DNA of 35,422 bases, taken from an uncultured Acidimicrobiia bacterium. GTDB lineage: Bacteria; Actinomycetota; Acidimicrobiia; Spongiisociales; UBA11373. Both the position numbers and the translations under genes were made by a program. Positions 1 to 35,422 of this stretch are shown piece after piece (the stretch's first letter is position 1; each line of letters opens with the position of its first letter). The DNA is taken from positions 1 to 35,422 of the forward strand of contig CAYTTU010000246.1 in assembly GCA_964440905.1 (NCBI GenBank), given 5' to 3'. The notes beneath the pieces are model-generated. The model saw nothing but the letters and a program-made list of their open reading frames with translations, ran no database searches and had not been told where the DNA came from.

Positions 1-1
1 C

Positions 2-670
2 TTGCGACTCCTCGTTCTCGATGACGCCAATACCCTCGCCACCCGCGGCGCCGCCGTCATCACCGAGCATCTGACCGCCGGCGGCGACGTCGGACTCGCC
101 GGCGGATCGACCCCGGAGGCGGCATATCGAGCTCTCCGCACCGCCGAGATCGATTGGTCGCAGATCGATGCCTGGATGACTGACGAGCGACATGTGCCGC
201 TGGACCATCCCGACAACAACGCCGGCATGGCGCGCCGTGCCCTGTTCGAGCGCGTGGCGGCGCGGCTCCATCCCGTGCCGTGGGACGACGACGCCATCAC
301 CGCGGCGCACCGCTACGAGGAACACCTCGCCACTTTCCTCCCGCCCGGGGACTCGGGACCCGAGCCCTCACTGGTGATCCTGGGATTGGGCAGCGACGGC
401 CACACCGCGTCGCTCTTTCCCGACTGCCCCCAGCCGGAACCCAACAGGGACTACACCGCCATCGCGGTGCCCGGAAAGGGATGGCGGCTCACCGCCACCT
501 ACGACCTGCTCGCCCGTGCCCGGCACACCCTCTTCCTGGTGTGCGGTTCCCACAAGGCGGAGGCCCTGGCCGCGGTGCTCGCCGGCGCCCCCTTCCCGGC
601 GACCCGGGTGGCGGCGGAGGCGGCCGACGCCCTGTGGCTGGTGGACCGCGATGCGGCCGCGTTCCTGTGA
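2..670 (+). CDS. pgl: 6-phosphogluconolactonase (Pgl/NagB sugar-phosphate isomerase fold)
   Basis: 222-aa ORF with the LGLGSDGHTASLFP motif typical of Pgl. The N-terminus resembles full-length Pgl proteins. The TTG start is at the window edge, so the true start could lie upstream. Confidence 0.8.
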   Translation: MRLLVLDDANTLATRGAAVITEHLTAGGDVGLAGGSTPEAAYRALRTAEIDWSQIDAWMTDERHVPLDHPDNNAGMARRALFERVAARLHPVPWDDDAITAAHRYEEHLATFLPPGDSGPEPSLVILGLGSDGHTASLFPDCPQPEPNRDYTAIAVPGKGWRLTATYDLLARARHTLFLVCGSHKAEALAAVLAGAPFPATRVAAEAADALWLVDRDAAAFL

Positions 671-677
671 CCTCGAG

Positions 678-1064
678 TCACCGGCCCATCAGGGTCAGCA
701 GATAGCGGGCCAGGTCCGAGTCCGGATCGAGATCCGCCCCGAGGAAGGCCGCGGTCTGCACTTCGCCGGGATCGCACCGCATCTCCTCCAACCGGGCATC
801 GAGATCCCGGCCCTGCTCCTCCATGGCCAGGAGCGCCTCGGGCCACTGTTCCCGATCGCGGGTCTCGTCGAGGGTGACCTGGTCGAGCACCTCGATGAGT
901 GTCTCCAGATAGCGTGCGGTGTCGGCGGCGAGGCGGCCGCAGGTGTCGTTCTCGATGGTGGTCGACGTTCCGGGAAGACTGGTGGTGGGGCTGACGGTGC
1001 CCGAGTCGCAGGCGGCGACAGCGATAGCCACGACGGTGGCCAGGGCAAGGCGGCTGCGGATCAC
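678..1064 (-). CDS. hypothetical lipoprotein
   Basis: 128-aa ORF. N-terminal signal peptide ending in a lipobox-like AVAAC followed by DSG. No domain recognised. It lies 30 nt downstream of the last BMC-P gene on the same strand. Confidence 0.55.
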   Translation of the reverse strand: MIRSRLALATVVAIAVAACDSGTVSPTTSLPGTSTTIENDTCGRLAADTARYLETLIEVLDQVTLDETRDREQWPEALLAMEEQGRDLDARLEEMRCDPGEVQTAAFLGADLDPDSDLARYLLTLMGR

Positions 1065-1090
1065 GACGACCGAGGGTAACGCTCCCTCGG

Positions 1091-1118
1091 CCGTCAGCCG
1101 TCAGCTGTCAGCTGATCG
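1091..1118. repeat. tandem heptamer array: CCGTCAG CCGTCAG CTGTCAG CTGATCG
   Basis: Read directly from the sequence. The array spans the stop codon and last about 7 codons of the BMC-P gene at 1094..1366. Confidence 0.8.
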
Positions 1119-1366
1119 ACTATCCCGACTATCACGGCGCGAATCGGAGCGTCGGCCACACCGACCACCTGGCGAGCCCCGTTGCCCTCGTCGAGGATGA
1201 GCACCATCTCCCCTGCCCCGGCGCCCACCGAGTCCACGCAGATGAGGTAGTCGCCGCCATCCGAACCGTCGGCATCGAGGAGATCGCACATCAGCAGGCG
1301 CCGGCCGTCGTAGATCGGATGGCTGATTGTCGACACCACGGTCCCGGTCACCCGTCCCAGTTTCAC
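1094..1366 (-). CDS. BMC vertex pentamer protein (BMC-P, EutN/CcmL/PduN family), paralogue 3
   Basis: 90 aa. N-terminus MKLGRVTGTVVST plus a GAGxGExV core, both typical of the EutN/CcmL family. 4-nt overlap with the upstream BMC-P gene. Confidence 0.9.
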   Translation of the reverse strand: MKLGRVTGTVVSTISHPIYDGRRLLMCDLLDADGSDGGDYLICVDSVGAGAGEMVLILDEGNGARQVVGVADAPIRAVIVGIVDQLTADG

Positions 1367-1635
1367 GGACGCCGCTCCACCGCGTCCACGATGCCCACGA
1401 TGGCGTGGTCCACGGGCACGAATGGCTCCGGCATCGCCAGTGCTGCCTCCCGGCTGCCCACGACGTACACCAGCTCTCCGGGTCCGGCCATCGCCACTGC
1501 GTCGGCGGCCACCACCGGCCGGCCCTTGGGGCGGCGCTCCCGGTCGAGCGGCTGCACGATGAGGAAACGGACCCCCTCGAGCCCGGGGTATTTCACCGTG
1601 GCGACGACGGTCCCGATCACCTCACCCAGCTGCAT
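1363..1635 (-). CDS. BMC vertex pentamer protein (BMC-P), paralogue 2
   Basis: Internal ATG at 1635 gives 90 aa beginning MQLGEVIGTVVATV. The longer 145-aa ORF has an Arg/Trp-rich, non-protein-like extension that overlaps the upstream gene. Confidence 0.9.
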   Translation of the reverse strand: MQLGEVIGTVVATVKYPGLEGVRFLIVQPLDRERRPKGRPVVAADAVAMAGPGELVYVVGSREAALAMPEPFVPVDHAIVGIVDAVERRP

Positions 1636-2221
1636 CGAATCCCTCCCAACCGACGCGGGTGCCAAAGCGAAATCCGTCGAACAGGTTCCCGCCCATCTCG
1701 GCGTGCAGCTGCGGAATGACCACCGATCCGGCGAGCAGCGCCGGAGGCACCCGTTCCAGACCGATCGCCACCGCCGCCTCCACGTCGGACACGGTGCCAC
1801 AGAACAAGGCGTACGCCTTTCCTCCGAGGCCGTCGGCCAGGTGCAACTCGGCGAGCACCACGGTGGCCCCCTTCACCGCGGCGTCGGCTGCGGCGATGGT
1901 GGCGGCCACCGTCACGGTCTCGATCACTCCGACCGCTTCTCCATCAGGGGGGAACCGTTCACCGCGCACCGCCCCCGCGACCGCGGGATGCACGTCAGGC
2001 AGCAGCACCCGATCGACCAGCGCGGACCCGGACCGGTCGATACCTGCGGCGACCGCCTCTTCGACCGCGGCGACGTCGCCGACGACCATCACCAGGTACT
2101 TGCCGGGGTGGACCGTGCCGCCGAGGATCTCGGCCACCGGCCCCCGCTTGATCATTGCGTCGCCCGCAGCGATGCCGGCCGCGATCGAGGAGAACTCGAG
2201 GATGGCGAGAGCGGGATGCAT
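1622..2221 (-). CDS. tandem-domain BMC shell protein, PduT-like (single-layer BMC-T)
   Basis: ATG at 2221 gives 199 aa beginning MHPALAILEFSSIAAGIAAGDAMIKRG. A second BMC domain begins AVGVIETVTVAATIAAADAAVKG. The protein appears colinear with Salmonella PduT, recalled from memory. The start lies 2 nt after the aldehyde dehydrogenase stop. Confidence 0.85.
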   Translation of the reverse strand: MHPALAILEFSSIAAGIAAGDAMIKRGPVAEILGGTVHPGKYLVMVVGDVAAVEEAVAAGIDRSGSALVDRVLLPDVHPAVAGAVRGERFPPDGEAVGVIETVTVAATIAAADAAVKGATVVLAELHLADGLGGKAYALFCGTVSDVEAAVAIGLERVPPALLAGSVVIPQLHAEMGGNLFDGFRFGTRVGWEGFDAAG

Positions 2222-2222
2222 C

Positions 2223-3674
2223 TCAGACGATCCTGAGGGCGCCGACCACGGCAATACGACGTTCCCGGGTGAAGGTCAGCGGCCGGGTCATGCCGTCGCC
2301 GGAGGGGCTGGCGATGGAAAAGGAGGTGAATCCCTCGCCGCCCTGGCCGAGTCCGGCGTAGTTGGGGCCGTTGGCGATGAAGATCGACACATTGATCGAG
2401 CGCGCCATGCGGGTGATGGTCCCCACGTCGTTGGAGTGGATCGAGGCGGTGTGTCGGAACTGATGCTCGCTGCGAATCGCAAGGTCGATGGCAGCATCGA
2501 CATCGGGTACCACGGTCACCGGCATCACCGGCATCATCTGTTCGGTCCACACCAGGTTGTGGTCGTTGGGCACCACCGCCACCAGAAGACGGGGATCGCC
2601 GTCCACGTCCACCCCGGCGGCGGCGGCGATATCCCGGGCGTTCTTGCCCACCCAGGCCCTATTGATCACACCGGGCTTTCCGGGCGGGCCCATCGTCTCA
2701 AAGATCACTCGCTCCACTTTGCGCAGCTCGTGCTCTTTGAGCACATGGGCGCCATGCCGGGCCATCGCCCTGACCAGTTCGTCGGCCACCGGGCGGACGA
2801 CGATGGTGGTCTTCTCGTCGGTGCAGATCAAGTTGTTGTCGAACGACGCCCCGGCGACGATGTCGCGGGCGGCACGGTCGATGTCGGCGGTCTCATCCAC
2901 CACGGCTGGCGGGTTGCCGGGACCGGCGGTGATCGCCCTCTTGTCGGTCTTGAGCGCCTCGCGTACCACTGCCGGTCCTCCGGTCACCAACAGCACCCGC
3001 ACCTTGGGATGGTGCATCAGCTCCTGGGCGCTCTGGATGGTCGGCTCGGGAACCCCGGTGACGAGATCCGGCGGCCCCCCGGCGGCAAGGATCGCCCGGT
3101 TGAGCAGGCGGATGTTCTCCGCCGATACCCGCCGCGCCCCGGGGTGGGCATTGAACACCACCGCATTGCCGCCGCTGAGAATGGCGATGGTGTTGTTGAT
3201 GAGCGTGGCGGTGGGGTTGGTGGTGGGGGTTATCGACCCGATCACCCCGAACGGAGCGTGCTCGGTGAGCATCATGCCGCCGTCACCGGTTTCGATCAGG
3301 GGTTCGAGATCTTCTGGCCCCGGAGTGCGCGTGGCCACCAGGATGTTCTTGCGAACCTTGTCCTCGGGGCGGCCCAGGCCGGTCTCCTCGTGGGCCATCT
3401 TTGCCAGGTGCTCGGCGGAGGCGAGCATGGCGTTGCGGATCGAGGCCACGACCGCCCCCCGGATCCCGGTGCCGAGGGCGGTATAGCGGTCGTAGGCACG
3501 TTCGGCGGCGTCGACGGCCTCATTGACGGTGGCATACATCCCCTCCCCCAGGGAGGCCTCCGGCACCTCGACCGGCACCCGGGGATGGGCCGGGGCGGCG
3601 TCGGCGGTGCCGCCAAGGCGCGCTCGCACCCGGGCGATGATCTCCTGGACCTCGCGCTCCGAGGGCGTCTTCAT
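2223..3674 (-). CDS. CoA-acylating aldehyde dehydrogenase (PduP/EutE-like) with N-terminal encapsulation-peptide-like helix
   Basis: 483 aa. Core resembles the EutE/PduP family ([45 protein letters not shown]). The N-terminal segment [16 protein letters not shown] is followed by a Pro/Ala-rich linker. Confidence 0.9.
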
Positions 3675-3675
3675 C

Positions 3676-3963
3676 TCACTTCACGTACTTCACGTCGCCG
3701 CCGACCTCCCAGGTATCGACGATGGCCATCACCACCGCGTCGCACGGCCGGTCACGGGTGGACTCGGTCTGGCGGGCCGAAGAACCGGTGGCATACATCA
3801 CGACTTCCCCGACCCCGGCCCCTACCGCGTCTGCGGCGACCACATAGGCCGAGGTGTCCGACTCATCGACATCGATCTGCCGGACGACGAGGAACTTGAG
3901 TCCCTCGAGGGTCGGCTCCTTGCGCGACGCCACCAGGGTCCCGACGACACGGCCGAGGAGCAC
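3676..3963 (-). CDS. BMC vertex pentamer protein (BMC-P), paralogue 1
   Basis: 95 aa beginning [15 protein letters not shown], with an [13 protein letters not shown] core. EutN/CcmL family. Confidence 0.9.
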
Positions 3964-3978
3964 TCGTCCGCTCCCGGG

Positions 3979-4281
3979 TCAGGCCGACTCGGCCGCGGCC
4001 TCGTCGGCGCGACCGAGGGGCAGGACCAGGTCGATGTTGACGTGGGGACGGGCGATGACGTGCGTCGACACCACTTCGCCGACCTTCTCGGCGCCGCGAA
4101 TGCCGGCATCGATGGCGGCCTTCACCGCGGCGACGTCACCGCGAACGATCGCGGTTACGTAGCCGCCGCCGGTCTTCTCGTATGAGACGAGCTCCACCTT
4201 GGCGGCCTTCACCATCGCATCCGCTGCCTCCACCATCGCCGCGAACCCGCGGCACTCGATCATTCCCAGTGCTTCAGCCAT
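3979..4281 (-). CDS. BMC hexamer shell protein (BMC-H, PduA/EutM-like)
   Basis: 100 aa: [32 protein letters not shown]...[19 protein letters not shown]. This is a canonical single BMC domain. Confidence 0.92.
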
Positions 4282-4329
4282 TGGTCTCCGCTCTCCCTTT
4301 CTGGTGTCCTTGCGGCGGGGCCGCCCCCG

Positions 4330-4956
4330 TCACGAAATGTCTCTGCCGGCCAGTCCCTCAAGGGCGGCGACGGCGGCGCGCCAGCCGACGTCGATGTCGC
4401 GCTCCTCGCCCCCGAGATAGACCCGCCCCAGCGATCCGAAGGATCGCACCTCGAGAACGTTTATGTTGGCCGCCTTCTCCGCCTCGTTGGCCGCCAGAGC
4501 GGCGTAACACGCCGGCTCCATCTCCAGCAGGTACAGCGTCTGGCCGGGGATGATCATCTGGCCGTGGCGCATCCGGTTGATCAACTGCGCCTGGTGGTCG
4601 TCGATGCGCCGGATGATCTGGCTCGAGGCGATGCGGGGCTTGAAGCGGTCCGTCTCGGTGGCTCCGATTTCGGCGAGGATCGCTGCCCCCGCCGCCCGGG
4701 TCTCCGCCTGCGAGGGCGAGTGGACCTCGAGCAGACCGAAGTAGCGCTCGACTATCTGCATGCCCGGCTTCACCGTGGTGGCCTTGAGGGCGACATCGGT
4801 GAGCCGGTTGATCTCGATACCCGGGGAGATCTCGACGTAGAGCGAGGCATCTCCGGCGAGTGGCAGGAAGCCCTGGGCCACCGTGCCGAGGAATGCGGCG
4901 TACTGCGGTTGGAGGCTGTCGAGGAACGAGTAGCCCCGAAGATCAATACCTGCCAC
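4330..4956 (-). CDS. tandem permuted BMC shell protein (BMC-T, CsoS1D/CcmP/HO-T2-like double-stacking type)
   Basis: 208 aa with a GTG start at 4956 preceded by GGGAGG. It contains [20 protein letters not shown]...[32 protein letters not shown] and [15 protein letters not shown]. These resemble the Haliangium BMC-T2/T3 and CsoS1D class, recalled from memory. Confidence 0.8.
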
Positions 4957-5800
4957 TCGAAGTACCTCCCGTCACGATCTGGACCCCGGCTGAAGCCCCG
5001 ATACGGGTGGCCCCGGCCGCGATCATCTGTTTGGCGTCCTCGACACTACGGATTCCCCCGGAGGCCTTCACCCCGATCTTCGGGCCGACTGCCTCCCGCA
5101 TCAACGCCACGTCGTACACCGTGGCCCCTCCCGGGCCGAACCCGGTGGAGGTCTTCACGAAGTCCGCCTTGGCCTCGACCGCGATCTGGGAAGCGATCAC
5201 CTTCTCCTCGTCACTCAGCAGCGCGGTCTCGAGAATCACCTTGCACAATGCCCCCGCTTCGCGGCACGCCTCGCTGACCCCGGCGATGTCTTGACGGACC
5301 GTGTCGAAGAGCCCGGACTTGAGGGCTCCAACGTTGATCACCATGTCGATCTCCCGGGCTCCGTCCCGTAGGGCGCGCCGGGCCTCCATCGCCTTGATCT
5401 CAGGGGTGGACGCCCCGAGGGGGAATCCGACGACACAGCATGCCACCACCGGCGTGCCCTTGAGGGCCTCGGCGACCCGCTTCGCCCAGGTGGGGTTCAC
5501 GCACACCGACGCAAACCCGTACTCGATCGCCTCGGAGCACATTCGGTCGATCTCCGCGGCGGTGGCTTCGGGTTTGAGCATGGTGTGATCGATGAACCCG
5601 GCGAGATCCGTGGGCACATCGGCGCCGGCCCCGTTGTAGGTGACCCGGGTCGCCCCGGCGGCGAGCACCGACCGCACCTTGGGGGCCGAGTGGGCGACGC
5701 AGTCCCCAAGGCAGGTGAGGCACTCGTCCCAGGCTTCACCAGCGAGGGAGGCCAGGACCTCCCGGGTGATCGCTTCGATGAGGTCGTCGCGCTCGGTCAT
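4943..5800 (-). CDS. deoC: deoxyribose-phosphate aldolase (DERA) with N-terminal extension
   Basis: ATG at 5800 overlaps the rpiB stop (ATGA) and gives 285 aa. The DERA core includes [34 protein letters not shown] and DFVKTSTGF. About 70 extra N-terminal residues include the helix [17 protein letters not shown] and a CX2CX3C motif. Confidence 0.9.
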
Positions 5801-6363
5801 GCCGACACCTGGAGCCGAGGTCCGTCCAGGGCGTCGATCTTGGCGACCCGCCGAGCGTGGCGTCCCTCGCCCCACGGGGTCTCCAGCCAGGCGGTGACGA
5901 TCTCCCAGGCCAGGTTCTCCCCGATCAACCCCGCACCCAGGGTCAGGACGTTGGCGTGGTTGTGCTCCCGGGAATTGCGCGCCGACGAGACGTCGTAGCA
6001 CAGGGCCGCCCGGACTCCGACCACCTTGTTGGCCGCCATCGCCGAGCCGATCCCGGCGCCGTCGACCACGATCCCGGCAATGCAGGCGCCACTGGCCACC
6101 TGCAGGGCCACCGCGACCGCAAAGTCCGGGTAGTCGACGGGGTCTGCCGAGTCGGTCCCGCAATCGACTACAGCGTGCCCTGCCTCGCGCAACCGGAATG
6201 CGAGCCGTTCCTTGAGGCGGTAACCGCCATGATCTGCACCAATGGCGATGGCCCCCGAAGGTGCCGCCACCGGGGTCACCAGGGGTGGCGCCTGCGGGGA
6301 GGGACTGGCGACCGCATCGACGACCCGGGCGACGAGTTGGCGCACCTCGGTCTCGCTGGGCAT
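5797..6363 (-). CDS. rpiB: ribose-5-phosphate isomerase B (RpiB/LacAB family) with N-terminal extension
   Basis: ATG at 6363 gives 188 aa. The core includes [37 protein letters not shown] and [15 protein letters not shown]. The N-terminal segment [18 protein letters not shown] is followed by a Pro-rich linker. Confidence 0.9.
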
Positions 6364-6384
6364 GTCTCGGCGCACCACCAGGCG

Positions 6385-6390
6385 ATTATC
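6385..6390 (-). promoter_or_regulatory. candidate -10 element (GATAAT on minus strand) for the BMC operon
   Basis: This is the only A/T-rich hexamer between the rpiB ATG (6363) and the heptamer arrays, and lies 22 nt upstream of the ATG. No convincing -35 element was seen. The -35 region would fall inside the first TCGGGCG units. Confidence 0.25.
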
Positions 6391-6404
6391 CCACGGCGGA
6401 CCGT

Positions 6405-6581
6405 CGCCCGACGCCCGATGCCCGATACCCGACTCCCGACGCCCGACGCCCGACGCCCGAGCCAGACCCAGAACCCGAGCCAGAACCCGAACCCGCGCCA
6501 GAACACGGGGCATTCGGGATCGGGTATCGGGAGTCGGAAGTCGGGAGTCGGGGTTCGGACTCGCCCCTCGCCCCTCGCCCC
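6405..6581. repeat. inverted heptamer arrays: 8 x NNCCCGA (6405-6460), CCAGAACCCGA-type spacer, about 7 x TCGGGNN (6513-6559), then 3 x TCGCCCC (6561-6581)
   Basis: Read directly from the sequence. The left and right arms are imperfect reverse complements with a 5/7 invariant core per unit. The minus strand of the left arm reads (GGGN4)8. Confidence 0.85.
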
Positions 6582-6587
6582 TAGATT
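6582..6587 (+). promoter_or_regulatory. candidate -10 element (TAGATT) for a leaderless HTH-gene transcript
   Basis: A TANNNT hexamer lies 7 nt upstream of the in-frame GTG at 6595, with no Shine-Dalgarno sequence between them. This pattern is typical of leaderless actinobacterial mRNAs. Confidence 0.3.
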
Positions 6588-6594
6588 TCGCCCC

Positions 6595-7173
6595 GTGGAC
6601 CCCGCCTTCACCTGGGACCAACCCAAGCCCAAGACTCCTCGGGCGCCACGCGACCCCGCCGCCGCGGCCCTCCCCCCAACCGGAGAGCGCATCACCTTGC
6701 GCGAGGCGGAGCATCGCTTCGGAGTGCCTGTGGCCACACTGCGCACCTGGGCCCGCAAAGGTGCGGTCGATGCCGTGATGACCGCCGACCAGGGTCAGCG
6801 GCAGTGGGTGGTGACCCCCGAGTCGGTGGCCCACCATCTCTCCCGGGCCGCCAAGACTGTGCCGCGACCCGGTCGAAAAGCTGCCACGAAAGGCAAGCCG
6901 ACGGGGCGGCGGGCCACCGGGCCCACCGGCGACGGGACTGCGATGCTGGTGCCCCGCGACGCCTGGGACCGCCTGATCGACCAGTTGGGGAACCTGCACG
7001 AAACGGGGCTGATGCTCGCCGAGGCACGGGAGCGCGCCGCCCGGGCCGAAACCGAGGCGGGCTTTCTGCGCGAGCGGCTCGCTGAGATCCGGACGGAGCG
7101 CGATGGGCTGCGGGCCGGCACCAGCGATGTCCCGCCAACACCGCGACGGTGGCGGAGGCTCTTCGGACGATGA
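6595..7173 (+). CDS. HTH (excisionase/MerR-like, HTH_17-type) DNA-binding protein with C-terminal coiled coil
   Basis: Only the last part of the 438-aa ORF looks protein-like. ITLREAEHRFGVPVATLRTWARKGAVDA is a helix-turn-helix segment. The C-terminal part ARERAARAETEAGFLRERLAEIRTERDGL is coiled-coil-like. The GTG at 6595 is the first plausible start, so the start is uncertain. Confidence 0.6.
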   Translation: MDPAFTWDQPKPKTPRAPRDPAAAALPPTGERITLREAEHRFGVPVATLRTWARKGAVDAVMTADQGQRQWVVTPESVAHHLSRAAKTVPRPGRKAATKGKPTGRRATGPTGDGTAMLVPRDAWDRLIDQLGNLHETGLMLAEARERAARAETEAGFLRERLAEIRTERDGLRAGTSDVPPTPRRWRRLFGR

Positions 7174-7216
7174 GTCCCGTAACGGTGGCGGAACGCAACC
7201 TGCCTAGGTTGGGACC

Positions 7217-8134
7217 GTGAGCGAAGCCGCCCCGATCATCGCCGTCTCCGGTCTGCGGTTCGCCTACGGCAATCTGCTCGCCATCGACGGAATCGACCTC
7301 GCGGTGCCTGCAGGGCGCATCGGGCTGGTCGGAGCCAACGGGGCAGGCAAGACCACTCTTCTCAAGATCCTGATCGGGGTGTTGCCCGCCGGGTCGGGAT
7401 CGGTGCAGGTGCTGGGGCATTCGGTGGCGAGCGCCACGCTCGAGGTCCGCAGCAGGGTTGGGTGGATGCCCGAGGGCGACTGCCTTCCCCCGGATCAGAC
7501 TGCCGCCGACTTCCTGGGTTACGCCGCAGAGCTCGGTGGCCTGCCGGCGCGCGCCGCCCGACAGCGCGCCAGCGACGTGCTGGGGTTGGTGGGGCTCGAC
7601 GAGGAGCGCTTCCGCTTCATCGGTGAGTTCTCCACCGGTATGAAGCAGCGCGCCAAGCTGGCCCAGGCCATCGTGCACGATCCTCAGCTGGTGCTCCTCG
7701 ACGAGCCGACCGCAGGACTCGACCCCGAGGGGCGCGAGGAAATGCTCGACCTGATCACTCGGCTGGAGGGGTTCGGGATCAACGCCGTGATCTCGTCGCA
7801 CGTCCTCACCGACATCGAGCGCACCTGCGAATGGGTGGTGATGCTCGACGGAGGCAAGGTGCTCCGCTCCGGACCGCTGTCCGACCTTGCCACCTTCGAC
7901 GAGGCCGAATTGGAGGTGATTGGTGACGCCGAGGGTGTCGTCGCCGAGGCCACCCGGCTCGGAGCCGAGGTGCACCGTCACGGCCCATCGTTGGTGATCT
8001 CGCGTCCTGGCGGGAACGCCTTCGACGTCGCCCGCGACGCGGTAGTCGCCGCCGGGGCGGCCATCCGCCGCCTCGGGGCGCGCCGCACCACCCTTGAGGA
8101 CGTCTTCCTCGGCGAGGAGGAACCCCGTGGCTGA
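7217..8134 (+). CDS. ABC transporter ATP-binding protein (ABC-2 type)
   Basis: 305 aa with Walker A GANGAGKTT, signature FSTGMKQR and Walker B LVLLDEPTAGLD. Confidence 0.9.
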   Translation: MSEAAPIIAVSGLRFAYGNLLAIDGIDLAVPAGRIGLVGANGAGKTTLLKILIGVLPAGSGSVQVLGHSVASATLEVRSRVGWMPEGDCLPPDQTAADFLGYAAELGGLPARAARQRASDVLGLVGLDEERFRFIGEFSTGMKQRAKLAQAIVHDPQLVLLDEPTAGLDPEGREEMLDLITRLEGFGINAVISSHVLTDIERTCEWVVMLDGGKVLRSGPLSDLATFDEAELEVIGDAEGVVAEATRLGAEVHRHGPSLVISRPGGNAFDVARDAVVAAGAAIRRLGARRTTLEDVFLGEEEPRG

Positions 8135-8996
8135 GGGAGTCGTCTTCGACCTGGGTTATCGGCCGCACGAGGGAGAGCGCCTGGGACGCTCCGGAGCGCG
8201 GCGCGCCCTCTACCGCGACGGCCTGCGCCGGGTGCTCGGTCTGCGTCGCAAGGCGCGTCGCAAGGTCTTCCCCTTCCTTCTCACGGGTGTGGCAGTGCTC
8301 CCGGCGCTCTTCTTCGTTGCGCTGAGCGTGATCGCCGGCGAGTTCGACCAGGCGGCGACGCTGTTCGACCATCCGGAGTACTTCGATCTGACAGGATCCA
8401 TGGCCCTGGTGTTCGTTGCCCTCGCCGCCGGCGAGCTGCTGATTCCCGATCGGGTTCACGGCACCTACCAGGTGTACGCCTCGCGGCCGCTGACCACGAT
8501 CGACTACCTGGTGGGGAGGGCGGCGGCTCTCGCCACCGTCGTGATCGGCTTCTTGTGGCTCCCGCACCTGGTGCTCTTCTTCGGACGAGCCTGGGTGTCC
8601 GACCAGGGATTCGGCTCGTACGTGACCGGCGAGGTGGCGACGCTGGGAACCACGCTGCTTGCCTCGGTGGTCTACTTCATCGCCTTTGCTCCGCTCGCAT
8701 TCGCCGTGGCCAGCGTGACGAAACGCGCCTCGCTGGCCGCCGGGGTCTTCCTCGGAATCGTGACGATCTCGGGGCCCACCTCGGCGTCGCTGGCCGACTC
8801 CGGATTCGGGTCGCTTGCCCTGCTCGCCCTGCAGCACCACCCGGGGTACGTGAAGGACTGGATCATGGACAGCGCCACCCACTCGTGGATACCGCAGCGC
8901 GCCGGGTACGAGCCGGTGGTCTCCCTCATCGTGATCCTCACCGTCGCCACCCTCTCGTGGCTCGTGGTCCTGCTGCGCCAGCGGAGGATGGCATGA
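8127..8996 (+). CDS. ABC-2 type transporter permease
   Basis: GTG at 8127 overlaps the ATPase stop (GTGGCTGA). 289 aa with about 6 predicted hydrophobic helices. The exact start is uncertain. Confidence 0.7.
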   Translation: MAEGVVFDLGYRPHEGERLGRSGARRALYRDGLRRVLGLRRKARRKVFPFLLTGVAVLPALFFVALSVIAGEFDQAATLFDHPEYFDLTGSMALVFVALAAGELLIPDRVHGTYQVYASRPLTTIDYLVGRAAALATVVIGFLWLPHLVLFFGRAWVSDQGFGSYVTGEVATLGTTLLASVVYFIAFAPLAFAVASVTKRASLAAGVFLGIVTISGPTSASLADSGFGSLALLALQHHPGYVKDWIMDSATHSWIPQRAGYEPVVSLIVILTVATLSWLVVLLRQRRMA

Positions 8997-9928
8997 CCTC
9001 CGGGCCCGCCTTCGCCGCCTCTCCCACCATCGAGGTCACCGACGTCTCCAAATGGTTCGGGCAGAAGGTGGCAGTCTCCGACCTGTCGTGTTCGTTTGGC
9101 CCCGGCCTCACCGGACTGCTCGGACCCAACGGCGCCGGCAAGACGACGCTGCTCCGAATGTTGTGCGGACTGCTGCGCCCGTCCGACGGATCCGTCCGGG
9201 TTCTCGGCTCCGACCCGCGCCGCGACCCCGGGGTGTACCGGCGGCTCTCTCTGGTGCCCGAGGAGGATGCGGTCTACGGCATCCTGACCGCCCGGCAGTT
9301 CGTCGGCCTCGCCGCCGACCTCACGGGAGTCGATCGCTCCGCCGTCGCCGCTGCGATCGAGGCGGTCGATCTCTCTGCAGCAGCCGACCGGCCGATCTCG
9401 GGATTCAGCAAGGGGATGCGGCAACGGGCCAAGGTGGCGGCAGCTCTGGTGACGGCCCCCGAGATCCTGATACTCGACGAACCCCTCAACGGAACCGACC
9501 CGGTGCAGCGCGCCCATCTCATCTCCCTGTTCCGGCGCCTCGCCGCCGAGGGGCGGACGGTGATCGTCTCCTCTCATGTGCTCAGCGAGGTGGAGCGCAT
9601 GGCCGATCGGGTGCTGGCCGTGGTGGACGGTCGCCTTGCCGCTGCCGGCGACGTTGCCGCGATTCGCCGCGCCATGGCCGACATCCCCTACCGGGTGCGG
9701 ATCGATGTGGCCGAACCGCGCCGGGTGGCCGCGGCCCTGATCGGCGAGTCGGTGGTCGGATCGGTGGCGATCGAGCCGGGGCGGCTCCACATCGAGACCA
9801 CCGACCTCGCCGCTCTCGGATCGCTGGTGCCCCGCGTTGCCGCATCTGCTGGGTCGAGGCTCACCGCATTCGAGCCCGAGGACGAGTCGCTGGAGAGCGT
9901 GTTCCGCTACCTGGTGCACCGCCGATGA
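8993..9928 (+). CDS. ABC transporter ATP-binding protein (second ATPase)
   Basis: ATG at 8993 overlaps the upstream stop (ATGA). 311 aa with Walker A GPNGAGKTT, signature FSKGMRQR and Walker B ILILDEPLNGTD. Confidence 0.9.
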   Translation: MTSGPAFAASPTIEVTDVSKWFGQKVAVSDLSCSFGPGLTGLLGPNGAGKTTLLRMLCGLLRPSDGSVRVLGSDPRRDPGVYRRLSLVPEEDAVYGILTARQFVGLAADLTGVDRSAVAAAIEAVDLSAAADRPISGFSKGMRQRAKVAAALVTAPEILILDEPLNGTDPVQRAHLISLFRRLAAEGRTVIVSSHVLSEVERMADRVLAVVDGRLAAAGDVAAIRRAMADIPYRVRIDVAEPRRVAAALIGESVVGSVAIEPGRLHIETTDLAALGSLVPRVAASAGSRLTAFEPEDESLESVFRYLVHRR

Positions 9929-10677
9929 GGGCCTTCGTCGCCGTAACCAAACTGACCCTGCGCCAGCTCCTCGGTGGGAAGCGCCTGCTAGGACTCGGGC
10001 TGCTCGCTCTGGTTCCGACGGTGATCATGTGGCTGGCCTCGGCGAACCTGACCGGAGGCGCGGTGGTCAACCGGTTCCACGATGCTCCACTCGGCGTCGT
10101 CTTCCTCATCGTGGTGCCGGTCGTGTCCCTGATCCTGGGTTCGGCTCCGCTCGGCGACGACCGGCGCGACGGCACGCTGTCATTTCTGATGCTCCGCCCC
10201 CTGCCGCGCTCTCTGATAGTCGCCGCCAAGCTGTTCGCGGCGTGGCTGGCGTCGACCCTGGTGGTGGGCACGGCGGGCGCCCTTTCGGCATCGGTGGTGG
10301 GTCTGCGGGTGGGCGACTGGTCGTACGTAATCCCCACGATCGCGGCGATCGCCATCGCCTGTCTGGGCTACACCTCCGTCTTCCTGCTCCTCGGCTACTT
10401 CACCGCCCGTGCAGTGCTCATCGGTCTGGTCTACGTCTTCATCTGGGAAAACGGCATCTCGCTGGCCGCCGCCTCGCTCGCCAACGTCTCGCTGCTGCGC
10501 GTCGGACTCAGCGCCTACGTGGGCATGGTTCCCGAGGCGGAGAACTACGGACTCGACCGCGAGATCCTCGGGGCCGTCGCCCCCGGTGCAGGTGGCGCCG
10601 CCGCCAAGGCCCTGGTCGTCGCGGTGATCGTGGTCCTGTATGCGGCGCGGATGCTGCGGCGGCGCGACCTCACCTGA
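9925..10677 (+). CDS. ABC-2 type transporter permease (second permease)
   Basis: ATG at 9925 overlaps the upstream stop (ATGA). 250 aa and multi-pass hydrophobic. Confidence 0.75.
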   Translation: MRAFVAVTKLTLRQLLGGKRLLGLGLLALVPTVIMWLASANLTGGAVVNRFHDAPLGVVFLIVVPVVSLILGSAPLGDDRRDGTLSFLMLRPLPRSLIVAAKLFAAWLASTLVVGTAGALSASVVGLRVGDWSYVIPTIAAIAIACLGYTSVFLLLGYFTARAVLIGLVYVFIWENGISLAAASLANVSLLRVGLSAYVGMVPEAENYGLDREILGAVAPGAGGAAAKALVVAVIVVLYAARMLRRRDLT

Positions 10678-10680
10678 GAG

Positions 10681-10708
10681 ATCTCAGATCTCAGGTGTCA
10701 GATCTCAG
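10681..10708. repeat. tandem heptamer array: ATCTCAG ATCTCAG GTGTCAG ATCTCAG
   Basis: Read directly from the sequence. The array begins 4 nt after the permease stop codon. Confidence 0.85.
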
Positions 10709-10792
10709 GCGACAAACCCGAACGCAACCAGCGCGACAGAGCACTGCTGCCCCTGCGTCGTTACCATTCCCGGCAACAGGAGAAGGAGCCTC

Positions 10793-11413
10793 ATGGACCT
10801 GGAGTTTCTCAAGGAGATGGGCGAGTCGCTCAAGGGGACCAACATCGACTCGGTGGAGGAGTTCGAGCAGGCGCTCGTCGATCGCGTGAAATACCTGCGG
10901 CTCTCGGTGTCCGATCTCGACATCCAATACGACAAGGGCGTCGCCACCGTGATGGGCATGGTTCCGGATCAGGCGACCAAGGAGAAGATCATCCTCGCCG
11001 TCGGAAACGTCAAGGGTGTGGCCAAGGTGAAGGACAGCCTGGCCGTCGGCCTCACCGCCTCCCAGAAGGCCGAGTTGCGCAAGCGAGCCGCGGTTCGGGC
11101 CGGCTCCAAGTCGGCGGCGGCCGCTGCCGCCGCCGCCAAGGCCGCCGAAAAGGCCCGTAAGGAGGCCAAGGCCAAGTTCGAGCTCGAGGTGCGCCGCGCC
11201 GCCTTCAAGAAGGAACTGTCCGCCCGGGCCAAGGACGGGGCCAAGGCCTCGGTCACCTACACCGTGAAGAAGGGCGACAGCCTCAGCAAGATCGCCAAGA
11301 AGCTCTACGGCGACTCCTCGAAGTGGAAGGCGATCTTCGAGGCCAACCAGCCGCTCATCAAGAAGGCCGACCTGATCTACCCCGGCCAGGTGCTGCGGAT
11401 TCCGAAGATCTAG
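10793..11413 (+). CDS. BON-domain plus LysM-domain protein (Kbp/YgaU-like) with Ala/Lys-rich linker
   Basis: ATG at 10793 is preceded by AGGAGAAGGAG. 206 aa. The BON-like part contains GVATVMGMVPDQATKEKIILAVGNVKGVAKVKDSL. The C-terminal LysM domain contains YTVKKGDSLSKIAKKLYGDSSKWKAIFEANQPLIKKADLIYPGQVLRIP. Confidence 0.85.
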   Translation: MDLEFLKEMGESLKGTNIDSVEEFEQALVDRVKYLRLSVSDLDIQYDKGVATVMGMVPDQATKEKIILAVGNVKGVAKVKDSLAVGLTASQKAELRKRAAVRAGSKSAAAAAAAAKAAEKARKEAKAKFELEVRRAAFKKELSARAKDGAKASVTYTVKKGDSLSKIAKKLYGDSSKWKAIFEANQPLIKKADLIYPGQVLRIPKI

Positions 11414-11434
11414 ATCTCAGGTCTCAGATCTCAG
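11407..11434. repeat. tandem heptamer array: GATCTAG ATCTCAG GTCTCAG ATCTCAG
   Basis: Read directly from the sequence. The first unit contains the TAG stop of the BON-LysM gene. The unit is the same as in the array at 10681-10708. Confidence 0.85.
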
Positions 11435-11440
11435 CGAATC

Positions 11441-11470
11441 GGTTGCGGAGGGCTCGGGCCCTCCGCAACC
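11441..11470 (+). terminator. perfect 13-bp GC-rich hairpin (GGTTGCGGAGGGC-TCGG-GCCCTCCGCAACC)
   Basis: Perfect stem read directly from the sequence. It sits between the BON-LysM stop and the murJ start. There is no clear U-tract, which is common in high-GC actinobacteria. It is nested between inverted heptamer arrays. Confidence 0.5.
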
Positions 11471-11490
11471 TCGTCGAGGCTCTTGAAAGA

Positions 11491-11525
11491 CCTGAGATCT
11501 GACATCTGACATCTGAGATCGAAGA
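11491..11525. repeat. tandem heptamer array: CCTGAGA TCTGACA TCTGACA TCTGAGA TCGAAGA (inverted relative to 11407-11434)
   Basis: Read directly from the sequence. It is the reverse complement of the (A/G)TCTCAG unit. Confidence 0.85.
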
Positions 11526-11556
11526 CCAGCCTTCGAGCCGGGTACCGTTCTCCGGC

Positions 11557-13098
11557 ATGTCGAAACCGCAACGCGGCCTCTACCACCGCATGGGGATCGC
11601 CGCCGCCATCGTCGCCGGCGGCGTGCTGATCTCCCGGCTGCTGGGTCTGGTCCGCCAAATGGTGTTCGCCTGGTTGCTCGGCGCCGGGGCCACCGGCGAC
11701 GAGTACTTCGTCGCCTTCCTCATCCCCGACCTGCTCAATTACCTGCTCGCCGGGGCGTACATGGCGATCACCCTCATCCCCATCCTCACCCGGCGGTTCG
11801 CCGACGGCGACGAGGCCGATGCCCAGCGCGCCTTCTGGGCGATCACGCGGCCGCTCACCATCGGCATCGTCGCATTGGTGCTGGTCGCCTATCCCCTCGT
11901 GGGGCCGCTACTGCGATTGGTCGAGCCCGGGTTCACCGATGCCCAGGTGGCCGAAGCCACCCGGCTCACCCGGATAGTGCTGCCCGCCCAGATCTTCTTC
12001 GTGCTCGGCCAATTGCTGACCGCGTGGCAGTTCGCCCGGGAGAAGTTCTTCATCCCGGCCCTGGGACCCATCGTGTACAACCTGGCCATCATCGCCGGCG
12101 GCCTGTTGGGCGGACTGCGCGGCGACGATCCCGGTGCAGCCGGATTCGCCTGGGGGGCGCTTGCCGGGGCGGTTCTGGGGATCTTCGCGCTGCAGGCCTG
12201 GGGGGCCTGGCGTCAGGGTTTGCGCATGCCGGATGGGCCGGTGGGGCGACACCCGGCGGTGCGACGCTACTTCGCGTTGGCGATCCCACTGATGCTCGGC
12301 CAATCACTCGTCGTGCTCGACGAACAGCTCGGCCGGAGCTTTGGATCGCTGCACGCCGACGGCGGGGTGTCCTGGCTCACCTTCGGACGCCAGACGATGC
12401 TCGTACCGGTCGGCGTGATCGCCCAGGCCGCGGGGGTGGCCGCCTATCCATTCCTGGCCCGCCTCGCCGCCGAGGGGAAGATGCAGGAGCTGTCGCAGGC
12501 CGTGAGCCGAGCCGTCCGGTTCGTGCTCGTCCTGAGCCTGGCAGCCGCGGCAGCGCTCATCGCCCTCACCGAACCCGTCGTGCGGCTGCTCTACGAGCGG
12601 GGCTCGTTCGACGCCACCGACACTGCGGCCACCGCAGCGACCGTGGTCTGGTTCTGTCTCGGCATCCCGATGTGGGGCGTCCAGCAGATCCTCGCCCGCG
12701 GCTTCTACGCCCGCGAGGAGATGTGGGCTCCGGTGGTCGTGGGCACCCTTGCCACCGCGGCTGCCATTCCGGTTTACTGGGTACTCAACCGCACCCTCGA
12801 GGTGGAAGGCCTGGCGCTGGCATCGAGCGTGGCCATCACCATCTACACCCTGGCGCTGGCGGTGGTGTGGTACCGGCGCACCGGCGTCGAGCATTCCCGA
12901 CCGGTCGTGGTCACGACTCTGCGAGTGGTGCCGGGCGCCATGCTCGGGGCGGTGGCAGCCTTCGCCATCGCCGCGTGGGTATTGGGCCGCGGCGCCGGAT
13001 GGCCCGTCGATCTGGCGGCGGTGACCGCCGGGGGTGGCGTCGCCCTGGCGCTTGGGCTGGGACCCCGTTGGGTGCGCCGTGACCTGGCGCGCCGCTGA
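11557..13098 (+). CDS. murJ: lipid II flippase MurJ (MviN family)
   Basis: 513 aa and multi-pass. The N-terminal segment AGGVLISRLLGLVRQMVFAWLLGAGATGDEYFVAFLIPDLL is typical of MurJ. Confidence 0.88.
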   Translation: MSKPQRGLYHRMGIAAAIVAGGVLISRLLGLVRQMVFAWLLGAGATGDEYFVAFLIPDLLNYLLAGAYMAITLIPILTRRFADGDEADAQRAFWAITRPLTIGIVALVLVAYPLVGPLLRLVEPGFTDAQVAEATRLTRIVLPAQIFFVLGQLLTAWQFAREKFFIPALGPIVYNLAIIAGGLLGGLRGDDPGAAGFAWGALAGAVLGIFALQAWGAWRQGLRMPDGPVGRHPAVRRYFALAIPLMLGQSLVVLDEQLGRSFGSLHADGGVSWLTFGRQTMLVPVGVIAQAAGVAAYPFLARLAAEGKMQELSQAVSRAVRFVLVLSLAAAAALIALTEPVVRLLYERGSFDATDTAATAATVVWFCLGIPMWGVQQILARGFYAREEMWAPVVVGTLATAAAIPVYWVLNRTLEVEGLALASSVAITIYTLALAVVWYRRTGVEHSRPVVVTTLRVVPGAMLGAVAAFAIAAWVLGRGAGWPVDLAAVTAGGGVALALGLGPRWVRRDLARR

Positions 13099-13112
13099 AC
13101 CGAGACGCGAGA

Positions 13113-13138
13113 AGGAGCGGCTCCAGAGCGCCGCTCCT
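13113..13138. terminator. 9-bp hairpin (AGGAGCGGC ... GCCGCTCCT) between convergent murJ and sodN
   Basis: Stem read directly from the sequence, with an 8-nt loop. A second small hairpin GGCCGA-CCGT-TCGGCC lies at 13167-13182. Confidence 0.4.
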
Positions 13139-13203
13139 CCCGGGGTTGCCCCTCGATCCACCGCACGGCCGACCGTTCGGCCCCACCGATCCTAGGCGAC
13201 CGA

Positions 13204-13584
13204 TCAGCTCTTGGTCTTGGCGAACACGTCGGCGATCTCGGCGATCAGACCGAGCAGCTCATCGCCCACCGCCGGATCCATCGACTTCTTGGCGTCTCCT
13301 GCCTTCTTGGTGGCGCGCCAGAACAGGTCGTGGAGGTGGGGAAACTTCTCCACGTGCGGGGGCTTGAAATAGTCGGTCCACAACACCCAGAGGTGATGCT
13401 TCACCATCTCGGCGCGCTGCTCCTTGATGATCACGCAGCGCTGCCGAAACACCTCGTCCGTCGAGTCCTGGTACTTCTGCATGATCGCCTTCACCGACTC
13501 GGCCTCGATCCGGGCCTGGGCGGGGTCGTAGACTCCGCACATCAGGTCGCAGTGGGCGTGAGCGATCCGCTTGGGTCGCAGCAT
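13204..13584 (-). CDS. sodN: nickel superoxide dismutase precursor
   Basis: ATG at 13584 is preceded by GAGGAA. The leader MLRPKRIAHA is followed by the Ni-hook HCDLMCGVYDP. The rest matches the four-helix NiSOD layout. Confidence 0.9.
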   Translation of the reverse strand: MLRPKRIAHAHCDLMCGVYDPAQARIEAESVKAIMQKYQDSTDEVFRQRCVIIKEQRAEMVKHHLWVLWTDYFKPPHVEKFPHLHDLFWRATKKAGDAKKSMDPAVGDELLGLIAEIADVFAKTKS

Positions 13585-13648
13585 GCTGATTCCTCTCGTT
13601 GTCACAGGCGGGTCACCCTACACTCGCCCGCTCCGCCACCGGAGGGCC

Positions 13649-14011
13649 ATGAGCCGTTCCATCGCCGCCGCTCTCGCCGCTGCTGCAGGAGCAGCATTGC
13701 GCCTCCGGCTCACCCGGTACGAGGTGGCCGAGGACAGCATGAACCCGACGCTCCGCCCCGGCGACTGGGTGCTCGGGGTGCGCCGGCCCGCTCGGCTCGG
13801 CCGCGGCGACGTCGTCGTAGTGGACCACCCGCACCGCCCGGGGTTTGAAGTCGTCAAGCGCGTCGCGGAGATCGGTCCCGCGGGGCTGGTGCTCGCCGGC
13901 GACAACCCCGATCACAGTACCGACAGCCGCCACTTCGGACCCGTGGCGGTTGCCGCGGTGCACGCCCGGCTGCTTATGGTGTATCACCCGAGGCCGCTGC
14001 GCCCCTTGTGA
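13649..14011 (+). CDS. sodX: NiSOD maturation protease (S26 signal-peptidase family)
   Basis: ATG at 13649 is preceded by GGAGGG. 120 aa with S26 motifs SMNPTLRPGD, VKRV and GDNPDHSTDSRHFG. It is divergent from sodN, as in the classical sodN-sodX arrangement. Confidence 0.85.
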   Translation: MSRSIAAALAAAAGAALRLRLTRYEVAEDSMNPTLRPGDWVLGVRRPARLGRGDVVVVDHPHRPGFEVVKRVAEIGPAGLVLAGDNPDHSTDSRHFGPVAVAAVHARLLMVYHPRPLRPL

Positions 14012-15153
14012 GGGCCCGGGTGGCGTCCCCGTGGCGTCGGCTACCCTCCCCGACCGTGATCCGACGCCTCGCATTCCTCGTGAGTCTGTCCCTGGTGGCT
14101 GCGGCGTGTGGTGGGGACGCCGCCCCCACCACCACGACGACCGCCACCACCACGACGACCACCAGCACCACCACGACGTCGACGACCACGACGACCGTCG
14201 CCGTCACCACCACGACAGTCGCCACCGGACCGACGGTCACCACGCTGCCCGAGGGTTTCCGCTCTCCCATCAATGGCCTCCACCCCGAGTTGGAAACGCT
14301 GCTCGATCGCCGGGGAATCGCGGTCAAGGTGGACAATCACCCCGAGGCGCGCCCCCAGTCGGGAATCCAGCACGCCGACGGGATGATCGAGCTCCTGGTC
14401 GAAGGCGGATTCACCCGGTTCATCGCCCTTTTCCACGACAACGACACCGACTACATCGGGCCGATCCGTTCCGTCCGCCCCACCGACTCGACGCTCATCC
14501 CCTGGCTGGACGTTCCTTTCGCCTATTCGGGTGGGCAGCCCTGGGTGCGCGACCTCTTCGCCAGCCGGTCGATCCGCCTGATCGGTGAAGGGGCCAACGG
14601 GATGTTCCGCATCTCCAGCCGGACGGCTCCACAGAACCTCTACGGCGACACCAACGCTTTTCGCACCGTGTCGGATCAGCGCGGCTATCACAACGACCCA
14701 CCGAACTGGCTTTACGAGGTCGGGCTTTGGGACTTCCCCGAGGAACCCGCCACCGAGATCACAATCCAGTGGTCCTCCAACTCCTTGGTGCGGTGGGTGT
14801 ACGAGGATGGGAAGTACCTGCGGTTCAACGGCAGTTCCCCTCACCGGTGGCGGGCAGAGGACAGATCCGAGGGCCAGGTGTCCGCAGATGTCCTCGTCAC
14901 CCTCACCGGGCACGCCTATACCGCCAGGCCGCCCTCCGGAGTGAGCGGAACCCCGGTGCCTGCCACGGAGACGGTCGGATCGGGCAAGGCGCGCGTGTTC
15001 GCCTACGGACTGGTCTGGGAGGGAACCTGGGAGCGCGGCGGGATCAACGAGCCCTTCCGTCTGTTCTCCGCCGATGGCTCCGTCGCCGTGGTTCCACCGG
15101 GCGTCCCCTGGGTCTCGATCCTCCCCGACATCGCCACCCTCACCTACGAGTGA
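14008..15153 (+). CDS. DUF3048 (YerB-like) lipoprotein with poly-Thr linker
   Basis: GTG at 14008 overlaps the sodX stop (GTGA). An alternative GTG at 14056 gives VIRRLAFLVSLSLVAAAC, a signal peptide with lipobox. AVKVDNHPEARPQSGIQHADGMIELLVEGGFTRFIALF matches my recollection of DUF3048. Confidence 0.75.
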   Translation: MRARVASPWRRLPSPTVIRRLAFLVSLSLVAAACGGDAAPTTTTTATTTTTTSTTTTSTTTTTVAVTTTTVATGPTVTTLPEGFRSPINGLHPELETLLDRRGIAVKVDNHPEARPQSGIQHADGMIELLVEGGFTRFIALFHDNDTDYIGPIRSVRPTDSTLIPWLDVPFAYSGGQPWVRDLFASRSIRLIGEGANGMFRISSRTAPQNLYGDTNAFRTVSDQRGYHNDPPNWLYEVGLWDFPEEPATEITIQWSSNSLVRWVYEDGKYLRFNGSSPHRWRAEDRSEGQVSADVLVTLTGHAYTARPPSGVSGTPVPATETVGSGKARVFAYGLVWEGTWERGGINEPFRLFSADGSVAVVPPGVPWVSILPDIATLTYE

Positions 15154-16514
15154 CCGCCGCCGACAGCGCCCGGCGGACCCGTGCCGGCGATCCGTGTCGG
15201 ACCCGCATCGCCGCGGCGCTGGACCTGATCGCCGCCGACCGGCTCAACGCCTTCACGTCGACCGACGCCGGGGCCCCGGACCGAGCGGCCGAGATCGATG
15301 CCCTGGTCGGAGCCGGGATCGACCCGGGACCCCTCGCCGGAGTGCCCATCGCCCTCAAGGACATCGTCGATCACGCTGGCCGCGTGACCACGGCCGGCTC
15401 GTCGTTCTACCGCCATCGGGCGGAGCGATCCGCCCCGGTGGTCGATCGCCTCGAGGCTGCCGGCGCGGTGGTGGTCGGACGCACCGGTTTGCACGAATTC
15501 GCCCTGGGGTTCTCCTCGGAGAACGACTGGTTCGGCCCGGTGCGCAACCCATGGGACCCGCTGACCTCGCCCGGCGGCTCATCGGGCGGCTCGGCGGCGG
15601 CAGTGGCGGCTGGCATCGTGCCGATTGCGGTGGGCACCGACACCGGGGGGTCGATCCGCGTCCCGGCGGCATTGTGCGGGTGCGTCGGCCTGAAACCCAC
15701 CCACGGGCGAGTGCCTCTCACCGGGGTGTTCCCGCTCGCCCCATCCCGAGACACGGTGGGCCCGATCGCCACAACGGTCGAGGACGCCGCCACCGCATAC
15801 GCGGCGATGGCAGGCGACGATCCCGACGATCCGTGGTCGCGGCCGATGCCGGTGCGCACCGCAAGCGGGCCGGCCCCCCTTGCCGGAGTTCGCATCGGCA
15901 TCCCCCATCCCTGGGTCGACCGTCCGCTCGCGGCCGCGGTCGCCGCCGCCTGGGAGCGGGTGCTCCGGGCACTCACCGCGACCGGGGCGGTCGTCGTCGA
16001 CCTCGACGCTCCGAACCTCGACCCGAAAAGCATGCCGCGCGCCGTGTACGCCGAGGCCGGGGCGGTCCATCGGGAGTGGTACCAGGAGGATCCGGCGCGA
16101 TACGGCCCGGCGATCCGGGACCGGCTCGCCCTGGACATGAATCACGGCGCCGATGCGGTCCTCGCCGCGGTGGCCTGGCGCCAGCGGCTCATCGGCGGGT
16201 TCGAGCGGCAGTTGGGTCAGGTCGATCTCCTGCTCACGCCGACCACACCCACCCGGCGCAAGGAGATCGGCGTCGACCTGGTCGAAGCGGGTTCAGCACC
16301 GGAACCCCATCGCCAGGCCCTGTCGTGGTTCACCAACCTCGTCAACCAGGCGGGTCTGCCCGCGCTGGCGCTGCCCCTGGCAGGGACCGCCGTCGACGGA
16401 CCGCCGGTGTCGATCCAACTGATCGGGCCGGCATGGGGGGAACAGAGGATCCTCGAAATCGGTTGGGGTATGGAGAAGGAGGGCCTGGTCGGACACCAGA
16501 GCCCGCCACGGTGA
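15150..16514 (+). CDS. amidase (amidase-signature family, GatA-like)
   Basis: GTG at 15150 overlaps the upstream stop (GTGA). 454 aa. The AS motif is GGSSGGSAAAVAAGIVPIAVGTDTGGSIRVPAALCG, with an upstream PIALKD lysine. Confidence 0.85.
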   Translation: MTAADSARRTRAGDPCRTRIAAALDLIAADRLNAFTSTDAGAPDRAAEIDALVGAGIDPGPLAGVPIALKDIVDHAGRVTTAGSSFYRHRAERSAPVVDRLEAAGAVVVGRTGLHEFALGFSSENDWFGPVRNPWDPLTSPGGSSGGSAAAVAAGIVPIAVGTDTGGSIRVPAALCGCVGLKPTHGRVPLTGVFPLAPSRDTVGPIATTVEDAATAYAAMAGDDPDDPWSRPMPVRTASGPAPLAGVRIGIPHPWVDRPLAAAVAAAWERVLRALTATGAVVVDLDAPNLDPKSMPRAVYAEAGAVHREWYQEDPARYGPAIRDRLALDMNHGADAVLAAVAWRQRLIGGFERQLGQVDLLLTPTTPTRRKEIGVDLVEAGSAPEPHRQALSWFTNLVNQAGLPALALPLAGTAVDGPPVSIQLIGPAWGEQRILEIGWGMEKEGLVGHQSPPR

Positions 16515-16539
16515 ACCGCTGCGGCGGGACCCGTACAAT
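16512..16539 (+). promoter_or_regulatory. candidate promoter for korAB (TGAACC-16 nt-TACAAT)
   Basis: Hexamers read directly from the sequence, about 90 nt upstream of the korA GTG. An AAGGAG Shine-Dalgarno lies at 16614-16619. Confidence 0.3.
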
Positions 16540-16628
16540 GCGAGACGTTCGTCTCCGAACCCAGGGTCCCCGGGACTCCGAGCGGCGGCGATCGATTCTC
16601 ATTCAAAGCCCGCAAGGAGTGATGGAGC

Positions 16629-18491
16629 GTGTCGGAAGCGCCCACGATCGACAATACCGAGGCCGAGCAGATTCACACCGTTGCGATCCGCTTCGCCGGT
16701 GACTCCGGTGACGGCATGCAGCTCGCCGGAGCACGCTTCACCGATGCCTCGGCGATCTTCGGCAACGACCTGAGCACGTTCGCCAATTTCCCTGCCGAGA
16801 TCCGCGCCCCGGCCGGCACCCTCCCCGGTGTGTCGTCGTTCCAGGTCCACATCGCCGACCGCGACATTCTGACCCCCGGCGACCAGCCCGACGTGCTGGT
16901 CGCCATGAACCCGGCGGCGCTCAAGGCCAACCTGTCCGACCTTGCCCCCGCCGGGATCCTGATCGTCAACACGGACGCCTTCGACGAGCGCAACCTCGCC
17001 AAGGCCGGCTATGCCACCAATCCCGTCGAGGATGGATCGCTCGACGCCTACCGAGTGCTCAAGGTCCCGATGGAGGACCTCACCAAGCGAGCCCTCGAAG
17101 GGTCGGGGGTCAAGGGCCGCGATGCCCTGCGCTCGAAGAACTTCTTCGCCGTGGGACTGATGACCTGGATGTTCAACCGTCCGCTGGATCCCACGCTGGA
17201 GTGGATCGCGTCGAAGTTCTCCAAGGAGCCTGACATCAAGGCAGCCAACGAGCTCGCCTTCCGCGCCGGATACAACCTGGGCGAGACCACCGAGATGTTC
17301 CGCCACACCTATCGGGTCGAGCCGGCCCGGCTCCCCGCCGGGACATACACCAACGTCACCGGGAATCAGGCGCTCGCCTGGGGGATCATCGCCGCGGGCC
17401 AGGCCGCCCGCCTTCCGGTGTTCTACGCCTCATACCCGATCACTCCGGCCTCGGACATCCTCCACGAGCTGGCGCGTCACCGCAACTTCGGGGTGCGCAC
17501 CTTCCAGGCCGAGGACGAGATCGCCGCGGTGGGAGCGGCATTGGGCGCGGCGTTTGCCGGCCACTTCGCCATCACCGGCACCTCCGGACCCGGCCTCGCT
17601 CTGAAGAGCGAGACCATGAGCCTGGGGCTGATGACCGAACTGCCGCTGCTCGTGATCGACGTGCAACGCGGCGGACCTTCCACCGGCCTGCCCACCAAGA
17701 CCGAGCAGGCAGACCTGCTCATGGCGATGTACGGACGCCACGGCGAGTCGCCGCTGCCGATCGTCGCCATCTCGAACCCGTCCGACGCCTTCGGGGCCAC
17801 CATCGAGGCGGCTCGGATCGCCCTCAAGTACATGACCCCCGTGATCCTGCTCTCCGACGGTTACATCGGCACCAGCACCGAGCCATGGCGGCTCCCCGAC
17901 CTGGCCGAGCTTCCCGACATCTCGGTGCCCTTCGCCGTCGCCCCCAACGGGCCCGACGCCACCTTCCTCCCCTACCTGCGCGATGAAAAGACCCTGGCTC
18001 GGCCCTGGGCCGTCCCCGGCACCCCGGGGCTCGAGCACCGCATCGGTGGCCTCGAGAAGGAGAACGTGTCGGGCAACATCTCGTACGCGCCCGACAACCA
18101 CGAGCGCATGACGCAGCTGCGCGAGTCCAAGATCCGCGGGATCGCCGCCGATATCCCCCAGGTGACCGTCGACGCCGACGAAGGCGCCAAGGTCCTGGTG
18201 CTCGGATGGGGTTCCTCGTACGGAGCGATCCTGGCCGGGGTTCGCCGGGTACGTGCCCAAGGCAAGAAGGTCGCCCGGATCCACCTCCGCCACCTCAACC
18301 CGTTCCCGGCCAACCTCGGCGATGCCCTGCGCGGCTTCGACCGCGTGCTGGTCCCCGAACTCAACCGGGGTCAGTTGGTGAAATTGGTGCGCGCCGAGTT
18401 CCTGGTGGACGCGGTCAGCTACCCCAAAGTGGAAGGCCAGCCCTTCAAGGCGTCGGAGATCGAGGCCAAGCTATTGGAGATGATCGGATGA
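16629..18491 (+). CDS. korA: 2-oxoglutarate/2-oxoacid:ferredoxin oxidoreductase, alpha subunit
   Basis: 620 aa. AIRFAGDSGDGMQLAG, FANFPAEIRAP and SYPITPASDILHEL are typical of actinobacterial KorA. Confidence 0.9.
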   Translation: MSEAPTIDNTEAEQIHTVAIRFAGDSGDGMQLAGARFTDASAIFGNDLSTFANFPAEIRAPAGTLPGVSSFQVHIADRDILTPGDQPDVLVAMNPAALKANLSDLAPAGILIVNTDAFDERNLAKAGYATNPVEDGSLDAYRVLKVPMEDLTKRALEGSGVKGRDALRSKNFFAVGLMTWMFNRPLDPTLEWIASKFSKEPDIKAANELAFRAGYNLGETTEMFRHTYRVEPARLPAGTYTNVTGNQALAWGIIAAGQAARLPVFYASYPITPASDILHELARHRNFGVRTFQAEDEIAAVGAALGAAFAGHFAITGTSGPGLALKSETMSLGLMTELPLLVIDVQRGGPSTGLPTKTEQADLLMAMYGRHGESPLPIVAISNPSDAFGATIEAARIALKYMTPVILLSDGYIGTSTEPWRLPDLAELPDISVPFAVAPNGPDATFLPYLRDEKTLARPWAVPGTPGLEHRIGGLEKENVSGNISYAPDNHERMTQLRESKIRGIAADIPQVTVDADEGAKVLVLGWGSSYGAILAGVRRVRAQGKKVARIHLRHLNPFPANLGDALRGFDRVLVPELNRGQLVKLVRAEFLVDAVSYPKVEGQPFKASEIEAKLLEMIG

Positions 18492-19534
18492 CCACAGAAG
18501 CCCGCTACACCCGCGCCGACTTCCAGACGGACCAGGAGGTTCGGTGGTGCCCCGGGTGCGGCGATTACACGATCCTCGCCTCGGTGCAGAGTTTCATGGC
18601 CGAGATGGGGGTGGACAAGGAGAAGATCGTCTTCGTGTCGGGGATCGGGTGTGCCTCGCGGTTCCCCTACTACATGAATACCTATGGGCTTCACGCCATC
18701 CACGGCCGCGCCCCCGCAATCGCCTCGGGGCTGGCGGTGGCTCGCCCCGAGCTGTCGGTGTGGGTGGTCGCCGGCGACGGCGACGCCATGTCCATCGGCG
18801 GAAACCATCTGATCCACGCGCTGCGCCGCAACATCAATCTCAAGATCCTGGTGTTCAACAACCAGATCTATGGCCTCACCAAGGGCCAGTACTCCCCCAC
18901 CTCCGAAGTGGGAAAGCGCACCAAGTCGAGTCCCTTGGGCTCGATCGACTTTCCGTTCAACCCGGTGAGCCTGGCACTAGGAGCAGAGGCGACCTTCGTT
19001 GCCCGCACCGTGGACATGGACCGGGCGCACACCACCGAGATCCTCAAGCAGGCCCATGCCCACCGCGGTACCGCTTTCGTGGAGATCTATCAGAACTGCA
19101 ACGTGTTCAACGACAAGGCGTTCATCGCACTCACCGGCAAGGAGGTGCGGGACCACAACCGCATCAATCTGGTCCACGGCGAAAAGGTCCTGTTCGGGCC
19201 GGAGCGGGAGCGCGGGGTCATCATCGAGGGTGGGACGGCCCGCATCGTCGACGTCGCCGAGGTTGGGCTCGATGCCATCCACACCCACGATGCCACCGCC
19301 GCCAGCGCCGGTCCGGCGTACGCCCTGAGCCGCCTCAGTCACGGCCCGGTCGGCCCCACCCCGGTCGGAGTGTTCCGTTCCGTCGATCGCCCGGTGTACG
19401 AGGAGACCCTGCAGCAGCAGATCCACGATGCCCAGGCCAAGCGCGGCCCTGGCGACCTCGCTGCCCTGATCGCCTCCGCCGGCACCTGGACGGTCGAGGC
19501 CGGTGGCGAGCCCGAGCTGCCCAGTCATAGCTAG
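18488..19534 (+). CDS. korB: 2-oxoglutarate/2-oxoacid:ferredoxin oxidoreductase, beta subunit
   Basis: ATG at 18488 overlaps the korA stop (ATGA). 348 aa with WCPGCGDY and the TPP-binding segment GDGDAMSIGGNHLIHALRRN. Confidence 0.9.
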   Translation: MTTEARYTRADFQTDQEVRWCPGCGDYTILASVQSFMAEMGVDKEKIVFVSGIGCASRFPYYMNTYGLHAIHGRAPAIASGLAVARPELSVWVVAGDGDAMSIGGNHLIHALRRNINLKILVFNNQIYGLTKGQYSPTSEVGKRTKSSPLGSIDFPFNPVSLALGAEATFVARTVDMDRAHTTEILKQAHAHRGTAFVEIYQNCNVFNDKAFIALTGKEVRDHNRINLVHGEKVLFGPERERGVIIEGGTARIVDVAEVGLDAIHTHDATAASAGPAYALSRLSHGPVGPTPVGVFRSVDRPVYEETLQQQIHDAQAKRGPGDLAALIASAGTWTVEAGGEPELPSHS

Positions 19535-19564
19535 GAAGCTGACAGCTGACAGCTAGAGACTGAG
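19529..19564. repeat. tandem heptamer array: AGCTAGG(A) AGCTGAC AGCTGAC AGCTAGA GACTGAG
   Basis: Read directly from the sequence. The first unit contains the korB TAG stop. Confidence 0.8.
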
Positions 19565-19570
19565 ACCGCC

Positions 19571-19720
19571 ATGGCCCACGTTCGTCACCTCAAGTACGAC
19601 GGCACCCTGAGCTGGCACTTCAGCATGAGGTGCTTCGGTGGGGACAACCGCCGCGGCGACCTCGGGGTCTCGTATCTGGAGCGAGCCCTCACCCTCCCTG
19701 CCCGGGCGCGGCGGCGCTGA
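19571..19720 (+). CDS. small ORF (49 aa), possible gene fragment
   Basis: ATG at 19571. Translates to MAHVRHLKYDGTLSWHFSMRCFGGDNRRGDLGVSYLERALTLPARARRR. Its stop overlaps the next ATG (TGATG). It is below the ORF-track size cut-off, and coding status is unproven. Confidence 0.25.
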   Translation: MAHVRHLKYDGTLSWHFSMRCFGGDNRRGDLGVSYLERALTLPARARRR

Positions 19721-20397
19721 TGTTCGCCGTCTCGGTGGCCACCAGTGTGCTCGCCGCATTGTTCGCCACCGATCTGCTGCGGCGCTGGGTGCGGCGCCGC
19801 GAGCGGCGCCACCTGCTGTGGTGGGGGGCCGGTGTGGTCGCCTACGGGTTGGGGACGCTGGCGGCGGCCGTCGTCGAGCGGTCCGGGTGGACCCCGGGCT
19901 GGTTCCGCACCTGGTACGTCGCCGGGGCGATCCTGGGTGGGGCGCTGCTCGCCACCGGAACGGCGCACCTGCTGCATCGTCCTGCAACGGCGAGCCGTAT
20001 CGGGCAGTCGGTGATCGTTCTCGCCGTCGGAGCCACCGCGGCCCTCGCCCTCGCTCCGATCGCCCCGCTGCCCTCGGGTGATCTCGCCGGGGACTCGATC
20101 GCCTGGGGATGGGTGCGCGCCTTTACTCCGGTGCTCAACACCTATGCCGTGGTGTACCTGGTGGGCGGTGCGGTGCGATCGGCAATGCGCCACACCGACC
20201 GCCGCCGAGTCGCCGGAAACGTGTTGATCGCCCTGGGCGGCCTCACCCCCGCCTTCGGAGGTGTGGCCTCCCGCCTCGGTGGTGCCGATGCCTTGCCCCC
20301 CACCCTGCTGGCCGGGCTGGTGCTGATCTGGACGGGAGCGGTGCTGGCGGGCGGGCAGAAGGTACGAACGCAGGAGGATCGGGGCTCGGGGCTATGA
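19720..20397 (+). CDS. hypothetical multi-pass membrane protein
   Basis: Internal ATG at 19720 gives 225 aa beginning MFAVSVATSVLAALFATDLL, with about 6 hydrophobic helices. No family recognised. Confidence 0.6.
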   Translation: MFAVSVATSVLAALFATDLLRRWVRRRERRHLLWWGAGVVAYGLGTLAAAVVERSGWTPGWFRTWYVAGAILGGALLATGTAHLLHRPATASRIGQSVIVLAVGATAALALAPIAPLPSGDLAGDSIAWGWVRAFTPVLNTYAVVYLVGGAVRSAMRHTDRRRVAGNVLIALGGLTPAFGGVASRLGGADALPPTLLAGLVLIWTGAVLAGGQKVRTQEDRGSGL

Positions 20398-20418
20398 ACG
20401 ATGAGCGACGAGCGATGA
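20391..20418. repeat. tandem heptamer array: GCTATGA ACGATGA GCGACGA GCGATGA
   Basis: Read directly from the sequence. The first unit contains the TGA stop of the membrane protein gene. Confidence 0.8.
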
Positions 20419-20439
20419 GACCGGAGAGCTGGATCGGCT

Positions 20440-20467
20440 TCGCCCATCGCCCATCGCCCATCGCCGC
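20440..20467. repeat. tandem heptamer array: 3 x TCGCCCA + TCGCCGC
   Basis: Read directly from the sequence. Confidence 0.85.
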
Positions 20468-20475
20468 ACCCTCAA

Positions 20476-20517
20476 GGCCAATAGCCAATAGCCAATAGCC
20501 AATAGCCAATAGCGGAG
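20476..20517. repeat. tandem heptamer array: GGCCAAT + 4 x AGCCAAT + AGCGGAG
   Basis: Read directly from the sequence. It ends 20 nt before the convergent methyltransferase stop. Confidence 0.9.
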
Positions 20518-20536
20518 GCCACCGCAGGCGGCCGAC

Positions 20537-21361
20537 CTATTTCTTCCACCACACCGTCACCACGTCGCGCTCCAGAGGCCCGAGCACCAGCCAGCCATCG
20601 TCGGTGCGGCGGATGTCCTTCTCCAGCAGGGCGGCGGCCTCCATGGAGCGGATCGGGGGTACCAGCAGCCGGCGCCGATAGAAGGTGAGGAGCTCCTGGA
20701 GATCGGCGAACCGCAGACCCGTCGGGGCCGACCAGTGTTCCACGCCAGGATCCCGTCCCGTCACCTCCCTCACCGCCAGGACGAAGTCGTCGACGGTGGG
20801 TCGTGACGGGCGATCCAGCGCGTGGAGCGAGCGGAAGTAGCGCGACAGCGGGGTCCAGGGATGGCGCGGGGTCATCTCGACGACTACGCCGCGACGGGCC
20901 CGATCGTGCATCGCCTCAAGAAAGCCACCGATGGCGGGAATGTCGTACACGACGTGGGTCGAAAGCGTCACATCGTGCACTCCGGTGTTTCCGGCAACCA
21001 CCGGCCACGCTCCCACGATCGTGGTGATGGTCGCCCCGGCCAGTAAGGCGTCGGCGGACAGGGAGCGTGCCGTCTCGGGGTCACGCTCCACTGCGGTGAC
21101 GCGATGCCCATGCGTGGCGAGTGGTACGGCGAGCCGGCTGGCGCCCGCCCCCAGATCGAGGACGCTGCCGCCCTGGCTGAGGTCGGTCACGATCCGAAAG
21201 GTCGGCGTGTCCTCGATGCCGGAGACCTCGAACCGCCGCATCCGCTCCCGAAACTCAGGCTGCCAGCGCTGGGGATCGACCCCCACGGCGTCGATGAGCC
21301 GCTGCGGAATCGCCCAGCCCTCCAGCATCGTGCGCCACGCCTCACGGGCTGCCGTCTCCAT
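20537..21361 (-). CDS. class I SAM-dependent methyltransferase
   Basis: Internal ATG at 21361 gives 274 aa. It has the VLDLGAGASRLAVPLA glycine-rich SAM motif. The longer 394-aa form has a low-complexity Ala/Ser extension. Confidence 0.78.
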   Translation of the reverse strand: METAAREAWRTMLEGWAIPQRLIDAVGVDPQRWQPEFRERMRRFEVSGIEDTPTFRIVTDLSQGGSVLDLGAGASRLAVPLATHGHRVTAVERDPETARSLSADALLAGATITTIVGAWPVVAGNTGVHDVTLSTHVVYDIPAIGGFLEAMHDRARRGVVVEMTPRHPWTPLSRYFRSLHALDRPSRPTVDDFVLAVREVTGRDPGVEHWSAPTGLRFADLQELLTFYRRRLLVPPIRSMEAAALLEKDIRRTDDGWLVLGPLERDVVTVWWKK

Positions 21362-21470
21362 GGAAGGAATGGTAAGGGGTGATCGAATCGCCTCGCCCCG
21401 GGATCTGGCACCTATTCGCTCATCCCTAGAGGGTGGGAAACCCCTGCCCGCCGGAGGGCGTCCAACAGGT

Positions 21471-21968
21471 GTGCCCATTCGTGCCGTCTGCGTGGCTGCC
21501 CTGCTGCTGACCGCCTGCGTCACCGAGCCCGCGGCGGATCCCGCCGTACCAGAGTCGAGTGGGACGGTCGAGGTGCTGGTGGACGGGATCCGCTGGGACA
21601 TCCCCCCGGCCGCCTGCCTGGCGGCCACGGACCAAGAGGCCATCGCCGCCGCTGCCGACCACGCCGCCGGTGAGGTGAAGGCCCTGGTGGCCAATCGGGC
21701 CACCGGTTGGCCCACCACCACGAGGGCACTGCCCGGCGAGGAGGCGGCCTTCTACGCGGCCATCAATAGGGCGGGACCAGTTGCCCTCGCCCTGGCCGTG
21801 CTGGCCGGAACCGTCGATGCGATCACCGTCGGCTGGGACGAGTTCGAGGCCGGATATGCCTCGATGCCGGACTCACCGGGGCCAGTGAGTGTGATCTCCG
21901 ACCGGGTGACCGGCTGGATGACCATGGCGAACGGCATCGCCGCAGCCGTCCCCGGAGTGTGCGGCTGA
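21471..21968 (+). CDS. hypothetical lipoprotein
   Basis: GTG at 21471 lies about 12 nt after GGAGGG. VPIRAVCVAALLLTAC is a signal peptide with lipobox. 165 aa with no domain recognised. Confidence 0.55.
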   Translation: MPIRAVCVAALLLTACVTEPAADPAVPESSGTVEVLVDGIRWDIPPAACLAATDQEAIAAAADHAAGEVKALVANRATGWPTTTRALPGEEAAFYAAINRAGPVALALAVLAGTVDAITVGWDEFEAGYASMPDSPGPVSVISDRVTGWMTMANGIAAAVPGVCG

Positions 21969-21983
21969 GAGCATCGCGCCGGC

Positions 21984-22814
21984 TCAGGGGCGTAAGGCCC
22001 CAATCGGGTCGACCACGCCGGGATCCCCCCACGCCCGTACGAAGACCTCCTCGCCGAGGAACGGGCCGATCTCATCGTCCGACATCGCTCTGATCCAGGA
22101 CTCGGAGGCGAATTGGGTGTCATGGCACAGGAGGGCGCGACGCTTGCGTTCCAATAGCCGGGTGACGTCCCTCCGCACCGAGAGGAACACTGCAGGGAAC
22201 CCGGTGGGGACGTCTTCGTCCTCGATGGTCATTCCGTCCTCACCCCGCATCGCCCGGCGCACTCCGGCGGCGCGTTCCCGGGACCACGACGCCCACAGCA
22301 GCGACCCGATCCGCCAGGGTTCGCCGTACTCGGCGCGGGGAAATCGCCCGTTGTCGGCGGCGCCGAAGAAGGCCGCGGTGCCCACGCGGTGCACCTGGAT
22401 GTGGTCGGGGTGGCCGTAACCGCCGAAGGGGTCATAGGCCGTCATCACCTCGGGACGCACCTCTCTGATGATGCGCACCAACCTCCCAGTCGCTTCCATG
22501 AAGTCGGCGCTCCAGAAGGACTCGGCGACGTCGTTGTGGTCGGTTCCCATCATCCCCGAGTCGCGGTAGTCGAGGTAGCGCAGGTCGGACACCCCGAGAA
22601 CTTCGAGCGCGGCGCGCTCCTCCGTTTCCCGGATCTCACCGAGACGGTGGCGAACGGCGTCGGCGTCCGTGCGGTTGTGGATCTCGCCCGCCTCCCCCCT
22701 GGTGGCGGTGACGATCGTGACCGGCACGCCCCGATCCGCCAACTCGGCGAGGGTGCCGCCCATCGTGATCGACTCGTCGTCGGGGTGGGCGTGGAAGCTG
22801 AGAAGTCCGGGCAC
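21984..22814 (-). CDS. PIG-L/LmbE family deacetylase (MshB/Mca-like)
   Basis: Contains the HAHPDDE motif, TRGEAGE and HPDHIQVH. The GTG at 22814 gives VPGLLSFHAHPDDE, a typical short N-terminus. The start is uncertain because the longer ORF reaches 22937. Confidence 0.78.
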   Translation of the reverse strand: MPGLLSFHAHPDDESITMGGTLAELADRGVPVTIVTATRGEAGEIHNRTDADAVRHRLGEIRETEERAALEVLGVSDLRYLDYRDSGMMGTDHNDVAESFWSADFMEATGRLVRIIREVRPEVMTAYDPFGGYGHPDHIQVHRVGTAAFFGAADNGRFPRAEYGEPWRIGSLLWASWSRERAAGVRRAMRGEDGMTIEDEDVPTGFPAVFLSVRRDVTRLLERKRRALLCHDTQFASESWIRAMSDDEIGPFLGEEVFVRAWGDPGVVDPIGALRP

Positions 22815-22867
22815 GGCGGGAAACTCTACCGGGATGGACGGTCCTCCCCTCCTACGCTCTCCGCCAA

Positions 22868-23878
22868 GTGTCCAGCGTCCGGGTTCTCGTGGTGATCGCC
22901 TTGGCCGTGGCCGCTGCCGTAGTGAGACCCGCGCCATCGGCGGCAGACTCCTCGGCCGATCGATCCGCGCCGCCGAGGGAGCGAATCGTGATCCACGGCG
23001 TCGGTGACATCCTGCTCTGCCATTGTTTTCACCGGGCCTTTGTCAGCGGAGGTTACGAACTCGCCTTCTCCGGCATGCACGGCCTGTTCACCCGCGACGC
23101 CCTCACCGTCGGGAATCTGGAGTGCGCTCCCGGCAACGGGGGACGAATGCTCGACGACAAGCCGTTTGCCATGCGCTGCGACACCGGCGCGTACCCGGTG
23201 ATGGCCTCCGCAGGATTGGATGTGGTGAGCCTGGCCAACAACCACACCGGCGATGCGGGCATGCGGGCCCTCTTGCGAGGAATGGTCGAGCTCGTCGATG
23301 CAGGAGTCACAACGGTGGGAGCCGGGAGTCACCGCGCCGAGGCGATCCGGCCCGCGGTGTTCGTGCGCGGGGGGTGGAGCATCGCCGTGGTCGGTTTCAC
23401 CGCGGTGGGCGGGGGACAGGGCTGGGGTGCCGGACTCCCCCGGGATCCGGGGACGGCGTGGGCGGATCCGGCGGTGATGGAGCGGGTGGTGCACTCGCTC
23501 GACCAGGTGTTCGACGTGGTCATCGTCACGATCCACCAGGGGGCGGGCAACTACGGGCCCACCCCCACGGCGCGCGAGGTCGCCACCGGCCACGCCCTCA
23601 TCGACGCCGGGGCCGATGTGGTGATGGCACACCACCACCACCGCGTCCTGCCCATGGAGATCTATCGGGATCGGCCCATCTTCTGGGGCCTGGGCAACTT
23701 CGTCTGGTCCCGATACGGAGACCACCGTGATGAGTCAGGGATAGCTGAGATCGTGGTGGAGGAGGACGGTTCCATCACAGGACGGCTGATACCTGCTTCT
23801 ATCGTGTCGCACGGACATCCGGTCTTGCGGGGCCAGCCGGATCCGGAGATGCGATGGCAGCCTCCCCCGTTCCACTGA
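22868..23878 (+). CDS. CapA-family protein (PGA_cap metallophosphatase-like), secreted
   Basis: 336 aa. N-terminal signal peptide, then GDILL, GNLE, VVSLANNHTGD and IHQG motifs typical of the CapA family. Confidence 0.78.
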   Translation: MSSVRVLVVIALAVAAAVVRPAPSAADSSADRSAPPRERIVIHGVGDILLCHCFHRAFVSGGYELAFSGMHGLFTRDALTVGNLECAPGNGGRMLDDKPFAMRCDTGAYPVMASAGLDVVSLANNHTGDAGMRALLRGMVELVDAGVTTVGAGSHRAEAIRPAVFVRGGWSIAVVGFTAVGGGQGWGAGLPRDPGTAWADPAVMERVVHSLDQVFDVVIVTIHQGAGNYGPTPTAREVATGHALIDAGADVVMAHHHHRVLPMEIYRDRPIFWGLGNFVWSRYGDHRDESGIAEIVVEEDGSITGRLIPASIVSHGHPVLRGQPDPEMRWQPPPFH

Positions 23879-23982
23879 GGTTCCCGGGGTGGGACGCCGA
23901 TGTCTCACAAAATGGGGCACCCGCTACGGTGCCTCCCCGTAGATAGATCCGTGACACCGAACCGCGCGGAGGGCCGAAGACC

Positions 23983-25089
23983 ATGCGCACGATGACACGA
24001 AGCCTGATTTCCGTCACGACGCTCTTCGCCGCCCTCACCGTGGCGATACCGGTGTCACAGGCCAACCACCAGGCTCCCTTTGATGGTCCCGAACATGAGT
24101 ACGGGGAGAAGGTGGACTATCCGCTCACCTTCCCGGTGGTCGGACAAAACCGCTACACCGCAGGGTTCTGGTCGAATCGCGGCGGCGGGTATCACCACGC
24201 CACCGACATCATGGCCTCCAAGATGACCCCGGTGGTGGCAGTCGCCAGCGGGACGATCAGCTACATCGGGAGCCGGTGCTGCAGTCTGCAGATCAGACAC
24301 GAAGACGGCTGGACCTCCAAGTACATCCACCTCAACAACGACACCCCGGGAACCGACGACGGTCAGGGTTGGGGCATTGCCCCCGGCCTCACCGTGGGCA
24401 CCCGGGTGATCGCCGGACAGCTGATCGGCTGGGTCGGCGACAGTGGCAACGCCGAGGGCACCTCCCCCCACCTCCACTTCGAACTCATGGACAAGGACAA
24501 GGTGCTGGTCGACGCCTATGAGGCACTGCGCTCCGCCCAGACCGGCGCCCCGGTGGCACTGTGCCGGCCCCCCGCCTCGGGAGCGATCGACACCCTCCTC
24601 GGCACCACCAGCCTCATCAAGCGTGACTCCCGGGGCCAGGCGGTGGTGGAACTACAGCGATTCCTCAGCGCCATCGGGTACGACACCGGGAGCATCGACG
24701 GTGTGGTGGGCAACTACACACTCGGCGCCATCCGGGCCTTCCAGGAGGGCCGGGGACTCGACCCCGATGGAGTGGTCGGCGCCACCACCCGCACCCATAT
24801 CGGACAGGTGTATCGCATCATGCCAGCGATGCCGGTGCTCGACGACAGCAATCGCATCATCCGGCCCGGATATCGCGGCGAGGACGTCAAGAACATCCAG
24901 AAGCTGCTTGCAGTGGCCGGGTACGACCCCGGGCCTGCCGACGGCGTCTACGGACCGAAGACCCAGACAGCGGTCTCGACCTTCCAGAAGACGTTCGGCG
25001 GGTTGGTGGTCGACGGCAAGGTTGGACCCAGCACCCGCGACGCACTTGCCGCCTTCCTCGGCCTTGGCGCGTTTGAGGCGTGCGGCTGA
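23983..25089 (+). CDS. secreted M23 metallopeptidase with two C-terminal peptidoglycan-binding (PG_binding_1) repeats
   Basis: 368 aa with a signal peptide. M23 motifs are YHHATDI and GNAEGTSPHLHFEL. Two repeats of the VxxLQxxLxxxGYDxGxxDGxxGxxTxxAxxxFQ type are present. Confidence 0.85.
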   Translation: MRTMTRSLISVTTLFAALTVAIPVSQANHQAPFDGPEHEYGEKVDYPLTFPVVGQNRYTAGFWSNRGGGYHHATDIMASKMTPVVAVASGTISYIGSRCCSLQIRHEDGWTSKYIHLNNDTPGTDDGQGWGIAPGLTVGTRVIAGQLIGWVGDSGNAEGTSPHLHFELMDKDKVLVDAYEALRSAQTGAPVALCRPPASGAIDTLLGTTSLIKRDSRGQAVVELQRFLSAIGYDTGSIDGVVGNYTLGAIRAFQEGRGLDPDGVVGATTRTHIGQVYRIMPAMPVLDDSNRIIRPGYRGEDVKNIQKLLAVAGYDPGPADGVYGPKTQTAVSTFQKTFGGLVVDGKVGPSTRDALAAFLGLGAFEACG

Positions 25090-25553
25090 TCCGGGTTCGC
25101 CTTCTAGCTGCGGCCATCGCAGTGCTGGTGACCGCCACGGCTTGTGGCGACGATGCCGATGGTGTAGCCCGCTACGTGGCGGCAACGGCGGCGATCACCG
25201 AGCAGATGACCCGGGACGTCTTCGCCACCCTTCCCCCCGGCGCGGCCCCCACCCGCGATCAGGTCGCCGCAGTCGTGGCAGTGCGGCGCGCTGCATTCGA
25301 GTCGGTTGGCGCCCTCGACCCTCCCGAGGAGATGGCCCCGGAGCACCAGGCACTGCTCACGGCCATGGGAAGGTTCGTCACCGCCGGGGAGGAGTTCCTG
25401 GCCGGCTCGGCCGGGCTCGACGCCGCCGGTTTCCTCGCCGCCCTCGAAGCGACCACCCACATCGACGCCATCGCCGATGACGTGTCGGCGGCGTGCACCG
25501 CGTGGGAGACCCGGGCTGCCAACCTGGGGAACCCCGTGGAGTTGGGGTGCTGA
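25080..25553 (+). CDS. hypothetical lipoprotein
   Basis: GTG at 25080 overlaps the end of the M23 gene. AAAIAVLVTATAC is a signal peptide with lipobox. 157 aa. Confidence 0.6.
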   Translation: MRLIRVRLLAAAIAVLVTATACGDDADGVARYVAATAAITEQMTRDVFATLPPGAAPTRDQVAAVVAVRRAAFESVGALDPPEEMAPEHQALLTAMGRFVTAGEEFLAGSAGLDAAGFLAALEATTHIDAIADDVSAACTAWETRAANLGNPVELGC

Positions 25554-25554
25554 G

Positions 25555-25582
25555 CTGGGCACTAAGCACTAGGCACTAGGCG
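25555..25582. repeat. tandem heptamer array: CTGGGCA CTAAGCA CTAGGCA CTAGGCG
   Basis: Read directly from the sequence. It starts 2 nt after the lipoprotein stop. Confidence 0.85.
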
Positions 25583-25595
25583 GTATCGTGGCGAA

Positions 25596-26036
25596 ATGGT
25601 CGAGCTCGATGCTGGGTCTGATGCCGATCTCCCCGCTATCCGCGAACTGCTCGACGAGTCCAGCCTTCCGCTCGATGGCTTGATGGCGGTCCCGACGCGG
25701 TGGGTCGTGGCCCGAGATCGAGGCCGCTTGGTCGGCGCCGGGGCGCTCGAGGCCCATGGGAATCACTCACTGCTCCGTTCGCTGGTGGTGGCACCCGACG
25801 TCAGGACGCTTGGAGTCGGATCGGGGATAGTCGGCGAGCTGGAGCGCATCGCCGCGGATCGTGGTTCGGGTGGCATCTACTTGCTCACCGACACGGCGGA
25901 AGGTTTCTTCAAGCGTCGCGGCTACGTGCGGATCGACCGCGATGCGGCACCGGATGCGGTTCGACGGTCGGAGGAGTGGGCGGTGACGTGCTCTGCTTCG
26001 GCGACTCCGATGGTGCGGGCCGACCAGGTCATCTAG
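25596..26036 (+). CDS. GNAT-family N-acetyltransferase (ArsN2/ArgA-like short form)
   Basis: 146 aa. LLRSLVVAPDVRTLGVGSGIV...IYLLTDTAEGFFKRRGY is an acetyl-CoA-binding GNAT core. The C-terminal CSASATPM resembles ArsN2-type proteins. Confidence 0.78.
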   Translation: MVELDAGSDADLPAIRELLDESSLPLDGLMAVPTRWVVARDRGRLVGAGALEAHGNHSLLRSLVVAPDVRTLGVGSGIVGELERIAADRGSGGIYLLTDTAEGFFKRRGYVRIDRDAAPDAVRRSEEWAVTCSASATPMVRADQVI

Positions 26037-26461
26037 AACCCCCGGGCGAACTGCTCCACCCTGCGTGGGAGGCCCTGCTCGATCGATGCCGAGATGCGGC
26101 TCCAGAACATCCCGGCGAGGAAACCCCGCGGCTTGGCTTCGAGACTCACGTCGATGACAGTTCCGCCCGGATCGGGTCGCATCCCCACGGTAAGAGTGCC
26201 CTCGATCTCTGACGACTTCAGCCCGAGTGCGAGGGTGGCGCCCGGTCGGGACTCGACGACCCGGGCGGTTCCGCGATGCCGGCTCCCTCCGACGGCTGCG
26301 GTCCAGTCGAAACCGATCAGGCGATCACCGTGGCTCTGCTCATTGGAGACCGTGTCCATGACCCCGAGGCCAAGCCATGTCTCAGCCCTCTGCAAGCGCA
26401 CCCAAACGGTCATCGGATCAGCAGCGGTCAGGGCGGAGTGGCGAAACGCTGCGGGGGCCAT
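26033..26461 (-). CDS. SRPBCC-superfamily (START/polyketide cyclase-like) protein
   Basis: 142 aa. The size and beta-rich pattern, with a C-terminal helix, are typical of SRPBCC. It is convergent with the GNAT gene and overlaps it by 4 nt. Confidence 0.65.
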   Translation of the reverse strand: MAPAAFRHSALTAADPMTVWVRLQRAETWLGLGVMDTVSNEQSHGDRLIGFDWTAAVGGSRHRGTARVVESRPGATLALGLKSSEIEGTLTVGMRPDPGGTVIDVSLEAKPRGFLAGMFWSRISASIEQGLPRRVEQFARGF

Positions 26462-26467
26462 GCCGGA

Positions 26468-26502
26468 AACCTAGTGCCAAGTGCCTAGTGCTTAGTGCCT
26501 AC
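26468..26502. repeat. tandem heptamer array: AACCTAG TGCCAAG TGCCTAG TGCTTAG TGCCTAC (inverted relative to 25555-25582)
   Basis: Read directly from the sequence. Positions 26482-26499 are the exact reverse complement of 25558-25575 (18 nt). The last unit contains the atpC stop. Confidence 0.85.
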
Positions 26503-26810
26503 TCCTGAGCCAGCGCTTCGGCCAGGTCGCGCGCCGCGGCCTTGTCCCCGGCAGCGACCTCGGCGCGATCGGTGAGCAGGGTGACCTCGTTGCGGAAGAT
26601 CTGCAGGAACCCGCCGTGCACCGCCAGGGTGATGACCTTGCCACCGGCGTGAATCTCGGCAGAACCGGTGGCCAGCGCCGCCATCGTCGGCTCGTGATCG
26701 GCGAGGATGCCGATCTCTCCCTCGGTGGTGCGGCAGACGAGCATCTCAGCCTCCCCGGACCACACGATGGATTCGGGGGAGACGACCTCCAAGCGGAACG
26801 TCTTGGCCAT
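26499..26810 (-). CDS. atpC: F1 ATP synthase epsilon subunit (short form)
   Basis: 103 aa. LEVVSPE...W.GEAEMLV..T.EGEIGIL..H.P is a typical epsilon N-terminal domain. It is the last gene of the atp operon. Confidence 0.9.
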   Translation of the reverse strand: MAKTFRLEVVSPESIVWSGEAEMLVCRTTEGEIGILADHEPTMAALATGSAEIHAGGKVITLAVHGGFLQIFRNEVTLLTDRAEVAAGDKAAARDLAEALAQE

Positions 26811-26820
26811 CAGTCGATCC

Positions 26821-28266
<1,446 letters not shown>

Positions 28267-29142
28267 TCAGCCGCGGGTCAGCGCCTCGGCGCCGCCCACG
28301 ATCTCGGAAATCTCGGTGGTGATCTCGGCCTGCCGGGCCTGGTTGGCCTGGCGGCTGAGCACCCGCGTCAGCTCGTCTGCGTTCTCGGTCGCGGCTTTCA
28401 TCGCTCGCCGCCGGGCGGCGTGCTCCGAGGCCGATGCCTCGAGCAGGACGCCGAATGCCGCTGCCTCGACATAACGGGGCAGCAGTCGGCCGAGAATGGC
28501 TTCGGGGTTGGGCTCGTATGTGTACCCGACCGGGACGGTGGTCCCCAGCTCCTCGGGCGGAGCGATCGGGAGCAACACTCGTGGCATCGCCGTCTGGGTC
28601 AGGGCCGACACGTACCGGGTGGTGAACACCTCCAGCGTGTCGATGGTGCCCTCGGCGAAGTCGTTCATTACGACATTGGCCACGGCGCGGGCGTCGCCGT
28701 ATCCCGGGGTGTCGGTCACCCCAAGGAAAGCCTGCTGGATCAGGTATCCGCGATAGCGGAAGTAGGACTGGGCCTTGCGACCCACCACATATACCCGCAC
28801 GTCGGTGCCCGCCCTGGTGAGCTCGATCAGGCGAGTCTCGGCGAGACGCATCACGTTGCCGTTGTAGGCGCCAGCCAGGCCACGGTCGGAAGTGACCACC
28901 AGCACCCCCGCGGTGCGAACCGGGCGCACCTCGAGCAGCGGATGGGACGCTCCGCCGGAGGCCGCAGCCACGTTGCGGATCACCTCATCCATCTTGCGGA
29001 TGTAGGGCTGGGCGGCGGCGACCCGCTGCTGGGCCCGGGCGATTCGCGAGGTGGCGATCAGCTCCATGGCGCGCGTGATCTTCATCGTCGAGCGCACGCT
29101 CTTGATGCGGCGCTGGATACGGCGGAGCTCGGCGCTGGCCAT
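28267..29142 (-). CDS. atpG: F1 ATP synthase gamma subunit
   Basis: 291 aa. RIKSVRSTMKITRAMELIA at the N-terminus and ITTEISEIVGGAEAL at the C-terminus. Confidence 0.95.
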   Translation of the reverse strand: MASAELRRIQRRIKSVRSTMKITRAMELIATSRIARAQQRVAAAQPYIRKMDEVIRNVAAASGGASHPLLEVRPVRTAGVLVVTSDRGLAGAYNGNVMRLAETRLIELTRAGTDVRVYVVGRKAQSYFRYRGYLIQQAFLGVTDTPGYGDARAVANVVMNDFAEGTIDTLEVFTTRYVSALTQTAMPRVLLPIAPPEELGTTVPVGYTYEPNPEAILGRLLPRYVEAAAFGVLLEASASEHAARRRAMKAATENADELTRVLSRQANQARQAEITTEISEIVGGAEALTRG

Positions 29143-29147
29143 GGTCG

Positions 29148-30662
<1,515 letters not shown>

Positions 30663-30675
30663 GGGAAGTCTCTCC

Positions 30676-31215
30676 TCAACGCTTGTTCAGGGTCTCGCGG
30701 AGTTGCTGCAGGCGGTGGCTCACGGTGCCGTCGATGACCACGTCGCCGACCCGGGCCACCACCCCGCCGATGACGCTGGGGTCGACCACGACCTTCACCT
30801 CGACGTCTCGGCCGGTCGCCTTGCTCAGGGCGGCGGTGAGCCGATCCAGGGTGGGCTGGTCGAGCTCGACGGCAGTGCGCACCTCGGCCACCGCCTTGTC
30901 ACGGGCCGCGGCGGCTCGCCCCGCCACCCGGTCCGCGATCGCCGGCAGATCGGCGGCCCGGCCGGCGCTCACCACGAAGCCGATCAGATTGATGGTCAGC
31001 GGCGAAGTCTTGGCTCCGAGCAGGTCGTCGATGACACCCTTCTTGCGCTCCACCGGGATGCGGGGATCGGTCAACGCTTCGCGCAGCGGGCCGGAAGACT
31101 CGAAGGTGCGAGCGATCCGGAACAACTCGTCACCCACGCGATCCAGCACGCCTTCTGCCCCCGCCACCTCGAGGATGGCTGCGGCGTAGCCGTCGATGCG
31201 GTCCGCGGCGGCCAT
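30676..31215 (-). CDS. atpH: F1 ATP synthase delta subunit (OSCP)
   Basis: ATG at 31215 overlaps the atpF stop (TGATG) and gives 179 aa. The C-terminal [22 protein letters not shown] is typical of delta. The longer 320-aa ORF has an Arg/Gly-rich artefactual extension. Confidence 0.9.
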
Positions 31216-31793
31216 CAGGGGCGCAACCCCCCCAGCTCGGCGATGTACTGCTCGACAAGCTTCTGCTGCGCCTTGGCATCCACCGCCCCCACCACCGCCT
31301 TTTCGGCGACGGCGAGCGACAGGGTGGCCACCTCGGCACGGATGGCGGCGGCGGCACGATCCATCTCGCCGGCGGCCTCCTCGCGCGCCTTGCGGACGAT
31401 GTCCGCGGCCTCGGTGCCCGCACGGGTGGCGGTTTCGGCCCGCAGCGCCTCGGCGGTGCCACGCGCCTCCTCGACGATGCGGTTGGCCTCGTCGCGAGCC
31501 CCAGCGACCTGCTTGCGGTAGTCGTCGAGCAGGCTCTCGGCCTCGAGCTTGGTCGCCTCCGCCGCTTTGAGCTGGCCGGTGATGGCGTCCTGGCGGGCGG
31601 CCAGCGTTCGGGCGATGGCGGGACGGGCCCAGACCCACACGACCACGAACACGATCGCAAACGCGATGACGCCGGCGATCAGCTCGTTGATCTCGGGGAG
31701 CACCAGGTCGAGACCCGATGGCTCCGCCGTATGCGGCTCCTCCACGACCTCCCCCGCCTGAAGCAGGAGACGTCGCAACAGATTTAACATCAC
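31215..31793 (-). CDS. atpF: Fo ATP synthase b subunit
   Basis: 192 aa with a single transmembrane helix (INELIAGVIAFAIVFVVVWVW) followed by a long charged helix. The start is GTG at 31793 or ATG at 31790. Confidence 0.85.
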   Translation of the reverse strand: MMLNLLRRLLLQAGEVVEEPHTAEPSGLDLVLPEINELIAGVIAFAIVFVVVWVWARPAIARTLAARQDAITGQLKAAEATKLEAESLLDDYRKQVAGARDEANRIVEEARGTAEALRAETATRAGTEAADIVRKAREEAAGEMDRAAAAIRAEVATLSLAVAEKAVVGAVDAKAQQKLVEQYIAELGGLRP

Positions 31794-31809
31794 TGTGTGG
31801 TCCCTCCGC

Positions 31810-32842
<1,033 letters not shown>

Positions 32843-32855
<13 letters not shown>

Positions 32856-33244
32856 TCCAGCTCCCTTTCCTGTCCCCTCGACACCGCCACAGCCTCCCAG
32901 CCGAGCAGGCTCAGATACGCCACCACAACGGTGATGCCCAGTGCGATCCGATCGACGTCGGTCACCCGCGCCACCGTCAGCATCGTCAATGCGATGAGGC
33001 CGAGCCGCAGGAAGAACCCGAGCAGGGCGGCGGCATGATAGGCAGCCAGGGAGAGCCTCGCCGCCACCGACAGCATCGCTCCACTCAGCAGGAAGTAGGC
33101 AGCGACAATGACGATGCCAAGCGCCGCGGCGATGGCGCCGGCGCCGCCGCGGGCGAACCAAAACGCCCCGATCAGCAGCGGCCCGACCACCACGGCGCGG
33201 CGCACCGTGTGTCGGGCGAGCACCGACTCGATATCAGGAGTCAC
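32843..33244 (-). CDS. atpI: ATP synthase protein I-like membrane protein
   Basis: 133 aa with 4 hydrophobic helices. It sits immediately upstream of atpB and overlaps it. Confidence 0.6.
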
Positions 33245-33446
33245 GCTGTGCCACCTGCCACATCCTCCAGAACCCGATGACGGAGCCGCTGATGATGCCG
33301 AGGATCACCAGGGTCGGTGACGTGTCCAGCCAGGCGTCGAGACCCAGCCCGAGGAGCATGCCGGTGAGAATCGAGGCGAAGAATGTGGCGGTGTGATGCT
33401 GCGCAGCCACCGCCCGGCCCAGCTCCTCGTGGTACGACCTGCTCAC
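33234..33446 (-). CDS. AtpZ/AtpI-family small membrane protein
   Basis: 70 aa with two transmembrane helices (FFASILTGMLLGLGLDAWL and LVILGIISGSVIGFW). It is the first gene of the atp operon. Confidence 0.65.
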   Translation of the reverse strand: MSRSYHEELGRAVAAQHHTATFFASILTGMLLGLGLDAWLDTSPTLVILGIISGSVIGFWRMWQVAQRDS

Positions 33447-33481
33447 GCCCCCCCGCCGTCCTCGCTTGTGCCTGTTTTCAC

Positions 33482-33510
33482 AATGTACGCGAGGGTCATG
33501 GCGGAGACAA
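33482..33510 (-). promoter_or_regulatory. candidate atp operon promoter (TTGTCT-17 nt-TACATT on minus strand)
   Basis: Hexamers read directly from the sequence as reverse complements of 33505-33510 and 33482-33487. The -10 lies about 36 nt upstream of the atpZ start. Confidence 0.35.
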
Positions 33511-33524
33511 ATCGCCCGGCACGA

Positions 33525-34796
33525 TCACACATGCCCGGGGAAGTCCGGCGGATACGCCGGAAAGGCAGCCGCCAATTCGGCCACCCGGGCCCGCACCGCG
33601 ACGAGCGCCGAGTCGTCGCCCCGCCCCCGCAGCGCCCCCGCCACCAGGCGGCCCACCTCGGCGACCTCTTGCTCCCCCATCCCGCACGTGGTGGCGGCGG
33701 GAAGTCCGATCCGCAGCCCGGTAGCCCGGTATGGGGGCCGGGGATCGAACGGAATCGTGTTGAAGTTGACCGTGATCCCCACCGTGGTCAGCAGCCGCGC
33801 CGCATCCCGGCCGGTCAGTTCCTCGTCGACCGAGCGCAGATCGATCAGGAATAGGTGGTTGTCGGTTCCGCCCGAGACGACCCGCAGCCCCTCCCCTTGC
33901 ACCGCGTCGGCCATGGCCGATGCGTTGCCAACGATTTGGGCGGCATAGGAGCGAAACTCCGGGGTGGCAGCCTCGTGGAAGCACACCGCCTTTGCCGCGA
34001 TCTGGTTGTTGATCGGTCCGCCCTGGGCGTTGGGAAACACTCCCTTGTCGATCGCGGCGGCGTGCTCCTGGCGGCACAGGACCATCCCTCCGCGGGGACC
34101 GCGCAGCGCCTTGTGGGTGGTGGCGGTCACGACGTCGGCGAACGGCACCGGGTTGGAGTGCGCTCCGCCGGCGACCAATCCGATGATGTGGGCGGCATCG
34201 ACCATGAGCAGTGCCCCCACCTCGTCGGCGATGGCGCGGAACCCCGCCCAGTCGAGGATGCGGGAGTAGGCCGAGTAACCGGCGACGATCATCCGGGGAC
34301 GCTCCCGGCGGGCCACCGCCGCCACCTCGCCCATGTCGACCAGCTCGGTGGTGGCGTCCACGCCATAGGCGACGAAGTCGTAGAGCATCCCCGAGAAGTT
34401 CACCGGGGAGCCATGGGTGAGGTGCCCGCCCTGGTCGAGGCGCATCCCCAGCACCTTGTCGCCCGGCTTGAGCAGCCCGAAGTACACCCCCATGTTGGCC
34501 TGGGCACCGCTATGAGCCTGGACATTGGCGTGGTCGGCGCCGAAAAGCCGGCAGGCGCGATCGGCAGCGAGGGCTTCGACCTCGTCGATCACCTCGCAGC
34601 CTTCGTAGTACCGCTTGCCGGGATAGCCCTCCGAGTACTTGTTGGTGAGCACCGATCCGGAAGCCTGCATCACCGCTCGGGAGACGAAGTTCTCCGAGGC
34701 AATCAGCTGGATGTGGGTGCGTTGCCTGGTGACGTCCCGGGAGATCAGGGTGGCGACTTCGGGGTCGACGGATTCGATGGGAGCGGCGGCGTCCAT
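33525..34796 (-). CDS. glyA: serine hydroxymethyltransferase
   Basis: The ATG at 34796 has a GGAGG 5 nt upstream. 423 aa with LIASENF, NKYSEGYPGKRYY and the TTTHKALRGPRGG PLP-lysine motif. Confidence 0.96.
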   Translation of the reverse strand: MDAAAPIESVDPEVATLISRDVTRQRTHIQLIASENFVSRAVMQASGSVLTNKYSEGYPGKRYYEGCEVIDEVEALAADRACRLFGADHANVQAHSGAQANMGVYFGLLKPGDKVLGMRLDQGGHLTHGSPVNFSGMLYDFVAYGVDATTELVDMGEVAAVARRERPRMIVAGYSAYSRILDWAGFRAIADEVGALLMVDAAHIIGLVAGGAHSNPVPFADVVTATTHKALRGPRGGMVLCRQEHAAAIDKGVFPNAQGGPINNQIAAKAVCFHEAATPEFRSYAAQIVGNASAMADAVQGEGLRVVSGGTDNHLFLIDLRSVDEELTGRDAARLLTTVGITVNFNTIPFDPRPPYRATGLRIGLPAATTCGMGEQEVAEVGRLVAGALRGRGDDSALVAVRARVAELAAAFPAYPPDFPGHV

Positions 34797-34827
34797 GGTG
34801 ACCTCCACTGCCGAGGCTAGCCGTGGG

Positions 34828-35385
34828 TCAGATTGCGGGACGCGCCGCGGCGATGCGGTCCCCCGCCATCAGCGCCGGGAACGGGAGGAAAGGCGCCGCC
34901 ACCAGCGCCGTCAACGGGGAGAGCACGTAGAGCAACAAGGTGATGAGCGCGGTGAGGCTCACCGCCAGAATGCGGGGGGCCGGGCGGCTCGGCGGGTCAC
35001 TCCGCAGCACGAAAGCCCCGGCGACACCGAAGGCGAGCACGAGTGACGAGGTGGGCTCCTTTATGAGCGTGCCGATGGCGATGTAGCCGCTCACCGCCAG
35101 GGGACTTGCCAGCAGCACCCGGCGGAAGGCCTGCGGGGTGCGCGACACCCGGGCGAGGATGGTGAATGCGACCGGAATCAGCACCACCGCCACCGCCACC
35201 GCGAGTCGCTCCATCGCCACCGCCTCCGGGTCACCCGGGTCGCCCTCATTCACCGCGACGGCCACCGCGCTGGCCACCGCGCTGGCCACCGCGCCGAACG
35301 AAAGTACCAACACCAGGGTGGCGACCAGCACTGCCGCCCACAGGCGGCGCCGCGTCGGAGGCGCCACGGCCGGCGGCTCACCCAA
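34828..35385 (-). CDS. hypothetical membrane protein
   Basis: 185-aa hydrophobic ORF with an apparent TTG start. No family recognised and the start is uncertain. Confidence 0.45.
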   Translation of the reverse strand: MGEPPAVAPPTRRRLWAAVLVATLVLVLSFGAVASAVASAVAVAVNEGDPGDPEAVAMERLAVAVAVVLIPVAFTILARVSRTPQAFRRVLLASPLAVSGYIAIGTLIKEPTSSLVLAFGVAGAFVLRSDPPSRPAPRILAVSLTALITLLLYVLSPLTALVAAPFLPFPALMAGDRIAAARPAI

Positions 35386-35422
35386 AGCCGGTGCGAGGAC
35401 CGATCGCGGGCGGCGCCGACCG

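Follow-up and report, generated by a model that had tools for sequence, protein, structure and literature searches.

The closest described system is SPU3 (Sutter et al. 2021, Supplementary Data 2; Dwyer et al. 2024), a subtype of the sugar-phosphate-utilisation (SPU) metabolosomes. It comprises a CoA-acylating aldehyde dehydrogenase (AldDh), a pfam01791 deoxyribose-phosphate aldolase (DERA) and a pfam02502 RpiB-family protein (RPI), with the RPI gene upstream. AldDh and DERA bear N-terminal encapsulation peptides, and PTAC is absent. The shell consists of one standard BMC-H, a BMC-P triplet (two adjacent), a CcmP-like BMC-Tdp and a BMC-Ts lacking both a pore Cys and a PduS partner. Hosts already include Actinobacteria (Sutter et al. 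2021, Supplementary Data 2). Every element of this published description is present in the locus reported here.

The sister subtype SPU6 is known from Chloroflexi only, and its enzymes were characterised from Chloroflexi bacterium GWB2_54_36. The purified DERA is active on deoxyribose-5-phosphate (dR5P); the RPI shows negligible activity on ribose-5-phosphate (R5P) and associates with DERA in a complex (Dwyer, Sutter & Kerfeld 2024, PMC11585597). The view taken in an earlier sequence-only reading of this DNA, that no SPU member had been characterised biochemically, is thus superseded. [quoted passage not shown] In SPU6, however, AldDh belongs to the EUT2/3-GRM branch and has a C-terminal encapsulation peptide (N-terminal here), BMC-Tdp is of the 'blue' clade (CcmP-like here, with BMC-Ts present), and a GntR/UTRA regulator and a EutQ-like protein are encoded.

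An SPU-type shell from Asgard archaea is reported to self-assemble (2025 preprint, PMC12747264). This Hodarchaeales system (bioRxiv 2025, PMC12747264) shares the DERA and AldDh core, cargo loading that depends on encapsulation peptides, and the proposal that the compartment serves DNA salvage. Only there are found a DERA-flavoprotein domain fusion, PTAC, citrate synthase, an archaeal host and a BMC-P paralogue with a DNA-binding disordered tail. The HO shell of Haliangium ochraceum (PDB 5V74, 5DJB, 5V76, 5DIH) supplies the closest solved homologues of BMC-H and BMC-P1 and has a similar inventory: one BMC-H, three BMC-P, BMC-Ts and BMC-Tdp. CcmP of the beta-carboxysome (PDB 4HT5, 5LSR) is the top-scoring solved relative of BMC-Tdp, with a Glu-Arg pair in common; it serves an anabolic carboxysome, whereas the homologue here lies within a putatively catabolic, aldehyde-trapping operon.

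The window is a stretch of 35,422 nucleotides from an uncultured Acidimicrobiia bacterium. A nine-gene operon extends from 6363 to 1094, all on the minus strand, in the order RpiB-like protein, DERA, BMC-Tdp, BMC-H, BMC-P, AldDh, BMC-Ts, BMC-P, BMC-P. Genes overlap at four junctions (RPI/DERA 4 nt, ATGA; DERA/Tdp 14 nt; Ts/P2 14 nt; P2/P3 4 nt), and the remaining gaps are 1-48 nt. All nine ORFs are intact, catalytic residues are kept, and the GC content is in line with that of the genome. The sequence-only reading had described nine co-directional genes at 1094-6363, for six shell proteins, AldDh, DERA and an RpiB-family protein, in an actinobacterial-type genome, and had referred them to the SPU class. 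ORFs (span identical) and profile matches agree with this gene content, the host is a member of Acidimicrobiia, and the class holds feature by feature at the level of SPU3. The profile searches proposed there gave matches to PF00936-type BMC, EutN_CcmL, Aldedh, DeoC and LacAB_rpiB. All nine products match their expected Pfam or NCBIfam models, with E-values and bit scores that exclude a chance pattern. A PDU, EUT or GRM signature enzyme, the alternative considered there, is absent from the 29 kb upstream and the 1 kb downstream.

Taken jointly, a complete SPU3-type metabolosome operon, together with the cargo chemistry, RpiB-like role and divergent HTH regulator proposed below, is the best explanation, with good confidence. 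The SPU3 assignment is a match to the published feature description, from which nothing essential differs. Local features are separate RPI and DERA genes (fused in some SPU3 loci), a motif in the DERA extension that is down to three Cys and one His, and, in place of GntR or SorC, a candidate regulator of HTH_17/MerR-like type encoded divergently. Because SPU3 was catalogued in 2021 and laboratory tests cover part of a sister subtype, the locus is an ordinary further member of SPU3, with no new configuration. Of 80 related genome loci, 17 show the identical nine-gene order; they belong to Acidimicrobiia, Chloroflexota and a gammaproteobacterium. In close relatives, synteny extends beyond 18 kb.

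DERA, the signature enzyme, is a protein of 285 aa encoded at 4943..5800 (minus strand), its start codon overlapping the RPI stop codon (ATGA). It matches Pfam DeoC (E 4.7e-18) and TIGR00126 deoC (277 bits, cut-off 117). The best PDB match, 8QPS (275 bits), covers residues 65-283 only. Catalytic D152, K216 and K245 are present and invariant in the alignment. The N-terminal extension of roughly 65 aa, compared across 80 loci, comprises an encapsulation-peptide helix (residues 3-20) and a second helix (39-47). In the AlphaFold2 model residues 3-20 are helical and residues 21-36 have pLDDT below 50. A Cys/His motif, C27-x2-C30-x3-C34-x2-H37, is also seen in the extension. Identity to more than 100 metagenomic relatives is 69-97 %; a 97 % identical DERA, from an Acidimicrobiia MAG, is already deposited.

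AldDh (483 aa; 2223..3674, minus strand) matches Pfam Aldedh (E 1.4e-37), NCBIfam PRK15398 (593 bits, cut-off 403) and PDB 5JFL (405 bits), with catalytic Cys284 aligned and present. Its N-terminus forms an amphipathic helix (residues 7-20, hydrophobic moment 0.55) followed by an Ala/Pro linker. From its sequence, the N-terminal amphipathic helix plus linker of RPI, DERA and AldDh reads in each case as an encapsulation peptide.

The first operon gene (5797..6363, minus strand) encodes the RpiB-family protein of 188 aa, matched by Pfam LacAB_rpiB (E 8.4e-51) and NCBIfam rpiB (146 bits, cut-off 139) and aligned by PDB search to RpiB structures 3PH3 and 1NN4. An N-terminal amphipathic helix (residues 5-18, hydrophobic moment 0.57) is followed by a Pro-rich linker. 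In an alignment that also contains M. tuberculosis RpiB and the housekeeping paralogue, Asp101 stands for E. coli Cys66 and Ala103 for Thr68. The name RpiB given by the sequence-only reading is therefore right for the family, and the role of ribose-5-phosphate isomerase that it implies is doubtful, since both positions are replaced. Asp for the catalytic Cys is shared by all SPU RPIs. Among 71 BMC-linked homologues the altered pocket has Asp and Ser throughout (71/71 each) and Ala in 69/71, and no variation is seen at the sugar-phosphate-binding residues D44, H45, H134, R168 and R172. In a close relative, a separate gene encodes an RpiB of canonical type that retains the catalytic Cys.

The RpiB-like protein, its gene translationally coupled to that of DERA, would most likely be a DERA-binding core or assembly partner, possibly a sugar-phosphate-binding subunit, rather than a ribose-5-phosphate isomerase. 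It might instead be an active isomerase of altered specificity that uses Asp101 as base and feeds or follows DERA, so that a second or different sugar phosphate would be processed and dR5P would be neither the sole nor necessarily the real substrate. This is judged unlikely, though it has the best claim among the alternatives: the altered site is strictly conserved and not decayed, as are the sugar-phosphate-binding residues, in M. tuberculosis RpiB the base is a carboxylate (cited in PMC11585597), and the SPU6 RPI was assayed on R5P alone (PMC11585597). Against it stand the negligible R5P isomerase activity of that orthologue and the lack of a pathway connecting the RPI product to DERA without transketolase (both PMC11585597). 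In addition, SPU5 and part of SPU4 do without RPI, and those LacA-type subunits that have Asp here are the non-catalytic partner (PMC11585597).

The shell comprises six proteins. BMC-Tdp (208 aa; 4330..4956, minus strand) is a CcmP-type, double-stacking trimer with permuted tandem BMC domains. It scores 22.8 bits on Pfam BMC, slightly under the cut-off of 24.5, and narrowly misses the NCBIfam CcmP equivalog cut-off (333 against 340 bits). PDB scores are 289 bits for CcmP 4HT5 (E 1e-85, full length), 255 for HO-T3 (5V76), 229 for HO-T2 (5V74, Hoch_5816) and 180 for CsoS1D. The CsoS1D/HO-T2-like identity proposed earlier is rejected on these scores in favour of a CcmP/HO-T3-like one. Glu70-Arg71 (ER motif, positions 70-71), presumably the pore-gating pair, is conserved. 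BMC-Ts (199 aa; 1622..2221, minus strand; Pfam BMC, two domains, E 1.3e-28) is a PduT-fold tandem-domain trimer. It scores about 138-140 bits against PduT (3PAC, 3N79) and 99 bits against HO-T1. The earlier label 'PduT-like' applies to the fold but not to the Fe-S site, where His38 replaces ligand Cys38 ('tiCpgkf' aligned to 'tvHpgky'). A PduS partner gene is absent from the locus and the surrounding 30 kb.

BMC-H (100 aa; 3979..4281, minus strand; Pfam BMC, E 2.5e-30) is a facet hexamer with Lys25 and an ARPH motif; its closest solved homologue is the H. ochraceum hexamer Hoch_5815 (PDB 5DJB, 146 bits). The three BMC-P vertex pentamers match Pfam EutN_CcmL and are encoded on the minus strand. 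BMC-P1 (95 aa; 3676..3963; E 5e-29) is the solitary member of the triplet, 40 % identical to P2 and to P3, and closest to Hoch_5814 (5V74, 121 bits). BMC-P2 (90 aa; 1363..1635; E 8e-26) is the first of the adjacent pair and has an orthologue at the same position in 17/17 collinear loci. BMC-P3 (90 aa; 1094..1366; E 2e-24) is the second of the pair and the last operon product. By homology, BMC-H hexamers would tile the facets, the three BMC-P paralogues would cap the vertices, and BMC-Ts without the Fe-S ligand and the gated, CcmP-like BMC-Tdp would form special pores.

An HO-type microcompartment, with DERA and RPI merely adjoining, is very improbable. HO proteins are the closest structures for BMC-H and BMC-P1, and HO-T3 is second for BMC-Tdp; the HO AldDh is nearest to those of SPU5 and SPU7, and some HO genomes encode elsewhere a DERA with an encapsulation-peptide-like extension (both Sutter 2021). 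HO main loci, however, have two BMC-Tdp and neither DERA nor RPI. In the present locus the RPI and DERA genes lead the operon and overlap, and both products bear encapsulation peptides; this DERA/RPI-led composition with a single BMC-Tdp is defining for SPU3.

As an SPU3-type metabolosome, the organelle is predicted to degrade deoxyribose phosphate from DNA. DERA, AldDh and the RpiB-like protein would be sent to the lumen by their N-terminal helices. Deoxyribose-5-phosphate from DNA or nucleoside breakdown would enter the shell; DERA, by analogy with the SPU6 orthologue, the only one of known activity, would cleave it to G3P, which exits, and acetaldehyde, from which AldDh would form acetyl-CoA and NADH. 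Phosphotransacylase and alcohol dehydrogenase genes are absent from the locus and the surrounding 30 kb; without these enzymes and PduS, NAD+/NADH and CoA/acetyl-CoA must cross the shell, for which the BMC-Tdp pore is the probable route. The genes deoA, deoB and deoD, which would supply dR5P, are absent from the window. Least probable is an inactive relic, or a DERA run synthetically (acetaldehyde and G3P to dR5P) as an aldehyde sink: the DERA reaction is reversible and cofactor-recycling enzymes are not encoded, but ORFs and catalytic residues are intact, GC is genome-like, DERA and gene order are conserved in over 100 relatives and across phyla respectively, and an acylating AldDh suits catabolic aldehyde trapping.

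The divergent intergenic region (6364..6594) contains TGGGATAAT some 25 nt ahead of the RPI start codon. Inverted heptamer arrays face each other, CCGACGC x8.6 at 6401-6460 and TCGGGAN x5.8 at 6514-6552. They are not conserved in relatives, and the corresponding spacer of the related locus L084 is about 105 bp and array-free. Beyond lies a divergently transcribed gene (6595..7173, plus strand). Its product of 192 aa, an HTH protein of HTH_17/MerR-like type, ends in a coiled-coil tail; it gives E 8e-4 on Pfam HTH_17, under the cut-off, and has no NCBIfam match. Homologues stand divergently beside the RPI gene in related loci L001, L008, L010-L012 and L014-L017, and the protein would be the likely regulator of the operon. 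Related loci carry sugar-phosphate-type regulators, GntR/UTRA or SorC.

On the other side, pgl (2-670, plus strand; TIGR01198, 149 bits) is present as reported earlier. It is convergent with the operon and adjoins it only in close relatives; other Acidimicrobiia SPU3 loci lack this neighbour, which leaves a functional link unsupported. A lipoprotein-like ORF (128 aa; 678-1064, minus strand) lies between. Directly after the P3 stop codon is a GC-rich 12-bp stem-loop (1065..1095, minus strand) without a U-tract, which probably forms the 3' end of the operon transcript or stabilises it. A consensus terminator scan did not pick up this stem-loop; the RNA fold of 1060-1125 has -37.8 kcal/mol (z = -5.2), and 0/200 shuffles were as stable. 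The P3 stop codon falls within a short heptamer array (TRF array 1090-1112), and in the alignment the P3 proteins of close relatives are 8 aa longer.

The operon at 1094–6363 is a genuine, intact and well-conserved microcompartment operon of the sugar-phosphate-utilising (SPU) class, subtype SPU3, when its predicted products are judged against the written description in the catalogue of Sutter et al. 2021. Nine genes, all on the minus strand, are arranged in transcription order as follows: an RpiB-family protein (RPI; 5797–6363), deoxyribose-phosphate aldolase (DERA; 4943–5800), a permuted double-domain BMC-T (BMC-Tdp; 4330–4956), BMC-H (3979–4281), BMC-P1 (3676–3963), a CoA-acylating aldehyde dehydrogenase (AldDh; 2223–3674), a tandem-domain BMC-T (BMC-Ts; 1622–2221), BMC-P2 (1363–1635) and BMC-P3 (1094–1366). 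Four junctions overlap by 4–14 nt; the other gaps are 1–48 nt. The sequence-only reading had described nine co-directional genes of an SPU-like system. The ORFs and the Pfam and NCBIfam searches confirm the gene set, all nine products matching their expected families strongly, and the SPU-type identity is borne out by an inventory of enzymes and shell proteins that fits SPU3. Genes for PF00936 and PF03319 proteins are clustered within 5.3 kb, as is generally expected of a BMC locus, and no further shell genes were found in the rest of the window.

The shell proteins match BMC domain models, as proposed. PF00936 is matched by BMC-H (E 2.5e-30) and BMC-Ts (E 1.3e-28), and PF03319 by the three BMC-P proteins (E down to 5e-29). 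Only BMC-Tdp, among the nine products, is sub-threshold in Pfam; it is recognised by NCBIfam CcmP (333 bits) and by CcmP structures. Against solved structures it scores highest with CcmP (289 bits, E 1e-85), followed by HO-T3 (255 bits) and HO-T2 (229 bits) of Haliangium ochraceum (HO) and by CsoS1D (180 bits). It is thus a permuted BMC-T, as first read, and by bit score CcmP/HO-T3-like, not CsoS1D/HO-T2-like. The Glu-Arg pair at positions 70–71 is kept. BMC-Ts aligns with PduT, to which it had been likened, and carries His38 in place of the Fe-S cluster ligand Cys38. The three BMC-P proteins are distinct paralogues, 35–40 % identical; P2 and P3 are neighbours at the 3' end, with P1 apart.

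DERA matches TIGR00126 (277 bits) and, by sequence comparison, retains the catalytic residues D152, K216 and K245. It has an N-terminal extension that is kept in relatives and is without counterpart in non-BMC DERAs; DERAs in the PDB cover the protein from residue 65 onward only. AldDh matches PRK15398 (593 bits) and belongs with the CoA-acylating dehydrogenases associated with BMCs; among solved structures 5JFL scores best (405 bits), and the catalytic Cys284 is conserved. RPI, DERA and AldDh each start with a 14-residue helix of strongly amphipathic character, and a Pro/Ala/Gly linker comes next. The helix spans residues 7–20 in AldDh and 6–19 in DERA, with a low-complexity linker after each. 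In an AlphaFold2 model of DERA, built from a 58-sequence alignment, residues 3–20 are helical. Aldolase activity on deoxyribose-5-phosphate (dR5P) has been demonstrated only for an SPU6 DERA without the N-terminal extension (PMC11585597). The earlier statement that no member of the class had been characterised biochemically is superseded by that work (see also PMC12747264).

The general SPU features are a DeoC-type aldolase as signature enzyme, with an N-terminal extension, and a pfam00171 CoA-acylating aldehyde dehydrogenase, both present. Likeness to SPU3 of Sutter et al. 2021 extends further. The enzymes are AldDh, pfam01791 and pfam02502 only, with pfam02502 upstream of pfam01791; encapsulation peptides are N-terminal on AldDh and DERA; the shell consists of one standard BMC-H, a BMC-P triplet, a CcmP-like BMC-Tdp and a BMC-Ts that has neither a pore cysteine nor a PduS partner. 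Pfam scans of the ORFs detected no PduL/PTAC, PduS or alcohol dehydrogenase in the 35-kb window, and the 10-kb flanks of close relatives encode none of them either. SPU3 hosts in the catalogue include Actinobacteria. The assignment rests on the written SPU3 description and not on shell-protein colour clades, and the accessible part of the Sutter 2021 supplementary trees gave no match to the names Acidimicrobiia or UBA6912. The class named by the sequence-only reading is right, in a configuration that is already catalogued: the operon is a further example of a known, partly characterised kind and no new system class.

The other SPU subtype considered, SPU6, is ruled out by three mismatches. The SPU6 AldDh carries its encapsulation peptide at the C-terminus, whereas here the peptide is N-terminal; the SPU6 BMC-Tdp belongs to the 'blue' clade, whereas here it is CcmP-like; SPU6 hosts are Chloroflexi only, and the host here is a member of Acidimicrobiia. 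An HO-type BMC, whose main locus consists of shell genes and AldDh alone, with two BMC-Tdp and neither DERA nor RPI, does not fit either: here the operon opens with RPI and DERA and has a single BMC-Tdp. A PDU, EUT or GRM locus is dismissed, since no signature enzyme (diol dehydratase, ethanolamine ammonia-lyase, glycyl-radical enzyme) was found in the window by Pfam scans or in the 10-kb flanks of three close relatives (loci L082, L084, L085).

The SPU3 operon recurs in related genomes. DERA is 97 % identical to a protein annotated in an 'Acidimicrobiia bacterium' MAG, and more than 100 full-length metagenomic relatives are 69–92 % identical; among species-representative genomes the closest are MAGs of Actinomycetota and Acidimicrobiia. 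By tblastn of the nine proteins, gene order is identical in 17 of 80 related genome loci (eleven from Actinomycetota/Acidimicrobiia, three from Chloroflexota, one from Granulosicoccus, two unclassified), further loci among the 80 ending at contig edges. Close relatives (DERA 89–92 % identical) are syntenic with the window across the whole neighbourhood. From this synteny the operon is read as a stable, vertically inherited chromosomal feature of the lineage. GC content is 66–73 % across the window, and the operon is no outlier against its surroundings.

RPI scores above the NCBIfam rpiB equivalog cut-off (TIGR01120, 146 bits), yet should not be taken for a working ribose-5-phosphate isomerase. 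Asp101 replaces the catalytic Cys66 of E. coli RpiB, Ala103 replaces Thr68, and Ser107 stands at the position of Glu75 of M. tuberculosis RpiB; despite the score, the base of a functional RpiB (Cys66 with Thr68, or Glu75) is absent. The protein has instead the features of an SPU RPI: pfam02502, the Cys66-to-Asp exchange, an N-terminal encapsulation peptide and a position beside DERA. The identical Asp occurs in all SPU RPIs (Dwyer et al. 2024, PMC11585597). Among 71 BMC-linked homologues the altered pocket is near-invariant (Asp 71/71, Ala 69/71, Ser 71/71), and D44, H45, H134, R168 and R172 are each present in all 71. Such conservation points to a function kept in ligand binding or catalysis and not to a decayed scaffold, with no preference between the two roles. 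In the close relative L082 a separate 148-aa RpiB with a canonical Cys ('VVCGSG') is encoded at 16955–17401, past the window's left end, about 4 kb from the SPU3 operon and adjoining a polyphosphate kinase–NUDIX fusion gene. Since the housekeeping RpiB is encoded separately there, the finding supports the view of the BMC-linked copy as a specialised paralogue. Several non-actinobacterial loci (L031–L045 and similar; Acidobacteriota and others) encode an RPI-like protein with a different N-terminal extension, in which the short encapsulation-peptide helix is replaced by a recurring '(I/L)VTPLA(R)…(I/V)' motif.

The DERA extension bears a Cys/His motif, C27-x2-C30-x3-C34-x2-H37 (5687–5722, minus strand; DERA residues 27–38), located past the encapsulation-peptide helix and ahead of the barrel. 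Across many phyla, 56 of 80 BMC-type DERAs have four or more Cys in the extension, usually as C-x2-C-x3-C-x3-C or C-x-C-H-x5-C-C-P-D-R. The ancestral motif across phyla would be about C-x2-C-x3-C-x3-C, reduced in the window's DERA to C27/C30/C34/H37. Within its clade near-invariance is limited to C30, C34 and H37, with C27 found in 32 of 58 sequences, and in a sister Acidimicrobiia clade the motif is wholly lost. The AlphaFold2 model leaves the motif unresolved, with pLDDT <50 for residues 21–36. The motif is absent from the main text of PMC11585597, where the extension was deleted to obtain soluble DERA. A metal or Fe-S site in the extension is possible, least convincingly so for the window's own protein. 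Such a site could serve to regulate how the cargo aggregates and is encapsulated, or act as a redox sensor. A wider reading, in which the extension holds a Cys-rich metal/Fe-S knuckle beyond the encapsulation peptide and the DERA–RPI core is a regulated, ligand-responsive assembly, is considered unlikely; if true, the knuckle and the invariant Asp-for-Cys pocket of RPI would make the core a regulated one and not an enzyme with a dead scaffold.

In the proposed pathway dR5P would enter the shell, DERA would split it into glyceraldehyde-3-phosphate and acetaldehyde, and AldDh would turn acetaldehyde into acetyl-CoA with formation of NADH. As the genes include none for cofactor recycling, NAD(H) and CoA esters must pass the shell, with the gated BMC-Tdp as a plausible route; such passage has been suggested for SPU types without PTAC (Dwyer et al., PMC11585597). 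SPU3 represents a minimal SPU design of three enzymes and six shell genes with no cofactor-recycling enzyme, and is therefore a compact candidate for heterologous reconstitution of shell and cargo. The practical value of the locus is modest. It is a further intact SPU3 locus, from an uncultured lineage of Acidimicrobiia, and lends support to a wide distribution of deoxyribose/DNA-salvage microcompartments among environmental Actinomycetota. It offers a test case for how a metabolosome runs without internal NAD+ and CoA recycling and for the role of the conserved Asp-type RPI.

A HTH_17/MerR-like gene (6595–7173), divergent from the operon, encodes a candidate regulator. Nine Acidimicrobiia loci keep this gene in the equivalent position, which in other lineages is taken by GntR/UTRA or SorC-type regulators. 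Consensus scans of 600–7300 found neither sigma-70 promoters nor intrinsic terminators. Folding places a hairpin with a 12-bp GC stem (−37.8 kcal/mol, z −5.2, without U-tract) directly behind the P3 stop codon; it probably marks the end of the operon transcript. Directly past it, in the same direction on the minus strand, lies a 128-aa ORF (678–1064) with a lipoprotein-type signal sequence (…AVAAC), without match in Pfam or NCBIfam and kept only in close relatives (L001, L082, L084). On these three grounds it was rejected as a tenth BMC gene and is probably unrelated to the BMC. The nearby pgl, noted in the sequence-only reading, is indeed present; a functional link was rejected because the gene is convergent, with the lipoprotein-like ORF in between, is missing beside other Acidimicrobiia SPU3 loci and neighbours the operon only in relatives that share synteny across the entire region.

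Elsewhere the window carries ordinary chromosomal genes, encoding ABC transporters, MurJ, Ni-SOD, an amidase, 2-oxoacid:ferredoxin oxidoreductase, an F1Fo ATP synthase operon and SHMT. The two-subunit 2-oxoacid:ferredoxin oxidoreductase genes (16629–19534, plus strand; domains POR/POR_N/PFOR_II and TPP_enzyme_C) occur alongside genes for Ni-SOD and F1Fo ATP synthase in the same organism. They are unlinked to the operon but may have a bearing on acetyl-CoA metabolism.

Tandem arrays of 7-bp units (n = 14) occupy intergenic spacers, the heptamer differing from site to site; like the DERA Cys motif, they are leads for specialists and not findings. Sites include 1090–1112, 6401–6582, 10679–10708, 11406–11434, 11492–11520, 19537–19554, 20379–20513, 25558–25581 and 26470–26501. 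Heptanucleotide repeats are a known class of bacterial simple-sequence repeat, common in some bacteria (PMC4679880). Upstream of the operon a pair of opposed arrays forms a 45–51-nt imperfect inverted repeat. Their reading as an operator was set aside, since similar arrays stand in many spacers of the window, and is also disfavoured by relatives whose equivalent spacer is without arrays. One array supplies the BMC-P3 stop codon. In the relative L084 heptamer arrays are located elsewhere, at 15160–15303.

Follow-up and report, generated by a model that had tools for sequence, protein, structure and literature searches.

Short tandem heptanucleotide arrays in the intergenic spacers of a lineage of uncultured Acidimicrobiia

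The 35,422-nt stretch of DNA analysed here (the window; contig CAYTTU010000246.1 of assembly GCA_964440905.1, from an uncultured Acidimicrobiia bacterium) raises the question of why short tandem arrays of 7-nt units recur in its spacers, often beside stop codons, and what kind of element they represent. A preliminary description, made from the letters alone, had placed such arrays in about half of the spacers. TRF confirmed 14 period-7 arrays, at coordinates within a few bases of those first given. Exact runs of at least 2.5 copies numbered six for period 7, against 0.0 expected from Markov-1 shuffles, and zero to two for other periods. The estimate of about half was correct because, on a gene map built with a codon model and checked with Pfam, 8 of the 16 spacers that reach 29 nt contain an array. 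The elements, with the TRF limits of the arrays, are as follows.

1090-1112, minus strand: (GCTGACN) x3.3, overlapping the BMC-P/EutN gene (1094-1366, minus strand) at its TGA stop (1094-1096) and final 16 coding nt; family of 19537.
6401-6460, unstranded: (CCCGACG) x8.6, left arm of a large foldback; the divergent spacer that holds it separates RpiB (minus) from a probable HTH gene (plus).
6461-6513, unstranded: CCCGA/CCAGA-rich central loop of the foldback (TRF period 6/12/18).
6514-6559, unstranded: (TCGGGAN) about x6 (TRF limits 6514-6552), right arm, complementary to 6401-6460; fits Xanthomonas-type GGGANTC.
6560-6582, unstranded: (CTCGCCC) x3.3, exact, adjoining the 6401-6559 foldback.
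10679-10708, plus strand: (AGATCTC) x4.3, beginning 1 nt past the TGA (10675-10677) of the second ABC permease; sense CAG every 7 nt.
11406-11434, plus strand: (AGATCTC) x4.3, holding the BON-LysM TAG (11411-11413); duplicates 10679-10708, variant unit included; 5' arm of a foldback.
11441-11470, plus strand: 13-bp GC-rich hairpin (GGTTGCGGAGGGC/GCCCTCCGCAACC) between arrays 11406-11434 and 11492-11520, with no T-tract after it.
11492-11520, plus strand: (TCTGACA/TCTGAGA) x4.1, 3' arm of the foldback, almost the reverse complement of 11406-11434; MurJ starts 36 nt downstream.
19537-19554, plus strand: (AGCTGAC) x2.6, beginning 2 nt past the korB TAG (19532-19534).
20379-20393, plus strand: (TCGGGGC) x2.1, within the last codons of gene 19720-20397.
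20394-20419, plus strand: (ATGAGCG) x3.7, holding the TGA stop of that gene (20395-20397).
20440-20465, unstranded: (TCGCCCA) x3.7, exact, in a convergent spacer; unit 6/7 complementary to ATGAGCG.
20477-20513, unstranded: (GCCAATA) x5.3, exact, ending 23 nt short of the stop of the convergent methyltransferase gene (20537 onwards).
25558-25581, plus strand: (GGCACTA) x3.4, beginning 4 nt past the TGA of gene 25080-25553; left boundary of an inverted segment.
25582-26469, unstranded: GNAT and SRPBCC gene pair, inverted relative to seven relatives, its limits exactly the two inverted GGCACTA arrays.
26470-26501, minus strand: (GGCACTA) x4.6 in the atpC sense, holding the atpC TAG (26499-26501); copy of 25558-25581; a second strain (L081) has two units fewer.

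The seven stop codons named in the preliminary description were all verified at arrays. Those of EutN, BON-LysM, the 19720 protein and atpC lie inside an array, and those of the permease, korB and the 25080 protein lie 1, 2 and 4 nt ahead of one. The placement did not hold for the 6401-6582 cluster, which is located between the starts of RpiB and the probable small HTH gene. Enrichment at gene 3' ends was confirmed on a wider scale: arrays began within 3 nt of a stop in 31% of near-clade cases (8% expected) and in 26% of cases in an independent metagenome set (6% expected). TAG stops were commoner beside arrays (13/31 vs 48/213). About 87% of arrays were intergenic (58 of 67 in the near clade, where the DNA is 93% coding, and 149 of 169 in the metagenome set), and divergent spacers were depleted of arrays in the clade, a depletion not reproduced in the metagenome set. 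Spacers downstream of stops had a median length of 117 nt with arrays vs 15 nt without, the arrays making up most of the spacer length. Empty orthologous sites exist, as in the atpD-atpC spacer, which measures 10 nt in the window vs 78-143 nt in six relatives.

The possibility of an assembly artefact, raised at the outset, is ruled out because comparable arrays were found in at least ten independently assembled relatives and two window arrays are identical in Logan contigs of another sample. Near relatives (KorA at least 73% identical) carry 28.8 arrays per 100 kb vs 3.3 per 100 kb in a 1-Mb sample of less closely related Acidimicrobiia, and for every other period the two groups are equal; as suspected, period 7 is over-represented, and it is the only period in excess. 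A closed 2.2 Mb relative has zero arrays. The array trait belongs to one lineage, an uncultured soil and groundwater group of Acidimicrobiia. Lag-7 identity of its intergenic DNA was 0.361, compared to a baseline of about 0.27 and 0.277 in the distant relatives; once called arrays were masked it was only 0.298, and there is therefore little decayed repeat debris. Arrays have 2-10 units, most often 3-4, with a sharp drop to one array at 5, and the 66 near-clade arrays comprise about 40 unrelated units.

Each spacer had been thought to carry a unit of its own, which is true in part. AGATCTC occurs at 10679 and 11406, with its inverse at 11492, AGCTGAC at both 1090 and 19537, and GGCACTA at both 25558 and 26470. 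These units are not unique to a spacer because same-unit arrays within one genome are homologous copies that have variant units and linkers in common. Entire elements, together with their non-repetitive linkers, are found again far away in one genome (83 nt in L005, about 111 nt in L003) and keep their orientation with respect to transcription. At orthologous sites the units differ between species yet are internally uniform, and each species has different complementary unit pairs; in the PrmC-Sua5 spacer the units are entirely different between two genomes about 94% identical in the flanks. Copy-number change among strains, proposed earlier, was found as the 14-bp indel in the atpC array, where the second strain differs by exactly two units amid only 3 SNPs in 1.5 kb. 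Between strains at least 99.9% identical, no change was seen in about 11 of 13 comparisons of arrays, and the arrays are not extremely unstable. Their make-up reflects slippage, homogenisation and the copying of arrays from one permissive spacer to another. The inversion of the GNAT and SRPBCC genes, bounded by inverted arrays, indicates that the heptamer repeats also serve as rearrangement substrates.

Many arrays are paired. An inverted partner with at least 6/7 complementarity was found for 14 of 41 arrays (null 1.6%), and paired arrays fold into hairpins far better than shuffles (RNA fold z -3 to -9). Predicted folds reached -93.8 kcal/mol (z -3.4) for 6395-6590 and -65.5 kcal/mol (z -5.65) for 11400-11530. 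A role as terminator or insulator structures, one of those initially listed, is thus plausible for the inverted pairs on the basis of predicted folding. Roughly half of the arrays lack an inverted partner, and prediction gives these no structure; a single function therefore cannot cover all arrays.

In the account that we consider probable, the arrays are heptanucleotide-repeat elements specific to this lineage, belonging to one type with cyanobacterial STRRs and with the Xanthomonas and Nostoc heptamer repeats, and governed by slippage, concerted evolution, copying between spacers and foldback hairpins. Short arrays would occupy the dispensable part of intergenic spacers, kept out of genes because seven is not a multiple of three. 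They would abut stops mainly because they take up all of the spacer except the protected RBS or promoter of the gene that follows, as the 117 and 15 nt medians suggest. Whole units are gained and lost by slipped-strand mispairing, as the 14-bp strain difference shows, and arrays that are uniform internally and divergent between species show concerted evolution. The observed copies show copying or replacement between spacers of one genome, possibly by gene conversion or a transposition-like process. Inverted pairs are predicted to fold the spacer back into a long interrupted hairpin, since their 5-nt unit cores are complementary. When transcribed, such foldbacks would most likely be 3'-end or intercistronic RNA hairpins, and arrays probably act in this form at gene ends; by analogy with REP sequences, they may be mRNA-stability elements, or else terminators that lack a U-tract. 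A published proposal is that a polymerase property favours 7-nt slippage. The patchy, clade-limited spread is compatible with such a property or with a clade-specific enzyme.

The copying of whole elements with their linkers also fits small non-autonomous mobile elements (MITE-, REPIN- or foldback-like) with heptamer arms, which a dedicated, clade-specific transposase or recombinase would move into spacers, slippage being secondary. Array presence and absence at orthologous sites, complete unit replacement between genomes about 6% diverged, and the closed relative that lacks arrays agree with this, as do a head GAAG (8/30) and a tail C[AC]AGA (10/30) around arrays of different units (null about 3%), motifs defined only after data inspection. 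We nevertheless consider mobility unlikely, as the families have no common terminal consensus, no target-site duplication was found at the arrays, and the clade DNA examined, about 330 kb, contained no transposase gene. Many arrays consist of one direct run and lack arms, and gene conversion between short homologies is equally able to copy.

The remaining alternatives assign the arrays a role in RNA or DNA. Of the 30 near-clade stop-adjacent arrays, 17 have CAG phased in sense vs 2 in antisense (p = 6e-5; null 13%), a pattern spread over 13 different units in which four positions are nearly free, on genes of both DNA strands. This bias is not predicted by neutral slippage and hints at sequence-specific recognition, as if transcript arrays were platforms for an oligomeric RNA-binding regulator that reads NAG (mostly CAG) once per 7 nt, like HutP, and controls termination or stability at many gene ends. 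HutP recognises three XAG triplets 7 nt apart per face, at two sites around a GC-rich terminator stem (PMC2425495), and element 11406-11520 is laid out similarly; other window units are UAG- or GAG-phased, and the TAG enrichment and the modal 3-4 units with a sharp fall at 5 would suit such a platform. It is improbable, however: one-third of stop-adjacent arrays are CCCG-type and have no AG, the bias is absent in the metagenome set, the count takes in orthologues and copies and so is not one of independent arrays, and the PrmC-Sua5 spacer, a newly added site, has a G-rich 5' arm and a CAG-type first array in only 1 of 5 cases. HutP and TRAP are operon-specific regulators of Firmicutes, and no candidate protein is known in the clade. 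Action through G-quadruplexes or i-motifs, as proposed for Xanthomonas GGGAATC and Nostoc GGGGA(T/C)T, is more doubtful still. Array 6514-6559 (GGGANTC) and its partner 6401-6460 each have at least four G3 tracts with 4-nt loops on one strand, and in the metagenome set GGG follows stops in sense 10 times vs 0, the Xanthomonas polarity; yet only 13 of 66 near-clade arrays have both a G3 or C3 tract and roughly 4 or more copies, most units (AGATCTC, AGCTGAC, GGCACTA, GCCAATA, CTGAAGA) are unable to form G4, and the near-clade sense strand tends to be C-rich. Least likely are frame-independent translation stops or C-rich, unstructured Rho-loading tracts right after stop codons. A sense stop triplet is present in 4 of 6 stop-adjacent window arrays, but the window's stop-rich units come from few locally duplicated families, and the suggestion of stops in all three frames was rejected clade-wide (6/30 in sense, null 15%; 11/30 antisense). 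For Rho, direct-only arrays are predicted to be unstructured and the first array in co-directional clade spacers has C>G in 16 cases vs 6, a borderline bias (p = 0.05) that is reversed in the metagenome set (13 vs 19) and at PrmC-Sua5.

REP/BIME/REPIN elements of proteobacteria and the TRIT terminator hairpin of Mycobacterium tuberculosis are dispersed hairpins after stops or between cistrons, often in inverted pairs, that vary in presence between relatives and are thought to stabilise or terminate transcripts. Each has one conserved sequence per genome instead of tandem 7-nt units, and REPs need a RAYT transposase. The Acidimicrobiia elements resemble REP and TRIT in their hairpins after stops, inverted pairs and presence/absence variation, and differ from REPs in that the arrays have no consensus and no RAYT was seen. 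With HutP and TRAP sites they have in common fixed-spacing XAG triplets (7 nt for HutP), free spacer bases and two sites around a GC-rich terminator stem (PMC2425495), but those systems each serve one Firmicute operon leader, whereas the arrays stand at many gene ends, one-third without AG and with no cognate protein known. Beggiatoaceae TAACTGA direct repeats (2-6 copies per set, with a suspected post-transcriptional role) are likewise abundant, intergenic and lineage-limited; they consist of a single unit just upstream of start codons, with virtually no inverted pairs (one indirect repeat), unlike the arrays after stops (PMC4679880).

The repeats belong to the known heptanucleotide-repeat class that includes STRR and Xanthomonas GGGAATC, which supports the likeness to STRR elements noted initially. 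The accompanying statement that none were known in GC-rich actinobacteria stands insofar as our literature search found no report of heptamer arrays in Acidimicrobiia, but the same anatomy is published for GC-rich Xanthomonas. GGGAATC in Xanthomonas and GGGGA(T/C)T in Nostoc were described by Rehm et al. 2015 (PMC4692102). The Xanthomonas heptamers are strongly intergenic, overlap a stop codon or lie within 50 nt of one, are rare between divergent ORFs, have modally about 4 units and form 70-75 stem-loop-capable inverted pairs per genome; related species keep the same sites with different length and sequence (PMC4692102). The arrays match these repeats in GC-rich genome, tandem 7-nt units, intergenic and stop-adjacent position, rarity between divergent ORFs (as seen in the clade), modal unit number, inverted pairs, and sites conserved but variable in length and sequence. 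Xanthomonas, however, has one dominant G-tract family, read as G-quadruplex-forming, while the Acidimicrobiia elements have dozens of unrelated units, most not G4-capable, a sense strand after stops that in the near clade tends to be C-rich or CAG-phased instead of G-rich, and whole composite elements demonstrably copied between spacers.

Heptanucleotide long SSRs are over-represented in many bacteria (Mrazek et al. 2007, as cited in PMC4692102). As represented there, these share with the arrays a period-7-specific excess, intergenic location, restriction to certain lineages and polymerase slippage as proposed origin; plain slippage does not cover the dispersal of copies, the inverted pairs or the concerted evolution seen at orthologous sites. 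To our knowledge, that survey did not cover Acidimicrobiia. The heptanucleotides of Calothrix are also cited in PMC4692102. Like the STRRs of Calothrix and Anabaena, the arrays form several tandem families dispersed in the non-coding DNA of one lineage, but in another phylum and GC content, with far more unit families and prominent foldback pairing and stop adjacency. Sequence-family identity between the two is limited to a single coincidence: the AGTCCCC array of L045 is a rotation of CCCCAGT, which we take to be the STRR1 unit.

Analysis of the window (35.4 kb, 68% GC) with TRF yielded 14 period-7 arrays of 2.1-8.6 copies with 82-100% matches, and every array position named in the preliminary description was recovered. 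Exact runs of at least 2.5 copies numbered six at period 7, against 0.0 expected from Markov-1 shuffles, and between 0 and 2 at each other period from 2 to 15. Genes were mapped from Pfam hits together with a codon log-odds model trained on those hits, a model that is less accurate for the distant and metagenome loci. The mapped genes comprised a sugar-phosphate-type BMC locus, an ABC transporter, BON-LysM, MurJ, Ni-SOD, an amidase, korAB, the atp operon and SHMT.

Period-7 arrays in the window (TRF) and genes beside them
1090-1112, period-7 array, overlapping a gene end
1094-6378 (-), BMC locus
6401-6460, period-7 array
6514-6552, period-7 array
6560-6582, period-7 array
6601-7170 (+), unannotated ORF
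10679-10708, period-7 array
10793-11413, BON-LysM gene
11406-11434, period-7 array
11492-11520, period-7 array
19537-19554, period-7 array
19720-20397 (+), gene of the 19720 membrane protein
20379-20419, period-7 array
20440-20465, period-7 array
20477-20513, period-7 array
25080-25553 (+), gene of the 25080 protein, a lipoprotein
25558-25581, period-7 array
25582-26469, GNAT-SRPBCC pair
26470-26501, period-7 array

Eight of the 16 window spacers of at least 29 nt held an array, in agreement with the earlier estimate of about half. Arrays had also been placed at stop codons. All seven stops named there (those of BMC-P, the second ABC permease, BON-LysM, korB, the 19720 membrane protein, the 25080 protein and atpC) lay within an array or 1-4 nt before one, and to that extent the claim stood; it did not hold for the cluster at 6401-6582, which lies between two gene starts, those of RpiB (-) and a probable small HTH gene (+).

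The BMC locus contains three EutN/BMC-P genes, three BMC-domain genes, an aldehyde dehydrogenase, a DeoC-family aldolase and RpiB, and looks like a sugar-phosphate-utilising type. The unannotated ORF gave a sub-threshold HTH_17/MerR match (E ~1e-3) and probably encodes a small regulator, divergent from the BMC locus and just downstream of a large foldback, that is, an inverted array pair able to form a hairpin. Two coding repeats, one of period 18 (also 3 and 15) at 14126-14223 in the N-terminal part of a DUF3048 protein and one of period 12 at 35251-35294 (3.7 copies) in the last ORF, are ordinary in-frame low-complexity repeats with no relation to the heptamers.

A KorA-based scan with one genome per species retrieved 80 loci, all from Acidimicrobiia MAGs; the window's own genome is absent from that collection, in which the closest KorA was 90% identical. 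The near clade, defined as the window and 13 loci whose KorA is at least 73% identical, carried 67 period-7 arrays in 233 kb (28.8 per 100 kb). The 67 remaining loci, the distant set, carried 34 in 1,016 kb (3.3 per 100 kb), a density that does not exceed that of periods 8, 10 or 11. Periods other than 7 were equally dense in the two sets, so that this comparison and the exact-run test agree in limiting the excess to period 7. Of the 13 near relatives, 11 carried arrays; the 67 more distant loci had essentially none. In intergenic DNA, lag-7 self-identity was 0.361 in the near clade and 0.277 in the distant set, against a baseline of ~0.27. It fell to 0.298 in the near clade once called arrays were masked, and there is therefore little decayed heptamer debris. 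These results indicated that the phenomenon is real, confined to one clade and statistically strong.

The distribution of the trait is patchy. No intergenic array was found in 21 kb of L205 (CP129495.1), a closed 2.2-Mb relative whose SHMT is 80% identical; L205 and another relative, L206, have compact spacers and keep the synteny but lack heptamer arrays. Exact-protein look-ups with korB and the 25080 protein gave no match, and the only other sample to yield the window's species did so as short contigs.

A metagenome scan with (GACGGGC)n returned at least 120 stretches. Among the matches listed, 80 contigs (L084-L163; 457 kb, 54-74% GC), hereafter the metagenome set, held 92 further heptamer arrays with other units, or 20 per 100 kb, and multi-unit array-rich genomes are therefore common among environmental high-GC bacteria. 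Some of these contigs (for example L117, L126, L156 and L157) are very dense or long in arrays, with up to ~20 copies per array and 7-9 arrays in 2-11 kb, and have a G-rich sense strand after stops, opposite to the near clade.

Of the 67 near-clade arrays, 58 were intergenic, in the 7% of the DNA that is non-coding (93% coding). Stop-stop spacers were densest in arrays (5.1 per kb), followed by stop-start (4.2) and start-start spacers (1.0). An array began within 3 nt of a stop codon in 31% of cases, compared to 8% under random placement, and start codons did not attract arrays in the near clade. In the metagenome set, 149 of 169 arrays were intergenic and stop adjacency was 26% against 6%, so that enrichment at gene 3' ends was seen in both sets; the depletion in divergent spacers was not replicated in the metagenome set. 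Among spacers downstream of a stop, the median length was 117 nt where arrays were present and 15 nt where they were absent, and the bulk of an array-bearing spacer is the arrays themselves. Much of the stop adjacency therefore probably arises because the element fills all the space up to the ribosome-binding site (RBS) of the next gene. Certain "hot" spacers, which vary in length, held arrays repeatedly: the convergent 19720/methyltransferase spacer and those that follow korB, the 25080 protein, atpD, the second permease and PrmC. In 8-13 genomes, no array was ever found in other spacers of ~100-200 nt, among them the ones preceding korA and M23.

Many spacers contained a pair of arrays with nearly reverse-complementary units, and within multi-array spacers 14 of 41 arrays were complementary to a partner at 6/7 positions or better (null 1.6%). 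The atpD-atpC junction is short in the window (10 nt) and in L004 (21 nt) but measures 78-143 nt in five relatives (L001, L002, L003, L005 and L009); in L008 the right arm is degenerate. The long junctions share the order stop, left array (~4 x 7), loop, right array, RBS, ATG, with a different complementary core in each species (CCAGT/ACTGG, CCCGT/ACGGG, CAGTC/GACTG, GCAGA/TCTGC and CCCGC/GCGGG). The PrmC-Sua5 spacer displayed a like pattern of differing complementary cores in five further comparisons. Predicted sense-strand RNA folds of paired-array spacers had z-scores of -3 to -9 relative to dinucleotide shuffles, while spacers with direct arrays only were predicted to be unstructured (z ~0 to +2). 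In the window, the predicted folds of 6395-6590 and 11400-11530 reached -93.8 kcal/mol (z -3.4) and -65.5 kcal/mol (z -5.65), the latter with its two arrays as the outer stem around a 13-bp GC hairpin. Palindromic units do not account for the lone arrays (8 of 57, null 12.6%). Canonical intrinsic terminators were rejected, as the array hairpins lack a T/U tract; array spacers held no terminator-like sites, of which there were 6 in 20 kb against 5.5 expected. A C-rich-first polarity that might load Rho was borderline in the near clade and reversed both in the metagenome set and at PrmC-Sua5. A gathering scan of the window gave 0 Rfam hits.

The arrays belong to the known class of intergenic heptanucleotide repeats of the SSR/STRR type, and uncultured Acidimicrobiia are a new occurrence of it: tandem 7-nt units, an excess of period 7 in non-coding DNA, restriction to a lineage and unit polymorphism were all found. 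Cyanobacterial STRR1-3 have the units CCCCAGT, TTGGTCA and CAACAGT. One array of ~66, AGTCCCC in the locus L045, matches the STRR1 unit; with this single match and Acidimicrobiia as hosts, the arrays were not assigned to the STRR1-3 families. The arrays have ~40 units among 66 arrays and no common consensus beyond short head and tail motifs, unlike REP/REPIN, in which a single imperfect-palindrome consensus is conserved and recurs genome-wide, and no RAYT (Y1 transposase) gene was seen in the loci examined. CRISPR arrays, with repeats of 24-48 nt and unique spacers, differ from the contiguous 7-nt units of the window. Phase-variation contingency loci, in which an SSR inside a reading frame or promoter spacer turns a gene on or off through changes in unit number, were also set aside: the arrays lie after stops or between cistrons and none between promoter hexamers, and the 1090 array overlaps a gene end yet is invariant between strains.

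Heptameric SSRs are reportedly over-represented in the intergenic DNA of many bacteria, with polymerase slippage proposed as their origin (Mrazek 2007, as relayed in PMC4692102). The Xanthomonas GGGAATC and Nostoc GGGGA(T/C)T repeats are intergenic, rare between divergent ORFs and variable between species (Rehm et al., PMC4692102). They lie within 50 nt of a stop or overlap it, mostly have four units and include 70-75 inverted pairs (PMC4692102), the same anatomy as the Acidimicrobiia arrays. The Xanthomonas-type G-quadruplex pattern (GGGANTN, at least four G-tracts) fits the window array at 6514-6559 but not most others, as only 13 of 66 arrays have a G3/C3 tract with ~4 or more copies. In Beggiatoaceae, TAACTGA repeats lie upstream of start codons (PMC4679880). 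No paper that joins Acidimicrobiia with heptamer repeats was found.

A change in unit number was observed between strains. Over 1.5 kb, the window and L081, a Logan contig of a different sample (SRR10083321), are distinguished by three SNPs and a 14-bp deletion in L081 that takes out exactly two units of the atpC array. Assembly collapse was rejected as the cause of this deletion, since the window sequence contains none of the junction k-mers of the shorter allele. No change was seen in the arrays at 1090 and 25558, nor in ~10 arrays compared within two further pairs of strains (identity at least 99.9%); with most comparisons unchanged, instability is therefore raised, not extreme.

Orthologous arrays after the 25080-protein stop are uniform within an array and different between species, a pattern of concerted evolution: TGA-GGA-(AGCGGTC)3 in L001, (AGCCACC)4 in L003 and (AGTCACC)2 in L004. 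Arrays with the same unit in one genome have variant units, and even linkers, in common. In the window, the array at 10679 matches that at 11406, 25558 matches the reverse complement of 26470, and 1090 matches 19537; in L005, two sites 6.5 kb apart have 83 nt of array-linker-array in common, and in L003 two sites 16 kb apart have ~111 nt of foldback in common. L204 and L210 have flanks ~94% identical and wholly different units at PrmC-Sua5; at atpD-atpC their right arm is conserved and the left arm scrambled. The GNAT-SRPBCC pair is inverted in the window and L081 relative to L001, L003, L004, L005, L009, L207 and L208, and the breakpoints coincide exactly with inverted GGCACTA arrays. The BON-LysM gene, flanked in the window by direct AGATCTC arrays, is also present in L003 and L004, and none lies between permease and MurJ in L005, L008, L009, L010 and L011.

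The preliminary description had suggested frame-independent translation stops as a possible role, with units containing TGA or TAG presenting a stop in all three frames. This was not borne out: of 30 stop-adjacent arrays, 6 carried a stop triplet in sense (null 15%) and 11 in antisense. TAG was over-represented among the stops next to arrays (13 of 31 against 48 of 213). Copy number has a plateau at 2-4 units and falls sharply at 5. Head (GAAG) and tail (C[AC]AGA) motifs, defined post hoc, were ~10-fold enriched around arrays of different units. A CAG phased every 7 nt was found in the sense strand of 17 of the 30 near-clade arrays and the antisense strand of 2 (sign test p = 6e-5; null 13%), in counts that include orthologues and copies and are hence non-independent. 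The CAG-sense arrays have 13 distinct units with the consensus CAG-[ACT]-[TC]-N-N and follow genes on both DNA strands. This orientation does not follow from an avoidance of start or SD motifs, as the antisense would carry them in only 4 of 17 units. HutP recognises XAG triplets at 7-nt spacing in two sites, one on either side of a GC-rich terminator stem (PMC2425495), and its sites resemble 11406-11520 in geometry, an analogy that implies no membership. By this analogy and the CAG bias, a triplet-reading RNA-binding factor might recognise the arrays; we consider this improbable. Most of the remaining stop-adjacent arrays are CCCG(N3), a class that lacks AG, and in the newly sampled PrmC-Sua5 spacer only one of five first arrays was of CAG type and the 5' arm was G-rich. 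In the metagenome set, GGG was found in the sense orientation 10 times against 0, a Xanthomonas-like polarity opposite to that of the near clade.

That a dedicated mobile-element mechanism moves the arrays appears unlikely. Inverted array pairs provide the terminal inverted repeats of MITE/foldback elements, and orthologous sites exist in empty and filled states; about half of the arrays are unpaired, and no target-site duplication is evident at these sites, where the flanks are too diverged to fix boundaries. Still more doubtful is the proposal that the arrays are cis-elements of a clade-specific system, either a global regulator or a foldback mobile element, and not passive microsatellites. 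As a regulator, it could act post-transcriptionally by reading a single phased triplet in every 7 nt at the ends of dozens of genes, by analogy with HutP geometry; as a mobile element, it could be a new foldback class with tandem-heptamer arms, moved and rebuilt by a putative enzyme. The account we favour, and think somewhat probable, attributes the arrays to slippage, homogenisation and copying within permissive spacers and includes effects at gene ends through RNA hairpins. Slippage would alter unit number, homogenisation and copying would spread and unify units among permissive spacers, and foldbacks, judging from predicted folds, may act at gene ends through RNA hairpins.

Heptamer over-representation in some bacterial genomes has been known since 1990 and 2007. 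Either form of the clade-specific system, if true, would supply a mechanism for the bacterial preference for period 7. Foldback organisation, inter-spacer copying and turnover at orthologous sites are unusually clear here, and the clade is a clean comparative system, with array-rich genomes beside the array-free closed CP129495.1, a natural negative control in the search for a responsible factor. Conserved synteny allows the same spacers to be traced across species, where foldback complementarity is kept while sequence is replaced, a phased triplet is strand-specific and rearrangements are tied to arrays. Differences in gene content between array-rich and array-free relatives could reveal the responsible polymerase, repair or binding factor, and this contrast is a practical approach to the period-7 question. 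The arrays also serve as assembly breakpoints and strain-typing markers for uncultured Actinomycetota of this clade.

Three further differences between closely related loci were observed. Between atpG and atpD, L204 has ~2.7 tandem copies of a 100-nt unit (16686-16953), a copy number that is uncertain in this noisy long-read assembly with fragmented gene calls, and L210 (94% identical) has 11 nt. L001 has ~90 extra nt in the atpD region (16523-16614) relative to L208 (99.9% identical, other sample), either a duplication or a misassembly, with BLAST segments that overlap by 7 nt. After 99.97% identity over 11.3 kb, L209 (11332-11398) and L208 (11349 onward) diverge completely inside a (CCCGTCG)n array, either because the DNA is rearranged or because the assembly was joined at the repeat, and beyond this point L209 runs into a different array (CTGCGAC).

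Follow-up and report, generated by a model that had tools for sequence, protein, structure and literature searches.

The window analysed here, i.e. the whole stretch of 35,422 nucleotides from an uncultured Acidimicrobiia bacterium (contig CAYTTU010000246.1), contains a pair of divergent genes separated by a 231-bp spacer that carries several blocks of short tandem repeats. The features of this locus, in window coordinates, are the following:

5797-6363, minus strand: rpiB, the first gene of an SPU-type microcompartment operon (Pfam LacAB_rpiB, 1.3e-51, residues 39-176)
6385-6390, minus strand: GATAAT, -10-like element of the microcompartment (BMC) operon, inside the conserved block GGCGATTATCCCACG (ATTATC on the plus strand)
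6405-6460: left array, eight NNCCCGA units, CCCGA being invariant in all eight by direct reading of the sequence
6456-6512: central core of hexamer-based repeats (CCAGAA/CCCGAG/CCCGAA) with a period of 6/12/18, loop of a possible hairpin
6514-6560: right array, TCGGGNN in about seven copies, a reverse complement of the left-array unit
6561-6581: mini-array of three TCGCCCC units, adjoining the -10-like element of the HTH gene
6582-6587, plus strand: TAGATT, -10-like element of the HTH gene, 7 nt before the GTG start
6595-7173, plus strand: gene with a GTG start encoding a MerR/excisionase-like winged-HTH protein of 192 aa with a long C-terminal helix

The gene identities proposed around the spacer from the sequence alone are correct: RpiB belongs to LacAB_rpiB, and the calls of BMC, DeoC and aldehyde dehydrogenase genes likewise hold, with an order (DeoC, BMC, AldDH) that is kept in the orthologues. 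RpiB carries an N-terminal extension of about 38 residues which looks like an encapsulation peptide; an exact-protein look-up found no identical RpiB on record. The HTH protein has 1124 homologues, the named ones all from Acidimicrobiia, and its gene is divergent to rpiB in 67 of 87 loci. HTH_17 is matched by 33 of 34 members of the family, the protein of the window itself scoring 19.6 bits for a cut-off of 27. The recognition helix is nearly invariant among the orthologues (L49, R50, W52, A53, R54). By Foldseek, the winged-HTH domain of the AF2 model of the protein is nearest to Pukovnik Xis (4j2n) and BldC (6amk, 6ama), with target-normalised TM-scores of 0.63-0.70 and E-values of 0.02-0.08, none reaching 0.001 or less. 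A PDB sequence search with the profile of the HTH family gave nothing informative, so that the Xis/BldC lead comes from the fold search. The long C-terminal helix of the model suggests a MerR-like dimer, which would bind a dyad.

The sequence-only reading described eight NNCCCGA, about seven TCGGGNN and three TCGCCCC units in the 231-bp spacer, and both direct reading and TRF agree with this anatomy. The left array reads CGCCCGA CGCCCGA TGCCCGA TACCCGA CTCCCGA CGCCCGA CGCCCGA CGCCCGA, i.e. (GGGNNTC)8 on the minus strand, and is detected by TRF at 6401-6460 with a period of 7 and 8.6 copies (score 85). The central core appears at 6456-6504 with a period of 18, 2.7 copies and 90% matches. The right array is less regular (TCGGGA TCGGGTA TCGGGAG TCGGAAG TCGGGAG TCGGGGT TCGGAC; TRF 6514-6552, period 7, 5.8 copies): it includes a 6-mer, and two units with GGA for GGG. 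The TCGCCCC mini-array is perfect (6560-6582, period 7, 3.3 copies, 100% matches). The CCCGANNCCCGANNCCCGA pattern has 12 matches, every one within the repeats of the spacer, while 0.6 would be expected by chance. With their 7-nt units placed head to tail in at least three copies, as seen by TRF and by direct reading, the spacer arrays are heptanucleotide simple sequence repeats (SSRs). A coding reading of the repeats was considered for the ORFs 6261-6584 and 6242-6778, which traverse both divergent gene starts, and was rejected because a 7-nt period cannot hold a reading frame. Rfam gave no match at the gathering score over the whole window, so that the spacer is not a known structured RNA; a permissive Rfam search of 6250-6700 returned only sub-threshold miRNA-hairpin matches, and the tRNA search found none.

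In the orthologous spacers the two -10-like elements are the only conserved parts, and on this ground the two hexamers put forward as -10 candidates, GATAAT on the minus strand and TAGATT on the plus strand, are supported. The block GGCGATTATCCCACG with its GATAAT is kept in the orthologous loci L001, L003, L004, L005, L006, L008, L084, L086 and L087, and more distant orthologues have TAGGAT inside CATCCTAGGA at this position. On the other side, most orthologues have TAGATT, TAACCT, TAGGCT or TATGAT 6-8 nt ahead of the HTH start codon; in a minority, e.g. L003 and L086, a Shine-Dalgarno sequence (GGAGGAG) instead follows TAACCT ahead of the start. The 7 nt separating TAGATT from the GTG imply a leaderless HTH mRNA. 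A consensus scan of 6300-6660 found neither a sigma-70-type -35/-10 pair nor an intrinsic terminator, so that the -10 assignments and the predicted transcription starts are drawn from conservation.

The left and right arrays had been viewed as imperfect reverse complements with a 5/7 core, which is verified: the arms 6408-6458/6508-6558 (51 nt) are 73% complementary, and the arms 6422-6466/6514-6558 (45 nt) 80%. The invariant core accounts for most of it, the complementarity being close to what this core alone would give. The left arm was also considered as a true inverted duplication; its variant units and variable dinucleotides are out of mirror order, and this reading was rejected. When the DNA of 6395-6590 is folded, the plus strand reaches -50.2 kcal/mol (z -2.8) and the minus strand -54.9 kcal/mol (z -2.6): the hairpin potential of the spacer is genuine but modest. 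G-quadruplex (G4) prediction likewise confirms, as a sequence motif, the formal (G3N4)8 announced for the minus strand (8 tracts, 6407-6458), and the plus strand has a 4-tract motif at 6507-6531. These motifs and arms could make of the spacer a non-B DNA switch, acting by a G4 or a hairpin; related GGGAATC repeats do form G4s in vitro, and G4s put into E. coli promoters alter expression (PMC4692102). However, the window is not enriched in G4 motifs (7, vs 8.0 +/- 2.6 in shuffles) and the orthologous spacers lack this one. Moreover a G3 or C3 run is present in only 17% of the heptamer arrays of the lineage, below the 33% expected at random, which indicates that the G4 potential is incidental to this particular unit rather than a property of the class. 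As for the hairpin, the modest z and the many mismatches of arms that pair chiefly through their core are also unfavourable, and extrusion would presumably be costly in duplex DNA of 69% GC. Altogether we regard a non-B switch as highly improbable.

The comparison of the orthologous spacers is the most informative on the role of the repeats. Three tandem CCCGA units were found in none of the orthologous spacers of the 87 loci searched. Even among the close orthologues (HTH proteins 72-82% identical), no more than a CCCGACGCCC remnant of the CCCGA/TCGGG arrays is found, and in some not even that; their place is taken by unrelated heptamers or by DNA free of repeats. The spacer of L001 has the CCCGACGCCC remnant, (GCTGAGA)3 and (TCGCCCC)2; that of L002 has (CTGTCAG)2(CTCACAG)2 followed by three TCGCCCC-type units; in L084 the remnant precedes at least seven TAGCCYC units, grown from the TCGCCCC/TAG junction; L087 has four other arrays, and a single CCCTCGTCC at the position of the TCGCCCC mini-array. 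No array was found in the spacers of L003 and L086, and still other heptamers occupy those of L014, L074, L082, L035 and L004. Copy number and unit thus change rapidly among close relatives (L001, L002, L003, L084, L085, L086 and L087). TCGCCCC itself, in 2-3 copies, is restricted to the closest relatives (L001, L002, L084 and L085), apart from L014, where (TCGCCCC)2 lies in the same orientation beside the -10-like element of rpiB. The conserved left flank, used as query against metagenome DNA, retrieved one related contig only. The sequence-only reading had called for a comparison of unit copy number and had named, among the outcomes that together would refute its proposal, orthologous loci lacking such repeats. 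This is largely what the relatives show: between conserved flanks, the arrays are absent, reduced to the remnant or replaced.

This bears directly on the proposal that the repeats serve the BMC/HTH pair specifically, as a structured operator or one with multiple sites, where the Xis/BldC-like winged-HTH protein would polymerise on the heptamers, or on the three TCGCCCC units between -35 and -10, and co-regulate the BMC operon and its own gene. The predicted fold of the protein is in favour of it, since BldC binds direct repeats head to tail and in variable number (PMC5859096), as are the synteny of the HTH/rpiB pair, the TCGCCCC copies kept in the closest clade next to a -10 element, and their presence near the rpiB -10-like element in L014. 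But the recognition helix is near-invariant while the orthologues have other heptamers or none, and the same repeat architecture is found at sites unrelated to promoters (see below). Furthermore, the period of 7 bp is shorter than the 9 bp occupied by each BldC protomer and the repeats have no AT-rich motif (PMC5859096), the long C-terminal helix rather suggests a dimer on a dyad, and the Foldseek E-values are weak. The sequences compared thus do not support the arrays as a sequence-specific operator, and we judge such an operator very unlikely.

As at the BldC and Xis operators, direct repeats of variable number lie here beside the gene of a small, predicted MerR-like winged-HTH protein (PMC5859096; 6amk, 6ama, 4j2n). 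The BldC consensus is AATTXXXX(C), with a 9-bp period and an AATT minor-groove element (PMC5859096), whereas here the period is 7 bp, GC-rich and without AATT, and the HTH protein has an extra long helix; neither a period of about 9-10 bp with an AT-rich motif nor an operator conserved with its regulator is present. The three direct TCGCCCC units upstream of the HTH -10 element have no dyad, while a classical MerR operator is a dyad-symmetric site inside a -35/-10 spacer of 19-20 bp. At SARP promoters, heptamers are 11 bp apart on one face of the helix and overlap the -35; the units considered here are contiguous with a 7-bp period, and no SARP gene lies nearby.

Repeats of this kind are not confined to the rpiB/HTH spacer. 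Other arrays of the window are listed below:

1084-1114: GCCGTCA/GCTGTCA heptamer array, intergenic
10679-10708: AGATCTC array, beginning right after a stop codon
11406-11516: inverted AGATCTC and CTGAGAT-CTGACAT arrays flanking a perfect GC-rich hairpin, downstream of a BON-LysM gene (RNA fold -64.2 kcal/mol, z -7.0)
19534-19554: AGCTGAC array, immediately downstream of a stop codon
20379-20513: gap between two convergent genes with four distinct arrays, TCGGGGC, ATGAGCG, TCGCCCA and GCCAATA (RNA fold of the minus strand, z -4.1)
25555-25581: GGCACTA array, left half of an inverted pair flanking two genes
26470-26498: CCTAGTG array, inverted copy of 25555-25581, the variant unit AAGCACT occurring in both

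In total about 12 intergenic period-7 arrays are found in the window, vs 0.35 in dinucleotide shuffles, and none at periods 8-11. All are intergenic or at gene boundaries, lying between ORFs with a coding-type GC3 or abutting stop codons (two quick GC3-based gene finders covered 50-65% of the window and served solely to place reliable gene 3' ends). As the source genome itself is represented by the 35-kb window, the excess at the level of the lineage was evaluated on 1.18 Mb of related Acidimicrobiia loci, which contain 88 arrays of period 7, 3 of period 8 and none of periods 10 and 11. The units are diverse: the 93 arrays surveyed represent over 60 canonical heptamers, and the one used most often is found three times. 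Neighbouring arrays are inverted and related in 9 pairs out of 51, vs about 2% expected. In the window and in related genomes, arrays, inverted pairs included, also follow the ends of genes or separate convergent genes, positions at which one would not expect a promoter, and the 3' region of the LysM gene has arrays in five relatives, with differing units.

These data lead us to consider the spacer arrays as, probably, a cluster of hypervariable heptanucleotide SSRs, the local case of an intergenic class spread over the lineage. In place of the structured operator proper to the BMC/HTH pair, we find arrays that are lineage-wide, present at non-promoter sites and turned over in the orthologues. 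Short local seeds may have been amplified in 7-bp steps through replication slippage, a first one, CCCGAC, beside the BMC -10 element and a second one, CCCTCGCCCC, beside the HTH -10 element; template switching at a quasi-palindrome could then have kept the complementary arrays alike on both sides of a pre-existing dyad. The conserved protein anchors lie 442 bp apart here, for a median of 331 bp over 67 orthologues, and the GATAAT (rpiB-deoC-BMC-aldDH, minus strand) and TAGATT (HTH, plus strand) elements are about 110 bp farther apart than in typical relatives. From the sequence, the -35 and upstream regions of both predicted promoters are now repeat DNA. Any effect of the arrays on expression would be indirect and sequence-independent, possibly through the distance between the divergent promoters or a loss of their coupling, through a change in copy number, or through non-B DNA. 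The control elements of the BMC operon are likely the two conserved -10-proximal blocks together with the divergent Xis/MerR-like gene, and not the repeats.

Some observations weigh against a mere cluster of variable repeats. The left array is unusually long, the second of the 93 with 8.9 copies in the survey, and the enriched inverted pairing hints at a selection for structure. The regulator has a predicted fold like that of Xis and BldC, and known proteins of this fold bind tandem direct repeats (PMC5859096). Arrays recur with differing units at the LysM 3' region, and in the rpiB/HTH spacer of at least 10 lineages, so that a position-dependent but sequence-independent function could be selected.

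This last point can be extended to arrays selected as a tunable spacer, an insulator or a contingency locus, in which copy number would alter promoter spacing, phasing or topological coupling and thereby vary BMC expression within the population. Besides the recurrence of arrays with different units, the change from 2 to 3 TCGCCCC copies between relatives and the new expansion of L084 at the -10 junction agree with it; the contigs of relatives that end inside arrays may reflect length heterogeneity, or simply assembly failure. Nevertheless many orthologues do with a compact, repeat-free rpiB/HTH spacer, no regulatory role was found for the comparable repeats of Xanthomonas and Nostoc (PMC4692102), and the array-rich lineages carry arrays in many spacers, so that the recurrence at this one may only mirror array density. 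We consider such a selected module unlikely. The promoter SSR contingency loci of Haemophilus and Moraxella (cited in PMC12721329 and PMC4679880) are also tandem repeats in a promoter region, whose copy number could alter expression; but they usually have units of 1-5 nt, belong to host-adapted pathogens and have a demonstrated switching, whereas the present repeats are of a genome-wide class.

Two further origins were also weighed, an artefact of assembly, and a dispersed mobile element of MITE or REP type inserted between the genes. Short-read assemblers mishandle tandem repeats, and three related contigs do terminate at or inside arrays; inverted arms around a core give a MITE-like overall shape. 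However, many independent MAGs from different projects carry heptamer arrays, with variant units interspersed. No second copy of either the core or the arms exists in the window or the 87 loci, except an unrelated site in L057, so that the many dispersed copies of one palindromic element that define REP/BIME or MITE families are lacking there. The cores of the other inverted pairs are unrelated, and neither Rfam nor the tRNA search gives a match. Both origins are scarcely credible.

The hypervariable SSR cluster has its closest counterparts in the GGGNATC and GGGGA(C/T)T repeats of Xanthomonas and Nostoc, which lie between genes, in some cases as inverted pairs, and differ among close relatives at one and the same position (Rehm et al. 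2015, PMC4692102). Both systems have tandem 7-nt units with a G3 run—here GGGCGTC, GGGCATC, GGGTATC and GGGAGTC, i.e. GGGNNTC—in intergenic, sometimes inverted and stem-loop-capable pairs, variable among close relatives and with a formal G4 motif. GGGCATC and GGGTATC fit the GGGNATC consensus; GGGCGTC, which makes 5 of the 8 units of the left array, and GGGAGTC do not. In Xanthomonas and Nostoc, on the other hand, one unit family dominates, four units are preferred and the repeats are under-represented between divergent ORFs, whereas here dozens of unrelated heptamers coexist, the G-rich ones being a minority, and eight units lie between divergent genes. The STRR of Calothrix and Nostoc and the TAACTGA repeats of marine Beggiatoaceae are similarly intergenic tandem heptamers near gene starts or ends, but consist of few fixed heptamers used genome-wide, a pattern suggestive of mobility or of a protein that binds a specific sequence, in contrast with the diverse and locus-specific units found here (PMC4679880). 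No such reuse of fixed heptamers is seen in our arrays, whose units do not include CCCCAGT, TTGGTCA, CAACAGT or TAACTGA. More generally, the survey of Mrázek, Guo and Shah (2007), as cited in PMC4679880 and PMC4692102, reports heptamers as an over-represented class of long SSRs in many bacteria, with Actinobacteria among the richest, and polymerase slippage was proposed as their origin. In this survey, as in our arrays, period 7 stands out among the non-triplet periods and the repeats are intergenic; Acidimicrobiia MAGs were, judging from its date, presumably outside it.

We know of no earlier description of two features of these arrays, the frequent inverted pairing of neighbours and the persistence of position with turnover of the unit. 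More tentatively, and with less likelihood than not by a wide measure, some Acidimicrobiia might possess a mechanism, specific for period 7 and indifferent to sequence, that makes and maintains arrays at gene boundaries. These would serve as structural modules, those in inverted pairs lengthening terminator-like 3' hairpins, and between back-to-back promoters such as those of the present spacer the arrays would form a copy-number-tunable spacer uncoupling the BMC operon from the regulator gene.

At the level of the locus, considering the arrays as a hypervariable SSR cluster removes a tempting but wrong operator annotation of conspicuous repeats. In practice, arrays of this sort break metagenome assemblies right at promoter and terminator regions. 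More broadly, the intergenic DNA of uncultured Acidimicrobiia is rich in repeats with a specificity for period 7, diverse in sequence and often arranged as inverted pairs. These arrays turn over between close relatives yet keep their intergenic positions, which bears on the dominance of heptamers among the long SSRs of bacteria. If a period-7 mechanism does operate, the lineage would provide a natural system for testing why these long SSRs favour 7 bp, as dozens of unrelated units share this common period.

The minus-strand genes around the repeat-filled spacer form a bacterial microcompartment (BMC) locus of the sugar-phosphate-utilisation (SPU) type, with the same gene order in relatives; the G+C content of the window is about 68%. 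The genes concerned are:

1622-2254, minus strand, BMC-domain protein
2223-3674, minus strand, aldehyde dehydrogenase
3979-4281, minus strand, BMC-H protein
4330-4956, minus strand, CsoS1D-like tandem BMC protein
4943-5752, minus strand, DeoC, whose true start may lie further upstream than its Pfam domain
5797-6363, minus strand, RpiB
GTG start at 6595, plus strand, 192-aa HTH protein

Ahead of its Pfam domain RpiB has about 38 extra N-terminal residues, whose first part is followed by a proline/alanine-rich linker. This extension (residues 1-38) looks like a microcompartment encapsulation peptide, consistent with the peptide described on SPU RPI (PMC11585597).

For the HTH protein we found 1124 homologues, those named coming from Acidimicrobiia MAGs. 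Scanning genomes with the alignment of the family gave 80 loci, nearly all of Acidimicrobiia, and exact-protein look-ups plus one metagenome DNA match added further contigs. As the divergent rpiB/HTH pair is present in 67 of these 87 loci (designated L001 onwards), we regard the link between the HTH gene and the BMC locus as genuine, and the gene as a good candidate regulator. Several MAGs with an Acidimicrobiia-type locus (L005, L019, L031, L033, L036, L039 and L068) bear the names Kiloniellaceae, Kiloniellales, Acidobacteriota or Gemmatimonadales, probably through binning or taxonomy errors in public records.

The spacer occupies 6364-6594, which agrees with the 231 bp stated by the sequence-only reading, and direct reading and TRF confirmed the repeat units that it had described:

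6405-6460, NNCCCGA, eight units
6456-6512, CCAGAA/CCCGAG core
6514-6560, TCGGGNN, about seven units (one 6-mer, two with GGA)
6561-6581, TCGCCCC, three units, immediately followed by TAGATT

The pattern is far above chance (12 matches for 0.6 expected). The minus strand has a (G3N4)8 motif at 6407-6458 and the plus strand a four-tract G-quadruplex motif at 6507-6531; over the whole window such motifs are not enriched (7, against 8.0 +/- 2.6 in shuffles). The hairpin potential proposed for the two arms is real (complementarity of 73-80%; single-stranded DNA folds of 6395-6590 at -50.2 and -54.9 kcal/mol, z -2.8 and -2.6) but modest, and arises mostly from the invariant 5/7 core of the units. 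Because the variant units of the two arms do not follow a mirror order, the arms did not come from an inverted duplication but are arrays that happen to be complementary in their units.

Period-7 arrays are spread across the entire window, as seen by TRF and a simple autocorrelation scan. The scan detected 12 of them, against 0.35 in dinucleotide shuffles, and none at periods 8-11. Outside the spacer they include:

1084-1114, heptamer array
10679-10708, heptamer array
11406-11434 and 11488-11516, heptamer arrays
19534-19554, heptamer array
20379-20513, heptamer arrays of four different units
25555-25581 and 26470-26498, heptamer arrays

All window arrays are intergenic, several beginning at a stop codon or within two bases of one, and the units outside the spacer are unrelated to CCCGA (AGATCTC, CTGACAT, GCCAATA, TCGCCCA, ATGAGCG, GGCACTA and others). 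At 11405-11520, 3' of a BON-LysM gene, AGATCTC units, which take in its TAG stop codon, and inverted CTGAGAT/CTGACAT units surround a perfect 13-bp GC-rich hairpin, and the whole structure folds at -64.2 kcal/mol (z -7.0). It resembles an extended terminator; arrays of mostly different units also lie downstream of the BON-LysM gene in L003, L004, L007 and L087. The 135-bp gap between convergent genes at 20379-20513 consists of TCGGGGC x2, ATGAGCG x3.7, TCGCCCA x3.7 and GCCAATA x5.3, ATGAGCG and TCGCCCA being near reverse complements; the region 20375-20520 folds with z -4.1 on the minus strand. Since inverted pairs and strong folds thus occur both 3' of BON-LysM and between convergent genes, the inverted architecture of the spacer is not peculiar to promoters.

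The arrays at 25555-25581 and 26470-26498 are inverted copies of one GGCACTA array, with an AAGCACT variant unit common to both. Between them, a short way upstream of the ATP synthase epsilon gene, lies an 890-bp block that may be a cassette which was inserted or can invert; the block contains:

25596-26036, plus strand, GNAT-like acetyltransferase gene
26033-26461, minus strand, 142-aa gene

The GGCACTA unit is also found in L007 at another locus, downstream of LysM. Two other tandem repeats, of period 18 at 14126-14223 (CCACCACCACGACGACCG, about 4-5 copies) and period 12 at 35251-35294 (CACCGCGCTGGC, 3.7 copies), have triplet-compatible periods, which suggests that they are coding repeats.

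The same period specificity is observed in 1.18 Mb of related loci, where 88 arrays have period 7, three have period 8 and none has period 10 or 11. Their density is uneven, some lineages having no arrays and others up to about 8 per 10 kb. The surveyed arrays comprise more than 60 different canonical units. A G3/C3 run is present in only 17% of arrays, against 33% for random heptamers of the same composition, and their G+C content is 60%, against 66% for the genomes. A stop triplet on either strand occurs in 41% of units (93 arrays, all loci) and in 27% of composition-matched random heptamers; a period-7 array with such a triplet places stops in all three frames. Among 51 array pairs at most 1 kb apart, nine have reverse-complementary units and five an identical unit, where random pairing predicts about 2% of each.

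In orthologous spacers the flanks are conserved while the middle turns over. Relatives share the block GGCGATTATCCCACG, whose minus strand gives GATAAT; in more distant orthologues the equivalent position is taken by TAGGAT within CATCCTAGGA. On the other side, most orthologues have a TANNNT hexamer (TAGATT, TAACCT, TAGGCT or TATGAT) 6-8 nt 5' of the HTH start codon; a minority, including L003 and L086, have instead a Shine-Dalgarno GGAGGAG between hexamer and start. In actinobacterial promoters a -10 element so close to the start codon indicates that the mRNA is leaderless; these promoters are -10-driven and often have no -35 that can be recognised, and leaderless transcripts are common. The HTH mRNA would accordingly be leaderless. 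Between the two -10-like elements we found no sequence conservation among orthologous spacers, and none of them contains three tandem CCCGA units. L001 (HTH 77% identical) has a CCCGACGCCC remnant, (GCTGAGA)3 and (TCGCCCC)2; L002 (82%) has (CTGTCAG)2(CTCACAG)2 and three TCGCCCC-type units; L085 has (TCGCCCC)2; L084 has a CCCGACGCCC remnant, then at least seven TAGCCYC units that evidently grew from the TCGCCCC-TAG junction. L087 (72%) carries four other arrays, (GGTACCG)3, (CAGACAC)5, (GGAGGCC)2 and (CTGACCA)5, the more distant L014, L074, L082, L035 and L004 still other heptamers, and L003 and L086 (about 70-74%) no arrays in this spacer. The arrays go with spacer enlargement: alignable protein anchors on the two sides lie 442 bp apart in the window, where the median is 331 bp (n = 67; range 284-586), the gap between the -10-like elements is 191 bp against about 25-60 bp in most Acidimicrobiia (read from spacers), and other long-spacer orthologues mostly bear arrays too. 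Contigs of close relatives end in or beside the arrays (L002 1-29, L084 1140-1197, L085 1-57), those of L002 and L084 within the spacer array itself. Heptamer repeats therefore interrupt the assembly of short metagenomic reads at promoter regions, and the copy numbers that assembled contigs show, the window included, may be unreliable.

To the sequence-only reading the spacer looked like a structured or multi-site operator. The HTH_17/MerR profile matches 33 of 34 family members, but the window's own protein scores 19.6 bits, below the cut-off of 27. Its AlphaFold model (pLDDT 76) has a winged HTH (residues 33-85) joined by a disordered linker to a long helix (121-176). In Foldseek the winged HTH comes closest to Xis of mycobacteriophage Pukovnik and BldC of Streptomyces (TM 0.63-0.70 relative to the target, E only 0.02-0.08), and BldC binds a variable number of head-to-tail, AATT-containing 9-bp direct repeats (PMC5859096), which is the strongest point for an operator. 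But the heptamers are GC-rich and have a period of 7 bp, they change while the recognition helix of the family is almost invariant, and the same arrays are present where no promoter is expected, so that this reading does not hold up. If any repeat is an operator, the only candidate would be the TCGCCCC units adjoining the -10 element, because they are conserved in the closest clade and L014 has copies in the same orientation beside the rpiB -10-like element. CATCCTAGGA, with its perfect palindrome TCCTAGGA, is nearly invariant beside rpiB in distant Acidimicrobiia (e.g. L037, L073, L028). As this conservation exceeds the need of a -10 hexamer, CATCCTAGGA is a stronger candidate than the repeats for an operator of the conserved HTH protein. 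The arrays probably have no specific binding protein.

The best explanation of the spacer arrays is that they form a cluster of heptanucleotide simple-sequence repeats, which may have arisen by slippage and template switch. Heptanucleotide repeats, first noted by Mrázek (2007), are over-represented in many bacteria including Actinobacteria, and polymerase slippage was proposed as their cause, as that work is related in PMC4679880 and PMC4692102. The best-studied example, the GGGNATC repeats of Xanthomonas and Nostoc, is intergenic, sometimes inverted, forms G-quadruplexes in vitro, has no known function and differs among close relatives at the same position (PMC4692102). The window unit, GGGNNTC on its G-rich strand, is close to this type. 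Somewhat new are the uncultured Acidimicrobiia lineage, the great diversity of units at one period, the high frequency of inverted pairs and the persistence of arrays in position while their sequence turns over. Such diversity at one period, together with inverted pairing and positional persistence, points to a process specific for the period and not for the sequence.
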